Shown here: piece after piece, positions 1 through 64,000 of the stretch
Layout of the letters: every line of letters begins with the position of its first letter
Numbering within the stretch: position 1 is the first letter of the stretch
Assembly: GCA_000092065.1 (NCBI GenBank)
Contig: CP000588.1
Origin: Ostreococcus lucimarinus
Lineage: Eukaryota
DNA length: 64,000 bases
Strand: one strand, 5' to 3'
Position numbers and translations under genes: made by a program
The notes under the pieces: model-generated
What the model saw: the letters and a program-made list of their open reading frames with translations, nothing else
Databases searched by the model: none
Told to the model about the DNA's origin: nothing

Positions 1-25
1 CGAGGACGGCCGTCGCGGGCTTCGA

Positions 26-1183
26 GTGGCGATGGGCGGGAGGATGTGCTTACCGACGTTCGTGGACATACACACACATATAGATAAGGCACACACGTGT
101 GAGAGGAGCCGAAATTTAAACGGCACCCTCGCTGGCGCGGACGCCGCGTGCGCGAACGATTTCCAACACTGGACGCTCGAAGACGCCAAGCGGCGCATGG
201 GCTTTGCGATTCAGTGCGCGTACGCGTACGGGACCTCCGCCATGCGCACGCACTTGATGTCGGGTGAGGAGAGACAGAGCAAAATCGCCTGGGAAGCGTT
301 CGGGAAGTTACGCGAGGAATGGAGAGGGAAAGTTGAGTTGCAAGGCGTGTCACTCTCGGTGTTGAGCTTTTTCCGCGACGAGACCAAGGCGCGCGCGCTG
401 GCTCGCATGGTGAAATCTTATGGAGGTATACTTGGCGCCGCCGTGTCGTGTAGCGATGCAGGTGGTACACCACTGGATGTCCACACGACGTGCGGTGCCG
501 ATATGCCCAAGTTATTGGACGTCATTTTCTCTCTGGCGAAGGAATACAATTTGGATGTCGACTTTCATTGCGACGAGAACGGCAATGAATCCTCCAAAGG
601 CTTGCTCCACATTTCTGAGGCCGTCATTCGAAACAATTTCAAAGGATCTGTGGTGTGCGGTCACTGCTGCAGTCTCGCAGTTCAGCCAAACGAACAGGCA
701 AAGCGCATCATCGACGCCGCCCGCGAAGCGGGCGTCACCGTTGTTTCGCTTCCAATCGTTAACCAATGGCTTCAAAATCGTGATCCAACGAACGAAGCGA
801 CGCCAACGCGGCGAGGCGTTACTCGGGTGAAGGAGCTTGCCCGAGCTGGCGTGCCGGTGTGCCTTTCGAGTGATAATACGCGAGATCAATTTTTTCAATA
901 CGGTGACTGTGATATGCTCGAGGTATTTCGATCGAGCGTTTGCATCGCGCATCTCGATCGACCTTTTGGATCGTGGCCGTTGGCTTTAGCTGCGAACCCA
1001 TCGCGCGCGATGCGACTTGGCGAAAAGTCGGGAATGATTGCTCCAGGAGCGAAGGCAAACTTTGTCTTGTTTCGCGCTAGGAATTACAGCGAGCTGTTTT
1101 CTAGATCGCAACATGATCGAGTCGTCATTCGTGATGGTGTCCGCATCGCTACTGCTTTACCAGATTATGAAGAGCTAGACTAA
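26..1183 (+). CDS. Cytosine deaminase-like amidohydrolase (bacterial CodA type). Probably 5'-partial, since the frame is open to the window edge.
   Basis: Metal-binding FVDIHTHID aligns with E. coli CodA PFVEPHIHLD. The blocks that follow (NGTLAGADA..., RTHL, DVDFHCDE, RRGVTRVKEL, SSDN) are collinear with CodA over its whole length. Confidence 0.7.
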   Translation: MAMGGRMCLPTFVDIHTHIDKAHTCERSRNLNGTLAGADAACANDFQHWTLEDAKRRMGFAIQCAYAYGTSAMRTHLMSGEERQSKIAWEAFGKLREEWRGKVELQGVSLSVLSFFRDETKARALARMVKSYGGILGAAVSCSDAGGTPLDVHTTCGADMPKLLDVIFSLAKEYNLDVDFHCDENGNESSKGLLHISEAVIRNNFKGSVVCGHCCSLAVQPNEQAKRIIDAAREAGVTVVSLPIVNQWLQNRDPTNEATPTRRGVTRVKELARAGVPVCLSSDNTRDQFFQYGDCDMLEVFRSSVCIAHLDRPFGSWPLALAANPSRAMRLGEKSGMIAPGAKANFVLFRARNYSELFSRSQHDRVVIRDGVRIATALPDYEELD

Positions 1184-1267
1184 CTTGGCTAACATATTAC
1201 AATGATGAATCGTTCTTACTTTTGGCTATGTTGAATTGTAATCACTTGCTTTTTGTACCACACGTCG

Positions 1268-3625
1268 CTACACCAGCGCACTTAAAAGCTGAACCCTCGA
1301 TTTGCAACTCTTCGACAATGACTTGACTTGGACTAATGCCCAGCTTTTCAAAATTTTTGATGAACTGAGGATTTTTAAGCCGACTAACGCGCTTGACATG
1401 AGGAGCACCTCGCAAGAGTGACTCTCCGGAAATCTTGACGCGCAACTCAACGCATCAAGGATATTGCACACGCACATAAAAGCGCTTCGTACAATCACCT
1501 CGGAGTCCGTATCAGAGATGAACGTTTCTTTCGCATCGGATGTGAGCGTCGAGGTGAGTTGAGTAAAGTGACGGCAAATTGTAAACGCCCGTTGTGGAGA
1601 CTCACGAATGGCAAACACTGTAGCGTGTGATAAAACATCCAGTACCACAGCCGAGACTGGTATGCCAGCTGCGGTTATGCGTCGCATTTCGAGCAGTTTT
1701 GGCAAACCAATGCGTGATATGCGGTCAAACTCTGGTCCAGATGTGTTCGGCAAGACCGCTACGCATGCAACTAAGAGACTTTGACGAAATTTACTCAAAT
1801 CGCTTTCACAGTCTTGAAAGTCTTGAAACGTCCGCAGCAACTCGAGCAGCATCCTATCGTTTGCATTCGCATTCGAGCGATAAAGCTTCAAAATATCTAC
1901 AGTGATCGACGTCATGTCCTTTGAATCGAGCGAAGGGGGGCGCGGCGACGAGATTCTCTCCATGCGACCAAGACGCATGACGGGCTCTATCGCCAAGCGC
2001 GAGTCCCATTCTATAACGCTAGCGGCTACTTCGTCCGCAAGTCTGAGAGCAATTGCCATTTCTTTGCTAGGCGAAATTTTTGCAATAGATTCCAACAGCC
2101 CTTTGCTGATTTCACGAGCCAGCGATGTGGCTAAAATCTGAGTTGATGTCATTCGTTGCTTCCGTGACCATTCAATGACACGTGCCAATGCAAGGAGTAC
2201 ACCCTCGGGGAACGTGCGCTCAATGACCCTCACATCTACCTGTCCTTCGTTCATGGTTATTAGTTTCAAAATTCTCAGAGCAAAGTGGGCTCCATGAAAC
2301 GGACCAGTAGCAGGGGAACTAAGTTGTACCGCAGTCAACATTGGAAGCACGATGAAGAGTAAACCGTCTTGCAACTCTAAGAGATGCATTTTGCCAGAAT
2401 TGCTCCCAAAGAAGGCTTCACAGATATATTCGATGGAATCCATGGCTTTAATATTCGCAAAGTCATTCGGAAAATCCCGGAGCAAGTCGACGAATGCAAC
2501 AAGCAAGCACGCCGGCGAGTTGCCGCAACGCTTCACCTTGACAAAACTTGGTACCAAGCGGAAAGTTTCGATAATGATTGCACCCTGGGACGAGTGTGCA
2601 ACTGCTGTATGAATCAAACGACGATAAACGAGGTCTGGTGCGATGAGTATGGGCCACAGCAAATCATTCGCTAGATTCAACTTCATGCGATTGGTGACGC
2701 TTGTGCTTGCACTCGCTGTGATGCGGTTCAATGCGACAATGACATCGCGCTCTATGACTTTTGAATCAAAATCTTGTTGCGTGATGAGCATATTTCTGAA
2801 GAGATGAAACTCGTCGGAGCATAGCACTGTGGATATGATTTCTAAGACGTCATCTTTTGGAAAGCGAGATACCAATTTTTCTTTGGCTGTCTTTGGTTCT
2901 GTGCACGCCAACAGGTCTCGGAGAAACTTTTCCACCTGAGATGGTTCTGCAACCAGTGGCGATGAACATATCACGTCTACGCTGACGGTTGGTTCATCAT
3001 CCGTCGTTCGTGATTGAGTTTTCCTCGCGGTTGGAGTGTATCCGGACGTAGAGAAAATTACCGTCAGTTGCTCAATTACCTCTGTTCTGGTTTCACTCGT
3101 AAACAAAGCCTTCGTCATCGTCTCTTTCGCTCGATCAGAAGCATGTAGCATCGCATTGTAGAACAAATCCTTCATTTCTAGCACTGTGATCAACTCTGCG
3201 AACATCGGCGTGGGTAGCGACCACTTGGCTCTTCGGCAGAACGGGTCAATTGTTTCTTGAATTGGCTCCCCATCACCGCCTATGAGCTTGGCGCACCACA
3301 CACTGAACAACACCGCAAACACATGCTCTCGAGAGTCTTTTTCCCCTTTACTCGGGCGTCTGAGCACTCGACGTAAGCCTGGAACGACCACGGTGTCCAG
3401 CGCAGAGACGGCGTCCCCGAGTCCCTCACGTTGCTCGATGGCGTCAAACAGTGGGCCCATCGCCGCCTCGATCGCCACTCCTTCGTCATCATAGGATAAC
3501 GAACGCAACGATTGTAGCGCTACTATAGTTGTGGACGCGTGCACTCCCGAGATCATCATCCAGTGCCGCGATTGAGACGCTTCAACAACTTGAGTGGCAA
3601 AATGTAGAACACGAGAATGCAGCAC
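1268..3625 (-). CDS. Large conserved hypothetical protein (785 aa), probably a helical-repeat protein.
   Basis: Uninterrupted 2.36-kb ORF with host-like codon usage. I recognised no diagnostic motif. Confidence 0.4.
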   Translation of the reverse strand: MLHSRVLHFATQVVEASQSRHWMMISGVHASTTIVALQSLRSLSYDDEGVAIEAAMGPLFDAIEQREGLGDAVSALDTVVVPGLRRVLRRPSKGEKDSREHVFAVLFSVWCAKLIGGDGEPIQETIDPFCRRAKWSLPTPMFAELITVLEMKDLFYNAMLHASDRAKETMTKALFTSETRTEVIEQLTVIFSTSGYTPTARKTQSRTTDDEPTVSVDVICSSPLVAEPSQVEKFLRDLLACTEPKTAKEKLVSRFPKDDVLEIISTVLCSDEFHLFRNMLITQQDFDSKVIERDVIVALNRITASASTSVTNRMKLNLANDLLWPILIAPDLVYRRLIHTAVAHSSQGAIIIETFRLVPSFVKVKRCGNSPACLLVAFVDLLRDFPNDFANIKAMDSIEYICEAFFGSNSGKMHLLELQDGLLFIVLPMLTAVQLSSPATGPFHGAHFALRILKLITMNEGQVDVRVIERTFPEGVLLALARVIEWSRKQRMTSTQILATSLAREISKGLLESIAKISPSKEMAIALRLADEVAASVIEWDSRLAIEPVMRLGRMERISSPRPPSLDSKDMTSITVDILKLYRSNANANDRMLLELLRTFQDFQDCESDLSKFRQSLLVACVAVLPNTSGPEFDRISRIGLPKLLEMRRITAAGIPVSAVVLDVLSHATVFAIRESPQRAFTICRHFTQLTSTLTSDAKETFISDTDSEVIVRSAFMCVCNILDALSCASRFPESHSCEVLLMSSALVGLKILSSSKILKSWALVQVKSLSKSCKSRVQLLSALV

Positions 3626-3803
3626 AGCGATAGCAATACGAAATCGACTGGCTTTAAGGCGTAGATGATAATATCATCATCGTACATGTGCCTTCTTCTC
3701 TTGCGCTTGTGCGAGCGCACACTCGATGTGCGCGTGCGAGTTTGTGGCTTCTTGGGGAGGTCGGTTACCGTGTAAAGTGAACGCCCTGACCGTTCTAATT
3801 AAA

Positions 3804-5543
3804 TTACAACGCCGCCTTCTTAGCTGCTTTTGCTTTTTGATTGTGATGCTTGTGTGTAAAATCTTTTGCAGTCAGTCCTCTCGTTTGTCGTCCGCCAGAC
3901 CCTCTTCCTCCGCGACCGGCACCCCCGTTTGCCCTGGGTTGTTCTTTGGCCGAAGCACTTGTCGACAATCCCCTTGGCGTGAAAGGTACCGCGCTTGTGC
4001 TCGGGGTGAATGCTGAATCGAACCGTGACTTATTTCCACCCGCACCGAGTCCTTCTATCTCGTTTCTTTTCGTTTTTTCTTGGGCCAGGGCGATCGTTGA
4101 CGCTTCCTCTGCGCTATGCGCGAAGATTTTCTCGGCGCCGGCTTTGTGGGAGTGATAGACTTTGCCGTCGGCCACATAGAAGACACGCTTCGATGCGTTT
4201 GCACGTTCTTTGCGACCGTCTCCATCTTCTAATTCGTCCGTACCGAGCGTGACGTTCGCTACTTGCACTGGGAGATCGTCGAATGAATCATCGTATTCAT
4301 CCTCGTATTCCAAATTGCGCGCTGCCTTCAGCACTCGCTTCTTATCTTCCACTGAAAGTTCGAGGTCAGCTTCCTTGTTCAATCTCTTGCCAACGGGTAT
4401 ACTGGGCTGAGGACGACTCCGCCAGGTCAACTTTGACGCGGGTGGCGGCCATCCCAGCTGTCTATCAAGCGACCGCAAATCAGGCGGAAGCGACTCCTCA
4501 AACAAATGCTGCACAATTGACTCAGCGTTGGGACCAAAATGGTCTACGCATGCCTTAAGAAACCCAATGCCGACATCGGGTAGGATGATTCTAACAGATT
4601 CAATCGTGTTCACGACCACTGGAGCCAGTCCTACGTACTTATCGCGCTCTGCATCCACGGGTTCTCCATCTCCTCCTCCTCCTCCTCCTCCTCCTCCTCC
4701 TCCATCTGCACTTCTCAGAAAGGAAATTGCCGCGCCTAAAGAACCTCTCACCGTATCTAAACTATCACTATCGCAAGTTGCCATGGACTGGAAGCTAGAA
4801 AGTACCATACTTCGGATCTTTTCGAGCGCACCTGTCAGATTCCCATCACGACGCAACCATTCTGCGGCTTCTGGATACACGGTGACGAGTGAAACAAGTG
4901 AAATAGCAACGTCGTGAAAGTATGACAGCGATTCACTCAACCCGTCTGGTGGGAGCTCGTTAGCTTCAGCCGCAGGAGTCACTCGCGCTGCCATATCTTT
5001 CAAGTTCTTTTCGATCATCAATCCAGTGCGCCCAAAATCGTCTTCGAGAGTCGGCAACAGTTTCACAGCATTTTCTAGCACTTCGTGCACTAGATCCCTG
5101 TTATCGCTTCCATAAATCACCGTCAAGTCAATCAATTTCGGTACGTCGATCAGGTTATGCTTTAAAACCGCCTGCCTCCGCTCTTCGAGAGTTAAGCAGC
5201 TTCGCTCTCGAGCGCCGTCATTCACCAGTCTGAGCATCGTGAGGAAGACCTTCCTTCCCAACTCGTCCTCCGTAACTGAAGTCGACGGTTCGGCCCCCCG
5301 ACCTCGAGTTTCGAATGGCCGCGTTTTAAACTGCAAGTACGTGTCCAGACTCCTCCCGAGCCCTCGTCCGTTTCTCTGCACGTGCGCCCAAAACGCTTCA
5401 CTCGTCTTTCGCAGCGCACTATCGAGGGCGTCCACTAGCGCTTGACACGCCTCCGTAGCGCGCTCGTCCAAAGGATCGTCGTCGCCGGGCAGATAGGAGA
5501 TGTACGTCACCGTCGCTGGCGCGACGCGTGACGCGCGTGACAT
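3804..5543 (-). CDS. CUE-domain protein, ASCC2-like (tentative). Contains a 13-residue poly-Gly tract.
   Basis: CUE-like segment (IESVRIILPDVGIGFLKACVDHFGPNAESIVQHLF) and a basic Gly/Arg-rich C-terminus. The ORF is listed to 5957, but its first ~138 codons are antisense to the neighbouring gene; the first plausible ATG is at 5543-5541 (MSRASRV...). Confidence 0.45.
   Translation of the reverse strand: MSRASRVAPATVTYISYLPGDDDPLDERATEACQALVDALDSALRKTSEAFWAHVQRNGRGLGRSLDTYLQFKTRPFETRGRGAEPSTSVTEDELGRKVFLTMLRLVNDGARERSCLTLEERRQAVLKHNLIDVPKLIDLTVIYGSDNRDLVHEVLENAVKLLPTLEDDFGRTGLMIEKNLKDMAARVTPAAEANELPPDGLSESLSYFHDVAISLVSLVTVYPEAAEWLRRDGNLTGALEKIRSMVLSSFQSMATCDSDSLDTVRGSLGAAISFLRSADGGGGGGGGGGGDGEPVDAERDKYVGLAPVVVNTIESVRIILPDVGIGFLKACVDHFGPNAESIVQHLFEESLPPDLRSLDRQLGWPPPASKLTWRSRPQPSIPVGKRLNKEADLELSVEDKKRVLKAARNLEYEDEYDDSFDDLPVQVANVTLGTDELEDGDGRKERANASKRVFYVADGKVYHSHKAGAEKIFAHSAEEASTIALAQEKTKRNEIEGLGAGGNKSRFDSAFTPSTSAVPFTPRGLSTSASAKEQPRANGGAGRGGRGSGGRQTRGLTAKDFTHKHHNQKAKAAKKAAL
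4671..4703. repeat. (TCC)11 microsatellite, read as (GGA)n on the coding minus strand, giving poly-Gly.
   Basis: Perfect trinucleotide run. Encodes GGGGGGGGGGGGG in the 3804..5543 CDS. Confidence 0.9.
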
Positions 5544-5682
5544 CCCACGCGTCCGACGGCGCGCCTCGAAGTATCGACGGACGCGAGTGCGCGCTGTAGG
5601 CGCGCACGCGCTCGCGGGCGAAGGCGGCACAGTCAGACGTGCGCGCTGCGTCCCGTCGAGGACGACATCCGCGCTAGAATTC
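5544..5682. promoter_or_regulatory. Putative bidirectional promoter between the divergent ASCC2-like and HGH1-like genes.
   Basis: 139 bp separate two divergently oriented start codons. Confidence 0.3.
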
Positions 5683-6732
5683 ATGGCCGACGAACTCGAC
5701 GAGGTGATCGGGTTTTTGTCCGATAAGAACCCGGCCGTGCGAGAGCAGGCGGCGCACATCATCCAAGGCTTGACTGGAACGGATGACGGCGCAAAGTTAC
5801 TGTGCGCTAAAGCCGACTCACTGGTGCCAAAACTGTTGCACGCGCTCGGCAAAGAAGGCGCAGAATCAAAGTATGCCGCGACAGCGCTGGTAAACTTGAC
5901 GCACGACCCGGAGGTGATCGTCAAGGCTGTGAACAAGGGTGTCGTGGAGCGAGCCATGGACGGGCTTCGCGATGGCGACGGTGCACCGGTAGACCTCTTG
6001 CTGTCTATTTTAGCGAACGTGACGACGGCGGAGAGCGGTGTACACGTGATAAGTCAAGAGGGTAAGCCACTAGAAGGATTTTACGTGTCAAAGTTGATCC
6101 AACTCTTGTCCACCGGAAAGCCGGAGGAAGACTACGACCATGCCGCGTCAGTCTTGACAAACATCTCGCGCGACCCGATCGGTCGACGAGTCTTCTTAGA
6201 TCCGAAGCGAGGATTGTTAGCATCAGTTGTTTCAATTATGAGTGAATCGAACGACCTCAGACGTGAGCGTGTCGCAGCGGCGTTGCGGAATTGCTGCATG
6301 GATGACATTCAGCGTAAAGCGCTTTTGGACTTTGTCAGCCCAGGTGCACAGGAGGCAGCAGGGGATGTCCTACGCGCGCTCCTTCGGCCGATCAGCGGGA
6401 AGCAGGTCGGAGCAGAATTATCTGATCATGTTCGTCAGGCCTGTGCGGAAGCGATCTACGCGTTGGCGAAAGACGAAGAAGGCCGGATGTGGCTTGGCAA
6501 GTTGGACGCTCCTCGGACTCTGCGAGACGGATACGAACTTGAGGAACACGCAGAAACTTGTGCTGCATTGGTTGCCGCCGGAGATTTGTTCCTGAAGCAC
6601 GGCATGGTGCCCGAAGACCTTCAAGAAGGCTTGAATCAGCCGCAAGCCGTCGAAGTGATTGACGATGACGAAGCCGTGGTCATGATGGGACCAGGCGTTG
6701 GTGGTGGTGGATTTATTAGTGGCGTGGATTGA
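5683..6732 (+). CDS. HGH1-like armadillo-type protein (FAM203/Hgh1 family), tentative.
   Basis: The N-terminus MADELDEVIGFLSDKNPAVREQAAHIIQGLTG follows the Hgh1 pattern. The ORF track start at 5500 overlaps the divergent neighbour; the in-frame ATG at 5683 is the plausible start. Confidence 0.5.
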   Translation: MADELDEVIGFLSDKNPAVREQAAHIIQGLTGTDDGAKLLCAKADSLVPKLLHALGKEGAESKYAATALVNLTHDPEVIVKAVNKGVVERAMDGLRDGDGAPVDLLLSILANVTTAESGVHVISQEGKPLEGFYVSKLIQLLSTGKPEEDYDHAASVLTNISRDPIGRRVFLDPKRGLLASVVSIMSESNDLRRERVAAALRNCCMDDIQRKALLDFVSPGAQEAAGDVLRALLRPISGKQVGAELSDHVRQACAEAIYALAKDEEGRMWLGKLDAPRTLRDGYELEEHAETCAALVAAGDLFLKHGMVPEDLQEGLNQPQAVEVIDDDEAVVMMGPGVGGGGFISGVD

Positions 6733-7827
6733 TTTGTCAATTGAGTAAATCGTTCGCTCGCGTCGTTCGCAATTTTAAAGCGAGAATTCCGCGCAGATAA
6801 TAGTGTATTAAAATCATATCGTATTCGTTGAAGCTCGCGTGGGTTAGTGACAGTATTGTGCGCGCCCCGTTTCGTACGTTGCGATGTAAATAATTAAATC
6901 AACTGCATCAAAGATGACGGCTTGTCAAAGCTCACAATGAAGTGGACGCGTGCGGATCGCGTGCTCATTTAAACGTGGTGTCGCGAATATCGATTGTGTG
7001 ACGTTCGTGTGTTGTTTTGCATGCATCTAGCGCCTATCTAAGAGCGCACTCCTGGAGAGTATTTATTTAATAAATTAATTAATTTTGATCGTGACGTCGT
7101 TGTCGGCGTGTTTGTCTTGATTACTCAATAAAATTGCTCGCTTGGCCGTCCACTACATCGAGCGATCTGGACTGCCTGTTTGCGACACATGGATGTGCAA
7201 AACGGGTTACGGGTGAATTAATTTCAATTATTTTCTCCTTCTCGATAAAACACCGACAACGTCGTTGTCTATGGACGCTCTGGCCGGCCGTGCGCGAGCT
7301 CCATGCCTCTTGGATGCTCGTTGGTGCCGTACGTTTCGGAGTTTTGCGTCCCGGAAGCTTTGATTCGTTGCCACGCGTTACGTTGGCGAACGTTTGTATT
7401 AAATTTATTTATTACAAAGACGCACATTTCACTTTGTACGAAAATAACGAACGCGCTCGAGTAATTACCACGTAAGAACAATGAAAATGACCTTTCGGAC
7501 GTCTCGTGCGCTTACGCTGCGTTTACATCGACTTCGTCGTCTCACGAGGGCGTGTTTTGCCGTCATTCGCGATTATTCGATAATTAATTACTTTTGTAAT
7601 CTGTTGCATCGCGAAGCCAGAAACGATCAGTTCAATATCCCTTAACGAGCATCCCGCGAGATCGCAGTCGTGGTTGTGCGCGCGCTTACGAGTGATGGGT
7701 GATTAATGTCTGTATGCACACTTGAATTGAAAAGAACTACATAGCAACCAAGACACTGAGACAGGTTCGCAGGCACTTCTTCCTCAACGAACAATATTTC
7801 TCAATACATTATAGCCACACCATGAAC

Positions 7828-9064
7828 CTACGCAGCCAGCGGCTTCTTCATGACGATGAGATACATCGGAGAGAAGATGCCGAGATCACCGCCTTTCTCG
7901 AGGTTGACCGCAGCCTTCAACAACATGGTGTGCACGGCTTGCGTCCCCTTGGGCGCGAAGCCGATGAACTCGAGCACGCCGGTGAGGACGTGCGTCAAGT
8001 ACGCCGCCCGGCGAGCAGATTTCATGGCTTGTTGCCACGGAACGGCTCCAAGGGTGGCGCGATCAAAAGTAAACTGCACGTCGAAGCCCGCCGCCTTCGC
8101 GGCTTCAACGCAATCTTCGATGGTGCGCACTTCCGGCAGTGCGTTACCTTCAGCGATGCCATCGACGACGTCGACGTGAACCTTATTATTCGGGTCGTAT
8201 TGATCGGTGCGCAACCACTCGTAGGACGCAAAGAGGGCACCCGGTTTGAGGACTTGGAACACTTGCTTGTACAAAGCAGTGGTGTTCGACGCGTGGCACG
8301 CGGCTTCAATGGCATACGCGCCGTCAAAGGATCGACCCTTGAACACCTTCGCGAGGTCCATGAAGTTACCTTGAACGATCTCCGTCAAATCTTCCAGGCC
8401 AGCCTGCTGGTTCAAAGTGTTGCAGCGGCCAACTTGGTACTCATTGATAGTGATACCAGTCACCTTACCGCCCGTGGCCTTGACGATGTTGCGCATCGGA
8501 CCCCCAACGCCGCAGCCAAGGTCCAACACGTTCATCCCCGCCTTCAAACCAATGTTCTCCGCGATCGCTGTGCGTGTAAAACGGGTAAAGTCGCGTCAGT
8601 CGAATGCCTGCTTTTCACGGATATGCGTGTAGAACGCGTTCACGGATTCGAGACGAGTGATGCGCGCGAGACGAGCATGACGTACCGACTTCCTGGCGAA
8701 TGATGGAGTCTTCAAAGCTCTCCCCCTTTTCGCGTGCGGCGAAGTGGAAGCTTTCGCCCCAACCGTACTCGTAAAAGTCGGTGATGAGGGAGTAAAACTT
8801 GTTCACGAAGTCCGGGGTGGACAAGATGCGCGATCCGACCCCCTTACCGTCTTCTTGGTCGAAGAACTCGTTGTAAGATTTTATCCCTTTGTCCACCATC
8901 GTCTTCGCCATCGCCCCGGTCTTCCCGCCGAACGAGCGCAGCGGGTTCTTGCGGAACCAAGACAACTTCACCGCGACGTAGATACCACCAGTCAGCGTCA
9001 CCCCACCGACGATCATCTGGACTTTCTTGTCCTCGAGCGCGTCCATGACGCGCGCGGTAGCCAT
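7828..9064 (-). CDS. Sterol 24-C-methyltransferase (SMT1/ERG6 family), two exons.
   Basis: Exons 9064..8686 and 8567..7828, with intron 8568..8685: GTACGT donor, ACTGACG branch, CACAG acceptor. Splicing joins ...FHFAAREKGESFEDSIIRQEV to AIAENIGLKAGMNVLDLGCGVGGPMRNI..., matching plant SMT1 (...FHF...RHEE...VKPGQKILDVGCGVGGPMR). SAM-methyltransferase motif I is present. Confidence 0.8.
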
Positions 9065-9741
9065 CTCGAGAGACCTTTGGCGCGAAAAGTCGAGCGCGCA
9101 AGATGCGATCTCGCGCCGAACTCCGAAGCTTTACGAGCGCGGACGGCGCGTGGAGGGCGTGCGGACGTGCGAAGGGTGGCTATGGACTCCCTCGAGGACG
9201 GACGTTCGAACGAATCGAAGTCGTCGTGTGCGGCGGCGGTAATCTTTCGGAACGCCTCGTGACGTCTTCGCGGATACGAGCGCCGCCGCTGCGAATCCGA
9301 ACCCGCCGCGGGCGCGACGAAAGGCCAGACGTCGTCGGGGGACTCGCGACGAGTCGTGATTCGATCGCGTCGCACGTTTTTTATCGATCATCCGCGTCAA
9401 AGGTGAAAGATCTATCATGGCTTTGAATACGGTAAAATTGACATCGGGGGAGATGCAGAGCCTCCCGCGGACATATCGACCTAGCCCTAGATCGCCAAGT
9501 TTCGGCGCTGAGCCCTGCGCAATCAGTCGTTGTGACGCCTCACACGGACCCATATCGACTTTCTCGACTTTCTCGACTTCTACGACGCCGACCGTCGCGC
9601 GCGATTTCGCGAAAGGGCTTATGCGATCTAACGTGGATGCGGTTCAGATGATGAGATCGCTGGAGTGGTGGATTAATGGATGAATGAATTGAAATGAGTC
9701 CTAGTATATATAAAAGCGTCGCGACGGGCGTCGGTGAGCTT

Positions 9742-10736
9742 TTACGGCTTGGTCGAAACCTTCACCATCGAAGCACGGATGAGGCTACTACCGATCTTAT
9801 AGCCCTTTCTGAATTCTTCAATGATGGTATCTTCATCCATCTCGTCGTTCTCTTCCCGCATGATAGCCTCATGGTCGTTCGGGTCGAACGGTTCACCGAC
9901 GCCCGCGACGACTTGGAGGCCTTGCGATGAAAGAATTTCCATCAACTGCTTGTGCATGTTTTGATATCCCGTCAATATCTTCTCCTCACCTTCGGTCGAA
10001 CCCTTGATATTCTTCTCTGCGAGGTCAAAGTTATCGAGCACGGGCAAGAGAGCCTTGACAAAGTCCCCCTTGGCGCTGCTCGCGAGGTTCTCCTTTTCCT
10101 TGAGCGTTCGCTTGCGGAAGTTGTCGAAGTCTGCGTTCAAACGCAAGTATTGATCCTTCATCGCGGCCACTTGGTCTTCCATACCGACCATCTTTGCGTT
10201 TGCATCACCGATTTCTCCCTTGAGGGAGGCCACAAGCTCCGCTGCGTCGGCGTTATCGCCGACGACGACCTCGAGTCGACCGACGAGCGCGCTCAACGCG
10301 GTCTCCTCTTCTTCCGCACCTCCTGCGACTTCTTCGTCGTCCTCGACGACTTCAACTTCGGGCACTTCTTCTTCAGTCTCAACAGTTTCACCCTGCGCGG
10401 TGCGAGAACACGCGTTGTTTCGTCAGTCGTTCGTTCGTCCTCGTCGACCGATACCCTCGTCGCCCCGCTCCCTCGTCGCTCGCCCGTCTAATCCTCGATC
10501 CCTCGCGCGCCGTCGGCCTCGCGCGTCGCCCTCGAGTCTCGCCACGCGTCGTTCTATCGCACCTCTTCTTCCCCCGCGCGCGCGATGATCTTCATCGCTC
10601 GCGCCTCGCGCGTCGCCCCCGAAGGTGTCGAACACGCTCGAAGATTCATCTTCGCGCGCATCGTCGTCGTCGTCGTCGTCGCGCGGGCGCGCGCGCGCGC
10701 GGGCGCCGACGCGATCGAGATCGTGATCGCGGACAT
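9742..10736 (-). CDS. GrpE nucleotide-exchange co-chaperone (organellar), two exons.
   Basis: GrpE core includes LQVVAGVGEPFDPNDHEAIM. Exon 2 (10392..9742) has no ATG in frame. An upstream exon (10736..10563, MSAITIS...MKIIARAGEEE) is joined via GTGCGA donor, ACTGACG branch and CGCAG acceptor (intron 10393..10562). An alternative start is at 10847. Confidence 0.7.
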
Positions 10737-10888
10737 CCTCGGTGCGCCCGCGCGTCGGCTGCTCGACGGTTCGCGCGCGAACGAGTGGCGCGCGACGGGG
10801 TTTCCCTCGCCCTCGCGTCGTCGTCCACGCCGCACGCCGCGTCGCACCCTCGGTCGTCGTCGCCGAGACGACGCGACGACGACGGGCG

Positions 10889-11719
10889 ATGCTCGATGAC
10901 GGCGAACGACGCGCGATGACGCTCAGCACGCTCGCCGGACTCGCGACGACGCTCGGCGCGGTGGTGGCGGTGTGGAAGAAACCGGACGCGCGCGCGATGG
11001 CGTTCTTGCTCGGCGTCGCGATCGGAGTGATGACGTCGCTGTCGTTCGTGGAACTGTACGCGAAGAATGTCATCGAGCACGGGTTCTGGAGCGTCACCGC
11101 GGCGACGCTGGGGGGGGCGGGGACGTACGCGTGCGCGGCGCCGCTGTTGCCGAATCCAGAGACGCACCACGAGGCGAACGCGGGGACACCACCGAACGAA
11201 CGAACGACGATGAACGCGACGTCGAAGAGCGACGATGAAAAGGATGCCATCGCCGCTGGAAGAGTGAGCAGGGCGCGGTTGTTGCGATTGGGGATTTTGA
11301 TGGCGTTCGCGATGACGCTGCACAACTTGCCAGAGGGGTTCGCGGTGGCGTGCGCGTCGTATACGACGATTGGACCGACGATGGCGTTCGCGATCGGAAT
11401 GCATAACGTCCCAGAGGGTATCATCATCGCTGCCCCGGTGTATGCAGCGACTGGAAGCCGAAGTCGAGCCATTCTTCTCGCCACCGCGAGCGGGTTGTCG
11501 GAACCAGTCGGGGCGCTCATCGCTTTGAAATTCATGAAACCGTACCTCACTCCAACGCGTTTGGAACATCTCCTCGCCGGCACTGGTGGGATTATGGTTG
11601 CTGTGTGTGCGCTTGAATTGTGGCCCGAGGCGAGAAAATGTGGAAATAGTGACAATATGTACCGTGGGGTCATCTTTGGCGCCGCTCTGATGATGCTCAC
11701 GTTGTATCTCGGCGCGTAA
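10889..11719 (+). CDS. ZIP-family metal transporter (ZupT/GufA-like).
   Basis: HNLPEGFAVA and HNVPEGIIIAAP metal-binding helices, multiple TM segments. The start was chosen downstream of the divergent GrpE exon 1; the ORF track begins at 10742. Confidence 0.7.
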   Translation: MLDDGERRAMTLSTLAGLATTLGAVVAVWKKPDARAMAFLLGVAIGVMTSLSFVELYAKNVIEHGFWSVTAATLGGAGTYACAAPLLPNPETHHEANAGTPPNERTTMNATSKSDDEKDAIAAGRVSRARLLRLGILMAFAMTLHNLPEGFAVACASYTTIGPTMAFAIGMHNVPEGIIIAAPVYAATGSRSRAILLATASGLSEPVGALIALKFMKPYLTPTRLEHLLAGTGGIMVAVCALELWPEARKCGNSDNMYRGVIFGAALMMLTLYLGA

Positions 11720-11768
11720 AAAATCTGTTGTAGCTTTAGATTGCTCCAAACTCTATGTTGCTAGCGTT

Positions 11769-14579
11769 CTATAACAATCCTCGCAAGCTGATAACGTTAC
11801 GAGTGCTTGGCGATAGCATCGACTCGCACCGCCCGTTTGTATTCCCAGTTTCTGGAATCCCGTGCGAAACAGCTCGCATCTTCTTTTCCGTGCTCGTATT
11901 CGCTCGATAGTTTTGCCATGACGTTCCATTACTGTCTAGTAGCGTGCCTCCCCACGCAGCGTCTTCCGTAGCCGTAGATAGAAGCTCAGCCACGCGTGTC
12001 TTCACTTGCGCTTTGCCGCTGCGGTGATCCAACTCTATCGGGCCTTTACTCTCGCGCTTCAGCGTGGCGATCCCCTGAAAAAAGAGAAACTTTTGCTCCG
12101 CATCAACGCTGCTGATGAGTGAGATACTATGCATCGAACCGGGGAACCCGACTCGCATATCGCGGAGATCTTCCTCAACGAGCACCCCAGCTTCGAAGAG
12201 TTGTCTGACAAACCGTTTCAGTACGACGCAGTGCTCCTTGAAGCGCTCGTATTCCAGAAGTCCCGCACGGTTAGTGATGAATGTGTTAAACTTCTGCTGA
12301 AGATCGAGTTGACCAGTTTTCTTTTGCAACTTTTGGAACCTCACTGGTCCGAGGTTTCTGAGCAGCCTTCGACGCTGGGCTTCGTTTCGAGCAGCGAGCA
12401 TGCGCACTCCCAAATCCTCGATGGCGAACATGATAACTCGTCGAAAGCTCAGTGGGCTACAGCCAATACTGTACTTGCCCATGCTTTTGATCATATTTAC
12501 GTACACGCTACAAAGCTGCGGATTCAATAGCATCTCTTCAAATCCAGAACAGAAAATGTGAGCCAGTACGTTTTCATGGTACACGCCGTACATGACCATC
12601 TGTTTCACCAGATTTTGAAAGATGTGTTCGTCCACCTTCAAGTTTGCAAAAGTTGAACCCATCATTACCACCTGGTTCTCATTCCACTTTGACAAAGACT
12701 CTTTCATGAGTTCATCAACGTTGGTGCGGTGTTTGTTCACCGGATGACCAAATGCTCCACTTCCACATACGTACAAATTCTCGCTCCCTCGAGCAACGAC
12801 AAACGTGGATGATTTGGATGCGTAAACCTGCTCAGCTTTAACTTCATACATCGGATGTCGCTCGATCTCTTCTATTTCCGACTTCTTCAAGGCGAGACGA
12901 TCGGTGACTGATAACGCTGGCTGTAACTTTTTCGGCGTAGTCGCCGTGGCGATTGACCCGTCGCCGAGTTGACCAAAGTCGTTTGATCCACAGACAAAAA
13001 CGTCGCCAAGCGTTGTCAACATGACGGTGTGATTATCACCAGCTCCGATTTGAACGATGAAAACGTTCACCATAGTAGACACCAGTGTCACCAAACTTCG
13101 ATCTACCGTGTCGCTCAATCCCAACTGTCCATCGGAACCGCGTCCGCAGACGTATACTCGACCCTTCTCTGTTAGCATTACTGTGTGCTCCTCTCCCCCG
13201 ACGACCTGCACGACCTTGTGACGAACCTTTTCCAACGCCACACAGCTTTCGCTTACGTCTTTGAGAGCCGTCATCTCGTTGATGAACCTCTGTTCAAGCT
13301 GGACCGAGTCGAGATGGATTTCTTCCACGTCGACTCGTTCCGGAACACCGCCGACGAACTCGTCGTGCCCCATGCGTCTGGGAATGAAAATATTCGAAAA
13401 GTCACCGCATCCGAGCTGACCACAACTATTTGAGCCAAATCCATAAACGTAACCCGAATCGGTCACTACGAGTGTGTGATTGCTACCGCAAGCCACTGAA
13501 GACACGTTCATAAGAGTGACAGATTCCACGAGCTTTGGCTTGGCGTAGTTAACCCCATCTCCGTGACCGAGTTGACCGCAATCTCCAACGCCGAAAGTGT
13601 AAACTTGCCCTGAGCCCGTTGTTATGACCGTGTGTGCTGAGCCCGCGGCACAAGACACCACCTTCGTCGTGGCGTTGGTCATCCAGTACATCCACTTTGG
13701 TGTGTTGTGAATCCGATTCAAACCGCTCTCACCGTGGCCAGTGCAACCGCCTACATCTTCCCCCCACGTCAAGCACTCCTGTCCTGATGTCACCGCTACC
13801 GAGTATCGGCCGCCTGCGGCGACATCTACAGCCTTCGCTCCGTCAATGACGTCGAGCGCCACCGGAACGTCCTGAGACGTCGTCGTTCGAAGACCGAGTT
13901 GCGATGACTCATCGGATCCCATAACAAGTATCCGTCCGTCGTGATCAGTATACGTAGGAGCGATATGTTCCAGCGCCTCTGGGTTGGATTCAAGAAGAAT
14001 AAGCGCATGATCGTCCCCACCAGATATTTTCTTCACCCGCGACCCCAATGGTAGACTGAACACAACTGGCTTGACGAACCGGTGCAAATGAGACGGCACT
14101 CCACGTAAGTTCTTCAATCGAGTCTCCATGTAAGCCACTCTCTCTTCGGACGTCGCATTGGCCTTACTCCCGCGATTACGAAATAAAATATTCATATATC
14201 CACCGACCGCAGGTTCACCGTCCGCGTCTACATCGTCGTCGGCTGCGTCGGTTGTTGTCAACGTTAAAGACGTCGCTGGTTCGTCCAAACGCGAGGCGCC
14301 TTTCTCCGCGAGCATCGCAACCGCAAGTTCTTCTTTCTCCACTTCGCGATCGGATCGTAATATTTCTACATCTTCTTCGTCATCGGACTCGCTCCATCTT
14401 AGCTCATCCACATCATCCGGGTTGCGGAACGCCCCCGTCTCGCGCTCGCGCCACTCGACGCGATGAATCGTCTCTACAAACTTTTGCTTTACTCGGTCCT
14501 CTTCGGTGTAACGAAGGACTGGAATACCCCAAGCGTTGATATTGACATCATCCCCATTGTTTGCGCCCGAGGGTTCCAT
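11769..14579 (-). CDS. RCC1-repeat protein (regulator of chromosome condensation-like), 936 aa.
   Basis: Multiple RCC1 repeats with GQLG(L/H)G signatures (CGQLGHGDG, GQLGCGD, GQLGLSD, GQLGDGS). Acidic N-terminus. Confidence 0.7.
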   Translation of the reverse strand: MEPSGANNGDDVNINAWGIPVLRYTEEDRVKQKFVETIHRVEWRERETGAFRNPDDVDELRWSESDDEEDVEILRSDREVEKEELAVAMLAEKGASRLDEPATSLTLTTTDAADDDVDADGEPAVGGYMNILFRNRGSKANATSEERVAYMETRLKNLRGVPSHLHRFVKPVVFSLPLGSRVKKISGGDDHALILLESNPEALEHIAPTYTDHDGRILVMGSDESSQLGLRTTTSQDVPVALDVIDGAKAVDVAAGGRYSVAVTSGQECLTWGEDVGGCTGHGESGLNRIHNTPKWMYWMTNATTKVVSCAAGSAHTVITTGSGQVYTFGVGDCGQLGHGDGVNYAKPKLVESVTLMNVSSVACGSNHTLVVTDSGYVYGFGSNSCGQLGCGDFSNIFIPRRMGHDEFVGGVPERVDVEEIHLDSVQLEQRFINEMTALKDVSESCVALEKVRHKVVQVVGGEEHTVMLTEKGRVYVCGRGSDGQLGLSDTVDRSLVTLVSTMVNVFIVQIGAGDNHTVMLTTLGDVFVCGSNDFGQLGDGSIATATTPKKLQPALSVTDRLALKKSEIEEIERHPMYEVKAEQVYASKSSTFVVARGSENLYVCGSGAFGHPVNKHRTNVDELMKESLSKWNENQVVMMGSTFANLKVDEHIFQNLVKQMVMYGVYHENVLAHIFCSGFEEMLLNPQLCSVYVNMIKSMGKYSIGCSPLSFRRVIMFAIEDLGVRMLAARNEAQRRRLLRNLGPVRFQKLQKKTGQLDLQQKFNTFITNRAGLLEYERFKEHCVVLKRFVRQLFEAGVLVEEDLRDMRVGFPGSMHSISLISSVDAEQKFLFFQGIATLKRESKGPIELDHRSGKAQVKTRVAELLSTATEDAAWGGTLLDSNGTSWQNYRANTSTEKKMRAVSHGIPETGNTNGRCESMLSPSTRNVISLRGLL

Positions 14580-14840
14580 CGCGTGACGCTCGCGTGCGGG
14601 GGCACGCGAGCGTTCGCGCCGGTTCGTTGGATGTCCCGCGGCTCTTCGAGTCGCGTACGAATCCCTCGCGCGCCGTCTACGACGGCGTCGTCAATCGTCG
14701 AACGCACGCGCGGTCGGCGATAACACTCCCTACGCGTCGTTTCCCGCCCCGCGGTGGGTGGACGGTGGACGGCCTTCGTGCGCACTGCCGCGTAATGCCG
14801 CGCCCGACGCGACGGCAAGTCCCCCTGTCCCTCGACGCCC

Positions 14841-15150
14841 TCGACGGGGTCGATCGACGGGGTCGATCGATACGATCGACCGAATGCTTCGACGCGATCG
14901 ACGCGATCGATCGATCGGATACGATCGACGTCGATCGACGTGATCGATCGATCGAATGTTTGACGCGATCGACGTCGATCGATGCGATCGATCGATCGGA
15001 TACGATCGACGTCGAACGACGTGATCGATCGATCGAATGCTTCGACGGGATCGACGTCGATCGACGCGATCGATGCGATCGAACGATCGAACGCGATCGA
15101 ACGATCGGATGCGATCGACGGGATCGACCGAACTCGATCGATCGACGGCG
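14841..15150. repeat. Palindrome-rich minisatellite with a roughly 80-bp higher-order unit built from CGATCG/ATCGAT cores, 3-4 copies.
   Basis: Visible periodicity: ...cgaatgcttcgacgcgatcgacgcgatcgatcgatcggatacgatcgacgtcgatcgacgtgatcgatcgat... repeated with few substitutions. It lies in the divergent RCC1/iPGM promoter region. Confidence 0.8.
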
Positions 15151-15350
15151 CACCGTTCCCCTCGCGACGTTCGCGAAAGCGCGGCCGTCCAACCTCAGAG
15201 CGTCGATCGATCGACCTCGCGATCCGGACAAAGGAAATCGGGTGTTTGCCCTAGCCCTCCGAAAAGTACCGAACGCGCCGCCCTCTCTCACGCGCGGGGC
15301 GCGTGGCGTCGCACTTCATCGCGCGCGCTCGAAGACGACGGGGAACGATC

Positions 15351-16994
15351 ATGGAGCTTCATCCGCACCCGACAATCCCGCAAAAGAAGCCCGTCTTGGT
15401 GTGCATCCTCGACGGTTGGGGAGAGAATGAATACGAGGACGAGCACAACGCCGTGCATGTGGCCAAGACGCCGACGATGGACGCGCTCAAGGCGAAAGGT
15501 CAATCGTTCTATCGCACCGTCCAGGCGCACGGTACGGCCGTTGGCCTGCCCACCGATGCGGACATGGGGAACTCCGAAGTCGGGCACAACGCCCTGGGCG
15601 CGGGGAAGGTGATCGCGCAGGGAGCGTCCCTGGTTGACATTGCGCTTGAGACAAAGAACATGTTTAGCGACGCCGGGTGGGGGTACATCAAGCCCGCGTT
15701 CGCGAACAATACGCTTCACGTGATTGGATTATTGAGTGATGGCGGTGTGCACTCGCGCACGGATCAAATATTTGGCTTGATGCGAGGCGCGCTCGCGGAT
15801 GGGTGCAAAAAGTTGCGCCTGCACGTGCTCACCGACGGACGAGACGTTCCGGATGGTACATCGCACGAGTACATGGCAAAACTCGTCGCTGAACTCGACT
15901 CGTACACCGCGCAGGGATGTGATGCGAAGGTTGCTTCCGGTGGTGGACGCATGGCGGTGACCATGGATCGTTACGAAGCCGACTGGGGTATGGTTGAGCG
16001 GGGCTGGCGCGCGCACGTTTTGGGTGACGCCCCGCATAAGTTCAAGTGCCCGAAAGAAGCTTTGACGGAGCTTAAGAAGGATGGAGCCACCGACCAGTAC
16101 GTTGCACCGTTTGTCATCGTTGGCGATGATGGCGAAGCGGTCGGTACGATCCAAGACGACGATGCCGTCGTCATCTGCAACTTCCGCGCAGATCGCGTTG
16201 TCGAAATTTCCAAGGCTTTCGAGTATGCAGACTTTGACTCGTTCGATCGCGTGCGATTTCCCAAGACAAAGTTTGTGGGACTGATGCAGTACGATGGCGA
16301 CTTGAAGCTACCGGCGAACTATCTCGTTCCACCCCCGCTCATCGAGCGGACTTCTGGCGAATGGCTCGCGAAGAATGGATTGAAAACCTTCGCGTGCTCC
16401 GAAACTCAAAAGTTTGGTCATGTCACCTTCTTTTGGAACGGTAACCGCTCTGGGTACTTCAACGAAAATCTTGAAACATATGTCGAGATTCCGAGCGACA
16501 ATGTGCCTTTTAACCAAGCGCCGTTGATGAAGGCTCGCGAAATCACCGCAGCCGGGAAGGAGGCGTTGCTCTCTGGGAAGTACGACGTCGTTCGGATCAA
16601 CTACGCTAACCCTGATATGGTTGGTCACACCGGTGACATGGCGGCCACCGTTGCGGCTTGCGAAGAGTGCGATGCGTGCGTGAAGGAACTTCTCGACCTC
16701 GTGGAAGAGTTGGGTGGTATGTTCCTGGTCACCGCCGATCACGGCAACGCCGACGACATGGTGCAGCGCGACAAAAAGGGTGGCGCGTTGAAGGACGACA
16801 GCGGCGCACTCTTGGCTCTCACTTCGCACACTCTCGCTCCAGTTCCGGTCGCAATCGGTGGTCCGGCGTTGCCCACGGGTGTCAAGTTTCGCGACGATCT
16901 CCCAAAGGCTGGTCTCGCCAACGTCACGGCGACGTACATCAACCTCATGGGATACGAGGCGCCGGCTGAGATGGAGCCCAGTCTCATCGCGTGA
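15351..16994 (+). CDS. 2,3-bisphosphoglycerate-independent phosphoglycerate mutase (iPGM, plant type).
   Basis: The full-length iPGM begins with MELHPHPTIPQKKPVLVCILDGWGE... The ORF track start at 15303 is a GTG; the first ATG is at 15351. Confidence 0.9.
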   Translation: MELHPHPTIPQKKPVLVCILDGWGENEYEDEHNAVHVAKTPTMDALKAKGQSFYRTVQAHGTAVGLPTDADMGNSEVGHNALGAGKVIAQGASLVDIALETKNMFSDAGWGYIKPAFANNTLHVIGLLSDGGVHSRTDQIFGLMRGALADGCKKLRLHVLTDGRDVPDGTSHEYMAKLVAELDSYTAQGCDAKVASGGGRMAVTMDRYEADWGMVERGWRAHVLGDAPHKFKCPKEALTELKKDGATDQYVAPFVIVGDDGEAVGTIQDDDAVVICNFRADRVVEISKAFEYADFDSFDRVRFPKTKFVGLMQYDGDLKLPANYLVPPPLIERTSGEWLAKNGLKTFACSETQKFGHVTFFWNGNRSGYFNENLETYVEIPSDNVPFNQAPLMKAREITAAGKEALLSGKYDVVRINYANPDMVGHTGDMAATVAACEECDACVKELLDLVEELGGMFLVTADHGNADDMVQRDKKGGALKDDSGALLALTSHTLAPVPVAIGGPALPTGVKFRDDLPKAGLANVTATYINLMGYEAPAEMEPSLIA

Positions 16995-17262
16995 TCGCGA
17001 CCCGCGGAGCTCTTTGCGACGCGTCTCCACGCGCACTCAAGGTGCTTAATCTCGAATCACCATTAATCAGTCCTCATGTCAACATCAGATTTTTTCTTTA
17101 GACGCACCGTCCCGGCGACGCGTCTGTCCGCACTCTGCGATGCGCGTCGACGGCGCTTCCTCGGCGTCCCTCGCGCGTGCGTCCGTCCCTCGCGTCGCGC
17201 GTGCGAGCACCGCTCGTTCGACAAGGCACCGCGCTCGTTCACATCGCGCGCGCGTCGTCGCC

Positions 17263-18713
17263 ATGTCCACCACCGTCAAGTCTTGGGACGAACTTCGCGC
17301 GTCCCACACCGCGTCGACGTCGAGCTGCGTGAAACGGCTGACGGAAGACGCGCAGGCGCGCGCGCGCGGCGGTGGACCGGCGCATCAGGACAACGCGCTG
17401 CGATTGTTCGGCGCGCGCGAGGAGGACGTGCGGGTGACGTTTTATCGCGACCACGCGGGGGTGCGTGCTGAAGCGACGCGCCGTCGCGTCGGCGCCCCAG
17501 CGCGCCGCCCGAGCGCGCGGTTTGGATTTGGCGATTCGCGGCGAACGGAGAACGAAAGACTGACGCACGAACGCTCTCACTCGCGCAGTGGTGCCCGTAC
17601 TGTCAAAAGCTTTGGATCATGCTCGAAGAAAAACAAATCCCGTACCGAGTGGAGAAGATCAACATGCGATCGTACGGCGATAAACCAAAGGCGTTTCTGG
17701 ACAAGATTCCGAGCGGGCTGTTGCCGGTGGTGGAGATCGACGGGAATATGATCACGGAGAGTTTGGTCATCATGCAAATCCTCGAACGCGAGTTCCCGGA
17801 GCGACCGACGCTTCCCGAGGATAAGTTTGAGGCGGCGAACGTGCTTTTGAAGCTCGAACGTCAGTTGTTTTCGGATTGGTGCGGCCTCGTGTTTCGGCCC
17901 TCGATGCCGGGACCGCTGGGAGCGAGAGCGGGATTCGAAAAGACGTTGGACAAGGTCGACGAAGCGCTCGGCTCTACGGAAGGACCATGGTTTCTCGGGG
18001 GAGAAAGTCCAAGCATTGTGGACTTTCAGTACGTCTCGCACGTCGAGCGCATGAACGCGAGCGTTCTGTATTGGAAGGGACTGCAAATGCGCGGCACAAA
18101 GCGTTGGGCCAACATAGAAAGGTGGCTCCTCGCGTTTGAGGCGAGACCGACGTATCAGGCGACAAAGAGCGACTACTACACGCACATCATGGATATCCCA
18201 CCTCAATATGGACCGGGATACGCCGATAAAAACGCCGCGGTGGACGAAGCTGTGGCGGTCATCGGCGGCGAAAAGAGTTGGCGATTACCGGTTTCTCTAT
18301 CTGCTGACGGCTTGGAGCCGCTTCCGGAATCTATGAACCGAGGTGAAGAGGACGCAAAGCATGAAGCAGCGTATAAACTGATTGCAAACTCTGCAAATAT
18401 CGTCAAGTTTGCTTGCAGAGGTATGGGCGAGCCAGGTCGCAAGCAGTTCGGTGCTCCGCTCGCGGATCCTTATGCGGTCCCGAATTTAAACTACGAAAGT
18501 CGCGTCGATGAATGCTTGCGAAAGGTGGCGCAGGCTCTGATCGAGGGTACCGCCGAGCCATCGGAACCAAGTTCGAATACAAGCTCGGAGGCGAAATCCG
18601 TTCGTAAATGTCTAGCATACCTGCGCGATCGCGTCGGGGTCCCGCGAGATATGAGCTATCCCGCGGCGATGCAACTCAGAGCGCACTTAAACTGGTGCGC
18701 CGACTCGCTTTAG
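17263..18713 (+). CDS. Glutathione S-transferase-like protein (thioredoxin-fold N-domain with CPYC), two exons.
   Basis: Exon 1 (17263..17460) ends ...VRVTFYRDHAG, followed by a GTGCGT donor. Intron 17461..17588 has an ACTGACG branch and CGCAG acceptor. Exon 2 (17589..18713) begins WCPYCQKLWIMLEEKQIPY... Splicing restores the canonical GST N-terminus that the ATG-only ORF (17619) lacks. A possible transit-peptide start is at 17140. Confidence 0.7.
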
Positions 18714-18757
18714 ATCGCTTGCTTAGTATTGATACAGAGATTTTTCTATGCGCTAAT

Positions 18758-19330
18758 TCATCTACCATCTAATCGCTTCTCTCGCTCGATAGTTTCTCGC
18801 TCGAACTTCATCAATATATTCGTCGTTCGTCGCCCCGACGCGTCCCCGGGGGCCTGTTCCGAGTAATAGCAGCTCACCTTGGATGGAAATCCCGCGCTTC
18901 GCAAGATTCCCCCCACCATCCCCGCCGCGAATGCTCCGCAATTCAGATCGCCGTAATCTTTTGGCACGCTCACGAATCGATTCACGAGCAAGTCCCGATC
19001 GGACAGCAGGTACTCGTCGTCGTCGTACACCTCCAACGAATCCGCCGCGCGCCCGAACGCGTTTTTCCAAAACGAGCTCTGAATGAATTGCAATAGCGGT
19101 AACAACCGATTCTCCCGCTTCCCCGGCCCGCGCTCACGGAAACTCTGCGCCTCGTACATTCGCCGTCCCACGTCCGCGCCCGCGTCCTCGAGCGCGCGTT
19201 CGAGTTCGCTCGTATCCTTGGCGCGACTCTTGTGGTACTGGACGAGTTCGGAAAATAACAGCGCGTAGGCGCTCAGCGCGACGTCACGCTTGCCTCGAGT
19301 GAGGGTTTTGGGCGTCGTCGACGCATTCAT
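18758..19330 (-). CDS. TRAPP complex subunit TRAPPC6/Trs33 (Bet3 family).
   Basis: Collinear with TRAPPC6: ALLFSELVQY, FIQSSFWKNAFGR, GAFAAGMVGGILRSAGF. Confidence 0.65.
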   Translation of the reverse strand: MNASTTPKTLTRGKRDVALSAYALLFSELVQYHKSRAKDTSELERALEDAGADVGRRMYEAQSFRERGPGKRENRLLPLLQFIQSSFWKNAFGRAADSLEVYDDDEYLLSDRDLLVNRFVSVPKDYGDLNCGAFAAGMVGGILRSAGFPSKVSCYYSEQAPGDASGRRTTNILMKFERETIEREKRLDGR

Positions 19331-19537
19331 CGTCGTCGACGCGCCTCGGTCGACGACGCGCGCGTCGAAGTCACGACACCACGCGTCGACGAGGACGCGG
19401 ATTCGGATTTCAGCAAAAGTCTAGGGTACAGCGCGCGCGGGACACTCCGACGCGTCGCGGGTCTGTCCGATCGAGCTCGCGCGGCCGAGCGACGCGCGCG
19501 CAATCGCACAGACCCGTGCACGCGCGTCGCCCGCATC

Positions 19538-20548
19538 ATGGGGGGCATACGAGGCAAGAGCGCGCGTAAGCGCGCCAAGATGGCGCAAAACTCGAAAACT
19601 TTCGACCGCATCTCGGGACGGTTTTACGACGAGAAAGTGGCCATGCCTTCGGGAAAGGTGAGCGAAGATGTGATGCTGAGCGCGCCGAAGTCGTTCAAGC
19701 GATTTCTCGCCGCCAAAGCCGCGGCAGAGTCGCGATCGAAGCGACGAGACCGCGTCGAAGACGACGATAGCGAAGAAGAAGAACCGGCGGCGGCCAAAGA
19801 GAGAGGCGAAGAAAAGGTCGATGACGTCGGCGAGGAGTCGTCGGAGGACGACAGGGGAGAGGCCACGAATAGAAATATCAGCGGAGAAGGAGCACTGACC
19901 TCAGTAGCGCCACTGGTGCGAGCACAACCCGATAAAGGGAACGCCACGCTGAGGGCGATGGATGAAAAAGCGGCGACGGCGGCGCGGGAGGCTGAGGCCG
20001 AGGCAAAGAAGAAAAAGAAGAAACATCTTTCTCTAAGAGAGCGGAAAAAACGGGATCGAGTGGCGTTGCGGGCGCAGAAAGAAGAAGAGGCAGAGTTCTT
20101 GCGAGGGGGTGGAAACACGGTGCGGTTTGGCGAAGTCGCCGAGGCGCCACCGACAATTACGCTCAAGCGAAAAAGCGGAGGAAAGGGGGAAAAGGAGGTT
20201 CCGATCGCGCAGAGTGGGCATAAAATAGTCGAAATTGCCGAAAATCAAACCGGAGGGAAGTCTAATAGGCAGTCGAAAATATTTGCCGACCTCTTGAGCG
20301 CTGCAAAAGGATCTTCGGCGAAGAGTAAGAAAAAGTCTGAGACACAAGGGCTCAAACGTACGGCGGATTTAGCGGCGTTGCGGGCGCAAGTGATCTCAGA
20401 TTATCGTTCGATGAAGGGTCGCCCCATGAATAACGGGCGCAACGTCAAGCTCGCGAGTAACCCGACGAAACTTTTCCAGTCTGGCGCCGGGTCTCTGCAA
20501 GGCGTCGGGGGTATCAGCGCCGCGCAACTTCGCAAGGATCGTCGATGA
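19538..20548 (+). CDS. Lys/Glu-rich hypothetical protein, possibly nucleolar.
   Basis: ATG at 19538 in divergent orientation to TRAPPC6 (207 bp apart). Highly charged and low complexity. Confidence 0.4.
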   Translation: MGGIRGKSARKRAKMAQNSKTFDRISGRFYDEKVAMPSGKVSEDVMLSAPKSFKRFLAAKAAAESRSKRRDRVEDDDSEEEEPAAAKERGEEKVDDVGEESSEDDRGEATNRNISGEGALTSVAPLVRAQPDKGNATLRAMDEKAATAAREAEAEAKKKKKKHLSLRERKKRDRVALRAQKEEEAEFLRGGGNTVRFGEVAEAPPTITLKRKSGGKGEKEVPIAQSGHKIVEIAENQTGGKSNRQSKIFADLLSAAKGSSAKSKKKSETQGLKRTADLAALRAQVISDYRSMKGRPMNNGRNVKLASNPTKLFQSGAGSLQGVGGISAAQLRKDRR

Positions 20549-20619
20549 GCCAGTTTAGTGGTATGTAGTAATAAGATTAGCATGACAAACCGTAAATTTA
20601 GTCGCAATTTAGTGAAGCT

Positions 20620-23600
20620 CTAGAAGAAATCTTGCAAGGCATCCATCACCAAGTCATTCTGTTGCAAGACTCTGACGGCGCCAACAGTCGCCTTCGCGCC
20701 AGCGATCGTCGTCACCATAGGAACCTTGAGGCCAACCGCGGTGCGACGGATCTCGCGACCATCCACCAAATCTTGAGCGTCACCAGACGAGGTGACAACC
20801 ATCAAACCAATCTCACCGTTGCGGATCATGTCACCAATATGAGGGCGGCCCTCGTGGACCTTCTTCACCTTGGTAACGGGAACGCCCGCGTTTTCTAAGT
20901 GGCTCGCCGTACCGCCGGTCGAGAGGACCGTATATTTCATGGCGACGAGGTCACGCGCTATGTCAACTATGGCATCCTTATCACCATCACGGACGGAGAT
21001 GAACACATTGCCAGAAGTTGGCAAACGTTGTCCAGCAGCGAGCTGCGCCTTGCAGTAGGCACGGCTGAAGTCCTTGTCGATGCCCATCACTTCACCGGTA
21101 CTTCTCATCTCCGGACCGAGCAACGTGTCGGCGCCCGGGAACTTATCGAACGGAAGAACCGCTTCCTTGACGGCGACGTGGTTGAGCTTCACTTCTTCCG
21201 TGAAGCCGATTTCCTTCAACGTTTTTCCCGCCATCACCAAAGAGGCATACTTCGCCAATGGGTGACCGATCGCCTTAGCAACAAACGGCACCGTACGAGA
21301 CGCACGAGGGTTTGCCTCAATAATATAAGGAGTGCCGTCCGGAGTCACGGCGTACTGAATGTTTATGAGACCAACAACTCCAAGTCGACGAGCAAGCTTA
21401 GGAGTCCATTCGCGGATAGTCGCCAAGGCAGATTCAGGGATGGTTTGGGTCGGCAAAGAGCACGCAGAGTCACCGGAGTGCACACCTGCCTGTTCGATAT
21501 GTTCCATGATCCCACCAATGACAACGTTGCCTTCCATGTCGCACAGAGCATCGCAATCAATTTCCGTCGCGTTTTGGAGGTACTTGTCAACGAGGACGGG
21601 TCGTTCCGGATCAACTTCCACCGCAGTGTTGATGTATCGCTTCAAATCGGCAGTAGAACCAACGATTTCCATCGCACGACCACCAAGAACATAAGACGGG
21701 CGAACCATGACCGGGTAACCGAGTTTTTCAGCCACCTTCAGCGCCTCTTCCTCGGAGCGAGCGACGCCGCCCGGGGGTTGAAGGATTTCAAGTTCATCCA
21801 AAATATCGATCCAACGCTCACGATCTTCAGCCGCATCGATGGAGTCCGGAGGCGTACCCAAAATCTTCGTGAAGCCGTTACCGGACGCCGCCGGAATCGG
21901 GTTCGCGTTTAGCGCGGCCTCAAGCTTCGTGGCAAGGCTCAACGGAGTTTGGCCGCCGAACTGCACGATAATGCCTTCCGGACGCTCAGTCTCGCACACG
22001 TTCAAGACATCTTCCACCGTCAAAGGTTCAAAGTACAAGCGATCAGAAGTGTCGTAGTCCGTCGACACAGTTTCTGGGTTACTGTTGAGCATAATAGTCT
22101 CAAAGCCTGCATCGGCAAGCGCGAACGCGGCGTGGCAGCAGCAGTAATCGAACTCGATACCTTGGCCAATACGGTTCGGGCCACCACCCAAAATGAGAAT
22201 CTTACGGTTGTTCGTCGGTTCGGCTTCATCATTTCCATCGTAGGAAGAGTACATATAAGGCGTGTCCGCTTGGAACTCCGCCGCGCAAGTATCGACGCGC
22301 TTCATCGACGGGACGCAGCCCTTGCCGGTGCGGGCCTTGCGGATAGTCATCTCATCCGTGCCAGGGAAAGCGACAGAGATTTGAGCGTCGCTGAAACCAC
22401 GTCTCTTGACTTCAAGCCAATCGTTTTCGCTAAGTTCATCGATCGACTTGAGCGACTTTAACCAACACTCGGTTTCGTAAAGTTCACCGAGTTGGCGAAC
22501 AAACCATGGGTCCATCGTCGTGAGGTTGATGATCTCCTTCTCCGTAAATCCAGCCAGGAACGCTTCGTGGATGGTCACAATTCTTTCAGGGTTCGGAATA
22601 GTAAGACCATCGCGAATGGCGGAGACATCACCTTGCATGAAGCCATCCTTCTTGCTGAGACCCCAACCAGAGAAGCCCGTCTCGAGAGAGCGGAACGCCT
22701 TTTGGAAGGACTCTTGCCAGGTGCGACCCATGGCCATCGCTTCACCGACGGACTTCATTTGAGTCGTGAGCACCGCCTTAGCACCCGGAAACTTCTCGAA
22801 AGCGAATCGAGGAATCTTAGTGATGACGTAATCGATCGACGGCTCAAACGACGCCGGCGTCTTGAGCGTAATATCGTTCGGGATGCCGTCGAGGGTGCAA
22901 CCGACCGCAAGCTTTGCAGCCATCTTAGCGATCGGAAAACCAGTCGCCTTGGAAGCCAAAGCAGAAGATCTAGACACGCGCGGGTTCATCTCGATAATCA
23001 TGACTTGACCATCGACTGGGTTGACAGCCATCTGCACGTTCGAACCACCGCACTCTACGCCGATCTCACGAATAATAGCAACCGAGGCATCGCGAAGACG
23101 CTGGTATTCCTTATCCGTGAGCGTCTCAGCCGGGGCAACAGTGATGGAATCACCGGTGTGCACGCCCATGGGATCGAAGTTTTCGATCGAGCACACGATG
23201 ACGACGTTGTCGGCAAGATCACGCATCACCTCGAGCTCGTACTCCTTCCAGCCGAGCAAAGATTGCTCAATCAAAACTTGGCTCGTCGCAGACGCATCGA
23301 GACCACCCTTGACGATGTTTTCAAACTCAGCCATGTTATACGCGATACCACCCCCAGAACCGCCGAGAGTGAAAGCAGGACGGATGATGAGCGGCATGGT
23401 GCCGATGTCCGCCGCGATGGTTTGCGCCTGCGCCCACGTCTCGGCTGTGCCAGACTTGGGCGTGTTCAAGCCAATCTTGTCCATCGCATCCTTAAAAAGC
23501 TGACGATCTTCAGCCTTGTTGATAGCATCAAGCTTAGCACCGATCAACTCGACGTTGTACTTGGCCAAAATCCCGGACTCCGCGAGCGCCTTGGTCAAGT

Positions 23601-24347
23601 TGAGCGCGGTTTGCCCGCCCATCGTCGGCAACAAGGCGTCCGGCTTTTCGCGCGCGATGATTTGCTCAACGCTCTCCGGCGACATCGGCGTCACATACGT
23701 GCGACTCGCCGTCTCTGGATCCGTCATAATCGTCGCCGGGTTCGAGTTCACGAGCACGACTTCGTATCCTTCGGCGCGCAACGCCTTGCACGCCTGGGTC
23801 CCAGAGTAATCAAACTCGCACGCCTACCAAAGTTCAAACTCGCACCACCGTCAGTCTTTCCGCGCCCGTGTCGAGACGACGAACGAAACACAATTAATTC
23901 TCACTAAACCGTTCGCGCCAATCCCCCGAAGCGTCGCTACCCCGCGCGTCGCTCCCTCGCGATCGCCCCCGCCGCGGTTTGAATATTTAAAAACGCGCCC
24001 GCGCTCGCGTTCGCGATCACCCCCTCCCATCCCGCGCCGTTCGCCTCTCCTCCCTCCCCGAGCGCGTCATCGCGCGCGCGCACCTGTCCGATCACGATCG
24101 GTCCCGCGCCCAGGATCATGATCTTCTTCAAGTCGGTTCTCTTTTGGCTCTTCGTCGCCTGATCCCACGCTCGAAAAACCTCGCTCTCGCCACCCATCGC
24201 GCGCGCCGCGTTCGCGACGCCGCGTTTGAGCGCGTTCGGGCGCGCGTTTCCGCGACTCGCGCGTTTCTTCTCGCGCGTGATCGAGTTTTTCCGCGCGAAC
24301 TCGCGTCGGAGCGCGACGCGCGCGGGGGCGAGCGCCATCGTCGCCAT
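20620..24347 (-). CDS. carB: Carbamoyl-phosphate synthase large subunit (CarB, bacterial/plastid type), two exons with a presequence.
   Basis: Exon 2 (23823..20620) is 1053 aa, collinear with CarB from [35 protein letters not shown] onward. Exon 1 (24347..24084) encodes MATMALAP... (presequence) up to ...[20 protein letters not shown]. Intron 23824..24083 has a GTGCGC donor, ACTGACGG branch and GGTAG acceptor. Confidence 0.9.
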
Positions 24348-24431
24348 CGACGCGGCGGCGCGCAGTGCGGCGCGGCGATCGCGGCGGGGCGATCGCGGGA
24401 CGCCTGGTGGCGTGCGCGACGATGGGGCACA

Positions 24432-24539
24432 CCGTCGGCGAGTCACGAACCGTCGACGAGTCACGAACCGTCGACGAGTCACGAACCGTCGACGAGTCAC
24501 GAACCGTCGGCGAGTCACGAACCGTCGGCGAGTCGGCGC
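24432..24539. repeat. Six tandem copies of an 18-bp unit (CGTCG[A/G]CGAGTCACGAAC).
   Basis: Directly visible. It lies about 85 bp upstream of the CarB ATG, within the divergent promoter/5'UTR region. No spacers, so not CRISPR. Confidence 0.85.
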
Positions 24540-24704
24540 GTCGTCCCCGCGGACGCCCGTCGCGCCGTCGGCCCGTCGCGCGCGGGGCGTCGCGCGCGCG
24601 CGACGCGCGCGCGATTCGTTCGCGGACGACGACGCGACGGCGCGACGCGCGACGCGCGAGGGGCGAACGTCGGACGCGTCGCCGGCGACGCGCGACGGAC
24701 GACG

Positions 24705-25367
24705 ATGGCGACGCGACGCGCGCGAGCGACGACGCGACAGCCGCGCGCGAAGGACGCCGCGGCGGACGCGGCGGACGCGCGCCGGGGGAAGGGCGCGGCG
24801 TCGACGCGGGAACCGCGACGGGCGGAGCTGCGCGCGGAGAAGGCGGCGCGATGGCCGATGTGCATGGCGATCGCGATCGAGAAGACGACGGTGGTGCGAG
24901 GGGTGGTCGTCGCGTGCGCGGCGGTGGCGCTGGCGGTGGCGCTGACGTTGATGGATTGGAGCGACGACGGGGCGGGGGCGTTTTTGAGAAAGATTCGATG
25001 GGCTCTGAACCCGTTGAGCGTGTTCGTGGCGTGCGAACTTAACGTTCTCATCACCGCGTTCGTGGTGTTGTTTCCGGTGACGTACGCGCAGGCGGCGATC
25101 GACGAGCGAGAGGGAGTGGAGGAGAGCGACACGCTGCGGTTGTTAAAACTGCCAGCCATCGTCGCGGAGTTCGCGGTCGGGAGCAAGGTGGCGATCGCGC
25201 GCTTGGGGGACGTCATCGTCAGAGATTTTTCGCTCTTCATGGTCGTTTACTTGTCGTTCGCTGGGTATTGGCTCGCGTTGGATGGCGATCCGATCGATAG
25301 CGGCGTCGGCGCGTCGAGCGTGCACGAAATGGAGGGCGGCGTCTCCGTGCACTCGTTGGTGCAATAG
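24705..25367 (+). CDS. Hypothetical membrane protein with an Arg/Ala-rich presequence.
   Basis: ATG at 24705 sits downstream of the divergent CarB exon 1. Hydrophobic helices VVVACAAVALAVALTLM and VLITAFVVLFPV. No family recognised. Confidence 0.3.
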   Translation: MATRRARATTRQPRAKDAAADAADARRGKGAASTREPRRAELRAEKAARWPMCMAIAIEKTTVVRGVVVACAAVALAVALTLMDWSDDGAGAFLRKIRWALNPLSVFVACELNVLITAFVVLFPVTYAQAAIDEREGVEESDTLRLLKLPAIVAEFAVGSKVAIARLGDVIVRDFSLFMVVYLSFAGYWLALDGDPIDSGVGASSVHEMEGGVSVHSLVQ

Positions 25368-25646
25368 ATGGACGCCGAGCGTCGACGATGAGGATCTAGT
25401 CGTACCATTAGCGTTGTATGAGATGTAATTTTTCGCGCAAATCAGCACGCTCGATTAATCATCGGTCGATCGGGTCGGCGCCGTCGCCGCACAGCGCGAC
25501 GCGGCGGCGAGCCGGTCGCGCGCATGCGCTGCGTCCTCGCATCGCAGCGCGCGAGTCAGACGGGGACATCAGTAACGCCATACCGCGTTCGTCGCACGCG
25601 CACCGCGTCTCGTATCCTCGCACGCTCGTCCTTCGGGTCCGTCGTC

Positions 25647-26181
25647 ATGAGTTCTGGCGAACACGAAATCGTTCGCTCGGGGACGTGTTTTTGCGAACAC
25701 GCCAAAGTCACGGTCACTGGATCCCCAGTGGCGGTGAGCATATGTCACTGCACGATCTGCCGCAAGCTCTGTGGGGCGCCGTTCTCCGCACAAGCGCTGT
25801 GTAAGGCGGAGCAAGTGAAGATCGAGCACGAGGGCGAACCGACGGCGACGGCTTCGAGCGCAAACGTTGATCGATGCCGGTGCGCAAAGTGTGGAAGCCC
25901 GATATACGCATCGTTGATGAAGGTACGACCGTAGATTGAAAATTAGAATTCGCCACCGTCATCGCGACGAAGCCGACTGACGCGCGTCGTCGCTTGAAAA
26001 ACAGGGAAAAATGATCGCCGTACCGCTCTCCGTGCTCAATACGCGCGCGAGCGACGACTTGAAGCCGACGCATCACATGTACTACGGACAGAGAATCGTG
26101 GAATGCGCGGGGGATGGTTTGCCCAAATTTTTAAAATCCAAGGGCGAGCTCTGGACGCCCGAAAGCGACGCAATGATGTAA
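25647..26181 (+). CDS. GFA/CENP-V family Zn-binding protein (Mss4-like fold), two exons.
   Basis: Cys ligand pattern CFCEH...CHCTICRK...CRCAKCGSP. The ORF ends just before a GTACGA donor (intron 25923..26004: ACTGACG branch, AACAG acceptor). Exon 2 (26005..26181) adds ...PTHHMYYGQRIVECAGDGLPKF..., the family's usual C-terminal region. An upstream alternative start is at 25524. Confidence 0.5.
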
Positions 26182-26322
26182 CAACAAAGCCCAAGCCCCC
26201 GAGCCCACCCAAGCCAGAGCGAAGCGAAGCACGAAGCGACGCACCGCCGCCGTCATTCGACGCCGCTCCGCGCGCGCGCCGTCGGGAATTCGCGCGACGC
26301 GCACGGACAGAGCGCGGTAATC

Positions 26323-27701
26323 ATGGGTGGGGGTTTAGGTACGTCGTTCGTCCGTCGTCGTTTCGTTCGTTCGTTCGCGTGCGGCCGCGTGGGTGCCGCT
26401 CGAAGACGTGAGAATCGTCTCAACTTTTGCGGCGACTGACCGCGCATTTTCGTTCGTTTGCGACAGCTTTTTTGCACAAGAAATCATGGCATACCGCGGG
26501 TATGGCGGTGCAGGAAGACGTGTGGAAGCGGGAGCAGCAGGCGGAGCACGAAAAACGACGGCTGGAGGAGATGAAGAAGGAAATTGAAGACGAGCGCAAG
26601 CAGGCGGAAATGAAAGCGGAGGCGGTTGCGTCGGGTCACGTGATGAAACCAACGCAAGAACGCTTGGAATTCATGTATAAAGGACGCGTTGGGGAAGCTG
26701 CTCCGGCTCCAGTATCTGTAGACGAGCGCGTGATTGGTAAGAAGCGGTTCGAGCTCGCGGTGGAGGAAGGGGCCAACTTGGCGGCGCAGGCAGAGGAGAG
26801 GCAGGAAGAGGCGCACTCGAAGAACGAAGCCTGGAACAGACTGAATGCCGATCCGTTGTTAGTGATGAAGCAGCGCGAGTTGCAGTCAAAGCAGTACATC
26901 ACGAATAATCCGGTGAAAATGGCACAATTGAAGGATGAAAGCCGGGCTGAGAAGGAGCGGAGGCGAGCAAAAAAGGAGGCAAGACGAGACAAAAAGCGTT
27001 CGAGCAAACGCGATAAACGCAGTAGAAAATGCGACTCAAGCTCGGAGTCGAGATCTCGCAGTAGAAGTCCGAAGAGAGAGCGTCGTAGACATCGTTCGCG
27101 CTCGCCACGTCACCGTAGTAGGCGCTCGCGATCCCGTTCTCGGTCTCGCAGCAGAAGCCCGAGGCGGTCAGACAGGCGAAGTAGAGACGATCGCGACCGA
27201 CGTGATCGACGCGATTTACGAGACAGCCGTGGCTATGACGACAAGTACGATCGTAAGAGGCACCGTGATGGAATTGCTCGCGACGATGCGCACGCACAAG
27301 ATGCGTCAAAAGGATTCGGGTTGACGTATGCCCATGAAACAGCCGAGGATGCGGCGGCTATTCGGCGAGGCAAACGATCAAAATGGCGCGAAGAAGAGGC
27401 AAAACGCGCGGCAGAGCGCGCACCAGAGCCGGAATGGCGAGGTGGAAACAACGCTGGTCATAGAACGGGAAGATTGACCGCTGAAGAAAAAGCCGCGCGA
27501 CTAGCCGCAATGTCGGCGGATGCTTCAGCGCACGACGAGGCGAGGATTTCAAAACTGCGCAAGAACGTCGGAGAATTAGGTGAAGAGATGAGTTTCGTGG
27601 AGGAAGCGGCGCGAGGACCCGATAGACACCATTCAGATGCGCCTGCGTTCATCGCGAAAGCGCGTTCATCCGTGTATGGCGAGCCGTCGTCAAGACGTTA
27701 G
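26323..27701 (+). CDS. Pre-mRNA splicing factor CWC25 homolog (Cir_N domain plus RS-rich tail), two exons.
   Basis: A 16-nt first exon (ATGGGTGGGGGTTTAG, MGGGL) is followed by GTACGT. Intron 26339..26466 has an ACTGAC branch and CGACAG acceptor. Exon 2 gives AFLHKKSWHTAGMAVQEDVWKREQ..., which matches the CWC25/Cir_N start MGGGDLNLKKSWHP...VWKAEQ. Downstream are LEFMYKG and an SR/RS-repeat region. Confidence 0.7.
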
Positions 27702-27922
27702 TGCGTTAGCGAGCGAGGAGCACTTGTAATTTTCATGGGATTTTAGGTTGTTATTGAGAGTTGCGTGGTGCGGTCCGCTGAAAAATGCACCCTAACTCGT
27801 TCTATGTTATTGATCTACGGTAGGTCTTGTGAATGAGACGTTCGATTTCCAAGCAGCAATCATTGTACACGTTCGATGTCTCAGGCATGCGAAACTCCGA
27901 GGGAAGAATCAGAGAAAAAATT

Positions 27923-28579
27923 TTAGTACATGGCGTTCGTCGGAACTTGTTGATCGAAATTCGGAACGGCCAGCTCATCGTCCATCATGCCGTCCATGGC
28001 AGCCCAATTCTCCGAGAATATGTCTCCCCAGAAATTGTTCTCATCCGCCGTGGATTTCTCCATGTGCTTGCGACCCTCCTCCTCGCCGAGCAAGCCTGTC
28101 ATGAAGTTCTCGAACACTCCCGGCGCCAAATCATCGATTGACGGCACGGTTGCGTCTTCAGAAGGCACAGATGCCTTCTGTTGTCTGTTGTACTTTCTCT
28201 GTGATGGTAAAAAACCGTAAAAAATAGTCAGTCTCTGAGTTCTCATTCGCCGCCTCATATGGACAAGTGAAGATAAACGACGCACCTTTCTCCCAACCTC
28301 CTCTTGCTCAAACTGCGGCACCGTGTGCTCGGCGGCGCTATCACTCGGAGACATTCTTGTCCCAGCTTCTTCACCCGCGCCCATCGCCTCGAGCTCGACT
28401 CTGGTGTTCGCGAACAAAAATCTCTGATGCTTCCTGGACGTCGCGTTCGCCTCGTGAATGCTCACGTCGCACACGCGGCACAAAAACGCCCGGTCCTCGT
28501 GACAAATCACGTACGCCGGATTCATTTGGCACACATCGCACGAAAGTTCGTCCGAGCCATTCCCACTCGCTTGTCTCAA
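27923..28579 (-). CDS. B-box zinc-finger protein (plant BBX-type). Contains an in-frame 87-nt intron; the start is unresolved.
   Basis: B-box signature CDVCQMNPAYVICHEDRAFLCRVCDVSIHEAN...KHQRF. Segment 28198..28284 has an AAG|GTGCGT donor, GACTGACT branch and a T-rich tract before CACAG, and is stop-free. The ORF track start at 28579 is TTG; the true ATG is probably in an unplaced upstream exon. Confidence 0.6.
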   Translation of the reverse strand: MRQASGNGSDELSCDVCQMNPAYVICHEDRAFLCRVCDVSIHEANATSRKHQRFLFANTRVELEAMGAGEEAGTRMSPSDSAAEHTVPQFEQEEVGRKVRRLSSLVHMRRRMRTQRLTIFYGFLPSQRKYNRQQKASVPSEDATVPSIDDLAPGVFENFMTGLLGEEEGRKHMEKSTADENNFWGDIFSENWAAMDGMMDDELAVPNFDQQVPTNAMY

Positions 28580-29418
28580 TCCGACGCGTTGCGTCGTCGA
28601 TCGTCCACTGCCGCGCTTCGCCGTTTGCCTGTTCGCTCGAAATAATCACCGCGGTCAGTCCAAGGCTCGTTGTGCGGCGGTAATCCAGCGCCACGCGCCG
28701 CGCTGATTATCCGCGCTTTTCCATCGCCGCGCATCGCCGTTCGCGTCGGATTCGCGCGCGGACGGTGGAGAGAATTTACGCGCATCGATCGCCCCGCGCG
28801 CGCGTCCACGCCCGCGCGCGCGCGCGCCGCGACGCGCGCGCCAACCCTCACCCAACCCATGGGTGCCTCGCGACCGCGGCGTTCGAATCCGCGACGCATC
28901 GCGCGCGTGCGCACCTCGTATCGCACCGCGCGCACGCGCACAGCGCGACGCCGGTTTGGGATTCCACGCGCACGACCGCCGCAGGGGCTTCCGCGCACGT
29001 TCCGCACATCACGTCCGGCATGACGCGCGAAAGATCGTTCGAAGTCGTCCGCGGACGGCTTTGCGTGTGCCGAAGTGCCGCGCGCGGTCGCGCGGCGTCG
29101 CGTCGCGTCCCGCGCGCGCTTCGTCGAGTCATGATCGGTCGATCGACCCACTCGAAAACCCACACTGAATCCGATCCCAAACGAGCGGCCGACGCGTTCC
29201 CGCGCGTTAGCGTTGATGGATAAGAATATACAGGGGGGACACGCGTTGAGTCACGATCGGCCGAACGACGCGCGGGAAAAAACTTTTTCCAAAAAAGGCG
29301 GCGCGAGGTCGTTAAATACGCGGGAAAAAGACGTTGGACTGTTGGAAAAGCGAAGCGCGACGGCGCGGTCGGTCGGTCGGTTGGGAGGGCGGCCGTCGTT
29401 GCAGAGACAAGGTTCTAT

Positions 29419-31659
29419 CTACGCCTCGAGCGCGCGCTCGAGGTCTTTGCTCGCGGCGTGGGCGATAACTTCGGGGAATAAGCTCACGATGAAGGCCTCC
29501 AAGGCGACGAAACCGATGTGACGACAGCACGTCGGGCTTTGGAGCAAGGAGTAGACGTCGAGCGCCGCTCTCGCGCTCGCGCGCGTTCCCATGATGGTTT
29601 GCACGGTTTCGTTCGTGAAGACGCCGAGCAAAGCTTGTCGAGCGGTTTCTGCTTCACGTGCCAAGCGAGCTGGGGTGTCTGGGGGATACGGCGACTCGGG
29701 CCAAACGACGCGACGAATCCACGAGAGCGCGCGCGCCATGGAACCGGCGCTGCGAAAGTCACGGAAACGCTTGCTAATCGATCGCTCGATGGAGAAAAAA
29801 AACTCAATTGTCTGACGCACCAAAGAAACGAGTGCGCGTCGCATCATCGGTTTCGAGCGCAACGTGAAGACGCACTCAAAGAGGTCGAGCACGGGTCCGT
29901 TCATGCAACTCTCAACCTCAGCCACGAAGGCGTCTTCGTCCTCGCCATCGCCGTTCGTCTCGGAAGCGCTCTCGCTTCGCGTCGTCTTCGACGTCGGCTC
30001 AATGGATGATGAGTTCACACTCGGTACCGTGGGTGTGGGTTCTTTGTACATGGACGACATCCGAGTGTGTCGCGGAGGCTTTTTTGAGCCAAGCGTCGGC
30101 GCTTCACCTGGCGCTCTATCTTCGTCAACAGTCTCCCCACCGCCCATTAAATCACTCGTTGAGTTCGAAACCATCGTTGCCATGCCCTCCATTGCTTCTG
30201 TCATGGTTTTCATGAGCTCGGGGGCGATGCTCCCACGGTCGGGATCGTAAATTCCTGGCCGCGCGTCTAAAAACGTAAACAGCTCGCTACTCTCCGCGAG
30301 ACTTTTGCTCGCCAGGATCGATTTCATGTACGTATCGAGTGCCTTTCTACGAGTTTCCATGAAAACACCGCTCAGAGATGTCCTTATCCACGATTTACTC
30401 GGGAACTCTAAACCGTTCGTGGCTTCTCTGTCGACGTCGCGAAGGCGTCGATGAAGCGTTTCAAAATTACGAAACCGCCGAGGGACAACCCAAGTTTGAT
30501 CTTCGTTCGTGTTCACAGTCACCAGATACACGGCATATGACGAACTTCCAGAACCCACGATCTCCGCACCCGTGATGCGAGCGGAGAGTTTGAAGTCTGA
30601 GTACAACCCTGTCAACGCTGCGTCGATGCTATCGCTCGCCGTTCGACTGTGAGTCGCCAACGCATTTGTCTCAGAACGTCGTTCAGAGACATTTGCCGAG
30701 TCATCAACAACCGTCGTGCCTTCAGATTCTATCGACAACATATCCTTGACTTCCTCTTCGTCGTAATCGACGTTTGTACCTGTCAAGTACAGAACACCTC
30801 GATTCGCCCATCTCGGCTCGGCGAATCGAAGAAGAGGCCTGAGCAATGAAACGACGATGAGTTCGCGCACGAGTGCGGTCGTGAGACCCGAAGCGAATTC
30901 ACCATCCATCAAAGCATCCGACATCACCAAAGATAGGGCTCGAAGCGCGCGTGTGGTCTCGATTTCGCCACTCACCGCCGGGTGAAGCTCTCCTTGCTTT
31001 CGCAAGACGCACGCCAATACGTCCTCCGCGTCTTCCGCGCAAAGCTTCCGGAATTCGGACTCACCCACCTCCTCGCGAGCACTACGATACGATTCTAAAC
31101 TCTGCGACAGCACGTCTGGAATTTCTCTCAACGCAAAAGACACCAGGTCCATCTCTCGCGCTCGTCGAGCTAGCTCTGCGAACGCACCATCGAGTATTAT
31201 TCGAATCGCATTCGGGACGTCCAAGTCATCCGTCATCGACTCGTACCACAACGAAACCACGTACTCCGTTATAATCTTTTCTCTCACTTCCCCCCACGCC
31301 GCAAAAACCTCCGGATAATCGCTCAAGAGTTCCTCCACCGACGCCTTAATATTCCTCGTCGCCGCCGCCTCGCGCGTCTCGTCGCCGCGCGTCGCCGCGC
31401 CCCAGCGCCTCTCCCTCCTGGATGACCGTCGTTCGCCACCCCTCGCGAGCGCGCTCGCGACCACGACGCACACCGCCGTCACGACGCTCGCCACGGGCGC
31501 GTTTCCCAGCGTCGATCGCGACGTTTTCGCCAGCGCGTGCGCGACCAGCGTCGTCATCGCGAGCGCGACGCCGAGCACCATCCTCAACTCGCGCGTCGTC
31601 TTCACGCCCAATCGCGCGCGCAGGACGCGCGCGACGCCATCGATCGCGTCGCGGGGCAT
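29419..31659 (-). CDS. Sorting nexin with PXA, PX and Nexin_C domains (SNX13/19/25-like).
   Basis: N-terminal TM helices, a PXA region (FAAWGEVREKIITEYVVSLWYESMTDD...) and a PX domain (YAVYLVTVNTNEDQTWVVPRRFRNFETLHRRL). Start chosen at MPRDAIDG (31659). An alternative ATG at 31782-31780 shares a CATG with the Rab5 start codon. Confidence 0.7.
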   Translation of the reverse strand: MPRDAIDGVARVLRARLGVKTTRELRMVLGVALAMTTLVAHALAKTSRSTLGNAPVASVVTAVCVVVASALARGGERRSSRRERRWGAATRGDETREAAATRNIKASVEELLSDYPEVFAAWGEVREKIITEYVVSLWYESMTDDLDVPNAIRIILDGAFAELARRAREMDLVSFALREIPDVLSQSLESYRSAREEVGESEFRKLCAEDAEDVLACVLRKQGELHPAVSGEIETTRALRALSLVMSDALMDGEFASGLTTALVRELIVVSLLRPLLRFAEPRWANRGVLYLTGTNVDYDEEEVKDMLSIESEGTTVVDDSANVSERRSETNALATHSRTASDSIDAALTGLYSDFKLSARITGAEIVGSGSSSYAVYLVTVNTNEDQTWVVPRRFRNFETLHRRLRDVDREATNGLEFPSKSWIRTSLSGVFMETRRKALDTYMKSILASKSLAESSELFTFLDARPGIYDPDRGSIAPELMKTMTEAMEGMATMVSNSTSDLMGGGETVDEDRAPGEAPTLGSKKPPRHTRMSSMYKEPTPTVPSVNSSSIEPTSKTTRSESASETNGDGEDEDAFVAEVESCMNGPVLDLFECVFTLRSKPMMRRALVSLVRQTIEFFFSIERSISKRFRDFRSAGSMARALSWIRRVVWPESPYPPDTPARLAREAETARQALLGVFTNETVQTIMGTRASARAALDVYSLLQSPTCCRHIGFVALEAFIVSLFPEVIAHAASKDLERALEA

Positions 31660-31780
31660 CGCGTCGTCGCGCGTCGCGCGTCGCGCGTCACCGCGTCGCG
31701 CGGTGACGACGCTCGTCGGCACAATCCGTCGCGTCGCGTCGTCCGCGTCGCGAGCGCGAACGAACACGACGGAGCGGAAC

Positions 31781-32516
31781 ATGGCGAGCGACGGCCGTGG
31801 GGCGGCGATCACGCAAGCGAAACTGGTGCGCGAGCGACGCGCGGGCGCGCTGACGCGACGACGCGCGCGCGTCGTCGGCGCGACGCGTTTTTCTCGACGT
31901 GAGATTCCGCCAACGACCTCGACTGACGACTGCTTGCGGCTCGCGACGACGCGCACAGGTGCTCCTGGGGGACATGGGGGCTGGGAAGTCATCGCTAGTG
32001 CTGAGATTCGTCAAAGGTCAGTTTCACGAGTACCAAGAGAGCACGATCGGGGCGGCGTTCTTGACTCAGACGGTGTGCGCGGACGATCGAACGATCAAGT
32101 TTGAAATCTGGGATACCGCCGGACAAGAGCGATATCACTCGCTCGCGCCGATGTATTACCGCGGTGCGGCGGCGGCGATCATCGTGTACGACATTCAAAG
32201 CCAGTCGAGCTTCGCGCGAGCGAAGAGTTGGGTGCGGGAATTGCAAAAGCAAGGAAACGCCGCGCTCGTCATGGCGCTGGCGGGGAATAAGTGTGACATG
32301 GAGGAGAAACGAGAGGTCGAGCGAGAGGAAGCGGAGGCGTACGCGTCGGAGAATGGGTTATTCTTCATGGAAACGTCCGCGAAGGAGGCGTTGAACGTCA
32401 CTGAATTGTTCCATGAAATCGCGGTGAAGTTGCCAAAGGCGCCCACGCCGACGAATGGGCCGGGGGTGGTGTTGACGAATCAGAATCGTACGCCGCAGAA
32501 GAGCCAGTGCTGTTGA
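31781..32516 (+). CDS. Rab5-type small GTPase (plant RabF/ARA7-like), two exons.
   Basis: Exon 1 (31781..31825) encodes [15 protein letters not shown]. Intron 31826..31958 has a GTGCGC donor, GACTGACGA branch and CGCACAG acceptor. Exon 2 begins [34 protein letters not shown]... Together these reproduce the ARA7 N-terminus ([35 protein letters not shown]). The C-terminus is ...QCC (a cysteine-pair prenylation motif). Confidence 0.85.
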
Positions 32517-32726
32517 AAAAGAAAGCGACAGAAATTCTTTAGCGCTCGTTCGTCTCCGCGCGCGCGACGACGACGACAACGAGTCGCCAACTTTGTAAGA
32601 ACGTTGTGTACAAATTCATCTTCTATCGCTATCGTTCGAGCCCGAACGTTCTACTTTTTCCCTCTCTTCGCCCCTGCCTTCTTTTCTCCGCCGTCGAGCT
32701 TTCCCTTCAACGCCTCTGCGAATTCC

Positions 32727-33140
32727 CTATACACGTTCGCTTTTCCTTTCACCGTCTACGCGTGACGTTCGAACCGTCGCCGATGCCGTCAGTCGTTCGC
32801 GCTCGACAATCAAAAGCTCACAAAATCGTCCTACGATCGCGCTCGCGTTCGCGCGCACCTCGTTCACCGTCCCCGCGGCGAGTATCTGATTGATCATGAA
32901 CCCCATCGGTTTCTTTCCCTGATCCACGTCGCGCAAGAGCTCGACGGGGATCTCCACGTCGTCGCATTTTTCTGCCGCCTCGCGCAGCGCCGGGAGCGTC
33001 TGCGCAAAGTCTTCAATCTTCTCGATCACTCGCTCGTCGCTCGGCGCGCCGAGTTCGATGATTTTCTCGAGTTGGTGCAGTTCCCATATCGCTTTCTCCA
33101 GCGCTTGCCCGAGGGCGGACGGCGCGGGCGCGGCGGACAT
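32727..33140 (-). CDS. Mediator complex subunit MED10 (Nut2).
   Basis: LEKAIWELHQLEKII...DDVEIPVELLRDVDQGKKPMGFMINQI parallels human MED10 LEKFVENIRQLGII...ITVPLEVFEYIDQGRNPQLYTKECL. The true start (33140) lies inside the listed 32727..33626 ORF. Confidence 0.55.
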   Translation of the reverse strand: MSAAPAPSALGQALEKAIWELHQLEKIIELGAPSDERVIEKIEDFAQTLPALREAAEKCDDVEIPVELLRDVDQGKKPMGFMINQILAAGTVNEVRANASAIVGRFCELLIVERERLTASATVRTSRVDGERKSERV

Positions 33141-33215
33141 CGCTCGCGCGTCGCGAAGTGCGCACGGCACGCCGCGCCCGTCCGCAGTGCTCGACGCGCT
33201 CGACGCGCTCGACGC
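33141..33215. promoter_or_regulatory. 75-bp bidirectional promoter between the MED10 and DGAT2 start codons.
   Basis: Divergent ATGs at 33140 (minus) and 33216 (plus). Confidence 0.35.
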
Positions 33216-34268
33216 ATGGGCTCGAACGCGCAGCGCGGTGCGCTCTGGCGCGAACACCGCGCCGTGGAGGCGGCGACGATCGCGGCGATGCGCGCGCGCG
33301 GCGTGCGCGACGTGCCGTGGAGCTCCGCGAAGCGCATGCTCGCGGTGCTGTGCGTCAGCGCGATTTACACGTCGTGGATCCTGTCCCCGGTCGTGTCCGC
33401 GGTGGCGGTGATTTTGATACCGTCGTTGCGAGCGTACGTCGGGTGTTATCTCTTCGCGTCGTACGCGCTCGGGGTGCGTGTGCCCATGAATGGGCTTTAT
33501 AAATTCTTTTGCGGGCTCGAGTGCGGAGAAGAAAATGGATGGGAACTCGTCGTCGAGGACGCGACGGCGGGCGAGAAAGAGATTGATTGCTCTAAGCGCG
33601 CGTATTTGTTCGCCGCGCACCCGCACGGGTTATTCGCGTCTGGTTGCGTGGGGAATATCGTATTGAGCGACGCGGCGTTGAGGCGATTCCGAGCGCGGCA
33701 CGTTAGATTCTTCATCAACAACTTGCTCATAAGCGTGTTTCCGATCATCAAAGATGTGCTGTCGTCGCTTGGGTTCTTACCATGCACAGCAAAAATGATG
33801 CGACGGGTTTTAGGGCGTGGGGAGACTGGGATGATTGTTGTTGGCGGCGTTCAAGAGGTGGTGCTGACGGGCAACGTCGACGTCGAAGAGCTATACTTGA
33901 AGAATTGTTTCGGATTCGTCAAGGTAGCCATCCAAGTCGGAACGCCCTTAGTGCCAGTATACACGTTTGGCGAGTCTCTGGCTACTGGTCCGGATTGGGT
34001 GCCGTTTCGTGAGATACGAAAACGCCTGAGCTATAAATTTGTATTTCCGTTCCGCTCGCTCGGCATCGTCCATCGTTGGGGATTCTGCTTTCCGCGAGGC
34101 AAGCTCACGACAGTGGTGGGACCACCTATTGAAGTTAAGCAGAACGATAGACCGTCGCGCGAGGAAGTGGCTGCGGTGCATGCGCAGTATTGTAAGTCGC
34201 TTTTGGCACTCATTGAACGAAACAAAGCCGCCGCGGGATACCCAACCCAGGTGACAAGATTGGTATAG
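33216..34268 (+). CDS. Diacylglycerol O-acyltransferase type 2 (DGAT2/MGAT family).
   Basis: N-terminal TM helices, HPHG catalytic motif (LFAAHPHGLFASG), and the conserved downstream blocks PVYTFGE... and RLSYKFVFPFRSLG. Confidence 0.8.
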   Translation: MGSNAQRGALWREHRAVEAATIAAMRARGVRDVPWSSAKRMLAVLCVSAIYTSWILSPVVSAVAVILIPSLRAYVGCYLFASYALGVRVPMNGLYKFFCGLECGEENGWELVVEDATAGEKEIDCSKRAYLFAAHPHGLFASGCVGNIVLSDAALRRFRARHVRFFINNLLISVFPIIKDVLSSLGFLPCTAKMMRRVLGRGETGMIVVGGVQEVVLTGNVDVEELYLKNCFGFVKVAIQVGTPLVPVYTFGESLATGPDWVPFREIRKRLSYKFVFPFRSLGIVHRWGFCFPRGKLTTVVGPPIEVKQNDRPSREEVAAVHAQYCKSLLALIERNKAAAGYPTQVTRLV

Positions 34269-34370
34269 CTCGCGCGTAGACGAGAATTAGACTGTATCGT
34301 AGAACTATTCATTACAAGCAACACGCCCGTTCCTCGGCGCACACCGCTCTCTTTGTCTCATCTAAATTGT

Positions 34371-35963
34371 CTATTCTCGCTGACGCGGCGTGCATTTTAT
34401 GATGTCGTCGACGCGAATGATCATTTCAGCCGCTTCGGTGGCCGAAAGAAGGACTTGCTGCTTGACACGGAAGCACTCGACCACGCCACACTGTTGCATG
34501 TCACCGACTTCGCCCGTCAAGATGTTGATACCGGTGTTCTTCTTCCCCGCAGCGTGCGCGGCGCGCATTTGCGATACGAGCTCAGAACTATCCAAGCCGC
34601 CGTTGTCGCAGATGATGGTCGGGATAGCGCGCAAAGCCTTGGCAAAGCACTCCATCGCTAACGATCTCTTCCCTGGCGTTTTCGCTGCGAGCTCTTCCAC
34701 GGCTTTGGACATGATCATCTCCGAGCAACCGCCGCCGTAAATGACTCTGCTGTCCTTCACCGTCGACGTCAAGACGCACAGGGCGTCGTGCAACGAGCGT
34801 TCAGCCTCACCTAAGATATGCTCTGACGCCCCTCGAAGAACGATCGTACACGCCTCACCCTTGGCAACGCCGCTGAATCGAATCAAGCGATCCTCACCGA
34901 TCATTACCTCCTCAATCAAGTCGCAGGAGCCGAGCTGAACGTCCTCTGGGTTGTCAAACGTCGAGCAAATATCGCCACCCGTGACCAAGGCCAGGCGTTC
35001 GATGCCGTCAAAGTCGGCGTGTTCGATCGCAGCCACGCCCGCTTCGGTGAAGATTTGTTCGGGGTAGTTGTAAATCAATTGACGGTTGATGAAGCAGTTG
35101 ATGCCGTAGCCGATGATTTTTTCGCACTTGCGCTTCATCTTCTCGCGCTCCGCCTGTTCAATCTCCGCAACCTTGGTCATGGAGTCCACTCGCACGCGCG
35201 CACCGTAAATTTTAATTTTATCCGTATCCATGGGCGTGTTGGCGATCAAAATCTTCGCGTTTTCGATTCTCTTCGGTTGTCCGACGCCAAAACGCTTGTC
35301 CAAGATGAATCCTTCGTCTAAAAACGAATCCTTCAAGCTTCCACCCGGTTTCTGAATGATTTGAATCATCTCTAGGTCTCCTGACCCTTTCAATCGCAGC
35401 ACCGCATCCACAGCGAGCTTGGCGAAGTGTTCCTTGTCGTTCGTCAAGATTTTCGAACTCAGCGTAGTCTTCGCGATGTTGGTCAAGTCTTGCCTGAATC
35501 TCGCCTCGTCCCCGGCGTTATCGCTCGCCGCGCGCTCCAGCGCCGCCTTCGCCGCCTCGCACGCCTCTCTAAACCCTTGAATAATCGTCATCGGGTGCAC
35601 GTGTTGATTCACCAACTGTTCCGCCTGTCTCAAAAGTTCGCTCGCGAACACCACCACCGACGTCGTCCCGTCCCCGACCTCGTCGTCTTGCGCCTTTGAG
35701 ATGTCCACCAGCACCTTCGCCGCCGGGTTATCGACGTATATCGACTTCAAGATCGTCGCTCCATCGTTCGTCACCGTCACGTTCCGTCCTCTCTGCACGC
35801 TCTGCAGGATCTTATCCATCCCCTTCGGCCCGAGCGTTGACTTCACCAAGTCCCCGATCGCCATCGCGCCGACGAAGGATGCCAGGCGCGCGTGTTCGCC
35901 CTTTTCCTCGCTCGCGCCCTCGCGCAGGACCGACGCGTCGGCGTTTCCCGCCGCGGTCGCCAT
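34371..35963 (-). CDS. CCT2: T-complex protein 1 subunit beta (CCT2).
   Basis: Full-length group II chaperonin subunit ([10 protein letters not shown]..., ATP-binding GDGTTS). The N-terminus is collinear with CCT-beta. Confidence 0.9.
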
Positions 35964-36506
35964 CGCGTCTTCGTCTTCGTCGCCGTCTCGGTCTCGCGCG
36001 CGTCCCGTCCGTCGTCGTCTGCCGCGTCGCGCGCGGGGCGCGTCGTCAATCGAATCAATCGCGCAAAGCGACCGCGTCGACGACCGCGCGCGGGTTGACC
36101 CGACCGGCGAGTCGCCGCTCTATTCGTACTAGGGTTTAGGGTTTAGGTTATTTAGGTGAGACGATCGAGCCGCATTCATTCATAGGCTCGATCGTGGCCC
36201 GAAATACGACGCCCCCCGCGGGCGTCGTCGCGCGCGCGCGACGGCCGCGCGCGCGACGCGCCGACGCGTCGCCCGCGGGCGCGACATCGAACGACGCGAC
36301 GGGACGCGACCGGGCGCGACGGGACGACCGGCGAGCGCGTAAAGGCGAGCGAGATCGTCGACGCGTCGAGCGCGGACGTCGACGTCGGAAGACGCGACGC
36401 GACGCGACGCGAACGAAGCGATCGAGCGAACGATTCGCGTCGCGACGCATTTGACGATTCTTGTTCCCCCGGGACGCGCGAGGGGGGCGCGCAAGGGGAG
36501 AAAATC

Positions 36507-38195
36507 ATGAAGGAGGCGGCGAAGCGCGCGAAAACGACGGCGATGAAGGCGGCGAGACGACCGAGGAGCGCGGCGCGGGCGATGGCGGTGGCGGCGACGA
36601 TGGGGGGGGAGGGAGGGGGGGGGACGGAGCTGCGGGCGTTCGTGGCGGCGTGCGCGAACGCGCTGGGGCGAAGGGACGAGGACGTGGGGGCGAGGATCGC
36701 GGCGACGCTGGAGGCGAATTGGTTCACGACGCCGATGGATTTGGCGAGATTGAGCGTGGAGGAGGCGCGAGCGATGGCGGTGCCGATGAAACTGGTGGAT
36801 GAGTTTAAGCGCGCGCTGGACGGCGCGCGCGGGTTCGCGGCGAGCGGCGCGAGCGCGACGACGACGACGACGGAGAAAAACGACGAGGGAGAAACGGCGC
36901 TCGATTTAGGACTCGAGCCGTTGGCGTCGGAGACGGCGGCGACTACGATGAAGACGATGGTGTCGTCGAGCGGACGCATGGCGTTGAAGATGCGCACCGG
37001 TTTATCCGCCGAGTCGACGCGAGTGACGAGTCGACCTGTCGGATTACCGAATTATCGCATACCGTTGGAGGAATGCGGAAGCGATTTGAAGAAACAGTTC
37101 AAGGCTTTGCGCAAATTCCTTACCGTCCGTAGGCTTGGGCCTCAAGAATGCATTCTCGCTGGGGTGACGGCGGAAAAGTACGAAGACGTTTTGCGAGGCG
37201 CCTTGGGATGGTTGTGCGCGGAGAAAAACATGAAACCTTCGAAAGTCACGCTCCTCGACTTATTCCCGAGTATTGACGCGGAGAGTGCCAATGGAGCTTT
37301 TGAATACGTCACTTGGCTGAACGATGAGCGACAGACGTCGGCAAATTACGAGCTTCTCGTCACTCGCTCGTGCATCGCGGCGGTGAAATTCTTGTACGGC
37401 AATTTGAGCAAGGCGCAACCGGGCGAGGGCGAAGCGAAACCGTACCATGACTTGCCGGTGATGAAAGAATTACGTCGTATGGCGAAAGACGCTAAAGCTC
37501 GATCAGCCAAGGCGCCTAGCGTGAGCGATGAGCGTCTGAAATGGCTCGAATGGGATGAGTACTTGACGCTCGTGCAACGATTGAAGAGCGAGTGCACGGC
37601 GAAGAATTGTCTGGGACAATCTCGCTCGGCGAGCGCCGTGGCGTGGAGTGTGCAGAAGTATTTAATTTTTGGCGTTCTGTCGTGTGTGCCCGATCGTCAG
37701 CGAACTCTACGCGAGCTACGAGTCGGGAAGACGCTGTTCAAAGAGGGCGATAAGTGGGTCATTCGCCACAAAGAAACCGATTATAAAACGGGCAAGGACT
37801 ACGGGGTGCGACCACCGCTCGTAATCGCTCCGCATCTATATCCGACGCTCGAGACATTCATCGAAACGCACCGCAAAGAGCTCAATCCGAACCACGATTT
37901 CCTTTTCACTCGCAAGAATGGTGAGCAGTTTGACGGACAGGGGATTTATCGGCTCTTTACGACGACGGCGATGCGTCTCACCGGCAAGCGGACGAACCCG
38001 CACTTGATTCGAGACATGGTGGTGACGCACTTACGAGGGACGGACGCGTCCGAGCGACAGTTAGAGGCGCTAGCAATCTATATGGGTCACTCACTTCAGA
38101 TGCAAAAGTCGACGTACGACAGACGATCTGTCGAGCAAAAAGTTGCGCCGGCGGTGGATCTGTTAGATTCGCTCAACGCAAAGATGAGACTCTAG
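36507..38195 (+). CDS. Tyrosine-recombinase domain protein (phage-integrase/Crypton-like). C-terminal core-binding and catalytic domains with a low-complexity N-terminal extension.
   Basis: The C-terminal ~200 aa carry the canonical order of YR active-site elements: Arg (VPDRQRTLRELR), Lys in a beta-hairpin (HKETDYKTGKDYGVRPPLV), HxxR (NPHLIRDMVVTHLR, nt ~38001), His (AIYMGHS) and the nucleophile Tyr (QKSTYD, nt 38115). An upstream SAM-like core-binding segment is present (KALRKFL...AEKYEDVLRGALGWL). Confidence 0.6.
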   Translation: MKEAAKRAKTTAMKAARRPRSAARAMAVAATMGGEGGGGTELRAFVAACANALGRRDEDVGARIAATLEANWFTTPMDLARLSVEEARAMAVPMKLVDEFKRALDGARGFAASGASATTTTTEKNDEGETALDLGLEPLASETAATTMKTMVSSSGRMALKMRTGLSAESTRVTSRPVGLPNYRIPLEECGSDLKKQFKALRKFLTVRRLGPQECILAGVTAEKYEDVLRGALGWLCAEKNMKPSKVTLLDLFPSIDAESANGAFEYVTWLNDERQTSANYELLVTRSCIAAVKFLYGNLSKAQPGEGEAKPYHDLPVMKELRRMAKDAKARSAKAPSVSDERLKWLEWDEYLTLVQRLKSECTAKNCLGQSRSASAVAWSVQKYLIFGVLSCVPDRQRTLRELRVGKTLFKEGDKWVIRHKETDYKTGKDYGVRPPLVIAPHLYPTLETFIETHRKELNPNHDFLFTRKNGEQFDGQGIYRLFTTTAMRLTGKRTNPHLIRDMVVTHLRGTDASERQLEALAIYMGHSLQMQKSTYDRRSVEQKVAPAVDLLDSLNAKMRL

Positions 38196-38223
38196 ACTAT
38201 ACCTCGCTAATTCTACTCTTCTA

Positions 38224-39129
38224 CTAGCTACATGTGATTCCTAGGTTCCAAAAACGCAATTCTCCTGGCTGCTCCTGTTCTTCTTCGTCTTCGGACTCGT
38301 ACAAACACAACAGTTCGTGTAAATCATCACGCCAAGTGTACGCGCTCGAATACCACGAGTGCTTATCGGAACGACACCGCTTCCGAGGAAGCCGTCTCCG
38401 AGTCGATGAACGGTCATCACATCTACCGTCAGTATCGACTGGTCGATCGCTCGGGAGTTCGCGCGTCCACGCGTAGTCGCCGCAATTTTTGCACGTGCTT
38501 CGACAAAACGAGCGCAATGCGCGTTGTGTTTTCGTCGCATCCGACGCCATGAACGTGCGATACGCGGCGTTGAAACTCTTCGACACGCACGCGAGCGCGC
38601 ATCGAGTTCTATGATCATCGCACTTCCCCAAAATTTCAATGAGCAAGTCTTCGTGGAACACGTCCAAACTCCCGTTCCCGTCGCTCGGCTCCCGTCGCTT
38701 CCGCTGCGCGCGCGTCCACTCGATTTCGCACCGCTTCCAATCGCTCCTCAATTGTTTGTACTTCGTCCCAACCGACGCCCGCGCGCACAACGGCGACAAC
38801 TGCTCCAGAATATCCCTCACCAGCTTCACGCACAACGAGGACGCGAGCACGCTCCGCTCCGCCACCGCGAGCGCGTCCTCGACCATCGCCACCGCGCGCC
38901 TCACCGCCGCGAGCGCGCTCTCGAGCGCTTTTCCACTCGGTTTCCACGGCGTGCGCTTCACCCCTCGCGTCGTCGTCGTCGTCGTGCGCCGGTGACGATT
39001 TCCCACGAGCAACGCGCGCAACTCTGCGAGCGCCTGCACGCGCTCGCGCGGCGTCATCGACGGCGCGATCGCGGCGAGCACGCGCGCATCGATCACCTTC
39101 GCCCGTTCGTCGCCGTGCGCGGTCGTCAT
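38224..39129 (-). CDS. F-box domain protein.
   Basis: F-box consensus HEDLLIEILGKCDDHRTRCALACVSKSFNAAY. Its stop is 28 bp from the stop of the convergent recombinase-like gene. Confidence 0.5.
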   Translation of the reverse strand: MTTAHGDERAKVIDARVLAAIAPSMTPRERVQALAELRALLVGNRHRRTTTTTTRGVKRTPWKPSGKALESALAAVRRAVAMVEDALAVAERSVLASSLCVKLVRDILEQLSPLCARASVGTKYKQLRSDWKRCEIEWTRAQRKRREPSDGNGSLDVFHEDLLIEILGKCDDHRTRCALACVSKSFNAAYRTFMASDATKTQRALRSFCRSTCKNCGDYAWTRELPSDRPVDTDGRCDDRSSTRRRLPRKRCRSDKHSWYSSAYTWRDDLHELLCLYESEDEEEQEQPGELRFWNLGITCS

Positions 39130-39193
39130 CGCGCCGCGCGACGCGACAGAGTGTCGTCACTCTGCGGCGCGTCCGTCCCGTCGCGCGTTCGCC
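39130..39193. promoter_or_regulatory. 64-bp bidirectional promoter between the F-box and threonine aldolase genes.
   Basis: Divergent ATGs at 39129 (minus) and 39194 (plus). Confidence 0.35.
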
Positions 39194-40300
39194 ATGCGAC
39201 TCTCCGACGGCGTCGTCGACGCGCGGAGCGACACGGTGACGAAACCGACGGCGCGCATGAGGGAAGCGATGGCGCGCGCCGAGGTCGGGGACGACGTCCT
39301 CGGCGACGATCGCACGGTGAAGGCGCTCGAACGTAAAATGGCGGAGATGTTTGGATTCGAGGCGGCGGTGTTCACGCCGAGCGGAACCATGGCGAATTTG
39401 CTCGCCATCGCCACGTGGTGCGACGAGCGAGGGAGCGAAGCGATCATCGGAGATAAGTCGCACGTGCACCTGTACGAACAGGGCGGGATGTCGTCGCTGA
39501 TGGGGGTGCATTCGAGAACGCTCAAGAATCGCGAAGACGGGACGCTCGCGCTGGAGGATATACGAGCCGCGATACGCACCGTGAGCGACGATCACTTCCC
39601 AGTGACGAAGGTTGTGACGCTGGAGAACACGCAGAATAAGTGTGGGGGGAAGGTACTGCCGGTGGAGTACGTTCGGGAGGTTGGGGCGTTGTGCGCGGCG
39701 CACGGGGTGAAGTTGCACATGGACGGGGCGAGAATTTGGAACGCGTTGGCGGCGAGCATCGATCACGTTCGCATCGATCACATCTTACAAGGGTGTGATT
39801 CGGCGAGTATCTGCTTGAGCAAAGCCATCGGCGCCCCCGTTGGGAGCGTGTTACTCGGCGATGAGGCGTTTGTTCGAAAGGCGAAGCGGTTGCGCAAAGC
39901 GTTGGGCGGTTCGATGCGACAAGTCGGCGTCTTAGCCGCTGCGGCTTTAGAGGCGATCGATGAAGTATTCCCGAAGATAGCAGAAGATCACGAGCGCGCG
40001 AGGGCTTTCGCGAACGCGCTACAAGGCGCGACTGGTCTCGAATGCGCAACGCCGGAGTCGAACCTCGTTCTCGTGCGAAGCACCATTCCCGGCATCACTT
40101 CCGAGATGTTGATGCGGGAATTGGAGATGAGCCACGGTGTGTTGGTTTTACCAACGAATCAAGACACCATTCGCGTCGCTTTTCACCATCAAATCACGGA
40201 TGCGGGCGTTGAACGTCTGGTCAGTGGCTTTCGTGAAAGCGTGCTCGAACTCGCTCGCGACCCAAAGCTGAACGAAATTATGATGTCTGACGGTATGTAA
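39194..40300 (+). CDS. Low-specificity L-threonine aldolase (PLP-dependent).
   Basis: SDTVTKPT...FTPSGTMANLLAI... and the PLP-lysine region (SICLSKAIGAPVGS) typical of threonine aldolase/GLY1. Confidence 0.85.
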   Translation: MRLSDGVVDARSDTVTKPTARMREAMARAEVGDDVLGDDRTVKALERKMAEMFGFEAAVFTPSGTMANLLAIATWCDERGSEAIIGDKSHVHLYEQGGMSSLMGVHSRTLKNREDGTLALEDIRAAIRTVSDDHFPVTKVVTLENTQNKCGGKVLPVEYVREVGALCAAHGVKLHMDGARIWNALAASIDHVRIDHILQGCDSASICLSKAIGAPVGSVLLGDEAFVRKAKRLRKALGGSMRQVGVLAAAALEAIDEVFPKIAEDHERARAFANALQGATGLECATPESNLVLVRSTIPGITSEMLMRELEMSHGVLVLPTNQDTIRVAFHHQITDAGVERLVSGFRESVLELARDPKLNEIMMSDGM

Positions 40301-40342
40301 TGAATAGTTAGAGATCTGTATTACGAATCTGCAAAGAATTTT

Positions 40343-42568
40343 CTATGGGAAGTATCGCGTCGGCGTGGGTTTGGGTTTGGCCGGCGCTTGTTTGCTCTTC
40401 GGCGTCCACTCGCATGCGCTCGGCTCTGCCGCGTGCGCCTTCTTCTTTCCACCGGGCTTCCACTCGCACGCGGATCCCTGTGCGACGGCTCCATGCGCCG
40501 CCTTATGCTCGGCACGGTGCTTGATCTGCGTCTCGAGTGCCACACGGACGTTTTCATCCAAAACATGAGCCATTTTGCACATCTTCAGGAGCTCGTACGG
40601 TTCATCTTCAATCGGTCGATCGCGGTCCGCCGCAACCACGCATATGAAACCAAAAGGCTCCGTCGTGCCTGCCTTGCACCGAAGCTGGTGCGTATCACCC
40701 GGTGCGGTATACCCGACGTCACCCACCCCAAGATGGTAAGACTCCAGACCGAGCTGGATTTCGCCTTCCCCTCGAAGCACTACGACGACGTGTTCGTGTT
40801 GGTGGTGCTCGAGCGTCGTCCATCCACCCGGGGCAACTTCAAAGTAACGCACGTGGAAAACTGGACTCTCTCCTCGCTTTCCGATGAGTTCGATGCGTGA
40901 ACACTCCTTGAAACTCGCCCCATCCATCTTGTACATTTCCTGCGGTACGCGCTCCCACTGAAACTCTCCCTTCTTTCTATTGAGTACCTTGCTATGATTT
41001 CCGTCTAGCGGCCCCTCAGACGCGTGTTTAGTTCCATTTCTCTTCGCCTCGGCGTCCATCAGGCTCTTCACGAGCGTCGTCAGCTCGTCAACCTTAGACT
41101 CGAGCGCATAATTCTTCTCTTTAAGCGCGCTCATTTGAGCAACGGCTTCAGGGTCAAGGCCCACCGTCCACGGCGTCGACGGCGGCGCAGCCGGATACGT
41201 GCCGTGCGGAGTCAGAGGGTATGGGCTATGTGCACTCGAACTCTCGTCTACGAGTTTCAATCTGGGTCGCATGCCGCTTCCCGGGGTGAAAAGTCCGTTG
41301 CTGTAGTGCGTTGGCACGTGATAGCTGCCAGGTTGTGATTCTCGAGGCCCGTAGATGTCGGTGCGACCCGCCATAGTCAGGATGTGCCTCGCATTCGCCG
41401 TCAAGTCCGAGCTATGGCTGTATAGTGATCCACCGACGAGGAGTAAAACATCTTGACCGTACGTCTCCATCATCACTTTAACCTTGTCGAGCGTCATGCC
41501 GCCGCCCGGACTCGGTAAGATTGACGGGTGGTGCGCCAAGACTCGCCTGGCACCGTGAACAATGTCTTTGCACTCTTCAACACTGAAGCCAAACCGCCCG
41601 CCAAAGTTTGGGAAAATAGTCGCATCTGCACCAGCCAATCGCGGTAGCAACCCGAGCAGGACGCCATGAGCAAATCCGCGAATGGTGTTTTGGCTTCCGC
41701 CGCCGAGCATGGCGCCGAGAATAGCGGGGTGCGCGATGATGGGAAGCCCAAAATCGGGATCTTCTGCCAGCGCTCGCATGCTATCCAAACCCGTGATTCC
41801 TGGAATCATCAACACCGCCCCAGCACCCGCGGCCTTGGCGAACTTGGCGCGCTGTACGACCAAGTGCGCCGGAGCGTTGATGCACGGCGCGTAGATGCAC
41901 CGCCGTCCCGTCTCCGCGTTCGCCCGTTTCACCGCCGCCGCACACGCCCGCACGCGCTCCTCATACGGGGCGTACCGTTGATTCGCCAATCCATGATCAT
42001 CCTTTATGATGTCAATTCCCCCCTTCGCGAACGCGTACGCCATTTCCGCAAGTTTCTCGCTCGGCGTCCCCATCGGCTTGAGCGCCGTCATCACAATGGG
42101 TCCGCGTTCGACCCCGAGCAATTTCCTCAGCCCCTTCGCCCCGAACCTCGCTCCCGCGAACTTCCCTAGCATCGCATCCGAAAGTTCCACGTCTCGCACC
42201 ATCACCCGTTCCTTTATGCTCGTGTTCCCGAAGATGACGTTCACCAGCTGCGGCAACTCGCCGCCCGCGCAGTCGTCGGCGTACCGCACCTTGGCCCTGT
42301 ACACGTCCCCACTCGCGCCTTTCCCGCGCGCGTCCACCCCCGAAGCGCACCGCTCGATCGACACGCATTTTCCCACGACGTGCTCGTTGATCCACGTCCC
42401 CGGCGGGACGAGCGCTTCGGGTAACTCGACGGTTTGCTCGAGACACAGCGCGTCGACGATCTGTCGCGCCTCCGCGTTCGACGTCGCGTCGACGTCGTAC
42501 GTGACGTGAAAGCACGACGACGCGCCGTCGCGCGTTAACGAAGGCGTCGCCGGGGCGTCGCGTGGCAT
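40343..42568 (-). CDS. RuBisCO-like protein (form IV RLP large-subunit fold) fused to a C-terminal cupin domain, 741 aa.
   Basis: The N-terminal ~400 aa are collinear with RuBisCO large subunit/RLP (GTWINEH, KPMGTPSEKLAEMAYAFAKGGIDIIKDDHGLANQ, a Gly-rich loop). The C-terminal ~250 aa contain a cupin-type His cluster (PGGWTTLEHHQHEHVVVVLRGEGE...GDTHQ), preceded by a coiled-coil and Pro-rich linker. Confidence 0.65.
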   Translation of the reverse strand: MPRDAPATPSLTRDGASSCFHVTYDVDATSNAEARQIVDALCLEQTVELPEALVPPGTWINEHVVGKCVSIERCASGVDARGKGASGDVYRAKVRYADDCAGGELPQLVNVIFGNTSIKERVMVRDVELSDAMLGKFAGARFGAKGLRKLLGVERGPIVMTALKPMGTPSEKLAEMAYAFAKGGIDIIKDDHGLANQRYAPYEERVRACAAAVKRANAETGRRCIYAPCINAPAHLVVQRAKFAKAAGAGAVLMIPGITGLDSMRALAEDPDFGLPIIAHPAILGAMLGGGSQNTIRGFAHGVLLGLLPRLAGADATIFPNFGGRFGFSVEECKDIVHGARRVLAHHPSILPSPGGGMTLDKVKVMMETYGQDVLLLVGGSLYSHSSDLTANARHILTMAGRTDIYGPRESQPGSYHVPTHYSNGLFTPGSGMRPRLKLVDESSSAHSPYPLTPHGTYPAAPPSTPWTVGLDPEAVAQMSALKEKNYALESKVDELTTLVKSLMDAEAKRNGTKHASEGPLDGNHSKVLNRKKGEFQWERVPQEMYKMDGASFKECSRIELIGKRGESPVFHVRYFEVAPGGWTTLEHHQHEHVVVVLRGEGEIQLGLESYHLGVGDVGYTAPGDTHQLRCKAGTTEPFGFICVVAADRDRPIEDEPYELLKMCKMAHVLDENVRVALETQIKHRAEHKAAHGAVAQGSACEWKPGGKKKAHAAEPSACEWTPKSKQAPAKPKPTPTRYFP

Positions 42569-42668
42569 GACGCGCGTCGTGCGCGTCGCGCGACGCGCAG
42601 TGACGATCGCGGCGAGGTTTCCCGCAGAACGCGACGACGACGTTCAGCGCGCGTCCATCGAGCGCGGC

Positions 42669-43814
42669 ATGCCGACGCGCGCGAAGAAGAAGCGCGCGAT
42701 CGACGACGACGACGACGCGTCGTCGTCCGCGATCGACGACGACGCGACGGGGGCGAACGAGGAAGAGGAGGCGGTGGTGGCGATGATGATGAATTCGCTG
42801 CAGCCGAATCCGAAGACGAAAACGACAGTCGCGCCGACGCCGAACGCGAGCGGAGGGAAGAAGAGCGATGATAAAATGACGGAGATTTACCTGGAGCTCG
42901 CCGCGCGGTTCGTGTTGAACGCGCCGCCGAGCGAAATCGAGGATTTCAATCGATTGATGTTTCTCATAGAGCAGGCGCACTGGTATTACATCGACTTTAC
43001 GTGCGAACAAGACGCGTCTTTGAGCGCGAGCATGGGTTTAAACGAGTTCGCCAAGGGGATGATCAGCAGCGTGGAGACGCTGAAGTCGCGAATCCCTGGA
43101 TTTAAGAATAATTTCGAGAAGTTTAAGTCGTATAAGTTTGCAATCCCGACGTGCGGCGCGGTGCTGTTGAATCCGACTATGGATAAATGTTTGATGGTTA
43201 GAGGGTGGGGCAGTCAGAATAAGTCGTTAGGATTTCCCAAAGGGAAGATGGATGCTAATGAGACCGAGGCAGAGTGCGCGGCGAGAGAGGTTGAGGAGGA
43301 GATCGGGGTGGACATTCGACAGTTCATAGTGGAGGAGGACAAGGTGGTGTTTATGCGAAAGCGGAAACCATCCGACAAGTTGGGTCAAAAGAACACGCTG
43401 TACTTGATTCAGGGGATCTCCGAAGAGACAAAATTCTTGACGCACACGCGAAAAGAAATATCGGACATCGTGTGGAACCCTCTCTGGATCTTTGATCAGC
43501 CCGAAGAAGCGTTGAAAAAGTTCAAAAACAAGTATGGGCAAATCTACCCGGCTTTACGGGACATCATGGCGTGGGTGAAGCAGAACAAGAAAAAGCACCC
43601 GAAGCCGCGAACGAATCAAGTAGCGGCGCCGCAATCGCCCGCCGCGGGACGCGCGGCGCCGATGTCTCTAGAAGATCTCGAAAACGAGCTCATGTCTGGA
43701 TACGACGACGAACCCGAGGACGACGAGCCCGCCAAGCCGCACAAGGCGTTCGAGGCGTTGACGAATTTCAAGTTCAACAAAGCACGTATCCTTCAGCCTT
43801 TCGTGCGTGGATGA
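42669..43814 (+). CDS. DCP2: mRNA-decapping enzyme DCP2 (Box A plus Nudix).
   Basis: Box A (LELAARFVLNAPPSEIEDFNRLMFLIEQAHWYYIDF) and Nudix box (GFPKGKMDANETEAECAAREVEEEIG). The ORF track start at 42567 overlaps the divergent RLP start; the first ATG is at 42669. Confidence 0.7.
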   Translation: MPTRAKKKRAIDDDDDASSSAIDDDATGANEEEEAVVAMMMNSLQPNPKTKTTVAPTPNASGGKKSDDKMTEIYLELAARFVLNAPPSEIEDFNRLMFLIEQAHWYYIDFTCEQDASLSASMGLNEFAKGMISSVETLKSRIPGFKNNFEKFKSYKFAIPTCGAVLLNPTMDKCLMVRGWGSQNKSLGFPKGKMDANETEAECAAREVEEEIGVDIRQFIVEEDKVVFMRKRKPSDKLGQKNTLYLIQGISEETKFLTHTRKEISDIVWNPLWIFDQPEEALKKFKNKYGQIYPALRDIMAWVKQNKKKHPKPRTNQVAAPQSPAAGRAAPMSLEDLENELMSGYDDEPEDDEPAKPHKAFEALTNFKFNKARILQPFVRG

Positions 43815-43931
43815 GGAGGGATTCGCGTTGCTTTTGTACAGTACGCTGTAATTGATTCAAAACCTTCACCACACGTCGTCTCGTTGAGCGTCGCGCGCAC
43901 AGCCTCAGACGCCGGTGCGCTGGCGTCAAAC

Positions 43932-45356
43932 ATGTCCGACTTTGGGACGGAAGAGCTAAGTGCCCGCGGCGTTTGCGCGCAAGCTCGGCCGTTCTCGTAC
44001 TTCGACGCGTTCGTGAAGACGTTCAGCGACGCGTACGACCGCGAAAGTAACCCAGACGGTTACATAAACCTTGCCGTGGCACAAAACAACTTGACGGTTG
44101 ATTTGTTGCACGACAGATTTAATGACGCCCTCAAAGAGCTTTCACCGTCGACGACGGCGCAGTACGACGACATGAAAGGTAGCCACGCGATGCGATGCGC
44201 GATGGCGAGACACATGACCCGCAGGGTCGTCGCGGACGACTCCGTGGAAGCAGTGCGCGCGGAAGATTTGGTGCTGTCGAGCGGTGCGGGGGCGGTCATT
44301 GAAAATTTGGTGTTTTGCGTGTGCAATGAGGGCGATGGCGTGTTCATTCCGTCACCGTACTACCCCGCGTTTCCGAACGATTTGCGGGCACGATTAGGGG
44401 TGCAAACGGTGCCTGTGAGCTCGACTCGGTCGAGTGCGTCGCGCGGACAAGTTTGCTTGCCACAGGTTGGCGCGGATTATGACCAGGCCGCGCGCGGACA
44501 AGTTTGCTTGCCACAGGTTGGCGCGGATTATGACCAGGCCGCGCGCCGGCGAAATATCGAGGAGCGAAAGGATCTACATATGAAGATGATTTTGTTGTCG
44601 AATCCGAGCAATCCGCAGGGGATTATTTACTCGAGAGAGGACATGGAAGAGACCATTGTGTGGGCGGTGTCGCAGAAACTCCACGTCATTTCCGATGAAA
44701 TTTATGCGTGTTCAATCTTTGGCGAAGGAGGGCACGCCTTTGTGAGCGCGATCAGCATCGTGGAAAAACTGATCAAGGACGCACTCGATCGCGGTGACGC
44801 AGAATTCGCGCAAAATTGCAGGGATTACGTGCATGTTGTATACGGAATGTCCAAAGATTTCTGCGCAAGTGGTTACCGAGTCGGCGCGCTTTGGACTCAA
44901 AACGCCGGCATCCACAGAGCTTTGGATAATGTATCTTATTTTTGCGCAATTCCTGGACCAATGCAGCACGCTCTTGCGATCGTGCTCAATGACGACGAAT
45001 TTCTCGACGGTTTCTTTGAGGAGAATCGTAAGAGGCTGCGCAAGCAATACGCCACGGTGGCGGAGAGGATCGATGCCTCAGTCATCGAAATCGTCCCTAC
45101 TAGCGGCATGTTCGTGTACTTTAACCTTCGAAAATACTTACCAGAGATACAGCCCACGTACGAGGACGAGCACAGGCTCTGGAATCATATATATACCGAG
45201 GCCAAAGTGGTGCTCACTCCTGGCAAAGACTGCGCGAGCGATGAGCCGGGATGGTTCCGAATGTGCTTCGCCGCCGTCCCCGAACACACCTTGCGTCAGG
45301 CCATCGAACGCATCCGCGCTGCATTTGAGACCATACGCGATTCTTCTAGATGTTAA
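43932..45356 (+). CDS. ACC-synthase-like class I/II PLP aminotransferase.
   Basis: NPSNPQG and the YGMSKDF(C)ASGYRVG PLP-Lys region, collinear with ACS/aminotransferase fold type I. Contains the 51-bp duplication listed separately. Confidence 0.75.
   Translation: MSDFGTEELSARGVCAQARPFSYFDAFVKTFSDAYDRESNPDGYINLAVAQNNLTVDLLHDRFNDALKELSPSTTAQYDDMKGSHAMRCAMARHMTRRVVADDSVEAVRAEDLVLSSGAGAVIENLVFCVCNEGDGVFIPSPYYPAFPNDLRARLGVQTVPVSSTRSSASRGQVCLPQVGADYDQAARGQVCLPQVGADYDQAARRRNIEERKDLHMKMILLSNPSNPQGIIYSREDMEETIVWAVSQKLHVISDEIYACSIFGEGGHAFVSAISIVEKLIKDALDRGDAEFAQNCRDYVHVVYGMSKDFCASGYRVGALWTQNAGIHRALDNVSYFCAIPGPMQHALAIVLNDDEFLDGFFEENRKRLRKQYATVAERIDASVIEIVPTSGMFVYFNLRKYLPEIQPTYEDEHRLWNHIYTEAKVVLTPGKDCASDEPGWFRMCFAAVPEHTLRQAIERIRAAFETIRDSSRC
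44442..44543. repeat. Perfect 51-bp x2 tandem duplication inside the aminotransferase CDS.
   Basis: cgcggacaagtttgcttgccacaggttggcgcggattatgaccaggccgcg occurs twice back to back. It encodes RGQVCLPQVGADYDQAA twice, in frame. Confidence 0.9.
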
Positions 45357-45398
45357 TAGGTTTTGTGGTAAATTTGAGTTGCATCGCTAGCTTGAAAG

Positions 45399-48300
45399 TT
45401 GACGCCAACGCTCCTTTGTAGATGTCCCAATTGCCCTGCGGCGCGAACGCCACAGCATCGCGCGTCGATGTTAGTAACCGATCTCGCGTTCGCTCGTACG
45501 TCTCAAACGATGCATCACAACCGTCATCGCGCGCGATCCGGACGCTCGACGCGCTCAACGACGACGAATCGCGCGCGAACGCGCACGACGGTCCGGTCGG
45601 CGGCTCGAGCGCATTATCAAGACGGCGACGCGCACGCGGCGTCGCAGGAGGGTTACTACAGGTTCCCGGTGATCCGTGGTAACGAGTTGTTCTTCGTGTG
45701 CGAAGACGACGTGTACGCGACCACGATCTCGGGGCTCGATAAACGCGAGAGCGGCGCGGAGACGACGCCGCCGCGACGGCTGACGCAGGCGCACGGCGCG
45801 GTGCAGCGGTTAGTCGTCTCTCCCGATGGATCACGCGTCGCGTTCGCGTGCGCAGAGGATGGATACACCGAAATATACGTCGTGGACGCGCGTGGAGGTC
45901 CTATGAAACAGTTGACACACATGGGGGCTTCGTACGCGCGGGCGTGCTGCTTTTCAGAGGATGGTCGACGGGTGTACTTTACGTCGAGCGGGGCGACGGC
46001 GGAACCGAATGGAGACGAGCTTTGGGTGGTGGACTGCGATGGTGGAGCGCCAATGAGAATGAACCTCGGTCCAGTGCATGATTTCGACGTGCGCAACGTG
46101 AACGGGAAAGAATTGGTTGTCCTCGGTCGTAATACTGAAGACACGGCGACGAAACACTGGGACGGATACGCGGGCGGCGCCGGTGGAGAGATTTGGTATG
46201 GGACCTTAGATAATTTGCTGCGACTTGACTTGCGTCTTCCAAACGAGCGTTTGTTGCGAAATGTTGGCAACGTGTCGTGGTTTGACGACGAGCACGTCGC
46301 GTTCACGGAAGCGGGCGGGCGTTCGACAGCGTTCAAGGCTAAAATTGATACCAATGAATTCAACACTCGCATCGTAGATTGTCAAGGATTCAGTGACTCC
46401 ACAGCAGACAACGAAGACATTAAGTACTTTCCCGTGCGTCATCTGAGCATTGATGTCAGTAGGCAAAGAATCGTGTACACCAGAGGCGGGGATGTATTCG
46501 TGGCAGAAGTTGTAGGTGGCGAACATAAGTCACCTATAAGGTTGCCTATTGAGTGGCGTGGACCTCGTACACAGCTTGCAAAACGATTTGTTCACGCGGA
46601 TGATTGGATCGAAGACTGGGATTTACACCCAGAAGGCTTGACGATGATGGTTCTTGTTCGCGGCCAACCGTTCACGATGGGCATCTGGGATGGACCGGTG
46701 TTGAGTTATCCGCCAGCGACGAAACTGCGATCACCCCAAAGCTCAGTGATAGCACCACTGGCGTCTCTTGCACAAAAGAGTCAAGCGCGTGTCCGGCATG
46801 GGGCTTACTTGTACGACGGTGAACGTCTCGTTTTTGTATCGGACGCCAGTGGTGAGGAGGACATTGAAGTGCATTGGGAAGAAGCTGAGCGACCGGCAAA
46901 ACGATTAGGATTGCATCACGAGTTGCTTGGAAGAGTAGAACGCCTGATACCTAGTCCAGAGGCGCCATTGGTGGCGATCGTGAACCACAGAAACTCACTG
47001 TTGATAGTCAACGTTGAAACTGGGGAAATGCGAACGGCTGACACGTCGAGTGAAGTGGACGGAATCGACGATTTGACGTGGAGTCCTTGCGGGAATTGGC
47101 TCGCTTACACGTACTACTTAAACAACGAAAGATCCTGTATTCGCATTCTCGATGTTCGGAACGGAAAGGTGTTCGATGCCACAAACCCTGTGCTCGGAGA
47201 TCACTCACCTGCGTGGGATCCCGACGGCAAATATCTGTACTTTTTAGGATCTCGAGAACTCGAACCGGTGTACGATGCCGCCACGTTTGGCTTAAATTTT
47301 CCAACTGTTGAACGCCCTCATTTGATCATACTGCAAAAGGATTTACGTAATCCACTTCTCAAGGAGCTCAGACCGCCGTACGATACGGAATCGTCGTCTG
47401 GCTCTGACTATGACTCTGAAACAGATAGTGATGTGGGAAGAAAGATGGATAAACGAGGCAATGGAAGGGACTACATGCCTCGCAAGAAGCCAGTTGTGGA
47501 TAAGGATGATGATGGCAGCGACTGGTCAACTGTGGATGGAGACAGTGATGACCAAATCTTGTCGAGCGGCGACGAGGATGACGATTACGAATCAGACGCG
47601 TCATATTACCATGAAGACGCGCCCCCTGCGATTGAGATTCACATCGATGGCTTGACAGAAAGGGTAGTTGCGCTCCCAATGCCGATATCACGTTATGATT
47701 GCCTTTGCGGTCTTGAAGACGGACGATTTATGGTTGTTGAATACCCTCCGAGTCGCGGCTCTCCCGGAAGCGTTGGTTTGGACTACTCGTCCGATGAAGA
47801 TGATGACGGTTTGGGTTCCCTTATTTCTTACAGTATCCGAGATTTGCGTCGAAGTATCTTAATACACGGTGGCGTGAGCGAAGTGTCACTGTCGATGGAT
47901 CGCAAATGCATGGTTGTGGAAAAAGAGTCGGATGGATTCCTAGAGCTTCGCGTTTACAAAGCTGGCGTGCGGCCGGAGGAAGAAGGGAGCGACAGCGAAG
48001 AATTGGATCAAATGCGGTGCGATCGTAGGACTGGCTTGGTGAATCTAGATGGTCGCATTCGTGTACTAGTTGATCCTGCGAGAGAGTGGGCACAGATGCT
48101 CGGGGAAGTGTATCGTCGTCTTCGCGACGACCTCTGGACTGAGAAAATTTGGAATGAAACGATTGGCGATGACTGGGAAGTCATGTTTGAGGAGTATGTG
48201 AAAGTGCTTCCAAAAGTGAGTACGCGGACCGAGTTTGGGGATTTATTGCGTGAAATTGCCGCTGGCGTTTGTTACTCGCACGTGGCTATCACGTCTGGTG

Positions 48301-49574
48301 ATCCTGGACGCTCCCATCGCAGACACTCTGCTGGGTATCTCGGCGCTGACTTCACTTGGGACGGCAAAGTCGGCGGTTATCGCATCTTGAACATCGTGAA
48401 GGGTGACATATGGGACGACATGCGAGGTGGTGTGCTCAGCAAACCGGGCGTCAATATCCACGAGGGTGACATACTTCTCTCGATCGATAGAGTACCGCTC
48501 ACCGAAGATGTTCCGCCGGCTGCGTTGTTGATTGAGAAGGGTGGCGTTGAAGTTCTGTTGACGGTCAAAATTGATAGCGACGGCAAAGGTGGTATTGACG
48601 AAGCGCTCGACAGACTCATGCTGAAAAAACAAAAGAACAAGAAAAAGGACAAGAGAGATGACAACGCACCGAAGAAAGGTGATGTCATCCCGGTGCGTGT
48701 CCGAGCCATGCACTCTGAAATCGATGCGAGGTATCGCGATATGATTCAGAAGCGCACGGAGCGAGTCCACAGCCTGAGCGATGGCGTCGTCGGCTACTTG
48801 CACATTCCAGACATGGAAAGCACAGGGTACTCCGAATTTTGGCGTCACTATGCGTCTGAAGTTCGCAAGGGAAGCTTGATTCTCGACTTGCGAGGTAACA
48901 CAGGCGGACACATTAGTGAATTGTTGCTCGCTAAGCTCTCGCAGCGCGCATTGGCTTGGGACATCCCGCGACGCGGCGAGGTGCAAGTTTATCCATCCAA
49001 CACGCCTGGCCCGCTCGTGATGCTGGTCGATCAACGCACAGGCTCTGATGCTGAGCTCATGGCGGAATCTTTCAGAAAACTAGGTTTAGGACGAGTCGTT
49101 GGGATGCGCACTTGGGGTGGTTTGCTCGCCATCAACGGCGTCGCCGAACTCATCGATGGGTCCGAGTTGAGTTTGCCTTCACAAAATGTGCTCCTTGTCG
49201 ACGAGGCGAAGGGCGTAGACGCGAGATCCGACGCGACACAAGCGTACACGAACGCGGTGGAAAACCGCGGCGTCATTCCGGACGTCACAGTTGACATATC
49301 TCCCGCTGAATATTCTCGCCGCGAGGACCCGCAGCTCGACACCGCCGTGCGCGAGGCGTTGCAGTTACTCAAAGACACCGGCGCCGCCGGCGTCGCGACC
49401 TACCTTCGCAAGATCCGCGAGGACGAGACAACGGCCGCTGAATTAGAACGCAAACTGACGCGCAAACCTTGGTCGTTTTCCACGTGGGCGCCGCTTCCGC
49501 CGACCAAGGAGGAAGAAGAGAAGCAACTTCGAGCCAAGCGCCGCGCCGGGCGAAATAATATCCCGCGCCCGTGA
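45399..49574 (+). CDS. Tricorn protease homolog (beta-propellers, PDZ and S41-like catalytic domain) with a eukaryote-type acidic insertion.
   Basis: N-terminal YYRFPVIRGNELFFVCEDDVY corresponds to tricorn LLRFPDIHGDKIVFVAEDDLW. The C-terminal block VVGYLHIPDMESTGYSEFWRH...GNTGGHISELL...TGSDAELMAESFRKLGLGRVVGMRTWGGLL matches TIGYIHIPDMGMMGLNEFYR...GGGFVSQLI...[30 protein letters not shown], including catalytic Ser. An inserted Asp/Ser-rich tract lies at ~47390-47640. Confidence 0.8.
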   Translation: MTPTLLCRCPNCPAARTPQHRASMLVTDLAFARTSQTMHHNRHRARSGRSTRSTTTNRARTRTTVRSAARAHYQDGDAHAASQEGYYRFPVIRGNELFFVCEDDVYATTISGLDKRESGAETTPPRRLTQAHGAVQRLVVSPDGSRVAFACAEDGYTEIYVVDARGGPMKQLTHMGASYARACCFSEDGRRVYFTSSGATAEPNGDELWVVDCDGGAPMRMNLGPVHDFDVRNVNGKELVVLGRNTEDTATKHWDGYAGGAGGEIWYGTLDNLLRLDLRLPNERLLRNVGNVSWFDDEHVAFTEAGGRSTAFKAKIDTNEFNTRIVDCQGFSDSTADNEDIKYFPVRHLSIDVSRQRIVYTRGGDVFVAEVVGGEHKSPIRLPIEWRGPRTQLAKRFVHADDWIEDWDLHPEGLTMMVLVRGQPFTMGIWDGPVLSYPPATKLRSPQSSVIAPLASLAQKSQARVRHGAYLYDGERLVFVSDASGEEDIEVHWEEAERPAKRLGLHHELLGRVERLIPSPEAPLVAIVNHRNSLLIVNVETGEMRTADTSSEVDGIDDLTWSPCGNWLAYTYYLNNERSCIRILDVRNGKVFDATNPVLGDHSPAWDPDGKYLYFLGSRELEPVYDAATFGLNFPTVERPHLIILQKDLRNPLLKELRPPYDTESSSGSDYDSETDSDVGRKMDKRGNGRDYMPRKKPVVDKDDDGSDWSTVDGDSDDQILSSGDEDDDYESDASYYHEDAPPAIEIHIDGLTERVVALPMPISRYDCLCGLEDGRFMVVEYPPSRGSPGSVGLDYSSDEDDDGLGSLISYSIRDLRRSILIHGGVSEVSLSMDRKCMVVEKESDGFLELRVYKAGVRPEEEGSDSEELDQMRCDRRTGLVNLDGRIRVLVDPAREWAQMLGEVYRRLRDDLWTEKIWNETIGDDWEVMFEEYVKVLPKVSTRTEFGDLLREIAAGVCYSHVAITSGDPGRSHRRHSAGYLGADFTWDGKVGGYRILNIVKGDIWDDMRGGVLSKPGVNIHEGDILLSIDRVPLTEDVPPAALLIEKGGVEVLLTVKIDSDGKGGIDEALDRLMLKKQKNKKKDKRDDNAPKKGDVIPVRVRAMHSEIDARYRDMIQKRTERVHSLSDGVVGYLHIPDMESTGYSEFWRHYASEVRKGSLILDLRGNTGGHISELLLAKLSQRALAWDIPRRGEVQVYPSNTPGPLVMLVDQRTGSDAELMAESFRKLGLGRVVGMRTWGGLLAINGVAELIDGSELSLPSQNVLLVDEAKGVDARSDATQAYTNAVENRGVIPDVTVDISPAEYSRREDPQLDTAVREALQLLKDTGAAGVATYLRKIREDETTAAELERKLTRKPWSFSTWAPLPPTKEEEEKQLRAKRRAGRNNIPRP

Positions 49575-49720
49575 CACCCTTGTAAAAATCATCGCTCACG
49601 CGCGCGCGCGCACGATTTCATTCTATTTATTATTCGCATTAAAACACTCGCGCCCGCGACTCTCCGTCTCTCTCTAGCTCTGAACCCAATAATCCCGTCC
49701 CGCGTTTGTCCCGCGCGCAA

Positions 49721-50023
49721 TCAAATCGCCCCCCCGTCCTCCGCCAAGAACGGGTTCGCGATCTCCTCCATCGAGTCCAGCGCCGACACCACCATCACGC
49801 TCGTCCCTCTGCACACCAACAGCCCGAGCGCCCTGGTCTCGTCCGAGATCTTCAGCGCGTCCTCCGCGTCCCTGAGATGTTCGATCGCCTCGTCGAGGAC
49901 GAGATTCAGCAGCTGATCGTACCCTTTGAGCGTCCCCGTGACCTCGCGACCGCCGCTGAGCTTGACGCGCACGCCGCGATCGATGAACCGCGCGAGGTCC
50001 AGCACCGTCTCCTTCGGCGGCAT
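49721..50023 (-). CDS. LSM7: Sm-like protein LSm7.
   Basis: Sm1/Sm2 fold sequence MPPKETVLDLARFIDRGVRVKLSGGREVTGTLKGYDQLLNLVLDEAIE...RALGLLVCRGTSVMVV. The true ATG (50023) lies inside the longer listed ORF. Confidence 0.7.
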   Translation of the reverse strand: MPPKETVLDLARFIDRGVRVKLSGGREVTGTLKGYDQLLNLVLDEAIEHLRDAEDALKISDETRALGLLVCRGTSVMVVSALDSMEEIANPFLAEDGGAI

Positions 50024-50421
50024 CGCGACGCGTCGTCGAGTGCCGCGCCGCGCCCGCGCGGGCGTTCGGAAAAGGCGCGCCCGCGCGTCCGCCGACGGCA
50101 CACCGCGCCGGTCGACGGCGCGCGCGCATGTCCATCGCGTTTCGAGCGCGAACGTCGAGCGCGGTCGTCGGCGTCGCCTGCGCGCTGTGCGCGGCGTCGC
50201 ACGTGCGAGTCGTCGACGCGCGGACGGCGCGGGACGTGTTCGGGACGGCGCGAGACGCCTCGACGTCGAGCGAGACGCCGGGCGAGCGCGGGGAGGCGAT
50301 CCTCGGCCGGGCGGCGCGAAGGGAGATCGGGCGCGCGTGGAACGCGGCGATCGACGGCGCGTTCGGGGCGGGCGTGAGAGCGCTGAGCGAGCGAAAGTTG
50401 TGAGGGACGCGTTTTCGGACG

Positions 50422-51864
50422 ATGGCGCTCGCGGCGCGCGCGACGATCGGCGCGACGCGGTGGACGAACGAGCGGACGATGACGAGTCGCGGACGCGCGC
50501 GCGCGAGCGATCGTCGCGCGCGGGGCGCGGTGGTGGCTTCGGGGAAGATTGATTTCACGGACGCTGGGTGTTTCGAGCTGCCGTACGCGCCGGTGGCGGA
50601 GGCGTTGCTTCCGGAGGGGCCGTGGAAGGTTGTCGAAGGCGGCGTGTGCGCGGCGAAGGGATTTAAAGTCGCGGGATATAAGGCGGGATTGCGCGCCAAG
50701 GGCACGCGCGCCGACTGCGCGCTCATCGTCGCGGACGAAGACGCGACGTGCGCGGGGATTTTTACGACAAACATCATGTGCGCCGCGCCGGTGACGTACT
50801 GTAAGAAACAGTTGGCGGGGAAACCGACGGCGCGAGCGCTGTTGATCAACGCTGCACAAGCGAACGCCGCAACAGGTGATCAGGGCGCTGCGGACGCGCA
50901 AGCGACCGCGGAGGAGTTGTCGAAATCCCTCGGCGTCGCCGAGGAGGACATTTTACTCATGTCCACGGGCGTCATTGGCAAGCGAATTAAGCTGGACAAA
51001 CTCATGCCAGCGATTCCGATTTTGTCCGCGAACGTGGAAAGTAGTACTGCGGCGGCAAACGCGGCGGCGACCGCGATATGCACCACCGATCTCGTGCGAA
51101 AGACGGTCGCGATTGAAGTGCAAATTGGCGGTAAAACCGTTTGCATGGGCGGCATGGCCAAGGGGAGCGGGATGATTCATCCAAATATGGCGACCATGCT
51201 CGGCGTAGTGACGTGCGATGCGGACGTGACGCCCGAAGTTTGGCGTAACATCACCTCCCGCGCCGGGGCGGCGTCTTTCAATCAAATCTCCGTCGATGGC
51301 GATACGAGCACGAACGATTCTTTGGTGTGTTTCGCCAGTGGCAAAGCCGGCAACGCCAAAATCACGAGCGTCGATTCTGCCGAAGGCAAGCTTCTCGAAC
51401 AAGCACTCACCGCGGTCTGCCGCGGTCTCGCCAAAGCCATCGCTTGGGACGGTGAAGGTGCGACGTGTTTGATCGAGTGCAACGTCTCTGGAGCCGCAGA
51501 CGACGAAGACGCGCGCGTCATTGCGCGTTCCGTCGTCTGTTCCTCGCTCGCTAAGGCAGCCATCTTCGGACACGATCCAAACTGGGGGCGATTGGCTTGC
51601 GCTGCGGGGTACGCCGCGCCGGTGAAGAACAGATTCGATCAAAATGATCTCAAGCTCTCACTCGGCCCGCACCAGCTCATGGATAAAGGTCAACCGCTCG
51701 ATTTCGACGCCGTCGCCGCCAGCCGATACCTCAAGGAAGTCACCGGCGTTCACGGCACGTGCGTCGTCGACATCTCCGTCGGCAACGGATCTGGCCGAGG
51801 CCAAGCCTGGGGCTGCGACTTATCGTACGATTACGTCAAAATCAACGCCGAATACACGACGTAG
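50422..51864 (+). CDS. argJ: Glutamate N-acetyltransferase / amino-acid acetyltransferase ArgJ (plastid-type, with presequence).
   Basis: ArgJ signature, including the autocatalytic NMATMLGVVTCDA threonine site and collinear N- and C-terminal domains. Confidence 0.9.
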   Translation: MALAARATIGATRWTNERTMTSRGRARASDRRARGAVVASGKIDFTDAGCFELPYAPVAEALLPEGPWKVVEGGVCAAKGFKVAGYKAGLRAKGTRADCALIVADEDATCAGIFTTNIMCAAPVTYCKKQLAGKPTARALLINAAQANAATGDQGAADAQATAEELSKSLGVAEEDILLMSTGVIGKRIKLDKLMPAIPILSANVESSTAAANAAATAICTTDLVRKTVAIEVQIGGKTVCMGGMAKGSGMIHPNMATMLGVVTCDADVTPEVWRNITSRAGAASFNQISVDGDTSTNDSLVCFASGKAGNAKITSVDSAEGKLLEQALTAVCRGLAKAIAWDGEGATCLIECNVSGAADDEDARVIARSVVCSSLAKAAIFGHDPNWGRLACAAGYAAPVKNRFDQNDLKLSLGPHQLMDKGQPLDFDAVAASRYLKEVTGVHGTCVVDISVGNGSGRGQAWGCDLSYDYVKINAEYTT

Positions 51865-52007
51865 GTAGCATCGTTCGTTCACGACTCGCTCGTGACAGTT
51901 TTTAATCCAAAGCCGAAACGATTTTTGAGCTCGTCGCTCTCGCACTGCACGCGTCCGAGCCGCTCGCGACCGCACCATTACGCGTCGCGATCGCGTTCGC
52001 GCGCGCG

Positions 52008-53648
52008 ATGGCGCCTAGGCCGCGGGCGACGATCACTTTCTACAACGAGCGATGCCAAATCGCGTCCGCGAGCGACGTCGGCGACGCGTCGTCGTCTAAA
52101 CGTGGCGCTTCGCGCGGCGGCTCGCTCATCCCGCTGCCACTGCTCGAACGACGTCCGGGCGCTTCCAGAGCGACGCTGCGGTACGCATGCGTGGACGGCA
52201 AGCTGCGCGTGATGCGATTGAACGAGTACGACGACGCCGAACGCGGGAACGGAGGGCAAAGGATGGACAAGGCGCTGCGGGACGCCGCGCGACGGTGCGT
52301 CGAACGCGCGCAGCACGCGTTGCTTCCGGAACCGTCGAGCGTGACGAACGATTACTGGGAGTACGCCAAGTTTAGGTTCGCGCAACGCATCGCGTCAAGC
52401 TGTATTTCGGTGTTCGCGACGCAGCAAATGCTCACGGCGGTCGGATTGGGGGCGAGTCGCACGCTGCCGGCGGCGGCGGCGGTGAACTGGGTATTGAAGG
52501 ATGGTTTAGGACGTTTGGGGAAACTCTCGGTGGCGGCAAACTTTGGGAGAACGTTCGATAGTGACGTGAAACGGTTCCGATTCACATCGAGCGTCGTATA
52601 CGACGCGAGCTCGTTCATAGAGATTATCACTCCGTACTTTCCGCAGCACTTCTTACCCTTGGCGACGGTGGCAAACATTGGAAAGTCAGTCGGTATCACC
52701 ACGGCGAACGTCGTTCGCGCGCCCATACAGAGAACATTCATTCTGGAGGAAAACTTGGCCGAAGTCGCGGCGAAGACGAGCGCACAGCAAGTATTGGCGG
52801 ATAACATCGGCTTGGCTCTTGCTGTCGGCGCCGCCAAGGCGGTTTCCAAAGTCGCCACAGTGAGACCCGAGATTCGACGCGCGTTGCCCGTCTTCGCGTT
52901 CGGGCCTCTTGCCGCGCTCGACTTGATTTGCATCTACAAGGAACTCAAAGCGGTCCAGCTGCGAACCATCAATAAGGAGCGCGCTGAGATCATCGCCGAG
53001 GCTTTCGTGAAGGAACGCGAAATTCCGAGCAGAGCACACGTCGCTGACGCCGAAAGGTTATTTATACCGGCTCGCTTGGATAAATCCAACCTGCCATTAT
53101 CCGTAACTTCTATTGGCGAGGCGTGCCCCACGCCAAAGTCGCTCATCAACGCTCTGTCGAGTAAAAAAGGACGCGGCGCGGCGCGACCATACATCTTAGC
53201 GTATGAACCTGGTGCGTCAAAAAAGCGCGTCATCCTGAACGGGCGAAGGATCAGCGCTCCGAAGCAGCGAGCGAACGGAAGGCAAAAGAATGGAAGGAAG
53301 TTCAGATTCCCTTGGCACCGCAAGCGAACGGGTCTGAAAGGTCGTGCTTTACTCGCTTTGAGTGACAAAGCTTCAAGTAAGGATGTCTTGTGTGCAATTC
53401 TTCAGGTCGCGCACATGCGTTCGTTGCCTTATCGACCAGACTTGACCGCCGATGAGGCTTACGTGTGGGCTCTACAGGAATCCGAAACCTTAGCCAGGCG
53501 CGACATTGACGGATTCACCGCTGATTTGAGCAAACAAGGCTGGAATCACGAGCGCATACTTCTCAGTTCAGCCGAGCGTGCGCCGTACTCTGTCAACAAT
53601 GTGCCAGCGCTTCTCGACGCACTCCGCGCGAGCGAGCGCGATTCTTAG
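52008..53648 (+). CDS. DUF647 / ROOT UV-B SENSITIVE (RUS) family protein.
   Basis: Family core: ASSCISVFATQQMLTAVGLGASR...AAAVNWVLKDGLGRLGKL...FDSDVKRFRF...PYFPQHFLPLATVANIGKSV...NLAEVAAKTSAQQ. Confidence 0.7.
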   Translation: MAPRPRATITFYNERCQIASASDVGDASSSKRGASRGGSLIPLPLLERRPGASRATLRYACVDGKLRVMRLNEYDDAERGNGGQRMDKALRDAARRCVERAQHALLPEPSSVTNDYWEYAKFRFAQRIASSCISVFATQQMLTAVGLGASRTLPAAAAVNWVLKDGLGRLGKLSVAANFGRTFDSDVKRFRFTSSVVYDASSFIEIITPYFPQHFLPLATVANIGKSVGITTANVVRAPIQRTFILEENLAEVAAKTSAQQVLADNIGLALAVGAAKAVSKVATVRPEIRRALPVFAFGPLAALDLICIYKELKAVQLRTINKERAEIIAEAFVKEREIPSRAHVADAERLFIPARLDKSNLPLSVTSIGEACPTPKSLINALSSKKGRGAARPYILAYEPGASKKRVILNGRRISAPKQRANGRQKNGRKFRFPWHRKRTGLKGRALLALSDKASSKDVLCAILQVAHMRSLPYRPDLTADEAYVWALQESETLARRDIDGFTADLSKQGWNHERILLSSAERAPYSVNNVPALLDALRASERDS

Positions 53649-53787
53649 CAATAGAGTTGTAGTAAACTTTTGAAACGATTCGAAACGCGTTGGATTCGAA
53701 GCGCAGTAACGTGCATCTACTTCGCTTCCTGTCCGCGAGTTTGCGTGTGGTTCGATTCGCGCCGTTCGCCTCGGCCGACACCAGACC

Positions 53788-54057
53788 ATGGCGCCAAATG
53801 ACGAAGCCGTGCGCGAGGCTGCGAAAGCCGAGTGTCTCGACGCCGCCTTCTGGGGTGGCGTGCGCGGTGCGACGTACGGTCTCGCCGCGTCTGTTCCGAC
53901 CGTATTCGCGTTGAACCATCAGTTTCTCACCATCCGTCGCTTGACGGTTTCGGCGAAGACGGCGCTCATCGTCAGCCCGTTCTTCCTCGGGTTCTTTTTG
54001 AACAGTGAGTTAGAGCTTCATAGATGCGTGTTGAAACAGCGCGGGATCGAGCACTGA
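53788..54057 (+). CDS. Small two-helix membrane protein (89 aa), hypothetical.
   Basis: ATG-initiated ORF in an otherwise empty 0.5-kb gap. Two hydrophobic segments. No family recognised. Confidence 0.3.
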   Translation: MAPNDEAVREAAKAECLDAAFWGGVRGATYGLAASVPTVFALNHQFLTIRRLTVSAKTALIVSPFFLGFFLNSELELHRCVLKQRGIEH

Positions 54058-54186
54058 TCTGTTCGGGGCTCGCTTGAAGGTGATGTCGCAGATGACGAGT
54101 GAGACGCCTGGGACGTCGAGCGTTGTAGAGTTTTATAGAGTGGGATATGACCTTAGAATGTGTAACAAAAACTACTAATTCGTGAT

Positions 54187-55497
54187 TTAATTCGGCACCA
54201 AGTCGAGACCAGGTCTAGCGCACCCGCCGAGGAACGGATCGTCGAACGTAAAGTCGAACGCCGGGTGGTGGAATCGAACGCCACCGAGTTTCGGGCTCGG
54301 TTCGATGTCGTCGAGAAGTACTTTTTGCTTGTTCGTTAATCTGAACGTGCGAGCCTTCAAACATTCCGCGAGTGCGACCGGTGAAGTGGCATTAATGATG
54401 CACGGCACACCGCGCTGAATGGACCAACGCGTGAGCAGAGCTTCGGCGCTCTGAGGGTTCTTGGCGTCGGCGCACGCTTCGACGAGCTTGGCGTGCTTGG
54501 TGAGTTGCTCGTCACCGTTTGCGAGCGAAGTATGGGCGACGACCGTGAGACCATATCGTCGACAGACGCCGACAAGCTTGCGCTGCGCCAAAAGTGGGTG
54601 TAACTCGACCTCATTGACCGCAGGTTTTACGGTACAGTGCTTCATCAAACGCTCCACCGCGGGCACCGAAAAGTTGGCGACGCCGAGCGCTTTCACTTTG
54701 CCAGCCGCCACGCAATTCTCCATCGCGGTCCACGTCGCTTCCAAACTTCCTTCGGAGTCCACTTCGGTGGTTCCAGCCTTGTGCTGCACCGGCCACTCGA
54801 TGGAGAACAAATCCAAATAATCCGTTCCCAACGCGGCGAGAATCGTCGCGAGCGCGCCTTCAACGTTAGCGTGCTCGTCGGGGCGCAACTTGGCACTGAC
54901 GAACACGCTCTCGCGCGCGCCGTGCGCAGCAATCGCCTTACCAGCTTCAGTGAGCGCCGCATCGTTCGAAGATCCGCATCGAACGTGCTTGACCCCATTC
55001 TCCAATCCAAATTTCGCCGCGCTCGAATCGCACCCCACCGTCGGCAGTCGTCCGCCGCCGACTACCGGCACATCCTTCGCCTCTTTCGCCGCATCGAACA
55101 CATCCTCCTCGGGTTCCTTGACGTAATACGGCGTTCCAGGCGCAGGCTTATTCGGATCACCTCTCGGCGCCGGTCCATCCCACACCGCCGTCGGGCGTCG
55201 CTGCGCGCCCCAGTTTTGCCCCGGCGGCGCCGACGCCCCTCCGCCTCGTCCCATCGCTTCCATCTGCGCTCGCGTCGGCGGATACGCCGGCAGCGTGGGA
55301 TTATATCCATTCACGTATCCGCTCACGCTGTACCCACCGTACGCGGGCGCTCGCGCGTTCGCGTTCGCGTCGTGTCCCGAGTTTGCGTTTCGGGACGATG
55401 GACAAAAAGCCCACGACTTTTGCGCGCTTCCCGCGCCGTGGCCGGCGAATTCCTTCTTCATGAACCGCTCCAGCGGTTGACATCCATCGCTCGCCAT
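54187..55497 (-). CDS. Aldo/keto reductase with a Gly/Pro-rich N-terminal extension.
   Basis: The C-terminal ~300 aa are collinear with the AKR fold: cofactor-binding and active-site blocks LGTDYLDLFSIEWP, ANFSVPAVERLM and INATSPVALAECL. Confidence 0.8.
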   Translation of the reverse strand: MASDGCQPLERFMKKEFAGHGAGSAQKSWAFCPSSRNANSGHDANANARAPAYGGYSVSGYVNGYNPTLPAYPPTRAQMEAMGRGGGASAPPGQNWGAQRRPTAVWDGPAPRGDPNKPAPGTPYYVKEPEEDVFDAAKEAKDVPVVGGGRLPTVGCDSSAAKFGLENGVKHVRCGSSNDAALTEAGKAIAAHGARESVFVSAKLRPDEHANVEGALATILAALGTDYLDLFSIEWPVQHKAGTTEVDSEGSLEATWTAMENCVAAGKVKALGVANFSVPAVERLMKHCTVKPAVNEVELHPLLAQRKLVGVCRRYGLTVVAHTSLANGDEQLTKHAKLVEACADAKNPQSAEALLTRWSIQRGVPCIINATSPVALAECLKARTFRLTNKQKVLLDDIEPSPKLGGVRFHHPAFDFTFDDPFLGGCARPGLDLVPN

Positions 55498-55710
55498 CGC
55501 GCGCGTCGTCGCTCGCGGTGTCGAGCGCGAGATTCGGCGAAAGTCGTCGAGTGACGCGCCGGTCGCGTCGTGACGTCGGGAGTGACGTCAGATTTAGAGA
55601 GGAGGCGGCGCGCGCGGTCCGACGAAGAGATCTCGCGCGATGCGCGCGAGCGACGGACGGTAAAGGATGCGAGTGATGGTGGATGATTAAAATCGTCACG
55701 GTTACGATGA

Positions 55711-56781
55711 CTAGTCCTCGATTTCGACGGTTTCGTCGTTGATTTGGTTGAGGTACAAATCGTAGTAGCGACCGGCGTTTTCTAAGTCGCCGAGCTCGGT
55801 GTAGAGATCCGCGATGGCGCCGAGGGCATCCATGTCCCCAGTGTTGTCGTCTAACTGCTGCGAAATGTTTAACACTTCCTTTAAGTCGGCGATGGCGCCG
55901 ACGCGGTCGCCGAGCTGACGCTTGGCGGCACCGAGACCTCGCGTAGCGCGGCGCACAGAGACCAAGTCACCGGTGACGCGCGCCAACATCAAAGACTTCT
56001 TAAATGCATTCAATGCGGCCGCGAATTCGTCGGCCCGCAAAAGCTTACGTCCCTCACGAAGAGCAAGCTTGAGCTCTTTCATGTCTTCCGACAGCGTGTC
56101 CCAGTCGTCTACGCTGGACATCGTGGCCGCGGCGGCTTTTGCCGCGCCCCCCCTGGCAGCTTCCAAAACCGACGCGTCGGTGCCCATGGAAGCTCTCGAC
56201 GTCGACATCAAACTCGCGTTAATCTTACGCAGCTTATCGTTCAACATCGTAATCTCCTCCTTCTTCTGATTCGCGGAAATCCCGCTCGCCACCGCACCCG
56301 CTAAAGCAACAAACTCTGTGATGCCGACGATGTCGATGCCAAACGGCGTCACGCACAGCGTCTTCCCCGCCAGCACTTGTTGTCTCGACTGCGCCTCACT
56401 CTCCTCCCGGAACTTGTTCAACTCTTCTTGCGCTTCACCTTCCTTCTCCCGTCTCAATTCCAACGCCTTCGCCTCCTCCGCTCGCAATTCACGATACAAC
56501 GCGTCGATGCGTTCGCGCGACTTCGCCTCCTCCTCCAGGCGTTTGGCCAAGAGTTCCTCCCCTGGTCCTTTCACCGCGCGCGCCGCGTCCGCGCCGAGCG
56601 TCATCGCCCCGAGCGTCACCGACGCGCTCAGGAGCGCCATCCGTCGTCCGCGTCGAGTTTCGTCGACGTTCGCGTCGTCTCTCGCCGTCGCCGTCGTCGT
56701 CGTCGTTTGGATCTTTTGCGTCTTTTGCGTCGTCGACGCGCGCACGACGGCGCTCAGCGACGCGCGCGAGGTGGCGAACAT
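55711..56781 (-). CDS. FLU: FLU (FLUORESCENT IN BLUE LIGHT)-like TPR protein, a tetrapyrrole-synthesis regulator.
   Basis: TM helix, coiled coil (ITMLNDKLRKINASL resembles FLU LQRLNEQLRQINAAL) and C-terminal TPRs. ATRGLGAAKRQLGDRVGAI and GAIADLYTELGDLENAGRYYDLYLNQINDE closely match Arabidopsis FLU AARGLGASLQRQGKYREAI and GAIADCYTELGDLEKAGKFYDTYIARLETD. Confidence 0.7.
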   Translation of the reverse strand: MFATSRASLSAVVRASTTQKTQKIQTTTTTATARDDANVDETRRGRRMALLSASVTLGAMTLGADAARAVKGPGEELLAKRLEEEAKSRERIDALYRELRAEEAKALELRREKEGEAQEELNKFREESEAQSRQQVLAGKTLCVTPFGIDIVGITEFVALAGAVASGISANQKKEEITMLNDKLRKINASLMSTSRASMGTDASVLEAARGGAAKAAAATMSSVDDWDTLSEDMKELKLALREGRKLLRADEFAAALNAFKKSLMLARVTGDLVSVRRATRGLGAAKRQLGDRVGAIADLKEVLNISQQLDDNTGDMDALGAIADLYTELGDLENAGRYYDLYLNQINDETVEIED

Positions 56782-57026
56782 GGCGATGCGCGCGCGTTAG
56801 TTGACGGACGTCGTCGTCGCGCGCGGCGGACGCGCGTGCGCTCTGAAGTCGCGCGCGTGCGCGATAAAGTGACGTACGCGGGCGGCGCCTTTGGATAAAG
56901 CTCGGCGCGCGCGGGACGGGACGACGGGACGGGTCGCGTTTGGTCGCTTGTGTTGTATTCATGAATTGGTGGGGAGCGCGCGAAGGCACACGCGCGATGC
57001 CGCGATTAAATGCTACCGGGCTCGGC

Positions 57027-57926
57027 TCAGGCGTCGTCGCGAGACTTGCGAAGAGCCTCGAGCTCGCTCTCGATGGCCTCGCTCACGGGACGGCCCTCGG
57101 GGAGGGCACCCTTGGAGCTGGCGCCGGGGAGGGATTTCTTCAAAGCTGCGAGTTCGTCGTCGACGCCGCCAGCCTCCAAAGCCTTGAACTGGGCCTCGAG
57201 GTTGTCGGGAGCGGCGAACACGCCCATGGCTTCGGCCTCAGCCTCCATGCCGAGCACCTTTTCTTCCATGCGCTCGAACGCGCCGAGCGCGGACGACGTC
57301 GACACTCCGCTCACCATATCGCTCACCGCTTTGTTCGTCTTCGCGCTCGCCGCGCGCGCCTTCAACGTATCCTTCTTACTCTTCGCCTCCGCCATCTTGC
57401 CCTCGAGCAAGCGCGTATTCGCGATCAATTTATCCACCGCTTCGCTCTGCGCGTCCAGGTTCGCCTTCATCGATTCGGCGTTCTCCGCGTACGACTTTCG
57501 TCTCGTCAGCGCTTCTCTCGCCAGGTCCTCGTCGCCTTTCTCCATCGCCAACTGCGCGCGCTTATACCAATCATCAGCCGCCTTCGTCGCCGCGTTATAC
57601 TTCGTCTCAAGCTGTTTCTGCGACGCCATCACCTGCGCCGTCGCCTGCCGCATCTTGATCAAATCCCCCTGCATCTCATTCACCGTCTGATCGAGAATCT
57701 TCTCCGGGTCTTCCGCCGCCGTGATCAGCGAGTTGGCGTACGACGAGATCACGCGCGTGAACCGGCTGAACAGGTTCGCGCGCGTCACCACGGCGCCTCG
57801 CGCGCGACGCGGCGCGCGCGCGGCGCACGAGATCGCACGATCTCGACGACGAAGCGTCGACGCGCCGTCTCGAAACGACGACGCCGTCAGCGCGGACGCG
57901 CGCGGCGCGGCGCGCGCGAGCGACAT
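57027..57926 (-). CDS. VIPP1: VIPP1/PspA (IM30) membrane-remodelling protein with presequence.
   Basis: PspA/VIPP1 helical core ([50 protein letters not shown]...) preceded by an Arg/Ala/Ser-rich transit-like peptide. A start was chosen at MSLARAAP; the listed ORF extends to 58028. Confidence 0.85.
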
Positions 57927-58046
57927 GGCGCGATGCGATGCGATGCGATGCGATGCGCGCCGTCGCGTGCGCGCGGTGCGTCGCGCTCGGATTCGCGCGC
58001 GGCGGAGTGCGGGCGCGGACGACGGCACAGCGCGGCGCGCGCGGCG

Positions 58047-58189
58047 ATGAGCGCGCGACAGCTTCGCGCGGCGCGGCGTCGCGAGGACGCGATCGCGGGC
58101 GTCGACGACGACGCGTCGGGGGCGGAGAGCGAGGACGCGGGCGCGGGCGCGGCGACGCGGGCGGGGAATCCGTTCGCCGCGCTGTTGGG

Positions 58190-58228
<39 letters not shown>

Positions 58229-59792
58229 GACGCGGGCGGCGGCGGAACCGACGCGGGAACCGACGCGGGAACCGACGAAGAAGGCGCGGAGGCGCGGAGG
58301 GAAGAAACGGGCGGGCAAGAGGGACGGCGGGGGGAGCGATGATGAATTTGACGCGCTCGTGCGAGAGGTGACGGGGCTGGACGTGTCGTCGGCGGCGGCG
58401 GAGAACGCGACGGTGAGTCGAGGGAAGAGCGGCGCGAAGGCGGCGTCGAGTTTGCTGTGCGTCGATATGCGCAATATGAAGGCGGAGGATGAGCTTAAAC
58501 GCATATTCGGTGGTAAAGTCATCAGCGCCGTGGAGGCGGAGGAGGTCGGTAGGCTAGGAGGGAGGACGGCGGCGTTTCGAGCAAAGCTGCAGCGGCGGTG
58601 CACGTTTAGCGCGTATCGCGACCAGTGGTCGACGTATCGAAGTGGGGGGTTGTATATGGTGACTTCTGGCGTCGTCGATGCCGAATCTGGGATGTCTGAC
58701 TTCTCTTTCGCTTGGAAAGATGACTACGCGCAGGCAAACTTTGACTTTGAAATCGCCGTCGGTTCGCACGACCCCAACCGGTTATTTAGTTTGTTGAACC
58801 ACTATCCGTGGCACTTAGAAACGCTGTTGCGGATATCCGAGCTCTATCATTACAGCGGACAAGCGCAAGAAAGCTCGGAAATTCTCGAAAGATGTTTGTA
58901 CGCGTGCGAAAGAGCTTGGCATCCGAATTTCACCGCCGCGGCTTCGAGTGGGCTTGCGCACTTGGATGCGTCGCAACCTGAAAACAAACCGATGTTCGAG
59001 GCACTGTTTCGGCACGTCATCGCGCTCACTCGTCGTGGATGTCACAAAACTGCGTTGGAATGCGCGAAACTATGCCTCGGATTGGACCACACTGACCCGA
59101 AAGGCATGCTACACATGATTTCGTACTTTGCACTCCGAAGCGGGGAAGAAGAGTGGTTGCTCAGATTTGTCGAAGATTTCGGGCACAAGCGTTGGGTCGG
59201 TGGGAAATGGGAATTGCATGGTAGCTTGCTCAACTTCCCAGACTTTGCATACAGCAAAGCCATGGCTCTGTACACCATCGCCGACGACATCAAAGTCGCT
59301 GATGCCGAGCTGTTGAAGGCGATGCTTACATATCCGTATGCCCTCACCGCGACACTCATGCGTCTCGAAGCCGCCGTCTCGAGCGACAAAGATTGGAAAG
59401 AAATCCTCGCGCATGAGCATTTCGATTTTTCCAACTGCGCGCTCGACTCCAGAAGTCTCGAACACGTGAGCGACATTTTCGCCACCCGCCACCATCTACT
59501 TTGGCGTCCAGATCCCATCTTACATTGGGCCAAGCGCGTCGCTCGCAGCGCTATCCAGCTCGTGGATTCCATGAAGCCCTCAGACATGATTGACGGACTG
59601 ACGGCTGCCGAATTCGTGACGATTTCCCTTCAAAACTGGCCCGCGAGTGAAGAAAATGATTTCACCCATCTCGTAGACGACGATTTCACCGACGTCGTCA
59701 AGCGCGCCCTTCCCGAGGACGATCCCTTGGCTGCGCGCGGACCAAACGACCCGGATCATTTCTCCGACGACGACGACGGGGACGAATTTTAG
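58047..59792 (+). CDS. TCF25/Rqc1 (ribosome quality-control complex subunit) homolog.
   Basis: Starts [14 protein letters not shown], like TCF25 MSRRALRRLR. DUF654 blocks include [35 protein letters not shown] and [25 protein letters not shown]. The 950-aa listed ORF's first 369 codons are antisense to VIPP1. Confidence 0.7.
58191..58229. repeat. (GACGAG)n microsatellite encoding a (DE)n acidic tract within TCF25.
   Basis: gacgaggacgaggacgaggacgaggacgag... is directly visible. Confidence 0.85.
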
Positions 59793-59902
59793 CTTTTAGC
59801 CTAGCGTTCATTCATTCGTGCTGCAAACCGTCGCGTCGATATTTCAACCGAGTCGACGTTGAAACCCTCAAGTGGTCCGCCGCATTCGCCGACGCCCGCG
59901 AC

Positions 59903-62900
59903 ATGTTCGCCGCCGCGAACGTCACCGCGGTCGCCGCGATGCGAAGCGCGCTCCCTGCGTCGTCTTCCGCGTCGTCGTGCGCCCGCATCGCGCGCGCGCA
60001 CCCCGCGCTGGGTTCGTCGTCGAGCGCCTTCGCGTCGCCGATGCCAATCGGCGCGACGCCGCGCCCCGCGCGCGCGACCGCGGGACGCGTGCGCGTCACC
60101 GTGCGCGCGAAAGCATCGGATGGTGATCGACGCGCGAAGACCGGAGATGAGAAAGGGAAGAAGACGAAGACGAAGACGAAGACGAAGTCGACGACGGGGA
60201 AGAGGGAAGGTTCGAGCGGGACGAAGAAGAAGTCATCGAAGGCTCGAACGCCCAAGGGAACGCCGTTCGTCGAAAAGAAGAGGATAGCGGTGAAAGACAC
60301 GTATGTGAGCCCGATCGGGGAGCTGGAGAGAAAGCTTCCGGGGCGCGGGGTGTGGTTTCGTAAGGGGAACGCCACGACGCAGGATGCGCGCCCGGACGGA
60401 TTGGGAGCGAGCTCGAAGCCTTTGCTCACGCCGGGGACACAAGCGTGGTACAAGGAGTGGAAGAGACAGAGAAAGATTGACATTCAAAATAAAGCTAGCA
60501 GAGAGTTGCGAAAGACGGCGCGGAAACCGGTGGAGGATTATGCGAAACCCGGGCAAGCGGCGGGCAAACCCTTGAGCATCGACGAGCTCAAGTACACAGC
60601 GCTGGGGCGGGCGAAGATACAATCGGCACGCCAGCATATTGCGTACAACCGTTTTGTCCACAGCATCTTGAATGAAGAAATCAAGGAGCTTTACGTGAGC
60701 GTGGATGCAGTGGCGAGGTACGCTATCGTGTACAAGGATGGGCGAATAGCGTATTGTCAAGTGGCGCCGCACAACACTGAGGTTTACAATCTGACGCAAA
60801 GCGTCGGATTAGAAATCAACCCAACGATGGCAGAAGCATCGAGCCATACGTTGGCAGCCGTTGGCGATCGCGGGGCGCAGATTCGGACGTTTATTGCTGG
60901 TTACGGTGTTCCTTCGTTAGGCGTTTTCTTCATATGGGCCATCGTCTTTTACATGCAACGTTTCAGAGGTGACTGGGAAGATCGTCAAAAGATTCTCGAG
61001 CTCGAGCGCGCTGAAGAGGCGCAGAGGCAAGCCGAAAAGGGCGATCCGCGTATCAACGCTTTGGTGGAAATGTTACAGAAGATGGATGAGAATGATCCGC
61101 GACGCGACCAAGTCAAGCGCGAGATTCGCAACCGCAAGTCTGCTATCGCGCGTGCGAACGGCGATAAGAAGGATGCGGCGGCGAAGGCGGCCGATGGAGA
61201 CCAAATGGGTGCCGCGAATGCGTTCATGCGAGTTGGCGTCAAGGTAGTTAAGAAGAAGGAAGTTGAGGAGGAAGAGTTGAGTTCGGACGAAGAAGACGAA
61301 GTTGAGGCTTTGATAGACCCAGCCAAAGCTAAGGCTAAGAACAAAGGCCCGAAGAAAGGTCGTGTGAACACCAAGATGAAACTTCGCGACGAAAGCGAAG
61401 TCGTGAAGTTTGACGACGTCGCGGGTATCGGCACGGCGAAGGTTGAACTTCAAGAAGTTGTCGATTTCTTCTTGCAGCCGGAAAAATTCAAAGAGAGCGG
61501 TAGCAAGGTTCCGAAGGGTGTCTTATTGACGGGTCCGCCGGGCTGTGGTAAAACGCTTCTTGCGCGAGCCGTCGCAGGCGAAGCAGGTGCTACTTTCTTC
61601 TCCTTGGCGGCTTCTGAATTCGTGGAGATGTTTGTCGGTGTTGGTGCGGCTCGCGTGCGCGATTTGTTCCAACAAGCCAAAAAGCAATCGCCCTCGATCA
61701 TTTTCATCGATGAGCTAGATGCAGTCGGTCGACCTAGAGGCGGCGGTGGCTCGGGTAACGATGAACGCGACCAGACGTTAAACCAGCTGCTCGTGGAGCT
61801 GGATGGTTTTGGTAGTGACACGCAAATTGTGTGCATTGCAGCGACGAACAGAGTTGACGTTCTCGACAAGGCGCTCATTCGCCCGGGACGTTTCGACCGC
61901 AAAATCGTCATCCCGAAGCCCGATTACACCGGCCGTAAAGAAATTTTACAAGTTCACTGCAAAGGTAAACCGGTCGATTCGAATATTGATTGGAATGCGC
62001 TCTCTGGAGAAACGGAGGGCTTCAGCGGAGCAGCCCTCGCATCGGTCGTGAATCTCGCCGCTCTTCAGGCGGCGAAAAGTTCGCGGGAGTTGGTGACAAT
62101 GGACGATTTTCAAACTGCGCTTGAGATGGAGACGTTAGGCAAGGTTTTACCACAAGGTCTCGGTGAGGAAAACGAGAAGCGTTTGGCGCTCATCCATTCC
62201 GCGGCGGCGGTTGCGTATCGTTGTTTGTGCAATGACATGGGTGACATTTCTTTTGTCACGATCGTGGCTCGAGAAAGCAACGCCGAAGGTCAATTGGCTC
62301 TCGCTGAAAACCCCGTAGCACTGCGTCCTGGAGCGTTTACCAAGGGTTTCATGAGACGTCACTTGCGCGCGTGTTTCGTCCCATCCATCGCTGAGGAGGT
62401 CTTCTACGGTTTCGACAACTGCACGAAGGTTACTGCGCCTTACACCGGTCGTGCGCGAGAAATCGCGAACTTCTTCGTTCACAATGCAGCGATGAGTGAT
62501 GAAAATAGCGAGTTTATGTACTATCCTACTGGCAACGTCATTGAAGTGACTGACTTCTTGCGTGCTGAACGCGAAGAATACCGACTTCCATCGACAACGG
62601 ATGATCGTTACGCCCGAGCAGATGAAGAGGTGCGCCGTTTGATGGAGAGACAATACGCCGCGGCGAGGCGTTTCGTCGAAAAACAAAAAGACGCCATCGA
62701 TGCTCTAGCGAAGGTAGTTATGGAGAAGAAGACTGTGCAGGCGGAAGAGGTTAAGGCGATCATCGACAAGCACGCTATCATGCCTTACGACGACGAAGAA
62801 TTTCCGAGCGCGTTTGCGACGGACCGCAAGCTTCTTAAAGATTGGAACGGTACGAAGCCGGCCGATTACATGGTCGGTGGCTTAGCTCCCACTAGTGATT

Positions 62901-62908
62901 CTGATTAA
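59903..62908 (+). CDS. FtsH-like AAA+ protein lacking the zinc-protease motif (FtsHi, 'inactive FtsH'), 1001 aa, with presequence and a long N-terminal extension.
   Basis: Complete AAA module (Walker A GPPGCGKT, Walker B IIFIDELDAV, second region of homology). In the M41 domain the HEAGH zinc-binding motif is replaced by LIHSAAAV. One TM helix (VPSLGVFFIWAIVFYMQ). Contains a (GAAGAC)n run at 60163..60190. Confidence 0.8.
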   Translation: MFAAANVTAVAAMRSALPASSSASSCARIARAHPALGSSSSAFASPMPIGATPRPARATAGRVRVTVRAKASDGDRRAKTGDEKGKKTKTKTKTKSTTGKREGSSGTKKKSSKARTPKGTPFVEKKRIAVKDTYVSPIGELERKLPGRGVWFRKGNATTQDARPDGLGASSKPLLTPGTQAWYKEWKRQRKIDIQNKASRELRKTARKPVEDYAKPGQAAGKPLSIDELKYTALGRAKIQSARQHIAYNRFVHSILNEEIKELYVSVDAVARYAIVYKDGRIAYCQVAPHNTEVYNLTQSVGLEINPTMAEASSHTLAAVGDRGAQIRTFIAGYGVPSLGVFFIWAIVFYMQRFRGDWEDRQKILELERAEEAQRQAEKGDPRINALVEMLQKMDENDPRRDQVKREIRNRKSAIARANGDKKDAAAKAADGDQMGAANAFMRVGVKVVKKKEVEEEELSSDEEDEVEALIDPAKAKAKNKGPKKGRVNTKMKLRDESEVVKFDDVAGIGTAKVELQEVVDFFLQPEKFKESGSKVPKGVLLTGPPGCGKTLLARAVAGEAGATFFSLAASEFVEMFVGVGAARVRDLFQQAKKQSPSIIFIDELDAVGRPRGGGGSGNDERDQTLNQLLVELDGFGSDTQIVCIAATNRVDVLDKALIRPGRFDRKIVIPKPDYTGRKEILQVHCKGKPVDSNIDWNALSGETEGFSGAALASVVNLAALQAAKSSRELVTMDDFQTALEMETLGKVLPQGLGEENEKRLALIHSAAAVAYRCLCNDMGDISFVTIVARESNAEGQLALAENPVALRPGAFTKGFMRRHLRACFVPSIAEEVFYGFDNCTKVTAPYTGRAREIANFFVHNAAMSDENSEFMYYPTGNVIEVTDFLRAEREEYRLPSTTDDRYARADEEVRRLMERQYAAARRFVEKQKDAIDALAKVVMEKKTVQAEEVKAIIDKHAIMPYDDEEFPSAFATDRKLLKDWNGTKPADYMVGGLAPTSDSD

Positions 62909-62951
62909 TACAATCCTATTGATTGATTCAAGACTTACACATAACTAATAA

Positions 62952-63989
62952 CTAATAATCCGACGTGGAAAGCCCAAGCGCGTCGCACACGCTTCGCATG
63001 TCGCTCGGCATCTTTGCCTGAAACGTAAGCGATTCACCTGTTTCTGGATGCTTGAGCTCGAGATTGAACGCGTGAAGAGCTTGTCTTCGAATACTCAAAG
63101 CCCCACCCCAATCGTCGTACGGTTCTCGCGCGTCTCGACTGTCCGGAGGCGTCAGTTGGTGCATCTGCGTCGGATTTTCAGAGTTGCACGCGGCGAGTTG
63201 CGCCGCACTCCAAACCATTTTCGGTTTTTCTTCATCGCTTTGCGCACTCCATCGCAAGTGCGGCCCATACAGCGCATCGGATACAATAGGCAAGCCTGCA
63301 TGCGCCAAGTGCACGCGAATCTGATGCGTTCGACCTGTCAGCGGCGTCACGCGAACGAGCGCGGCGACGGCGGCCGGCGGAGCTCGCGGCGACGCTGTCA
63401 TAGGCGACACCCCTTTTGGCGTCGTCATCGCGGCCACGCTTTCGTCCTTGATATCGAACAGCGAAGTACTCGCACGAGCGATGATTTCGCACGTCGTTCT
63501 CGCGTCTTTTCCTTCTCCGCTGAAATCAACCGTGCGCGCTTCCTGCACGATTCCGTGGTCACCGATGGGCGCGTCTACGATGAAGCTGTCGCCGCAATCA
63601 GGCGGCACGACACCCACAGACACGGCCAGGTACGTCTTCTTCGCCGTCTTCTCTTGAAACTGTCCCGCTACATTCGCCACCAAGTGCTGCTTCTTCACGA
63701 ACACGGCCACGCCCGAGGTGTCCATATCGAGTCTATGCACGATGTACGGCGTCGCCCCGTCCATATGGTGCAACGCCCGCGACAACAACGAATTCCCCTC
63801 AAATCTATGATTCGGATGAAACCTCAGATTCGGCGGTTTATTCACCACCAAAAACTCATCATTCTCAAACACCACGTCCAACGGCGTCTCGTCTCGCACC
63901 AATTCAATCGCTAAACTCGCCCTCCGCAGCGTCGTCTTCACTCGCGCCGTCGGCACCCCCAGCGCCTCCGCGCACGCCTCCGCCGTCAT
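62952..63989 (-). CDS. RluA-family pseudouridine synthase (possibly continuing beyond the window end).
   Basis: Catalytic HRLDMDTSGVAVF (Asp nucleophile) and RluA-family blocks. The listed ORF starts 11 nt from the window edge. Confidence 0.75.
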   Translation of the reverse strand: MTAEACAEALGVPTARVKTTLRRASLAIELVRDETPLDVVFENDEFLVVNKPPNLRFHPNHRFEGNSLLSRALHHMDGATPYIVHRLDMDTSGVAVFVKKQHLVANVAGQFQEKTAKKTYLAVSVGVVPPDCGDSFIVDAPIGDHGIVQEARTVDFSGEGKDARTTCEIIARASTSLFDIKDESVAAMTTPKGVSPMTASPRAPPAAVAALVRVTPLTGRTHQIRVHLAHAGLPIVSDALYGPHLRWSAQSDEEKPKMVWSAAQLAACNSENPTQMHQLTPPDSRDAREPYDDWGGALSIRRQALHAFNLELKHPETGESLTFQAKMPSDMRSVCDALGLSTSDY

Positions 63990-64000
63990 TCGCTCCCCAT

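What the first reader, a model, noticed from the sequence alone, without database searches (positions are those of the whole stretch)
8568..31958. Uniform short-intron architecture with a strict ACTGAC branch site, a micro first exon and an in-frame 'invisible' intron
Eight introns had to be invoked to restore conserved protein termini or motifs. They are in SMT1 (8568..8685), GrpE (10393..10562), GST (17461..17588), CarB (23824..24083), GFA (25923..26004), CWC25 (26339..26466), the B-box gene (28198..28284) and Rab5 (31826..31958). All are 82-260 nt. All begin GT[A/G]CG, end in CAG or TAG, and have (G)ACTGAC(G) about 25-35 nt upstream of the acceptor. The CWC25 first exon is only 16 nt (MGGGL). 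The B-box intron is 87 nt and stop-free, so a naive ORF caller translates it as protein. This strict grammar resembles the near-yeast-like splice-signal rigidity reported for reduced picoeukaryote genomes. It means ORF-only annotation of this window mis-calls N-termini for several genes: the B-box gene still lacks its ATG exon, and others may too.
Basis: partly seen in the sequence, partly recalled or inferred. Interest (0 to 1): 0.5.

Follow-up and report, generated by a model that had tools for sequence, protein, structure and literature searches.

The report
Known Ostreococcus intron signals, confirmed here
The eight proposed introns are real spliceosomal introns of the tiny green alga Ostreococcus lucimarinus, and their rigid GTGCG…GACTGAC…CAG signals were already described for this species in 2008, so the finding is correct but ordinary.

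Summary
The window comes from Ostreococcus lucimarinus CCE9901: spliced proteins match its NCBI entries exactly. All eight proposed introns exist and carry G|GT[AG]CG, GACTGAC and CAG/TAG. The branch A lies 24-32 nt before the acceptor. The only coordinate error is the B-box intron, which is one base off (true 28199..28285). I found two more introns with the same signals. One is B-box intron 1 (28629..28914), which supplies the "missing" ATG exon (28915..29021). The other is a MED10 intron (32756..32858). RNA-derived public contigs that are 99-100% identical to the window lack exactly nine of the ten introns and nothing else across 19.3 kb. The CWC25 intron is the exception. It is unspliced in all three RNA contigs that cover it, and it rests on comparative evidence: the 16-nt coding exon differs only at third codon positions in three other species, and the spliced protein aligns with human CWC25 from residue 1. 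The strict pattern occurs 9 times against 0.25 expected. Irimia & Roy (2008) reported this grammar for non-chromosome-2 introns of this species: ACTGAC in 87%, GACTGACG in 66.5%, 5' consensus GTGCGTG. At least eight of the ten introns are already in the NCBI gene models. Verdict: real, correctly interpreted, already known.

The parts
8568..8685 (-). SMT1 (sterol C-methyltransferase) intron, 118 nt, phase 1. Signals: G|GTACGT ... cGACTGACg ... CAG.
   Evidence: Absent from RNA contigs L003 (JGI, 100% identical) and L002 (Logan). The Pfam CMAS domain runs unbroken across the junction. The spliced 372-aa protein equals an MMETSP transcript product. NCBI model P0024 has the same junction.
10393..10562 (-). 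GrpE intron, 170 nt, phase 0. Signals: G|GTGCGA ... cGACTGACg ... CAG.
   Evidence: Absent from L004 and L005, which come from two sequencing runs. The spliced 274-aa protein equals XP_001419369.1 exactly. L002 starts inside this intron and reads through the acceptor, so it is partly unspliced.
17461..17588 (+). GST-like gene intron, 128 nt, phase 0. Signals: G|GTGCGT ... aGACTGACg ... CAG.
   Evidence: Absent from L029-L031. The junction rebuilds YRDHAG|WCPYCQK, which is contiguous in dozens of orthologues, including transcriptome-derived ones. NCBI partial model P0199 has the same junction.
23824..24083 (-). CarB (carbamoyl-phosphate synthase large chain) intron, 260 nt, phase 0. Signals: G|GTGCGC ... 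aGACTGACg ... TAG.
   Evidence: Absent from L035-L037. The spliced protein aligns without a gap to E. coli CarB residues 3-147 across [14 protein letters not shown]. The spliced 1105-aa form equals XP_001419372.1.
25923..26004 (+). GFA-domain gene intron, 82 nt, phase 0. Signals: G|GTACGA ... cGACTGACg ... CAG.
   Evidence: Absent from L026-L028. The Pfam GFA domain (profile positions 2-114 of 115) spans the junction. The intron is missing in the species of L034, where LMKGRM is contiguous. It is present at the same site in L032 and L033.
26323..26338 (+). Coding part of CWC25 exon 1 (ATGGGTGGGGGTTTAG, encoding MGGGL plus the first base of an Ala codon).
   Evidence: Conserved in three other species (L032-L034), with changes only at third codon positions. 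It restores the MGGG N-terminus, which aligns with human CWC25 from residue 1.
26339..26466 (+). CWC25 intron, 128 nt, phase 1. Signals: G|GTACGT ... cGACTGACc ... CAG.
   Evidence: Comparative evidence only. Position and signals are conserved in L032-L034 while the interior has diverged. Orthologous ORF calls diverge exactly upstream of AFLHKKSWH. Against: it is unspliced in L026-L028. No spliced junction was found in two JGI scans. The exact spliced protein is not in the collection.
28199..28285 (-). B-box gene intron 2, 87 nt, phase 0, in frame and free of stop codons. Signals: G|GTGCGT ... aGACTGACt ... CAG.
   Evidence: Absent from all 7 RNA contigs that cover it: L001 and L014-L019. Its translation is not conserved and varies in length among orthologues. 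The position is conserved in L032-L034. It is part of XP_001419373.1.
28629..28914 (-). Signals: G|GTGCGC ... gGACTGACc ... CAG.
   Evidence: Absent from L001 and L019. Retained in L014 and L016-L018; L015 also reads through the donor and intron but starts only 8 nt upstream of it. The three-exon 241-aa protein equals XP_001419373.1 exactly.
28915..29021 (-). Coding part of B-box exon 1 (MPDVMCGTC...CDT plus 2 nt): the 'missing' ATG exon.
31826..31958 (+). Rab5-like GTPase intron, 133 nt, phase 0. Signals: G|GTGCGC ... cGACTGACg ... CAG.
   Evidence: Absent from 8 RNA contigs, L006-L013. The Ras domain starts at residue 14, ahead of the junction at residue 15. The spliced 200-aa protein equals XP_001419155.1.
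32756..32858 (-). Signals: G|GTGCGC ... cGACTGACg ... TAG. Branch A is 33 nt from the 3' end.
   Evidence: Found by listing every ACTGAC site and modelling the splice. Absent from the same 8 contigs, L006-L013. The spliced 128-aa protein equals XP_001419375.1; the Med10 Pfam hit is recorded on the contig gene.

Best explanation
These are ordinary U2-type GT-AG spliceosomal introns of the nuclear genome of Ostreococcus lucimarinus CCE9901. They belong to the 'normal' intron class of this intron-poor genome, meaning introns outside the low-GC part of chromosome 2.

Shown here: ten introns of 82-286 nt in nine genes. Nine of them are removed from RNA. All ten share three signals:
- an extended 5' splice site, G|GU(G/A)CG;
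- an invariant GACUGAC branch site, 24-33 nt upstream of the acceptor;
- a CAG or UAG acceptor, with no polypyrimidine tract.

Inferred from general spliceosome knowledge, not tested here:
- U1 and then U6 snRNA pair with the extended 5' site.
- U2 snRNA pairs with GACUGAC and bulges the penultimate A as the branch nucleophile.
- The narrow branch-to-acceptor distance selects the acceptor without U2AF-type reading of a pyrimidine tract.

In an intron-poor genome, selection can hold every intron near the optimum signal. This is the explanation given by Irimia & Roy 2008. Because the signals are so rigid, the motif predicts introns almost perfectly in this window. ORF-only callers, by contrast, truncate these genes or read through them.
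For: Organism. Spliced GrpE, B-box, Rab5, MED10 and CarB proteins equal NCBI entries of O. lucimarinus CCE9901 on a 701,771-bp record.

RNA evidence. 28 RNA-derived contigs cover 19.3 kb of the window. They lack exactly nine segments, and all nine are the grammar-conforming introns (exact sizes). Several contigs have introns removed from genes on both strands (L006-L013). That excludes genomic deletions as the cause.

Homology across junctions. Pfam domains, E. coli CarB, human CWC25 from residue 1, and GST orthologues.

Signal statistics. 10 of 10 have G|GT[AG]CG and GACTGAC, 7 of 10 have GACTGACG, and 8 end CAG and 2 TAG. The strict pattern occurs 9 times against 0.25 expected.

Other species. 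Intron positions and signals are conserved while the interiors diverge.

Literature. In EST-confirmed non-chromosome-2 introns of this species, 87.2% have ACTGAC, 66.5% have GACTGACG, and the 5' consensus is GTGCGTG (PMC2483917).
Against: The CWC25 intron has no spliced RNA support. Three RNA contigs retain it and two junction scans found nothing.

B-box intron 1 is retained in most RNA contigs, so splicing is not uniformly efficient.

The nature of the Logan and JGI samples (RNA versus DNA) could not be read from metadata. It is inferred from the contigs themselves: introns are missing on both strands, and contig ends fall at gene ends.

The branch adenosine, the snRNA pairings and the chromosome number were not tested.

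Intron discovery in the 45 kb not covered by RNA contigs relied partly on the motif itself, so introns without the grammar could have been missed there.
Confidence: 0.95

Rival explanations
1. CWC25 has no 5' intron. Translation starts at the internal Met (MAVQED...), and the upstream MGGGL plus GT...AG arrangement is coincidence.
For: All three RNA contigs that cover the site (L026-L028) are colinear with the genome there, although the GFA intron is spliced out of the same contigs. Exact and degenerate junction scans of JGI contigs found nothing. The 416-aa spliced protein is absent from a collection of 15 billion proteins.
Against: ATGGGNGGNGGNTTAG|GT is conserved in four species, with changes only at third codon positions. 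It is followed by a diverged intron of about 130 nt with ACTGAC or ACTAAC 25-30 nt before a CAG. AFLHKKSWHTAG, which lies upstream of the internal Met, is conserved as protein. It matches the Cir_N domain from residue 12, and human CWC25 aligns from residue 1.
Confidence: 0.07
2. The 87-nt in-frame B-box segment is coding sequence, or an alternatively retained coding insert, rather than a constitutive intron.
For: It is a multiple of three and has no stop codon. Several orthologous genomic ORF calls also read through it (P0003, P0005, P0006, P0009-P0011).
Against: It is missing from all 7 RNA contigs. Its translation is unconserved and varies in length between species, whereas the flanks are more than 80% identical. 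In other species it contains stop codons or shifts the frame (P0012-P0017; the L033 intron is 110 nt). It carries the full splice grammar.
Confidence: 0.03
3. The uniform signals exist because the introns are copies of one mobile element, like the introner elements of Micromonas.
For: Identical GACTGAC and GTRCG motifs in every intron. Introner families exist in the related genus Micromonas (PMC4540971, title and abstract seen).
Against: Between the 5' site and the branch site the intron interiors share only short CG-rich runs. The best local score is 26 in segments of 130-280 nt. Four introns occupy the same positions in three other species, with diverged interiors, so they are old.
Confidence: 0.02
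4. The motif co-occurrences are chance, and the 'introns' are artefacts of forcing ORFs together.
For: ACTGAC alone is not over-represented in the window (26 copies against about 29 expected). A loose version of the pattern is easy to find by chance.
Against: The strict pattern occurs 9 times against 0.25 expected. RNA contigs lack exactly these segments. Spliced products equal curated proteins.
Confidence: 0.01

Closest known systems
Non-chromosome-2 introns of Ostreococcus lucimarinus, as described by Irimia & Roy 2008 (PLoS Genet 4:e1000148; PMC2483917)
   Same: Same organism, same ACTGAC / GACTGACG branch motif, same atypical GTGCG(T) 5' site, and similar lengths (the genome median is 111 nt). 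Window frequencies are 10/10 for ACTGAC and 7/10 for GACTGACG. These fit the published 87.2% and 66.5%.
   Different: Nothing of substance. Three of the ten donors are GTACG rather than GTGCG. The branch-to-acceptor distance of 24-33 nt is measured here for these ten introns only.
Introns of hemiascomycete yeasts (GTATGT ... TACTAAC ... YAG)
   Same: An intron-poor genome with near-invariant 5' and branch-site motifs, a short and narrow branch-to-acceptor distance, introns biased towards the 5' end of genes, and very short coding first exons.
   Different: The motif sequences differ: GTGCG against GTATGT, and ACTGAC against ACTAAC. The lineage is unrelated, so this is convergence according to PMC2483917. 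Related Ostreococcus-like species in L032 and L033 do use ACTAAC, GTGAGT and GTATGT at some of these same introns.
Short introns of the low-GC mating-type region of chromosome 2 in Mamiellales (PMC2367439; PMC13298755)
   Same: Same genomes and the same spliceosome.
   Different: Those introns are 40-65 nt, have weak 5' and branch signals, and are often retained. The window's introns are longer and GC-rich and carry full signals.
Unpredicted '3n' introns without stop codons (Roy & Penny 2007, PMC1950532)
   Same: B-box intron 2 is exactly this case: a length that is a multiple of three, no stop codon, invisible to ORF logic. That paper inferred that about 1,290 such introns were missed in the O. 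tauri annotation.
   Different: Here the intron is already in the NCBI gene model for O. lucimarinus. Only ORF callers run on metagenomes miss it.

Membership tests
U2-type GT-AG spliceosomal introns | GT at the 5' end and AG at the 3' end | tested here: met
   10 of 10.
U2-type GT-AG spliceosomal introns | Removed from mature RNA at exactly these borders | tested here: met
   9 of 10 are absent from RNA-derived contigs, with deletion sizes equal to the predicted lengths. CWC25 was seen only unspliced.
U2-type GT-AG spliceosomal introns | Branch-site adenosine in a CTRAY context upstream of the acceptor, used to form the lariat | tested here: inconclusive
   The GACTGAC motif is present in 10 of 10, 24-33 nt upstream. 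Actual branch usage cannot be tested without lariat data.
U2-type GT-AG spliceosomal introns | Removal restores a continuous, conserved protein | tested here: met
   plus exact matches to curated proteins.
O. lucimarinus non-chromosome-2 intron class (Irimia & Roy 2008) | The organism is O. lucimarinus | tested here: met
   Exact identity to XP_001419369.1, XP_001419373.1, XP_001419155.1, XP_001419375.1 and XP_001419372.1.
O. lucimarinus non-chromosome-2 intron class (Irimia & Roy 2008) | ACTGAC branch motif, often extended to GACTGACG | tested here: met
   ACTGAC in 10 of 10, GACTGAC in 10 of 10, GACTGACG in 7 of 10.
O. lucimarinus non-chromosome-2 intron class (Irimia & Roy 2008) | Strong 5' site with consensus GTGCGTG | tested here: met
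   GTGCG in 7 of 10 and GTACG in 3 of 10. Positions +4 C and +5 G are invariant, and the last exon base is G in 10 of 10.
O. lucimarinus non-chromosome-2 intron class (Irimia & Roy 2008) | Located outside the low-GC half of chromosome 2 | not testable with these tools
   The proteins sit on a 701,771-bp record, and the window GC is 57.4%. The chromosome number could not be read with these tools. It is inferred from intron type and gene density.
Introner-type repeated intron families (Micromonas) | Introns are alignable to each other over most of their length | tested here: not met
   Only short CG-rich matches. The positions are shared with other species.

The most novel reading that the evidence does not exclude
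Two introns here may be deliberately inefficient. The start-proximal intron of CWC25, itself a splicing factor, is unspliced in 3 of 3 RNA contigs. Intron 1 of the B-box gene is retained in at least 4 of 7 (a fifth contig, L015, also reads through it), while intron 2 of the same gene is always removed. Both introns carry perfect signals, and in both cases retention removes the conserved N-terminus. This could be regulated intron retention: autoregulation of a spliceosome component, or light/clock control of a B-box factor. That would stand out in a genome where splicing is otherwise near-constitutive. A second untested idea is that the +4 C of GUGCGU is matched by a compensating change in U1 or U6 snRNA.
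Probability: 0.1. Interest if true: 0.35.

Novelty: already known. Interest (0 to 1): 0.1.

Why it matters
The grammar itself adds nothing new. It was published for this species in 2008 and revisited for Mamiellales in 2026, and at least eight of the ten introns are already in the NCBI gene models.

There are three practical points:
- In this window the strict motif finds introns with no false positives (9 hits, all of them verified introns).
- ORF-based callers used on marine metagenomes systematically truncate or read through Ostreococcus genes. This produces many wrong protein entries in large catalogues.
- The spliced forms of GFA and CWC25 were not found among NCBI entries. They may be small corrections to the public annotation.

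Tried and rejected
- A motif-free scan of every GT...AG pair joining two coding-like ORF segments gave 276 candidates. Nearly all were alternative borders of known introns or boundaries between neighbouring genes. It could not be used to find introns that lack the grammar.
- A relaxed scan (GTRNG, NCTRAY, NAG) combined with coding scores recovered known introns and gave no other convincing candidate.
- Six other GACTGAC sites were rejected as chance: 3871-, 6147-, 52685-, 59597+, 62549+, and a loose pattern hit at 63151-. They lie inside continuous ORFs or on the strand opposite a gene, or they lack a donor or a YAG at the right distance.
- Two scans of JGI contigs for a spliced CWC25 junction found nothing.
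- Exact look-ups of the 416-aa CWC25 protein, and of a strain variant, failed.
The intron was confirmed through the neighbouring Rab5 contigs instead.
- A chimeric protein query was swamped by GST hits. It still yielded the CWC25 orthologues.
- Rfam and tRNA scans found no RNA genes in the window, so U1, U2 and U6 snRNA could not be examined.
- The 1.1-kb ORF-free stretch 6733..7827 holds no plausible exons.
Full report
**Observation.** I extracted all eight proposed segments. On the coding strand each begins GT[AG]CG, ends CAG or TAG, and carries ACTGAC near its 3' end. Lengths are 82-260 nt. The B-box coordinates are one base off: the true intron is 28199..28285 on the minus strand. Splicing each segment out gives one long open frame with a plausible start codon. 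Reading through gives an early stop in seven cases. In the B-box case it gives a 29-residue in-frame insert.

**Identity of the sequence.** Exact look-up of the spliced proteins shows that the window is Ostreococcus lucimarinus CCE9901. These spliced products equal NCBI entries on a 701,771-bp record:
- GrpE (274 aa) = XP_001419369.1
- B-box protein (241 aa, three exons) = XP_001419373.1
- Rab5-like GTPase (200 aa) = XP_001419155.1
- MED10 (128 aa) = XP_001419375.1
- CarB (1105 aa, starting MGGESEV) = XP_001419372.1

The NCBI models for SMT1 (P0024) and GST (P0199, partial) use different ends but contain the same splice junctions. I did not find the spliced GFA and CWC25 proteins among NCBI entries.

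**Two further introns.** The B-box gene's 'missing' ATG exon is 28915..29021. It is separated from exon 2 by a 286-nt intron (28629..28914) with G|GTGCGC, GACTGAC and CAG. Listing every ACTGAC site in the window exposed one more intron, 32756..32858 on the minus strand. It joins ...AAGTVNE to TVKGKANVY... in a Mediator subunit 10 gene. That makes ten introns in nine genes.

**RNA evidence.** Public assemblies hold short contigs that are 99-100% identical to the window, end near gene ends, and lack the introns. I aligned 28 of them to the window. Together they cover 19.3 kb. Exactly nine segments are missing, with these sizes:

| Gene | Size (nt) | Contigs lacking it |
|---|---|---|
| SMT1 | 118 | 2 |
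| GrpE | 170 | 2 |
| GST | 128 | 3 |
| CarB | 260 | 3 |
| GFA | 82 | 3 |
| B-box intron 2 | 87 | 7 |
| B-box intron 1 | 286 | 2 |
| Rab5 | 133 | 8 |
| MED10 | 103 | 8 |

Contigs L006-L013 lack the Rab5 intron (plus strand) and the MED10 intron (minus strand) at the same time. This is what merged cDNA of convergent genes would look like, not a genomic deletion. No other gap appears, so within the RNA-covered part every splicing event obeys the grammar. This check does not depend on the motif. I could not read the sample metadata, so the RNA origin of the contigs is an inference from these properties.

**Homology evidence.** Pfam domains run unbroken across the junctions of SMT1, CarB, GFA, Rab5 and GST. 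CarB aligns without a gap to E. coli CarB residues 3-147 across [14 protein letters not shown]. The GST junction rebuilds YRDHAG|WCPYCQK, which is contiguous in dozens of orthologues, including transcriptome-derived ones from distant algae. The B-box 'insert' is unconserved and varies in length between orthologous genomic ORF calls, and it is absent from transcript-derived ones. The flanks are highly conserved.

**The CWC25 micro-exon.** This is the only intron without spliced RNA support. Three RNA contigs (L026-L028) have the neighbouring GFA intron removed but are colinear with the genome across 26339..26466. Two scans of JGI contigs for the junction found nothing.

The comparative evidence is nevertheless strong. 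In syntenic contigs of three other Ostreococcus-like species (L032-L034), ATGGGNGGNGGNTTAG is conserved with differences only at third codon positions. It is followed directly by GT. Next comes a diverged intron of about 130 nt, with ACTGAC or ACTAAC 25-30 nt before a CAG. After that the conserved AFLHKKSWH coding sequence begins. The spliced protein aligns with human CWC25 from residue 1: MGGGLAFLHKKSWH against MGGGDLNLKKSWH. I rate the intron about 0.9 likely to be real. The '16-nt first exon' is 16 nt of coding sequence. The exon also contains a 5' UTR of unknown length.

**Anatomy of the ten introns:**
- The last exon base is G in 10 of 10.
- The donor is GTGCG in 7 and GTACG in 3.
- GACTGAC is present in 10 of 10, followed by G in 7.
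- The branch A lies 24-33 nt from the last intron base.
- The acceptor is CAG in 8 and TAG in 2.
- There is no pyrimidine tract: the pyrimidine fraction after the branch site is 0.42-0.68 in the nine introns measured.
- Seven introns are phase 0, two are phase 1 and one is phase 2.
- Only B-box intron 2 has a length that is a multiple of three.
- Most lie near the 5' end of the coding sequence.

**Statistics.** ACTGAC alone is not enriched: 26 copies on both strands, against about 29 expected from base composition (my arithmetic). A loose pattern is also common by chance. The strict pattern is G|GTRCG, then GACTGAC 30-270 nt downstream, then YAG a further 18-28 nt downstream. It occurs 9 times, against 0.25 +/- 0.48 in 200 Markov simulations, and all 9 hits are verified introns. 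The tenth intron, MED10, falls one base outside my spacing window.

**Is it a repeat family?** No. The intron interiors share only short CG-rich runs. Four of the introns sit at the same positions in other species with diverged interiors. The GFA intron is absent in one species, where LMKGRM is contiguous. That also validates the junction.

**Comparison with what is known.** Irimia & Roy 2008 (PMC2483917) analysed EST-confirmed introns of this same species. Outside chromosome 2, 87.2% contain ACTGAC and 66.5% contain GACTGACG. The 5' site is strong (4.8 bits), with the 'atypical consensus GTGCGTG'. Roy & Penny 2007 (PMC1950532) had already argued that stop-free introns whose length is a multiple of three are under-predicted in O. 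tauri. Condon et al. 2026 (PMC13298755) describe branch-point and 5' splice-site signals across Mamiellales and their decay in the mating-type region. The finding is therefore correct and already known.

**Mechanism.** Shown: the introns are removed at these borders, and the motifs are invariant and at a fixed position. Inferred from the general model of splicing: U1 and then U6 pair with G|GUGCGU, U2 pairs with GACUGAC and bulges the A, and the fixed distance selects the acceptor. Whether U1 or U6 carries a change that compensates for the +4 C could not be tested. The window holds no snRNA gene, and no collection available here holds the rest of the genome.

**Verdict.** Novelty: already known. 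Interest is low.

Noticed in passing
28629..28914 (-): B-box intron 1 is retained in RNA contigs L014 and L016-L018, and L015 also reads through it. Intron 2 of the same gene is removed in all seven contigs. Retention leaves only a 171-aa product that starts at an internal Met.
   Followed up: partly
26339..26466 (+): The start-proximal intron of the splicing-factor gene CWC25 is unspliced in all three RNA contigs that cover it, although the GFA intron 335 nt upstream is spliced out of the same contigs.
   Followed up: partly
31780..31783: The Rab5 ATG (plus strand, 31781) overlaps an in-frame ATG (31782..31780) within the ORF of the divergent PXA/PX/Nexin_C gene on the minus strand, in a CATG palindrome. 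The longer minus-strand ORF from the ATG at 31992 would run through Rab5 exon 1 and its intron. The true start of that gene was not settled.
   Followed up: partly
17589..18713 (+): The NCBI GST model XP_001419151.1 (P0199) omits a 46-residue C-terminal stretch (QFGAPLADPY...SSNTS). RNA contigs L029-L031 and their product P0192 keep it. This is probably a falsely predicted intron in the public annotation.
   Followed up: partly
L032, L033, L034 (syntenic GFA-CWC25-B-box loci of other species): Related species are less strict. At the same intron positions they use GTGAGT or GTATGT donors and ACTAAC branch sites. One species lacks the GFA intron.
   Followed up: partly
6733..7827: About 1.1 kb between two convergent genes has no credible ORF and a GC content near 0.50. 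That is long and AT-rich for this very compact genome. RNA contig L002 extends into it as far as 7516.
   Followed up: partly
L006 = window 30281..34119; L004 = window 9717..11819: RNA contigs routinely join neighbouring genes on opposite strands (PXA-, Rab5+, MED10-, DAGAT+; Zip+ and GrpE-). This implies overlapping UTRs or transcripts in this compact genome.
   Followed up: no
24144..25367 (+) / 24515..25240 (-): A very GC-rich stretch (0.67) between CarB and GFA has long ORFs on both strands and no assigned gene. RNA contigs L026-L028 cover 24574..25923.
   Followed up: no

Follow-up and report, generated by a model that had tools for sequence, protein, structure and literature searches.

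A host-resident, intact tyrosine recombinase (YR) is almost certainly encoded in the nuclear genome of Ostreococcus lucimarinus, at positions 36507–38195 on the plus strand of the window, by which we mean the whole stretch of 64,000 nucleotides that was analyzed. We favor the hypothesis that the gene has been vertically inherited, that its product is probably active, and that a core related to cyanobacterial integrases has been joined to a sterile-alpha-motif (SAM) domain and an N-terminal leader in a protein that would be imported into an organelle and recombine the organelle DNA. For this reading as a whole, we estimate a probability of about 55%. The gene is complete, with a single exon and the stop codon included in the interval, and the ORF listing agrees with a preliminary description of this DNA, which had placed an ORF of 562 amino acids at the same position and on the same strand. 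A near-identical public protein from Ostreococcus sp. 'lucimarinus' is annotated as a "Tyr recombinase domain-containing protein" (UniRef A0A7R9T5V2), and the cluster in which the encoded protein falls at 90% identity includes UniRef100_A0A7R9T5V2. A JGI model of 667 amino acids was rejected because it extends the open frame upstream without a start; in the upstream direction, a stop codon in frame is reached after 108 codons, and no start codons are present over this distance.

The predicted protein begins with a leader (residues 1 to ~38; 36507–36620) that is disordered in the structural model, contains 9 K/R and 1 D/E among its first 25 positions, and is a candidate transit peptide for import into an organelle. 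It is followed by a SAM domain with five helices (residues ~38–107; 36618–36827), a domain that is recognized by either the five-helix SAM fold or a match to Pfam SAM_1/SAM_2, and by a poorly conserved linker rich in Ser, Thr and acidic residues (~108–165; 36828–37001), which is disordered with a pLDDT below 50. Further downstream are an enlarged, all-helical core-binding domain (~185–395; 37059–37691) and the catalytic domain (396–562; 37692–38192), all of these segments being encoded on the plus strand. The catalytic domain contains R402, K427, the H499-x-x-R502 box, H528 and the nucleophile Y537, with K427 as the beta-hairpin lysine within the motif YKTGK. Downstream of the nucleophile is a conserved C-terminal helix (542–561) with the motif QKVAPAV. 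Cyclic protomer contacts are made through the C-terminal helix in the Cre and Xer enzymes.

The evidence from sequence comparisons for the assignment to the tyrosine recombinases is in itself marginal. The Pfam profile PF00589 matched the Ostreococcus protein with an E-value of 6.5e-6 and 26.5 bits, slightly below the gathering cut-off of 27.1, and it matched 23 of 38 relatives at E<0.01, with 6.4e-8 as the best value. The score against the NCBIfam XerA model was 17.6 bits, far below the cut-off of 220 for inclusion in the Xer equivalog. When the protein alone was searched against the PDB, only a spurious match was obtained, and a profile search with the family gave only marginal matches to Xer proteins (E 0.07 for XerH). 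The family profile could be aligned to XerH and XerD over the HxxR...GHS...Y segment, and in this alignment H499, R502, H528 and Y537 are equivalent to H244, R247, H270 and Y279 in XerD. A weak hhalign alignment (probability 1.3%) of R402 with R173 in Cre hints that the first catalytic arginine is R402.

The structural evidence, which comes from a predicted model, is strong. An AlphaFold2 model based on 38 homologs had a mean pLDDT of 79, with values above 90 across most of residues 185–562, and the top 30 matches in a Foldseek search against the PDB were all tyrosine recombinases (XerA, Cre/Tre, XerH), with alignments of ~370–390 columns that span both domains. The recombinase fold claimed in the preliminary description is thereby borne out, and all the catalytic motifs it quoted were found in the ORF. 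The protein has the catalytic-domain fold of the DNA breaking-rejoining enzymes, a helical core-binding domain N-terminal to the catalytic domain, and the catalytic residues in the order R...K...HxxR...H/W...Y, as in the YR superfamily. Among the 38 sequences, R402 and K427 are invariant, as are the flanking motifs PDRQRT-RE and YKTG, and the conservation of H499, R502, H528 and Y537 is 90% or higher. The full set R-K-H-R-H-Y was read in 93 of 124 representatives, the remaining 31 being mostly gapped or truncated, with substitutions mainly in the cyanobacterial clade.

When both domains are considered, the structures that match best are those of the Xer proteins (XerA, XerC/D, XerH) and Cre of the Cre/loxP system, which have an identical R-K-H-R-H-Y chemistry. 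The HxxR-GHS-Y spacing is equal to that in XerD, a C-terminal helix follows the tyrosine in all of them, and the role on multicopy circular replicons that we propose for the Ostreococcus protein is similar. It differs from Xer and Cre in that the sequence similarity is marginal, the core-binding domain has roughly double the length, a SAM domain is present, and the host is a eukaryote.

A word-indexed search identified 164 relatives, and 437 clusters were found at E<=1e-30 when 1.84 billion representatives were searched exhaustively with HMMER. The family is present in the Chlorophyta (Ostreococcus, Cymbomonas, Tetraselmis, Coccomyxa, Elliptochloris, Trebouxia, Chlorella, Micractinium, Chromochloris, Raphidocelis, Monoraphidium, Chlamydomonas spp. 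and Volvox), in diatoms (Fistulifera, Mayamaea, Extubocellulus), in saprolegnialean oomycetes (Saprolegnia, Achlya, Thraustotheca, Aphanomyces) and in the Amoebozoa (Acanthamoeba, Balamuthia, Dermamoeba). The distribution is patchy, and no members from land plants, animals or fungi were seen among the matches listed. In neighbor-joining trees, which are distance trees without support values, the Mamiellophyceae, the Chlorophyceae and the Trebouxiophyceae each group together and the oomycetes group with the diatoms; these groups broadly track the host phylogeny, which fits mainly vertical descent. The eukaryotic proteins form a separate clade that is sister to cyanobacterial integrases, the outer prokaryotic clade containing 29 representatives, including one "site-specific integrase" from Hassallia.

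The association with the Cyanobacteria was also evident in genome and plasmid collections. When prokaryotes were scanned with an alignment of 10 sequences, each species being represented by one genome, 13 loci were recovered, all 13 of which are cyanobacterial, including Nostoc, a Tolypothrix plasmid, Microcoleus, Kamptonema, Pseudanabaenaceae, Symplocastrum, Halomicronema and Chamaesiphon. Likewise, all 17 matches in a search of 72,556 plasmids were to cyanobacterial plasmids, with sizes of 14–159 kb. As judged from these comparisons, the nearest prokaryotic relatives of the Ostreococcus protein are cyanobacterial integrases of ~570 amino acids, mostly plasmid-borne (Hassallia MBW4607426.1, plasmid3 of Tolypothrix PCC 7101, and plasmids of Nostoc, Microcoleus and Planktothrix). 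The identity to Hassallia MBW4607426.1 is 34% over 421 amino acids (BLASTP, E 3e-70), and a profile-profile comparison by hhalign of the eukaryotic proteins with the cyanobacterial integrases gave a probability of 100 and an E-value of 6e-121 over a shared core of 405 columns, starting at Ostreococcus residue 156. The match over these columns indicates that the core-binding and catalytic domains represent one ancestral module held in common with the cyanobacterial plasmid integrases, and that everything N-terminal to the core is eukaryote-specific. The Ostreococcus protein has the extended module that characterizes the long, plasmid-type integrases of the Cyanobacteria, with the common motifs PDRQRT-REL-G-TL, D(Y/F)KTG, NPHL-RD-VT and YDRR...QKV-PA; it is a member of the YR superfamily and belongs to an unnamed clade that includes these integrases.

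Outside the common core, the two groups differ. The cyanobacterial integrases have neither the SAM domain nor the leader that are present in the eukaryotic proteins, but a different N-terminal segment of ~150 amino acids, and some of them have active-site substitutions. Furthermore, they are encoded on plasmids or beside transposase and primase-helicase genes, whereas the eukaryotic genes are fixed and syntenic host genes. The genes adjoining the cyanobacterial relatives code for DDE transposase, NB-ARC, AAA_25/PadR, CHAT-TPR and DUF3854/D5_N/DUF5906 primase-helicase proteins, and no tRNA-adjacent integration was seen for these copies. Two of the cyanobacterial relatives read Y-K-H-R-H-Y and have only weak NCBIfam matches to Xer. 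This arrangement presumably recalls that of the heterocyst excisases XisA/XisC. A cyanobacterial "Cyan" subgroup of simple tyrosine recombinases has been proposed as a stand-in for Xer (Smyshlyaev et al., 2021, PMC8138268), and the sister clade of the eukaryotic proteins may or may not correspond to this subgroup. Because no relatives were found in the IMG/VR viral contigs or in a collection of phage genomes, a giant-virus or phage source of the family is unsupported.

The N-terminal leaders, which are absent from the cyanobacterial relatives, are of different types in different eukaryotic clades. Arg-rich, acid-poor leaders of the mitochondrial type are present in the oomycetes and the Amoebozoa, as in Saprolegnia (MLRTASRLARRRSPWQPTRFLSS), Achlya (MLRAAIGQARHHVGRRCFS), Thraustotheca (MLAVRRLQVLRTRWFS) and Dermamoeba (MFSRFALNLSRNPRPTFSF), and the first 25 residues in Balamuthia contain 7 K/R and 0 D/E; the annotated N-terminus in Acanthamoeba is an acidic segment. 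Many of the green algal leaders are rich in Ala, Ser and Arg. Most diatom leaders have a hydrophobic segment resembling a signal peptide, followed by the junction [AGSC]|F, such as LAASA|FQP, MIDG|FAP, KMAEA|FLP and HCLA|FQS, and also ASVHA|FCL in an Extubocellulus transcript and IIVSA|FVP on a genomic contig of 5 Mb. A signal peptide followed by phenylalanine corresponds to the bipartite plastid import signal of the ASAFAP type (Gruber et al., 2015, PMC4329603).

By simple fixed criteria, which are crude proxies and not trained predictors, a hydrophobic h-region followed by [AGSC]F was identified in 17 of 31 complete diatom-side sequences versus 0 of 53 others (Fisher p 1e-9), and basic, acid-poor leaders in 16 of 32 green algal, oomycete and amoebozoan sequences versus 0 of 21 cyanobacterial homologs (p 4e-5), with many of the N-termini being automatic gene calls on metagenomic contigs. 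Since plastid-type leaders in the diatoms and mitochondrial-type leaders in the oomycetes occur in one and the same family, retargeting or dual targeting would be needed to account for them. Two basal diatom-side proteins carry mitochondrial-type leaders, which may mean that two paralogs with different targeting exist. In the Ostreococcus proteins, the first methionine of the open frame always yields a leader of 20–40 amino acids rich in K/R, S/T and Ala, which diverges in sequence between clades while the acid-poor composition is kept. With a start codon that is itself predicted, the short Ostreococcus leader can only be called suggestive of an organelle signal. Taken across the family, targeting to an organelle is nevertheless probable in our view; a text search of the literature returned no proteomic or imaging data on the localization of these proteins.

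Another explanation, which we regard as unlikely, is a host function in the nucleus, where the recombinase or just its DNA-binding would have nuclear DNA as its substrate, in a role such as programmed rearrangement, rDNA or telomere maintenance, or gene regulation, like other domesticated recombinases. The host-gene status and the conservation would fit such a function equally well, SAM domains are frequent in nuclear and cytosolic proteins of eukaryotes, and the Acanthamoeba model is without a presequence-like N-terminus. The Crypton transposons and the genes derived from them (DUF3504, Ndc10/Cbf2, QRICH1) are likewise nuclear genes with a YR fold in eukaryotes, the domesticated ones being single-copy host genes, and the Crypton-derived Ndc10 and QRICH1 are nuclear DNA binders (PMC3212892). 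However, most catalytic residues are reported to have been lost in domesticated proteins of the DUF3504 type, and the loss extends to Ndc10, whereas the full catalytic hexad is retained in the family studied here (PMC3212892). Arguing further against a nuclear role, the clade-specific leaders follow the organelle import system of the host and are absent from the cyanobacterial homologs, and no basic, NLS-like cluster was evident on reading the acidic, Ser/Thr-rich linker.

If the protein is organellar, one can outline how it may have evolved and how it would work. In the eukaryotes, a SAM domain and, at the N-terminus, a leader for targeting would have been added to a recombinase core of 400 amino acids. 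The protein would be made in the cytosol and imported with loss of the leader, into the plastid in diatoms, into the mitochondrion in oomycetes and amoebae, and into the plastid, the mitochondrion or both in green algae such as Ostreococcus. Inside the organelle, it could form a tetrameric synapse on two paired core sites of the multicopy genome, an assembly possibly aided by SAM-mediated oligomerization and by the C-terminal helix. Sequential strand exchange would then proceed via a 3'-phosphotyrosyl intermediate at Y537 and a Holliday junction. We tentatively propose that the protist enzyme, with its ancestry in cyanobacterial plasmids, is catalytically active and imported, and that it performs site-specific recombination on organelle genomes, in the form of multimer resolution or repeat inversion.

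The most likely outcome of such a reaction would be the resolution of genome multimers, as in Xer/dif and Cre/loxP, or an inversion between repeats. The former is favored because the sister proteins reside on small, multicopy cyanobacterial plasmids, because Xer and Cre, the enzymes that match best in structure, resolve multimers, and because organelle genomes are multicopy, recombining replicons; as a specific role it is nonetheless doubtful. Multimer resolution by tyrosine recombinases is common in small multicopy plasmids, as is well established and also stated in PMC8138268. An inverted-repeat flip-flop is an attractive role for the Mamiellales and the Saprolegniales. Several carriers of the gene are not known to have large organelle inverted repeats, and for this reason the flip-flop is not preferred over multimer resolution. 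The carriers are not known to share any obvious feature in the architecture of their organelle genomes, be it the presence or absence of inverted repeats or a circular or linear form, which counts against the favored reading. Flp of the yeast 2-micron plasmid is a tyrosine recombinase that resides in a eukaryote and inverts DNA between inverted repeats on a multicopy circular replicon, and it is a possible analog if the target is an organelle inverted repeat. It is also conceivable, although improbable, that an organelle-targeted protein with the same fold performs a chemistry other than recombination, such as relaxation in the manner of a type IB topoisomerase, the resolution of hairpin telomeres, or the processing of replication or recombination intermediates without a defined pair of sites.

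The genomic setting is that of a host gene. The neighbors code for DAGAT, CCT, an F-box-like ORF, a threonine aldolase and an RLP-cupin fusion, and the GC3 value of 0.70 is within the range of 0.69–0.73 in five neighboring genes, as expected from the host-like GC3 noted earlier. The divergent CCT2 gene (34371–35963; Cpn60_TCP1 match, E 6e-160) is separated from the recombinase gene by a spacer of 543 bp with 69% GC (35964–36506), which is presumed to be a bidirectional promoter region common to both genes and contains low-complexity, CG-rich repeats only, with no element termini. On the other side, a gap of 28 bp separates the gene from a convergent F-box-like ORF of 301 amino acids; both distances had been given correctly. 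A tblastn search showed that the gene is single copy within the 64-kb window. No reverse transcriptase, RNase H, gag or second element ORF was seen near the gene, and its flanks, which contain only CG-rich low-complexity repeats, have neither terminal repeats, direct or inverted, nor target-site duplications. The preliminary description was thus right that reverse transcriptase, gag and terminal repeats are absent nearby, and the checks of copy number, synteny and repeats all agree with its preference for a host gene over an insertion; its interpretation as a whole is supported in part.

The position of the gene is fixed and syntenic in at least three genomes. Two other Ostreococcus genomes have an identical gene order (Med10-DGAT-CCT-YR-Fbox-Thr aldolase-RuBisCO-like/cupin-DCP2-aminotransferase-Tricorn), with orthologs that are 77% and 74% identical, and a Mamiellophyceae-like genome with 41.5% GC and an ortholog of 61% identity has kept a partial microsynteny (PXA/PX-Arf-Med10...CCT...YR). 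Synonymous sites are saturated in these comparisons, with dS values from 1.9 to infinity. The recombinase core is under purifying selection, and the evidence is strong: dN/dS is ~0.05 over residues 171–562, compared to 0.5–0.8 over the first 170 codons. In Acanthamoeba castellanii (3086 nt for 659 amino acids) and Saprolegnia parasitica (1986 nt for 530 amino acids), the genes are single genes among ordinary host genes, on one contig each, and since their spans exceed the coding lengths, both are interrupted by introns. Members of the family were also recovered from transcriptome assemblies of Tetraselmis (MMETSP0804), Dermamoeba (Trinity) and Extubocellulus (MMETSP0696).

No family member tested matched DUF3504 or GCR1_C, by which an affiliation with the Cryptons would be recognized, and the Ostreococcus gene has neither the adjacent RT/RNase H/gag genes and terminal repeats of DIRS, Ngaro and PAT elements nor the mobility, usually multiple copies and short terminal direct repeats of Cryptons. 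A Crypton-like DNA transposon with a single ORF, active now or until recently, or the remnant of a DIRS or Ngaro retroelement, would account for a lone YR ORF within a eukaryotic nuclear genome, and Cryptons are known from oomycetes and diatoms (PMC3212892), but such an element is very hard to reconcile with the same position in genomes saturated at synonymous sites and a microsynteny that reaches the relative with 41.5% GC, with one copy in the window and repeat-free flanks, with the lack of RT, RNase H and gag, with the introns in the orthologs and with the absence of relatives from IMG/VR and phages, and it was rejected on these grounds.

In the literature that was searched by locus tags and concepts, mostly outside subscription journals, we found neither this family nor any SAM-YR fusion described, and likewise no native tyrosine recombinase that is encoded in the nucleus and targeted to an organelle. 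Nearly all tyrosine recombinases known in eukaryotes belong to mobile elements, to the 2-micron plasmid, or to domesticated derivatives whose catalysis has been lost. A deeply conserved host gene in which the active site is complete suggests that cells carry out a site-specific recombination reaction so far not described. If the favored hypothesis of an organellar recombinase is true, many protists, including chlorophytes, diatoms, oomycetes and amoebozoans, would have a native organellar counterpart of Xer/dif or Cre/lox, and a gene from cyanobacterial plasmids would join the toolkit for organelle DNA maintenance. The activity of such an enzyme in organelles could explain the monomeric state of the multicopy genomes in mitochondria and plastids, or the interconversion of inverted-repeat isomers, and the recombinase with its target site might provide a natural system for the engineering of algal organelle genomes.

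The spacer of 543 bp (35964-36506; 69% GC) that separates the recombinase gene YR from the divergent chaperonin gene CCT2 is unusually long for such a compact genome. Low-complexity repeats of the CGCGACG type fill it and give rise to many spurious antisense ORFs. Upstream of YR the reading frame stays open for 108 codons without a start codon, and this explains why the public gene model (667 aa) is too long.

On the other side of YR, the convergent ORF on the minus strand (38224-39129) was called an F-box gene in the preliminary description. The copy in the window gave no Pfam match at E<1e-3; its syntenic orthologue at locus L001 does match PF00646 and PF12937. Further downstream, also on the minus strand, is the gene for a fusion protein of 741 aa (40343-42568) with a RuBisCO large-subunit-like domain at residues 145-392 and a C-terminal Cupin_2 domain at residues 574-643. 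Its position and domain fusion are conserved in two further Ostreococcus genomes, and the fusion may join two steps of a methionine-salvage-type pathway.

P0086, a homologue with 37% identity (L021/L022, 8001-9809; contigs of 62.6% GC), is located in a different, compact host neighborhood that includes genes for ORC1-like and ataxin-2-like proteins as well as for an APE-type nuclease that has a GRF zinc ribbon. P0086 could be the orthologue from another prasinophyte lineage, or else a paralogue. Genes near the cyanobacterial relatives, at L010 (11446-14544, minus strand) and L007 (12861-13622, minus strand, and 15050-17317, plus strand), encode a DUF3854/D5_N/DUF5906 primase-helicase, a DDE transposase and an AAA_25/PadR protein. 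The first catalytic Arg is replaced by Tyr in two cyanobacterial representatives, P0229 and P0236, and the catalytic residues are Q-K-K-R-H-Y in one subclade.

The family recombinase is also contained in P0100 and P0335, one labeled "uncultured Salinisphaera sp." and carrying a Sec20 Pfam domain, the other a Chlorella sorokiniana "saccharopine dehydrogenase isoform B" of 1058 aa; these entries likely reflect a bacterial MAG contaminated by a eukaryote and a fused gene model.

Most of the diatom-side homologues have signal-peptide-plus-Phe leaders, whereas P0196 and P0174, which are basal in this clade, have basic leaders of the mitochondrial type. This difference in leader sequences hints that the ochrophytes may possess two paralogues with different targeting.

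Follow-up and report, generated by a model that had tools for sequence, protein, structure and literature searches.

We report an intact, intronless nuclear gene of the alga Ostreococcus lucimarinus whose product is a bona fide tricorn-family protease (MEROPS S41B), an enzyme which, in what is to our knowledge the textbook view, eukaryotes do not have. The gene lies in the 64,000-nucleotide stretch of DNA analysed here (the window). Taken as a whole, the account that we consider probable is of a functional Ostreococcus tricorn which came by transfer from a bacterium, later gained an N-terminal extension, inserts and a C-terminal tail, and is probably targeted to an organelle. That the gene exists was already on record: in the databases the ortholog of O. 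tauri (OUS47013.1 / A0A1Y5IFZ4) bears the name 'tricorn protease', a label that is automated annotation only, and metagenomic copies of the same protein cluster carry the same name from JGI; the O. tauri entry XP_003080833.1 / Q013C9 is labelled 'Quinonprotein alcohol dehydrogenase-like superfamily'. A search of the literature found no paper on the gene, nor any functional or evolutionary study of the O. tauri ortholog. The family itself is known, this member of it is unstudied, and what is added here is a long-form clade: 15 lineages that form one monophyletic group and have inserts, an extension and a tail of their own.

An earlier note on this DNA described an open reading frame of 1391 amino acids on the plus strand at 45399-49574. 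The frame exists, but the TTG at 45399 is its mechanical start only and the likely start codon is the first ATG, at 45468, which gives 1368 codons and a TGA stop at 49572-49574 (Table 1). The product is 100% identical to the public protein P0001, and the motifs cited in that note (RFPVIRGNELFFVCEDDVY, TGSDAELMAESF and HIPDM...GNTGGH) are all found in it.

Table 1. Features of the tricorn gene and its product, with positions in the window
Feature	Position	Strand	Evidence or remarks
Tricorn-family protease CDS	45468..49574	+	1368 aa + TGA; full-length collinearity with bacterial and archaeal tricorn
N-terminal extension, aa 1-60, candidate organellar transit peptide	45468..45647	+	Arg/Ser/Thr/Ala-rich, nearly no acidic residues
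First beta-propeller, ~aa 62-354 (tricorn 6-bladed propeller)	45651..46529	+	PF26549 Tricorn_N; ~22-24 strands in model
Arg158 = Thermoplasma Arg131 (anchor for substrate C-terminus)	45939..45941	+	phmmer alignment
Second beta-propeller, ~aa 373-831 (tricorn 7-bladed propeller)	46584..47960	+	PF26550 Tricorn_2nd; ~27-28 strands; matches 1k32_A
Acidic Asp/Ser-rich insert, aa 637-718, second-propeller loop, predicted disordered	47376..47621	+	pLDDT <50
Second short acidic loop, aa 763-779 (...DYSSDEDD), disordered	47754..47804	+	pLDDT <50, model residues 709-725
C1 helical domain	48075..48260	+	Pfam Tricorn_C1 E=2.7e-13, 50 bits (cut-off 24); model helices
Ser937-His938 = Thermoplasma Ser745-His746 (catalytic His and partner Ser)	48276..48281	+	Alignment
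Tricorn-type PDZ domain	48333..48578	+	Pfam PDZ_Tricorn E=2.1e-19, 69.8 bits (cut-off 25)
Lys-rich insert, aa 1036-1070 (...LKKQKNKKKDKRDD...), PDZ-catalytic junction	48573..48677	+	Low model confidence, pLDDT 60-73
S41 catalytic domain (C2) core	48789..49208	+	Pfam Peptidase_S41 E=6.2e-21; model fits 1k32_A
Oxyanion Gly1146-Gly1147	48903-48908	+	Alignment
Nucleophile Ser1193-Asp1194	49044-49049	+	Alignment
Glu1265 = Thermoplasma Glu1023, fourth tetrad member	49260..49262	+	Glu in 192/197 sequences
C-terminal tail, aa 1301-1368, eukaryotic-clade-specific	49368..49571	+	Motif KPWSFSTWAPLPP at 49464-49502, then acidic and basic stretches

The collinearity with tricorn first proposed for this frame, from the propeller to the catalytic domain, is borne out by phmmer, by Pfam and by models of both halves of the protein. 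Against the solved Thermoplasma tricorn (1k32, 1n6d), phmmer gives E=2.4e-67 over five collinear stretches, and the five tricorn domains stand in their canonical order of 6-bladed propeller, 7-bladed propeller, C1, PDZ and S41 catalytic domain. Peptidase_S41, PDZ_Tricorn and Tricorn_C1 all exceed their curated Pfam cut-offs; Tricorn_N and Tricorn_2nd are precomputed Pfam matches, and the second propeller is broken up by two disordered acidic loops. The fold was tested by comparing predicted structures of the two halves with the PDB. For the N-terminal half (aa 55-880, AlphaFold; pLDDT 81.9) the best match is 1k32_A (E=5e-37, TM 0.67), with runners-up at TM <=0.28; the C-terminal half (pLDDT 82.8) matches 1k32_A with E=4.3e-31 and an rmsd of 3.2 A over 444 columns. 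Both halves superpose on 1k32, with 18-27% identity in the structural alignments.

The CtpA, Prc and D1 C-terminal processing proteases (S41A) have an S41 catalytic domain and a PDZ domain in common with the algal protein, and weak, sub-threshold NCBIfam matches to TolB and CtpA models could be read as those of an ordinary CtpA-type S41 protease that resembles tricorn. These proteases, however, are of ~400-680 aa and have neither propellers nor C1, and they fit the C-terminal half model at rmsd >12 A only. The CtpA-type scores amount to 21-33 bits against cut-offs of 218-665, the TolB scores are likewise far under theirs, and the structural match of each half is to tricorn specifically. This candidate was rejected; the top matches are tricorn with its double propeller, not TolB or CtpA-type S41 proteins.

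Residues were mapped through the phmmer alignment to Thermoplasma tricorn (1k32 numbering + 26). Judged by this alignment, the Ser-His-Ser-Glu tetrad and the oxyanion Gly are intact, the counterparts of Thermoplasma Ser745, His746, Gly918, Ser965, Asp966 and Glu1023 all being conserved. S937/H938, G1146/G1147, S1193/D1194 and E1265 do not vary across 26 sequences and are kept in 182-195 of 197 family members (Ser937 in 186, His938 in 192), and the catalytic Ser, His and Glu positions that were to be looked for are thus retained in both alignments. Arg158 is invariant in the eight eukaryotic sequences and is Arg in 57 of the 197 family members; the other half of the Arg131/Arg132 substrate anchor, Arg132, has no counterpart in the alignment, at a position that is weakly conserved family-wide. 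The gene is under purifying selection (pN 0.17 against pS 0.75; dN/dS of the S41 domain ~0.095 against the syntenic ortholog), which together with the intact tetrad argues against an inactive pseudo-protease.

By homology with the enzyme of Thermoplasma acidophilum (MEROPS S41B; PDB 1k32, 1n6d/e/f), whose five-domain order is identical, the algal protein should be a serine peptidase. Acting in the Thermoplasma manner, it would take in oligopeptides through the propeller channels and cut them to di- to tetrapeptides at a buried Ser-His-Ser-Glu site. Thermoplasma tricorn forms a hexamer/capsid assembly and interacts with the aminopeptidases F1-F3, and the algal enzyme is probably a large oligomer working downstream of ATP-dependent proteases. 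It is ~300 residues longer than the Thermoplasma protein; its N-terminus is extended by a basic segment, two acidic loops that are disordered interrupt the second propeller, Lys-rich sequence is inserted behind PDZ, and the C-terminus carries a conserved tail. Tripeptidyl peptidase II (TPPII), the giant, self-compartmentalising post-proteasomal peptidase of eukaryotes, has the same proposed role of trimming oligopeptides freed by ATP-dependent proteases, but it is a subtilisin-like S8 and not an S41 enzyme, has an unrelated fold and resembles the algal protein neither in sequence nor in structure.

The surroundings of the gene bear directly on the question of bacterial contamination or misassembly. 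It follows a eukaryotic-type neighbour at a distance of 111 bp and lies among the eukaryote-specific genes Dcp2 (Dcp2+NUDIX), LSm and TCP-1. A 72%-identical sister lineage keeps the gene order (Dcp2, aminotransferase, tricorn, LSm, ArgJ, UVB_sens, AKR), and independent metagenome contigs show the same arrangement. ArgJ of the window falls in a cluster with O. lucimarinus A4S1K1. The ortholog in O. mediterraneus is represented by MMETSP transcripts, which retain all inserts. Composition counts in favour of foreign DNA: the gene (GC 0.542) has a GC3 of 0.574, under the mean of 0.659 (sd 0.063) for the window's 27 long ORFs. The host-like GC content claimed in the earlier note holds in so far as this value falls within the range of those ORFs (0.52-0.75), though at its low end. 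Because of the eukaryotic neighbours, the sister-lineage synteny, the transcription in O. mediterraneus and the purifying selection, the gene is not a contaminant, as that note had expected. We regard contamination, misassembly, a pseudo-protease and a CtpA-type enzyme as refuted, with next to no probability left to them.

Tricorn had been taken to be limited to archaea and a few bacteria, which is not so: the family is found in more than 600 bacterial species-representative genomes, spread over more than 12 phyla. By sequence comparison, the closest relatives of the algal tricorn are bacterial. The best prokaryotic matches come from Caldilinea, Anaerolineae, Poribacteria and Ktedonobacteria (~32% identity, E ~1e-180 to 1e-160). 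Nearest by sequence are proteins named 'tricorn protease' or 'S41 family peptidase' from Chloroflexota, Cyanobacteria, Eremiobacterota, Actinomycetota (including Streptomyces) and others, with 30-35% identity over ~90% of the length and E ~1e-160 to 1e-180. Like the algal protein, they begin the first propeller with GYYRFP and keep every catalytic position, but they are of ~1070-1100 aa, without the acidic or Lys-rich inserts. When bacterial groups are ranked by minimum mean distance to the eukaryote-labelled sequences, Chloroflexota, Planctomycetota, Actinomycetota and others are closer than Cyanobacteria.

Among eukaryotes, no named one besides Ostreococcus was recovered in a word-index search in which 8000 candidates were scored and which distant homologs may escape. 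The long-form clade of 15 lineages has 100% bootstrap in neighbour-joining trees on corrected p-distances, and so far consists of Ostreococcus and other marine high-GC eukaryotes; five environmental members adjoin eukaryotic genes, for example SMC2 (E=2e-132), RHD3/Sey1 and a calmodulin-like fusion. Its hallmarks are the disordered inserts, a conserved W-x-F-x-x-W-A-P tail and, in most members, an N-terminal extension resembling a transit peptide. The clade joins long-branched sequences in the trees, and its deep attachment may be due to long-branch attraction.

The earlier note had named horizontal acquisition or retention as plausible. Because the closest relatives are bacterial, acquisition from a bacterium is favoured and retention from an archaeal-type ancestor is disfavoured. 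Most likely, one bacterial tricorn gene entered an algal ancestor in a single transfer and gave rise to the long-form clade, the direction and the single occurrence both being what we infer; the basic N-terminal extension, the disordered acidic and Lys-rich inserts and the conserved tail would have been gained afterwards. A relict eukaryotic tricorn, retained vertically from an archaeal-type ancestor, seems very improbable to us. The first description of tricorn was in archaea, and Cavalier-Smith (PMC1586193) argued that the prokaryote cenancestor already had tricorn and that the ancestral eukaryote lost it, which we counted on the side of retention; but Thermoplasma tricorn scores 230 bits against ~580 bits and 30-35% identity for bacterial homologs, there is no archaeon among the 80 closest species-representative genomes, and the spread among eukaryotes is extremely narrow. 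Endosymbiotic gene transfer from the plastid's cyanobacterial ancestor, with later loss from most Archaeplastida, we consider unlikely. Full-length tricorn homologs of ~31% identity do occur in Elainellaceae (E=1e-158), Leptolyngbya and Oscillatoria, a transit-peptide-like extension would suit a plastid-derived protein, and the deep placement of the clade is not fixed by the trees. A grouping of the eukaryotes with cyanobacteria, however, has no meaningful support in any bootstrap replicate, Cyanobacteria come eighth when 12 bacterial groups are ordered by their minimum mean distance from the 10 eukaryote-labelled sequences, and no named plant, streptophyte, red algal or other chlorophyte homolog was recovered among the 8000 candidates scored, so that a cyanobacterial origin would require very many independent losses.

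The basic N-terminal extension, first noticed as suggesting organelle targeting, is real and, from its composition, is probably an organellar targeting peptide. Sixty residues precede GYYRFP, and the first 50 have a net charge of +10, with 15 Ser/Thr and 1 Asp/Glu. An extension of poorly conserved sequence is found in five of six Ostreococcus models, in P0241 and in P0311, and in P0004 and P0007 only with an upstream in-frame ATG as start; it is missing from the bacterial homologs compared and from the P0008 gene model, so that targeting may not hold across the whole clade. The N-terminal composition resembles that of the products of plastid-type neighbour genes.

It is possible, at a substantial minority chance, that the protein is instead a cytosolic tricorn peptidase downstream of the 26S proteasome, beside or replacing TPPII, and that the extension is a disordered low-complexity appendage. 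The same protein has other low-complexity inserts that are clearly no targeting signals, the P0008 model does without the extension, the poorly conserved sequence evolves with dN/dS ~0.8 against the syntenic ortholog (on few alignable codons), and the nearest bacterial homologs begin at GYYRFP without a signal peptide and are thus of cytosolic type. Yet in composition the extension is hydroxylated, strongly basic and nearly free of acidic residues; it has the highest net charge among the window's 27 long ORFs and is like the N-termini of ArgJ and a VIPP1-like protein, whereas the internal inserts are acidic or Lys-rich and so differ from it. An extension of similar character also recurs in most clade members despite diverged sequence, and transit peptides typically evolve in this way, their character kept while the sequence diverges. 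We therefore prefer the reading of a probable organellar targeting peptide.

The Asp/Ser-rich insertion, previously placed at ~47390-47640, was located close to that position (Table 1) and contains 22 Asp and 13 Ser per 82 residues. It is in frame with conserved flanks in six of six Ostreococcus lineages, is shorter in P0007 and P0008, and has 52% amino acid identity to the syntenic ortholog against 82-85% for the flanking domains. An intron was ruled out: the insert is retained in the transcript-derived P0169 and is therefore coding. The second acidic loop is conserved across the Ostreococcus lineages, the Lys-rich insert is found in the eukaryotic clade and in P0169, and the O. tauri ortholog (70% identity) is alike in inserts, tail and N-terminal extension. 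The inserts and the tail may have roles of their own; in the monomer model the tail motif has pLDDT <50 and no confident placement. W-x-F-x-x-W-A-P is absent from the 13 bacterial C-termini inspected, most of which end in a short RP...LP.LP tail, and among the sequences examined it occurs only in the long-form clade. At its W, F, A and P positions the eight eukaryotic sequences do not vary, and further clade members carry the variants SW[SP]FR.FAPYP and RTWAPFE.

The reading frame of 1391 aa (45399..49574, +) that the earlier note described as a full-length tricorn protease homologue is present exactly as claimed, and we conclude that the feature is real and its first interpretation essentially right. 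While the extent of the frame stands, the TTG at 45399 is only its mechanical opening; the first ATG, taken here as the start of the tricorn gene (Table), lies 111 bp past the stop codon (TAA) of the aminotransferase gene upstream. The protein encoded from this ATG has an exact public counterpart, P0001 (100% identity), that occurs on many contigs from marine metagenomes and genomes. All of the motifs quoted in the note are found in the frame, as is the Asp/Ser-rich acidic insert, and the claim of a host-like base composition is borne out insofar as the GC3 of the gene (0.574) is low yet inside the range of 27 long ORFs of the window (0.52-0.75; mean 0.659, sd 0.063).

Features of the tricorn gene and its surroundings (nucleotide positions in the window; aa, residues of the tricorn protein)
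Feature	Position	Strand	Description
Tricorn coding sequence	45468-49574	+	From first ATG; 1368 aa; TGA at 49572-49574
Acidic insert	47376-47621		22 Asp and 13 Ser among 82 residues
Second acidic loop	aa 763-779		Low-confidence or disordered in models
Lys-rich insert	aa 1036-1070		Low-confidence or disordered in models
12-bp tandem repeat	48631-48654	+	AAAAGGACAAGA x2; underlies the Lys-rich insert
Aminotransferase ORF	43932-45356		474 aa
51-bp tandem duplication	44440-44546	+	2.1 copies, 100% identity, in frame in the aminotransferase ORF; repeats 17 aa RGQVCLPQVGADYDQAA
RuBisCO-like + Cupin_2 fusion	40343-42568	-	741 aa; RuBisCO large-subunit catalytic domain E=1e-22, Cupin_2 C-terminal
Phage_integrase-like ORF	36507-38195	+	562 aa; weak match to Phage_integrase (tyrosine recombinase), E=6.5e-6, 26.5 bits, slightly below the Pfam cut-off (27.1)

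The protein belongs to a well-known family, the tricorn proteases (MEROPS S41B), to which its lineage has added decorations of its own. It matches the Pfam domains Peptidase_S41 (E=6e-21, exceeding the curated cut-off), PDZ_Tricorn (E=2e-19, 69.8 bits against a cut-off of 25) and Tricorn_C1 (E=3e-13, 50 bits against a cut-off of 24), and the precomputed annotations of the identical P0001 add Tricorn_N and Tricorn_2nd. By sequence, the best solved structure is the tricorn protease of Thermoplasma acidophilum (1k32, 1n6d; E=2.4e-67), matched in five collinear stretches that span both propellers, C1/PDZ and C2. The tricorn-type PDZ domain sits between the helical C1 domain, which is specific to tricorn, and C2. 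An S41 or TolB-family protein lacking the tricorn propellers is the rival identification named in the note, and both candidates give only local matches, far below their cut-offs. The NCBIfam models CtpA, CtpB, CtpC, CtpZ and prc reach 21-33 bits, their cut-offs lying at 218-665; CtpA/Prc (S41A) proteins are of some 400-680 aa, carry their PDZ domain within the S41 domain and have no propellers, and the tricorn protein fails to match them over their full length. TolB (TIGR02800) reaches 63 bits, short of its cut-off of 343, through a few PD40 blades, and the TolB structures in the PDB are matched with E of about 1e-7 across about 100 aa.

Alignment to 1k32, whose numbering was converted to that of the full-length Thermoplasma (Ta) protein by adding 26, places the nucleophile Ta Ser965 at Ser1193 (within TGSDAE) and the general base Ta His746 at His938 (within CYSHV). 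The remaining active-site residues also align: Ser745 with Ser937, Glu1023 with Glu1265, Gly918 with Gly1147 and Asp966 with Asp1194. The catalytic Ser, His and Glu, which the earlier note proposed to check in this way, are thus all retained. All six of the mapped catalytic and oxyanion positions are invariant in an alignment of 26 sequences and are kept in 182-192 of 197 family members (191/197 for the Ser nucleophile, 192/197 for the His base). In tricorn, the basic pair Arg131/Arg132 anchors the C-terminus of the substrate and confers carboxypeptidase-type specificity. Arg158 of the algal protein aligns with Ta Arg131 and is invariant in eight eukaryotic sequences; Ta Arg132 falls in a gap of the alignment, and the anchor position is Arg in only 57 of the 197 family members.

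Structure prediction was carried out on monomers of two overlapping halves of the protein, using a 59-sequence alignment. For the C-terminal half (aa 850-1368; AlphaFold pLDDT 82.8) the best PDB match is 1k32_A (E=4.3e-31, rmsd 3.2 A over 444 columns), the next best being CtpA, CtpB, Prc and D1 protease, with E of about 1e-15 or weaker and rmsd above 12 A. The N-terminal half (aa 55-880; pLDDT 81.9) likewise finds 1k32_A first (E=5e-37, TM 0.67), other double-propeller proteins reaching a TM of at most 0.28. In this model approximately 22-24 and 27-28 strands can be listed, a number that fits predicted propellers of 6 and 7 four-stranded blades, the blade count being an estimate from the list. 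The acidic insert and the C-terminal tail motif, like the second acidic loop and the Lys-rich insert, are low-confidence or disordered in the models. The 12-bp tandem repeat underlying the Lys-rich insert suggests that this low-complexity segment grows by replication slippage.

Tricorn is a real eukaryotic nuclear gene. It is intronless, and the genes around it in the window encode, among others, a Dcp2+NUDIX protein, an LSm protein, a TCP-1 chaperonin, a UVB_sens protein and an ArgJ that shares a 90% cluster with A4S1K1 of O. lucimarinus CCE9901, from which the window would come from O. lucimarinus or a near relation of it. Three independent contigs with the identical protein, and one contig of a lineage 72% identical to it, have the genes in the order Dcp2, aminotransferase, tricorn, LSm, ArgJ, UVB_sens, AKR, so that the comparison of synteny with a sister lineage, also suggested in the note, shows a gene order shared from Dcp2 to AKR. 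In O. mediterraneus, MMETSP transcripts of the ortholog code for the whole protein with its N-terminal extension, both inserts and tail, and these segments are therefore not unspliced introns; for the acidic insert an unspliced in-frame intron is ruled out, as every ortholog keeps the reading frame through the insert and the transcript-derived proteins contain it. In the comparison with the syntenic ortholog, saturation has been reached at synonymous sites (pS 0.75, pN 0.17), and for this reason selection is given only as pN/pS and as domain-level estimates rather than as a whole-gene dN/dS. The S41 domain has a dN/dS of about 0.095, and the inserts evolve faster than the adjoining domains (52-58% against 82-85% amino acid identity).

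Homology searches recovered six Ostreococcus lineages (66-74% identity) and nine further long-form proteins of 1264-1610 aa (37-48% identity), all from marine or environmental assemblies. Five of the nine distant genes adjoin unmistakably eukaryotic genes, encoding SMC2, an RHD3/Sey1 GTPase and a calmodulin-type EF-hand fusion; the condensin SMC2 assignment has E=2e-132, against 1e-15 for bacterial Smc. Several have SMC, GT2 and/or methyltransferase, and tricorn genes in that order, and their contigs have 66-72% GC. Two of the long-form proteins, P0007 and P0008, were suspected from the 70-72% GC of their contigs to be bacterial donors, a possibility rejected on their eukaryotic neighbours (SMC2 and the EF-hand fusion). 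Beside P0386 an Acyl_transf_3 gene is the only neighbour found, and it is uninformative. Four environmental eukaryotic contigs (L006, L087, L088 and L089; 66-70% GC) share a neighbourhood of RHD3/Sey1 GTPase, SMC2, GT2, UbiE-like methyltransferase, tricorn and LRR protein, which differs from that of the Ostreococcus gene.

In neighbour-joining trees with bootstrap, built on about 1000 trimmed columns, the long-form proteins are monophyletic, with support of 75-79% when 8-10 members are included and 100% with 15. Clade members with an intact C-terminus also share a terminal motif, KPWSF.TWAPLPP in Ostreococcus and SW[SP]FR.FAPYP or RTWAPFE elsewhere, that is absent from every bacterial relative examined, most of which end in a short RP...LP.LP tail. 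These trees did not resolve a specific bacterial sister group or donor. One of them joins the clade to long-branched sequences of Actinomycetota, Bacteroidota and Acidobacteriota at 80%, probably an artefact of long-branch attraction, since raw distances place Chloroflexota nearest, if marginally.

The distribution of the family is a point on which the framing of the earlier note needs correcting: tricorn occurs beyond the archaea and a small number of bacteria. Among one genome per prokaryotic species there are at least 600 matches (599 of the 600 listed were confirmed as relatives) from many bacterial phyla, those listed including Chloroflexota, Cyanobacteria, Melainabacteria, Eremiobacterota, Armatimonadota, Planctomycetota, Actinomycetota, Pseudomonadota, Bacteroidota and Acidobacteriota, among others. 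The note considered an ancient horizontal acquisition or a retention in this lineage plausible. Vertical retention of an archaeal-type gene is disfavoured, and no archaeon appears in the best 80 of the at least 600 species-genome matches. Origin from the cyanobacterial endosymbiont is a weaker alternative; cyanobacteria do possess relatives, and their distances to the clade are unremarkable. A single acquisition from a bacterium is the most economical reading.

A database entry for the O. tauri ortholog (70% identity) already carries the name 'tricorn protease' (OUS47013.1 / A0A1Y5IFZ4), an older model having been labelled 'Quinonprotein alcohol dehydrogenase-like superfamily', and the JGI pipeline labels metagenomic copies of the same protein cluster 'tricorn protease(-like)'. 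In the full-text library searched, no paper deals with a full-length tricorn from an alga or any other eukaryote; the 'tricorn N-terminal domain' protein of Aspergillus (PMC12502532) has a mass of 42 kDa, consists of a propeller only and is not a tricorn protease. The textbook account holds that the ancestral eukaryote lost tricorn when the group arose, with TPPII in its place as the eukaryote-restricted counterpart (Cavalier-Smith 2006, PMC1586193). The gene described here is a clear, conserved and expressed exception to that loss. Given its bacterial affinity, it joins the bacterial-type genes of picoeukaryote genomes, and adds to the record of such genes fixed there; Ostreococcus is among the smallest free-living eukaryotes. 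As O. tauri is transformable and has an ortholog, it offers a tractable system for studying what tricorn does in eukaryotic cells or their organelles. In practical terms the impact is modest, because much is known of the family and of its chemistry, the gene has been annotated automatically and bacterial gene acquisitions by Mamiellophyceae have been reported previously.

Tricorn assembles into a 720-kDa homohexamer, and in Thermoplasma also into an icosahedral capsid, and acts with the partner aminopeptidases F1, F2 and F3; no genes for these interacting factors were seen in the window, where linkage is not expected. By homology with the Thermoplasma enzyme, whose mechanism is also summarised in PMC12502532, the algal protein would be a serine peptidase in which oligopeptides enter via the propeller channels, reach a buried Ser-His-Ser-Glu site and are released as short peptides, probably as a large oligomer acting downstream of ATP-dependent proteases. 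The basic N-terminal extension pointed out in the note has a net charge of +10 in its first 50 aa, with 15 Ser/Thr and one acidic residue. This charge is the highest among 27 ORFs of the window, and the extension resembles the N-termini of ArgJ and a VIPP1-like protein. A comparable extension is present in most members of the clade, the gene model of P0008 being without one. From this transit-like composition and its recurrence in most of the clade, targeting to an organelle appears probable, plastid and mitochondrion not being distinguished.

We put forward only tentatively, and as a rather doubtful proposition, that the long-form clade represents an organelle-resident tricorn, that is, a giant bacterial peptidase retargeted to the plastid or mitochondrion where it would clear the oligopeptides produced by Clp, FtsH or Lon. 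An ancestor shared by Ostreococcus and related marine picoeukaryotes would have acquired the gene, and the clade-specific acidic propeller loops and invariant W-x-F-x-x-W-A-P tail might serve as new regulatory or assembly elements. In plants, such organellar oligopeptides are cleared by PreP and OOP. S-x-x-D/E sites abound in the acidic loops, which may, judged on these motifs, be targets of CK2.

Three other features of the window deserve mention. The perfect tandem duplication in the aminotransferase gene is either strain-specific or an assembly artefact, since the metagenomic copies of the protein have 457 aa, exactly 17 fewer than in the window. The RuBisCO-like/Cupin_2 fusion, conserved on related contigs, is a RuBisCO-like protein and not the plastid-encoded enzyme, and is unusual as a fusion encoded in the nucleus. 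Lastly, the Phage_integrase-like ORF, which on related metagenome contigs is called as a gene of 577-679 aa, could be a domesticated or mobile-element recombinase.

Follow-up and report, generated by a model that had tools for sequence, protein, structure and literature searches.

Results and Discussion

The Locus and Its Surroundings

The window analyzed here, a stretch of 64,000 nucleotides from Ostreococcus lucimarinus contig CP000588.1, carries at 59903..62908 (+) a complete, intronless and uninterrupted open reading frame of 1001 codons plus stop, whose ATG is the first start codon past an upstream in-frame stop; the ORF, Pfam matches and alignments mark it as a protease-dead FtsH gene of the FtsHi2/Fhl2 type. 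Marine metagenome assemblies carry the identical protein in 98 blocks, and across the whole gene only 0-2 nucleotide differences are seen in four independent assemblies of this kind; the gene is genuine and environmentally abundant. Overlapping minus-strand ORFs inside the same interval were rejected as artefacts of GC-rich reading frames, and neither tRNAs nor Rfam families were detected in 58000-64000.

Neighboring genes encode VIPP1 (PspA_IM30; 57027-58028, minus strand), a TPR protein (55711-56781) and ArgJ (50422-51864). An earlier sequence-only reading of this DNA had drawn attention to VIPP1, FLU and ArgJ near the FtsH-like ORF, and VIPP1 and ArgJ do lie in the window; since the eukaryotic nuclear genome here is compact, with unrelated nuclear genes (TCF25, Dcp2, a pseudouridine synthase and others) interleaved around the ORF, we attach no functional weight to that proximity.

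An Intact AAA ATPase Module

An AAA+ ATPase module with its lid occupies aa 495-741 (61385..62125; all coordinates within the gene are on the plus strand), as delimited by motifs and by Pfam (AAA at aa 540-671, E = 4e-44; AAA_lid_3 at aa 694-737). It contains the Walker A motif GPPGCGKT (aa 544-551; 61532-61555), the pore loop MFVGVG (aa 576-581; 61628-61645), the Walker B motif IIFIDE (aa 599-604; 61697-61714) and, within 61841-61900, both sensor-1 (ATNR, aa 647-650) and the SRH/Arg fingers (RPGRFDR, aa 660-666). The module is 88-94% identical among relatives, and its invariant columns are common to bacterial FtsH. With every one of these elements in place, as the sequence-only reading had stated, the module looks catalytically competent.

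A Pseudo-Protease Domain without a Zinc Site

The AAA lid is followed by an M41 pseudo-protease domain (aa 742-962; 62126..62788), assigned by Pfam and by alignments. Peptidase_M41 (PF01434) matches aa 756-953 over profile positions 5-191 of 191 (E = 4.6e-12; 46.6 bits against a cutoff of 29.9), and in a structure search the predicted AAA+M41 module aligns with FtsH cytosolic regions over ~460 columns. At the position of the FtsH zinc motif lies LIHSAAAV (aa 763-770; nt 62189-62212), in which the degenerate pentapeptide I764-H-S-A-A768 (62192-62206) takes the place of HEXXH; by alignment, the Asp that serves as third zinc ligand is replaced by Tyr847 (62441-62443). Alignment of the domain to FtsH thus upholds the replacement first noticed in the sequence-only reading, with neither the zinc ligands nor the catalytic Glu retained, and neither HExxH nor HxxxH occurs anywhere in the 1001-aa protein, so that the motif has not shifted elsewhere. 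The exact register depends on the alignment: MAFFT against bacterial FtsH alone places H765 on the first His, and both alignments with closer relatives anchored on the conserved RLA and HMMER alignments to solved FtsH place it on the catalytic Glu, with I764 as His1 and A768 as His2. The register is therefore ambiguous by one residue, and the motif reads as dead in both.

HEXXH is missing from all relatives that cover the site (10/10; seven close and three distant, P0100, P0112 and P0113). The seven close relatives have HSAAA, HAAAA or HAASA, and VHAAC and QQAAA also occur among relatives. The M41 domain is nevertheless 70-81% identical among relatives, versus 10-21% for the presequence, a pattern that points to a non-catalytic role maintained by purifying selection. 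The protein has the AAA motifs, an M41 domain after the AAA lid, and a membrane anchor with a periplasmic-type domain, which place it in the FtsH family; it lacks the HEXXH and Asp ligands of an active FtsH zinc metalloprotease, and its score against the NCBIfam FtsH equivalog TIGR01241 (484.3 bits) falls below the cutoff of 600. Retention of the FtsH architecture, substitution of both HEXXH histidines and fixation of this loss in relatives under constraint are the features of an FtsHi protein. The motif of Arabidopsis FtsHi1/2/4/5 has been described as "XEXXX" (PMC8197885); in the algal protein, by comparison, the Glu is replaced as well.

N-Terminal Region, Membrane Helix and Linker

Upstream of the AAA module lie approximately 495 aa. 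The composition of aa 1-70 (59903..60112), with no Asp or Glu, 50% Ser/Thr/Ala and a ...VRVTVRA-KA end, resembles that of a chloroplast transit peptide, suggesting a targeting role for this presequence, which is the least conserved part of the protein (10-21% identity to relatives). A Lys/Thr-rich low-complexity stretch follows (aa 71-121; 60113..60265), whose KTKTKTKTK is encoded by a tandem repeat, GAAGAC x6, at 60160-60196.

The next segment, aa 122-231 (60266..60595; GNATxQDARPDGL...PLLTPGT..WY..W), is lineage specific. It is 48-72% identical to its relatives, and the AlphaFold model is poor there. A profile search run exhaustively over 1.84 billion representatives detected no relatives of this segment outside Mamiellophyceae-like sequences, the first ~85 profile positions being covered by the four closest matches only; by sequence, no counterpart is detectable in Fhl2 or FTSHI2.

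An FtsH periplasmic-type domain with the order alpha-beta-beta-beta-alpha-beta follows at aa 232-329 (60596..60889), as identified by Foldseek, Pfam FtsH_ext and hhalign. The N-terminal AlphaFold model has an overall pLDDT of 54, and we used only its periplasmic-type subdomain (pLDDT 65-80). The best 16 Foldseek matches to the PDB are all FtsH periplasmic domains or Ycf2-FtsHi motor subunits (4v0b, TM 0.81, rmsd 2.0 Å; 4m8a, TM 0.69); Pfam FtsH_ext recognizes 5 of the 10 family members, at best with E = 4.3e-4, and hhalign gives E = 2.2e-4 with a probability of 45%. This domain is predicted to face the intermembrane space.

The sole strongly hydrophobic segment (Kyte-Doolittle 1.9 over 19 aa) is a transmembrane helix at aa 330-352 (60890..60958), which is 87-91% identical among relatives and is paired by hhalign with bacterial TM2, its equivalent by position; TM1 of FtsH is missing. 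The sequence-only reading had placed a single TM helix behind an extension of ~450 aa; the single helix is confirmed, but it begins after ~330 aa. It is followed by the juxtamembrane motif GDWEDRQK (60968-60991); five of its residues, G356, D357, D360, R361 and K363, do not vary within the family, even in distant members. This motif falls within a charged, Lys/Glu-rich linker that joins the membrane to the AAA ring (aa 353-494; 60959..61384; K+R 24%, D+E 21%), which is 65-77% identical among relatives and is kept in the more distant members P0098 and P0100.

Placement among FtsH and FtsHi Paralogues

To place the protein, we ranked the scores of its M41 profile against every solved FtsH or FtsHi chain. 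The best match is Chlamydomonas Fhl2/Ctap6 (94.4 bits, E = 6.4e-26), followed by Arabidopsis FTSHI2 (81.6 bits, E = 5.1e-22). Lower scores were obtained for bacterial FtsH (57-76 bits), Fhl3 (51), FTSHI5 (37.5), FTSHI1 (31.9), FTSHI4 (31.5), FTSH12 (25.6) and Ctap1 (14). With the M41 domain as a single sequence, Fhl2/Ctap6 and FTSHI2 are the only FtsHi chains found, and in a structure search of the AAA+M41 model against the PDB, the highest-ranking motor subunit is FTSHI2 (8xku_F; rank 3, E = 1.7e-35, TM ~0.51). Full-length scores are equal for bacterial FtsH (~340 bits) and for Fhl2 and FTSHI2 (338 and 327 bits), because the AAA core dominates them. When the first 500 aa or a 104-aa stretch around the degenerate motif served as a single-sequence query against solved structures, neither gave a meaningful match, since both regions are too diverged for detection in this way; word-indexed searches with the N-terminal and M41 profiles yielded only a few fragments, among them no named orthologue from plants or algae. 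From the ranked scores, we consider it likely that this nuclear gene is the Mamiellophyceae (Ostreococcus-type) orthologue of FtsHi2 and Fhl2/Ctap6, a subunit of the Ycf2-FtsHi ring.

The protein resembles Fhl2 (equated with the Ctap6 N-terminal fragment; a core subunit of the Orf2971-FtsHi motor; 8xks_B, 8xqw, 8xqx) in several respects. The two proteins are of similar length (1024 versus 1001 aa), the M41 profile match spans the whole domain, the sequence alignment extends over aa 413-956, and in both an FtsH periplasmic-type fold in the N-terminal domain precedes one TM helix. The zinc motif is degenerate in both (MEASI in Fhl2, IHSAA in the alga), although Fhl2 retains the HEXXH Glu where the alga has His. 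The first ~410 aa share no detectable sequence similarity with Fhl2, and within them aa 122-231 have Mamiellophyceae-like matches only. FTSHI2 (At3g16290; 8xku_F, 8xkv) likewise has both HEXXH histidines replaced (NEAAM) and its AAA motifs intact; it is shorter (876 versus 1001 aa) and has been reported as soluble in the stroma (PMC10500165), whereas the TM helix of the algal protein is strongly hydrophobic and conserved. Arabidopsis also has an HEXXH-bearing partner, FTSH12. With bacterial and cyanobacterial FtsH (for example, T. maritima 2ce7 and E. coli 7vhp) the algal protein shares 38-40% identity in the AAA region with all ATPase motifs, the M41 fold, the periplasmic-type domain and the TM2 equivalent; it differs from canonical FtsH in the loss of HEXXH and of the Asp third ligand, in the replacement of TM1 by a ~230-aa leader plus lineage-specific segment, and in the 140-aa charged linker between TM helix and AAA module.

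Among named relatives, the nearest is a 927-aa protein from O. tauri (XP_022841008.1 / CEG01523.1) annotated as "P-loop containing nucleoside triphosphate hydrolase," a record that carries no FtsHi annotation. It belongs to the cluster of P0005, whose identity to the window protein is 72-74%, and it shares the architecture, the HSAAA motif and the upstream neighbor TCF25; the O. tauri model OUS47021.1 even fuses TCF25 with the FtsHi2-like gene. Its presequence is unrelated in sequence (10% identity).

Possible Plastid Partner and Proposed Role

A candidate plastid-encoded partner is reported in this lineage: 12/12 compared prasinophyte plastomes, including those of Ostreococcus and Micromonas, contain ycf1 and the ycf2-like ftsH gene (O. 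tauri ORF1260; PMC4194372, PMC5344333). The sequence-only reading had proposed looking for Ycf2/Orf2971-like plastid genes, and the published Ostreococcus plastomes do carry the ycf2-like one; together with the lost zinc ligands and the top ranking of Fhl2 and FTSHI2, this favors that reading's assignment of the protein to the FtsHi group. In cryo-EM structures of the core subunits, the N-terminal domains lie in the IMS with PD-FtsH and the C-terminal domains in the stroma, all without HEXXH (bioRxiv 10.1101/2024.09.02.610899); Chang et al. 2023 report that Arabidopsis FtsHi2 is soluble in the stroma and that FtsHi1 has its C-terminus in the intermembrane space (PMC10500165). Both the topology of the Ycf2-FtsHi complex and its role as an import motor are disputed.

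By analogy with the solved Chlamydomonas and Arabidopsis complexes, from which localization, topology, complex membership and role are all taken, we propose that the N-terminal presequence directs import and that the algal protein would reside in the chloroplast inner envelope, with its N-terminal domain in the intermembrane space and its AAA and pseudo-protease domains in the stroma. It may take up one place in a hetero-hexameric ring that also contains the plastid-encoded Ycf2-like FtsH (O. tauri ORF1260) and further FtsHi paralogues. The ATPase site and the pore-loop Phe would then help in the hand-over-hand pulling of polypeptides, and the dead protease domain would serve purely as a hexamerization disk, such that substrates are translocated and not degraded.

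The protein could instead be a subunit of the same ring while the ring's main job is something other than pulling preproteins through TIC; this job might be quality control of envelope or chloroplast proteins, the extraction or assembly of membrane proteins, or lipid-linked envelope biogenesis. Chang et al. 2023 (PMC10500165) doubt the single stromal pulling-motor model, Orf2971 has been tied to translocation as well as quality control (PMC9421593), and the Chlamydomonas complex has lipid-related subunits (FAD6a, FaxL, ACP2, Ctap7); moreover, import pulling and pulling for another purpose look alike in sequence. We nonetheless regard a ring devoted mainly to other work as unlikely, given that cryo-EM places all six C-terminal domains in the stroma, that TOC-TIC components co-purify with the complex, and that the pore loop and ATPase motifs are of the polypeptide-translocase type. 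A mitochondrial AAA protein, that is, an inactivated relative of the m-AAA or i-AAA proteases, would agree with the Ala/Ser/Arg-rich, acid-free presequence, which in green algae cannot by itself discriminate between plastid and mitochondrial targeting; it is highly improbable in view of the M41 profile scores of YME1 (51.6 bits) and AFG3L2 (31.9 bits), far below those of Fhl2 and FTSHI2, and of the FtsH periplasmic-type domain with a single TM helix, which fits the plastid motor subunits.

Equally small is the chance that the protein is an active FtsH protease with non-canonical metal ligands, for example His765 and other side chains. One His does remain in the motif region, the AEE segment ahead of the third ligand persists and the M41 fold is conserved; on the other hand, the better-supported register puts His765 at the catalytic Glu, with both His ligands gone and Asp changed to Tyr, the motif varies from HSAAA, HAAAA and HAASA to VHAAC and QQAAA, as expected without catalytic constraint, and the equivalog score (484) is below its cutoff. 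As for the lost motif being a sequencing or assembly artefact, or the mark of a decaying pseudogene, we found nothing in favor of this explanation and give it practically no credence: the 1001-codon frame is uninterrupted, 98 blocks of independent metagenome assemblies carry the identical protein, with 0-2 nucleotide differences in four of these assemblies, and relatives at 68-80% identity share the loss in a strongly conserved M41 domain. Independent assemblies and relatives together refute it, and sequencing error, the other caveat attached to the sequence-only reading, is ruled out.

Implications for Mamiellophyceae

The preferred reading, an FtsHi2/Fhl2-type subunit of the Ycf2-FtsHi ring, makes this gene a previously unlabeled orthologue of a known, structurally solved kind, with no new mechanism or family. 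Its value lies in annotation and comparison: public records label the protein only "P-loop NTPase" or "cell division protease FtsH," and our literature search found no papers on Ycf2-FtsHi or FtsHi in Ostreococcus, Micromonas or Mamiellophyceae. A more speculative idea, which we think improbable, is that minimal-genome picoalgae run a streamlined Ycf2-FtsHi machine in which aa 122-231 and the conserved charged linker replace the auxiliary IMS/envelope subunits of Chlamydomonas (Moc proteins, Ctap7 and others). The one observation in its favor is the lineage restriction of aa 122-231; if it were true, Ostreococcus would be a minimal model for the essential parts of the motor. Being transformable and very small in genome size, O. 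tauri may be convenient for studying how the complex is oriented and what it does, both of which are disputed. The assignment extends the FtsHi2/Fhl2 subunit to the Mamiellophyceae, early-diverging and ecologically dominant marine green picoalgae, and the combination of an FtsHi2/Fhl2 orthologue with the plastid ycf2-like ftsH and ycf1 supports the view that the machine predates the chlorophyte-streptophyte split.

Results

The 1001-aa protein encoded at 59903..62908 (+) is matched by Pfam AAA at residues 540–671 (E 4e-44), by AAA_lid_3 at 694–737 and by Peptidase_M41, full length with a weak score (46.6 bits), at 756–953; the NCBIfam FtsH equivalog matches residues 484–950 at 484 bits, under its 600-bit cutoff. 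The ATPase motifs are all intact, namely Walker A (GPPGCGKT), Walker B (IIFIDE), the pore loop (MFVGVG), sensor-1 (ATNR) and the SRH/arginine fingers (RPGRFDR), and the motif columns are invariant in the alignment with bacterial FtsH, which bears out the intact AAA module of the sequence-only reading.

M41 alignments confirm the further claim that the HEXXH zinc motif is replaced by LIHSAAAV, which lies at its position (residues 763–770); no HExxH or HxxxH, shifted or otherwise, occurs across the whole protein. When aligned by MAFFT with bacterial FtsH alone, H765 falls on the first His, and the Glu and second His are lost. When closer relatives are included, I764-H765-S766-A767-A768 falls on H-E-x-x-H, such that both zinc-binding His are lost and a His stands in place of the catalytic Glu. 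This latter register is anchored by a conserved RLA (RLAVHEAGCAL in the distant family member P0113 vs. RLALIHSAAAV here) and agrees with HMMER alignments to solved FtsH structures; placement of I764 at the first His position is better supported. Tyr847 occupies the position of the third ligand, Asp ("TSGAAND" in T. maritima, "GAEND" in A. aeolicus). Because ligands or Glu are lost in both registers and this Asp is replaced as well, the protease site is dead whichever alignment is used. P0113 itself keeps H-E-A-G with Cys for the second His (HEAGC), which could represent an intermediate or alternative metal-binding state during decay of the site.

A sequencing error masking an intact motif, or a pseudogene, would offer a trivial explanation; both are ruled out by metagenome copies and by relatives that share the degenerate motif. 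Marine metagenome assemblies contain the identical protein in 98 blocks, with the gene on four independent contigs differing by 0, 0, 1 and 2 nucleotides, and HSAAA, HAAAA or HAASA is present in 7 of 7 close relatives (68–80% identity). Distant members with the same architecture carry VHAAC, QQAAA or HEAGC. Conservation measured against seven relatives differs by domain: identity is 10–21% in the presequence and low-complexity stretch, 48–72% in the lineage-specific segment, 70–77% in the periplasmic-type domain, 87–91% in the TM helix, 65–77% in the charged linker, 88–94% in the AAA module and 70–81% in the M41 domain. That a domain lacking its active site is still 70–81% identical indicates that the role of the dead M41 domain is structural. 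Three orthologues (P0006, P0007 and P0008; 70–75% identical, possibly Micromonas-like) bear a ~200-aa C-terminal extension of AEAAR/VKAEEEA-type repeats, which is absent from the O. lucimarinus protein.

Full-length searches return bacterial FtsH, Fhl2 and FTSHI2 with near-equal scores (about 327–343 bits), because the AAA core dominates. The pseudo-protease domain alone, as a single sequence, finds only Fhl2/Ctap6 (E 1.6e-5) and FTSHI2 (E 0.0027) among FtsHi proteins. A profile of this domain from seven family members, run against solved chains, ranks Chlamydomonas Fhl2/Ctap6 highest (94.4 bits, E 6.4e-26), followed by Arabidopsis FTSHI2 (81.6 bits, E 5.1e-22), bacterial FtsH (57–76 bits), Fhl3 (51 bits), FTSHI5 (37.5 bits), FTSHI1 (31.9 bits), FTSHI4 (31.5 bits), FTSH12 (25.6 bits) and Ctap1 (14 bits). 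In a structure search with the AAA+M41 model (pLDDT 72), the top motor subunit is FTSHI2 (8xku_F; rank 3, E 1.7e-35). Based on these ranked profile scores and the predicted model, we place the gene in the FtsHi2/Fhl2 group, which supports the original FtsHi interpretation and narrows it.

The 495 residues N-terminal to the AAA module divide into six parts. Residues 1–70 contain no acidic residues and 50% Ser/Thr/Ala, a composition as in a transit peptide. A Lys/Thr-rich low-complexity stretch (71–121) derives partly from a GAAGAC tandem repeat (x6.2, 60160–60196) that encodes KTKTKTKTK directly after the presequence and whose length probably varies among strains. There follow a conserved segment (122–231), an α-β-β-β-α-β domain (232–329), the TM helix (330–352) and a charged linker (353–494). 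The helix is the sole strongly hydrophobic segment of the protein; its placement after ~450 aa in the sequence-only reading, which otherwise stands, was incorrect. The linker opens with GDWEDRQK (356–363; 60968–60991), directly C-terminal to the helix. Its residues G356, D357, D360, R361 and K363 do not vary across the family, down to its most distant members (40% overall identity), some of which have GDFDDRQK; this invariance points to a specific contact on the stromal face of the membrane.

A profile of residues 122–362, searched exhaustively against 1.84 billion representative proteins, gave only 23 matches; residues 122–205 are covered by the closest relatives only, and distant proteins align from about residue 205 on. 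The AlphaFold model of the N-terminal region is poor overall (pLDDT 54), with a usable α/β subdomain (pLDDT 65–80). Each of the top 16 Foldseek PDB matches to this subdomain is either an FtsH periplasmic domain or an FtsHi/FtsH12 subunit of the Arabidopsis or Chlamydomonas motor; among them are E. coli 4v0b (TM-score 0.81, rmsd 2.0 Å) and, at a TM-score of 0.69, T. maritima 4m8a. Of 10 family members, 5 match Pfam FtsH_ext in this region (best E 4.3e-4), and hhalign pairs the domain and TM helix with the bacterial periplasmic domain and TM2 (E 2.2e-4, probability 45%). Most of the extension is thus a remodelled FtsH N terminus, in which TM1 was lost and a leader and lineage-specific segment were gained.

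The surrounding DNA is eukaryotic nuclear, GC-rich and compact, with few introns, and encodes, among others, Dcp2, TCF25, ArgJ, a class I/II aminotransferase and a pseudouridine synthase. The FtsHi ORF is uninterrupted over 1001 codons; its ATG, the first available start past an upstream in-frame stop, lies 110 bp 3' of the TCF25 stop codon, and the convergent pseudouridine synthase gene follows from 62952. Metagenome gene callers give the FtsHi protein 15–30 additional N-terminal residues via a TTG start (P0001, P0029, P0031, P0033; region 59859–59902), with P0001 implying a 1-nt indel relative to the window directly 5' of the ATG; upstream extension of the frame is impossible in the window sequence. 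A 950-aa ORF at 56940–59792 (+) was rejected as a run-on artefact over the real genes, VIPP1/PspA_IM30 (57027–58028, −; Pfam E 2.9e-55) and TCF25 (about 58033–59792, +; Pfam E 3.8e-64), whose divergent starts have practically zero spacer. The public 1361-aa O. tauri gene model OUS47021.1 (P0066), recorded as "transcriptional repressor TCF25-domain-containing protein," falls into one cluster with the FtsHi orthologue. It apparently merges the neighbouring TCF25 and FtsHi genes, which would make it a misannotation; the fused model shows that TCF25/FtsHi synteny is common to O. tauri and the window. Elsewhere, a 741-aa ORF (40343–42568, −) has a catalytic domain of the RuBisCO large chain (E 1e-22), probably that of a RuBisCO-like protein, joined to a C-terminal Cupin_2, an uncommon fusion, and a 1391-aa ORF (45399–49574, +) of this eukaryotic nuclear genome carries the Tricorn-protease domain set (β-propellers, Tricorn_C1, PDZ_Tricorn, Peptidase_S41).

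Discussion

Alignments, profiles and predicted folds together show that the protein derives from FtsH: its ATPase looks competent, its protease domain is dead but conserved, and a periplasmic-type domain lies N-terminal to its one TM helix. The solved Chlamydomonas Orf2971-FtsHi complex has 20 subunits, with Fhl2 among six core subunits whose N-terminal domains lie in the intermembrane space and which cross the inner envelope by one TM helix; beneath the membrane lies a tilted hexameric ring of AAA domains, with pore-loop aromatics around its 8-Å pore, and the pseudo-protease domains form a basal disk (bioRxiv 10.1101/2024.09.02.610899). By homology, we propose that the O. lucimarinus protein is placed like Fhl2, with its N-terminal domain in the intermembrane space, its helix in the inner envelope, its AAA domain in the sub-membrane ring and its M41 domain in the basal disk. 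This placement would require about 260 N-terminal residues to get to the intermembrane side following import led by the presequence. ATP hydrolysis and the pore-loop Phe would drag polypeptides into the stroma, and the M41 domain would be used for ring assembly only. A plastid Ycf2-like partner gene, a point raised by the sequence-only reading, has been reported: ftsH (ycf2-like) and ycf1 are within the 75 genes common to 12 of 12 prasinophyte plastomes compared, including Ostreococcus and Micromonas (PMC4194372), and the O. tauri Ycf2/FtsH homologue has been named as ORF1260 (PMC5344333).

The import-motor role and topology of the Ycf2-FtsHi complex are contested: Arabidopsis FtsHi2 was reported to be soluble in the stroma, and the FtsHi1 C terminus to lie in the intermembrane space (Chang et al. 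2023, PMC10500165). In contrast to the FtsHi2 of that report, the protein described here has a strongly conserved TM helix, a point in favour of membrane anchoring, at least in the alga.

The FtsHi family was already known, along with its structure and the loss of its protease site. An NCBI-derived 1001-aa sequence matches the window protein at all but one residue, and P0005, representing the cluster that holds O. tauri XP_022841008.1 (annotated "P-loop containing nucleoside triphosphate hydrolase"), is 72–74% identical; the source is accordingly a member of the Mamiellophyceae of Ostreococcus type, one that abounds in marine metagenomes. The novelty is confined to identifying the protein explicitly in Mamiellophyceae, whose records bear generic names, and to describing the lineage-restricted N-terminal segment.
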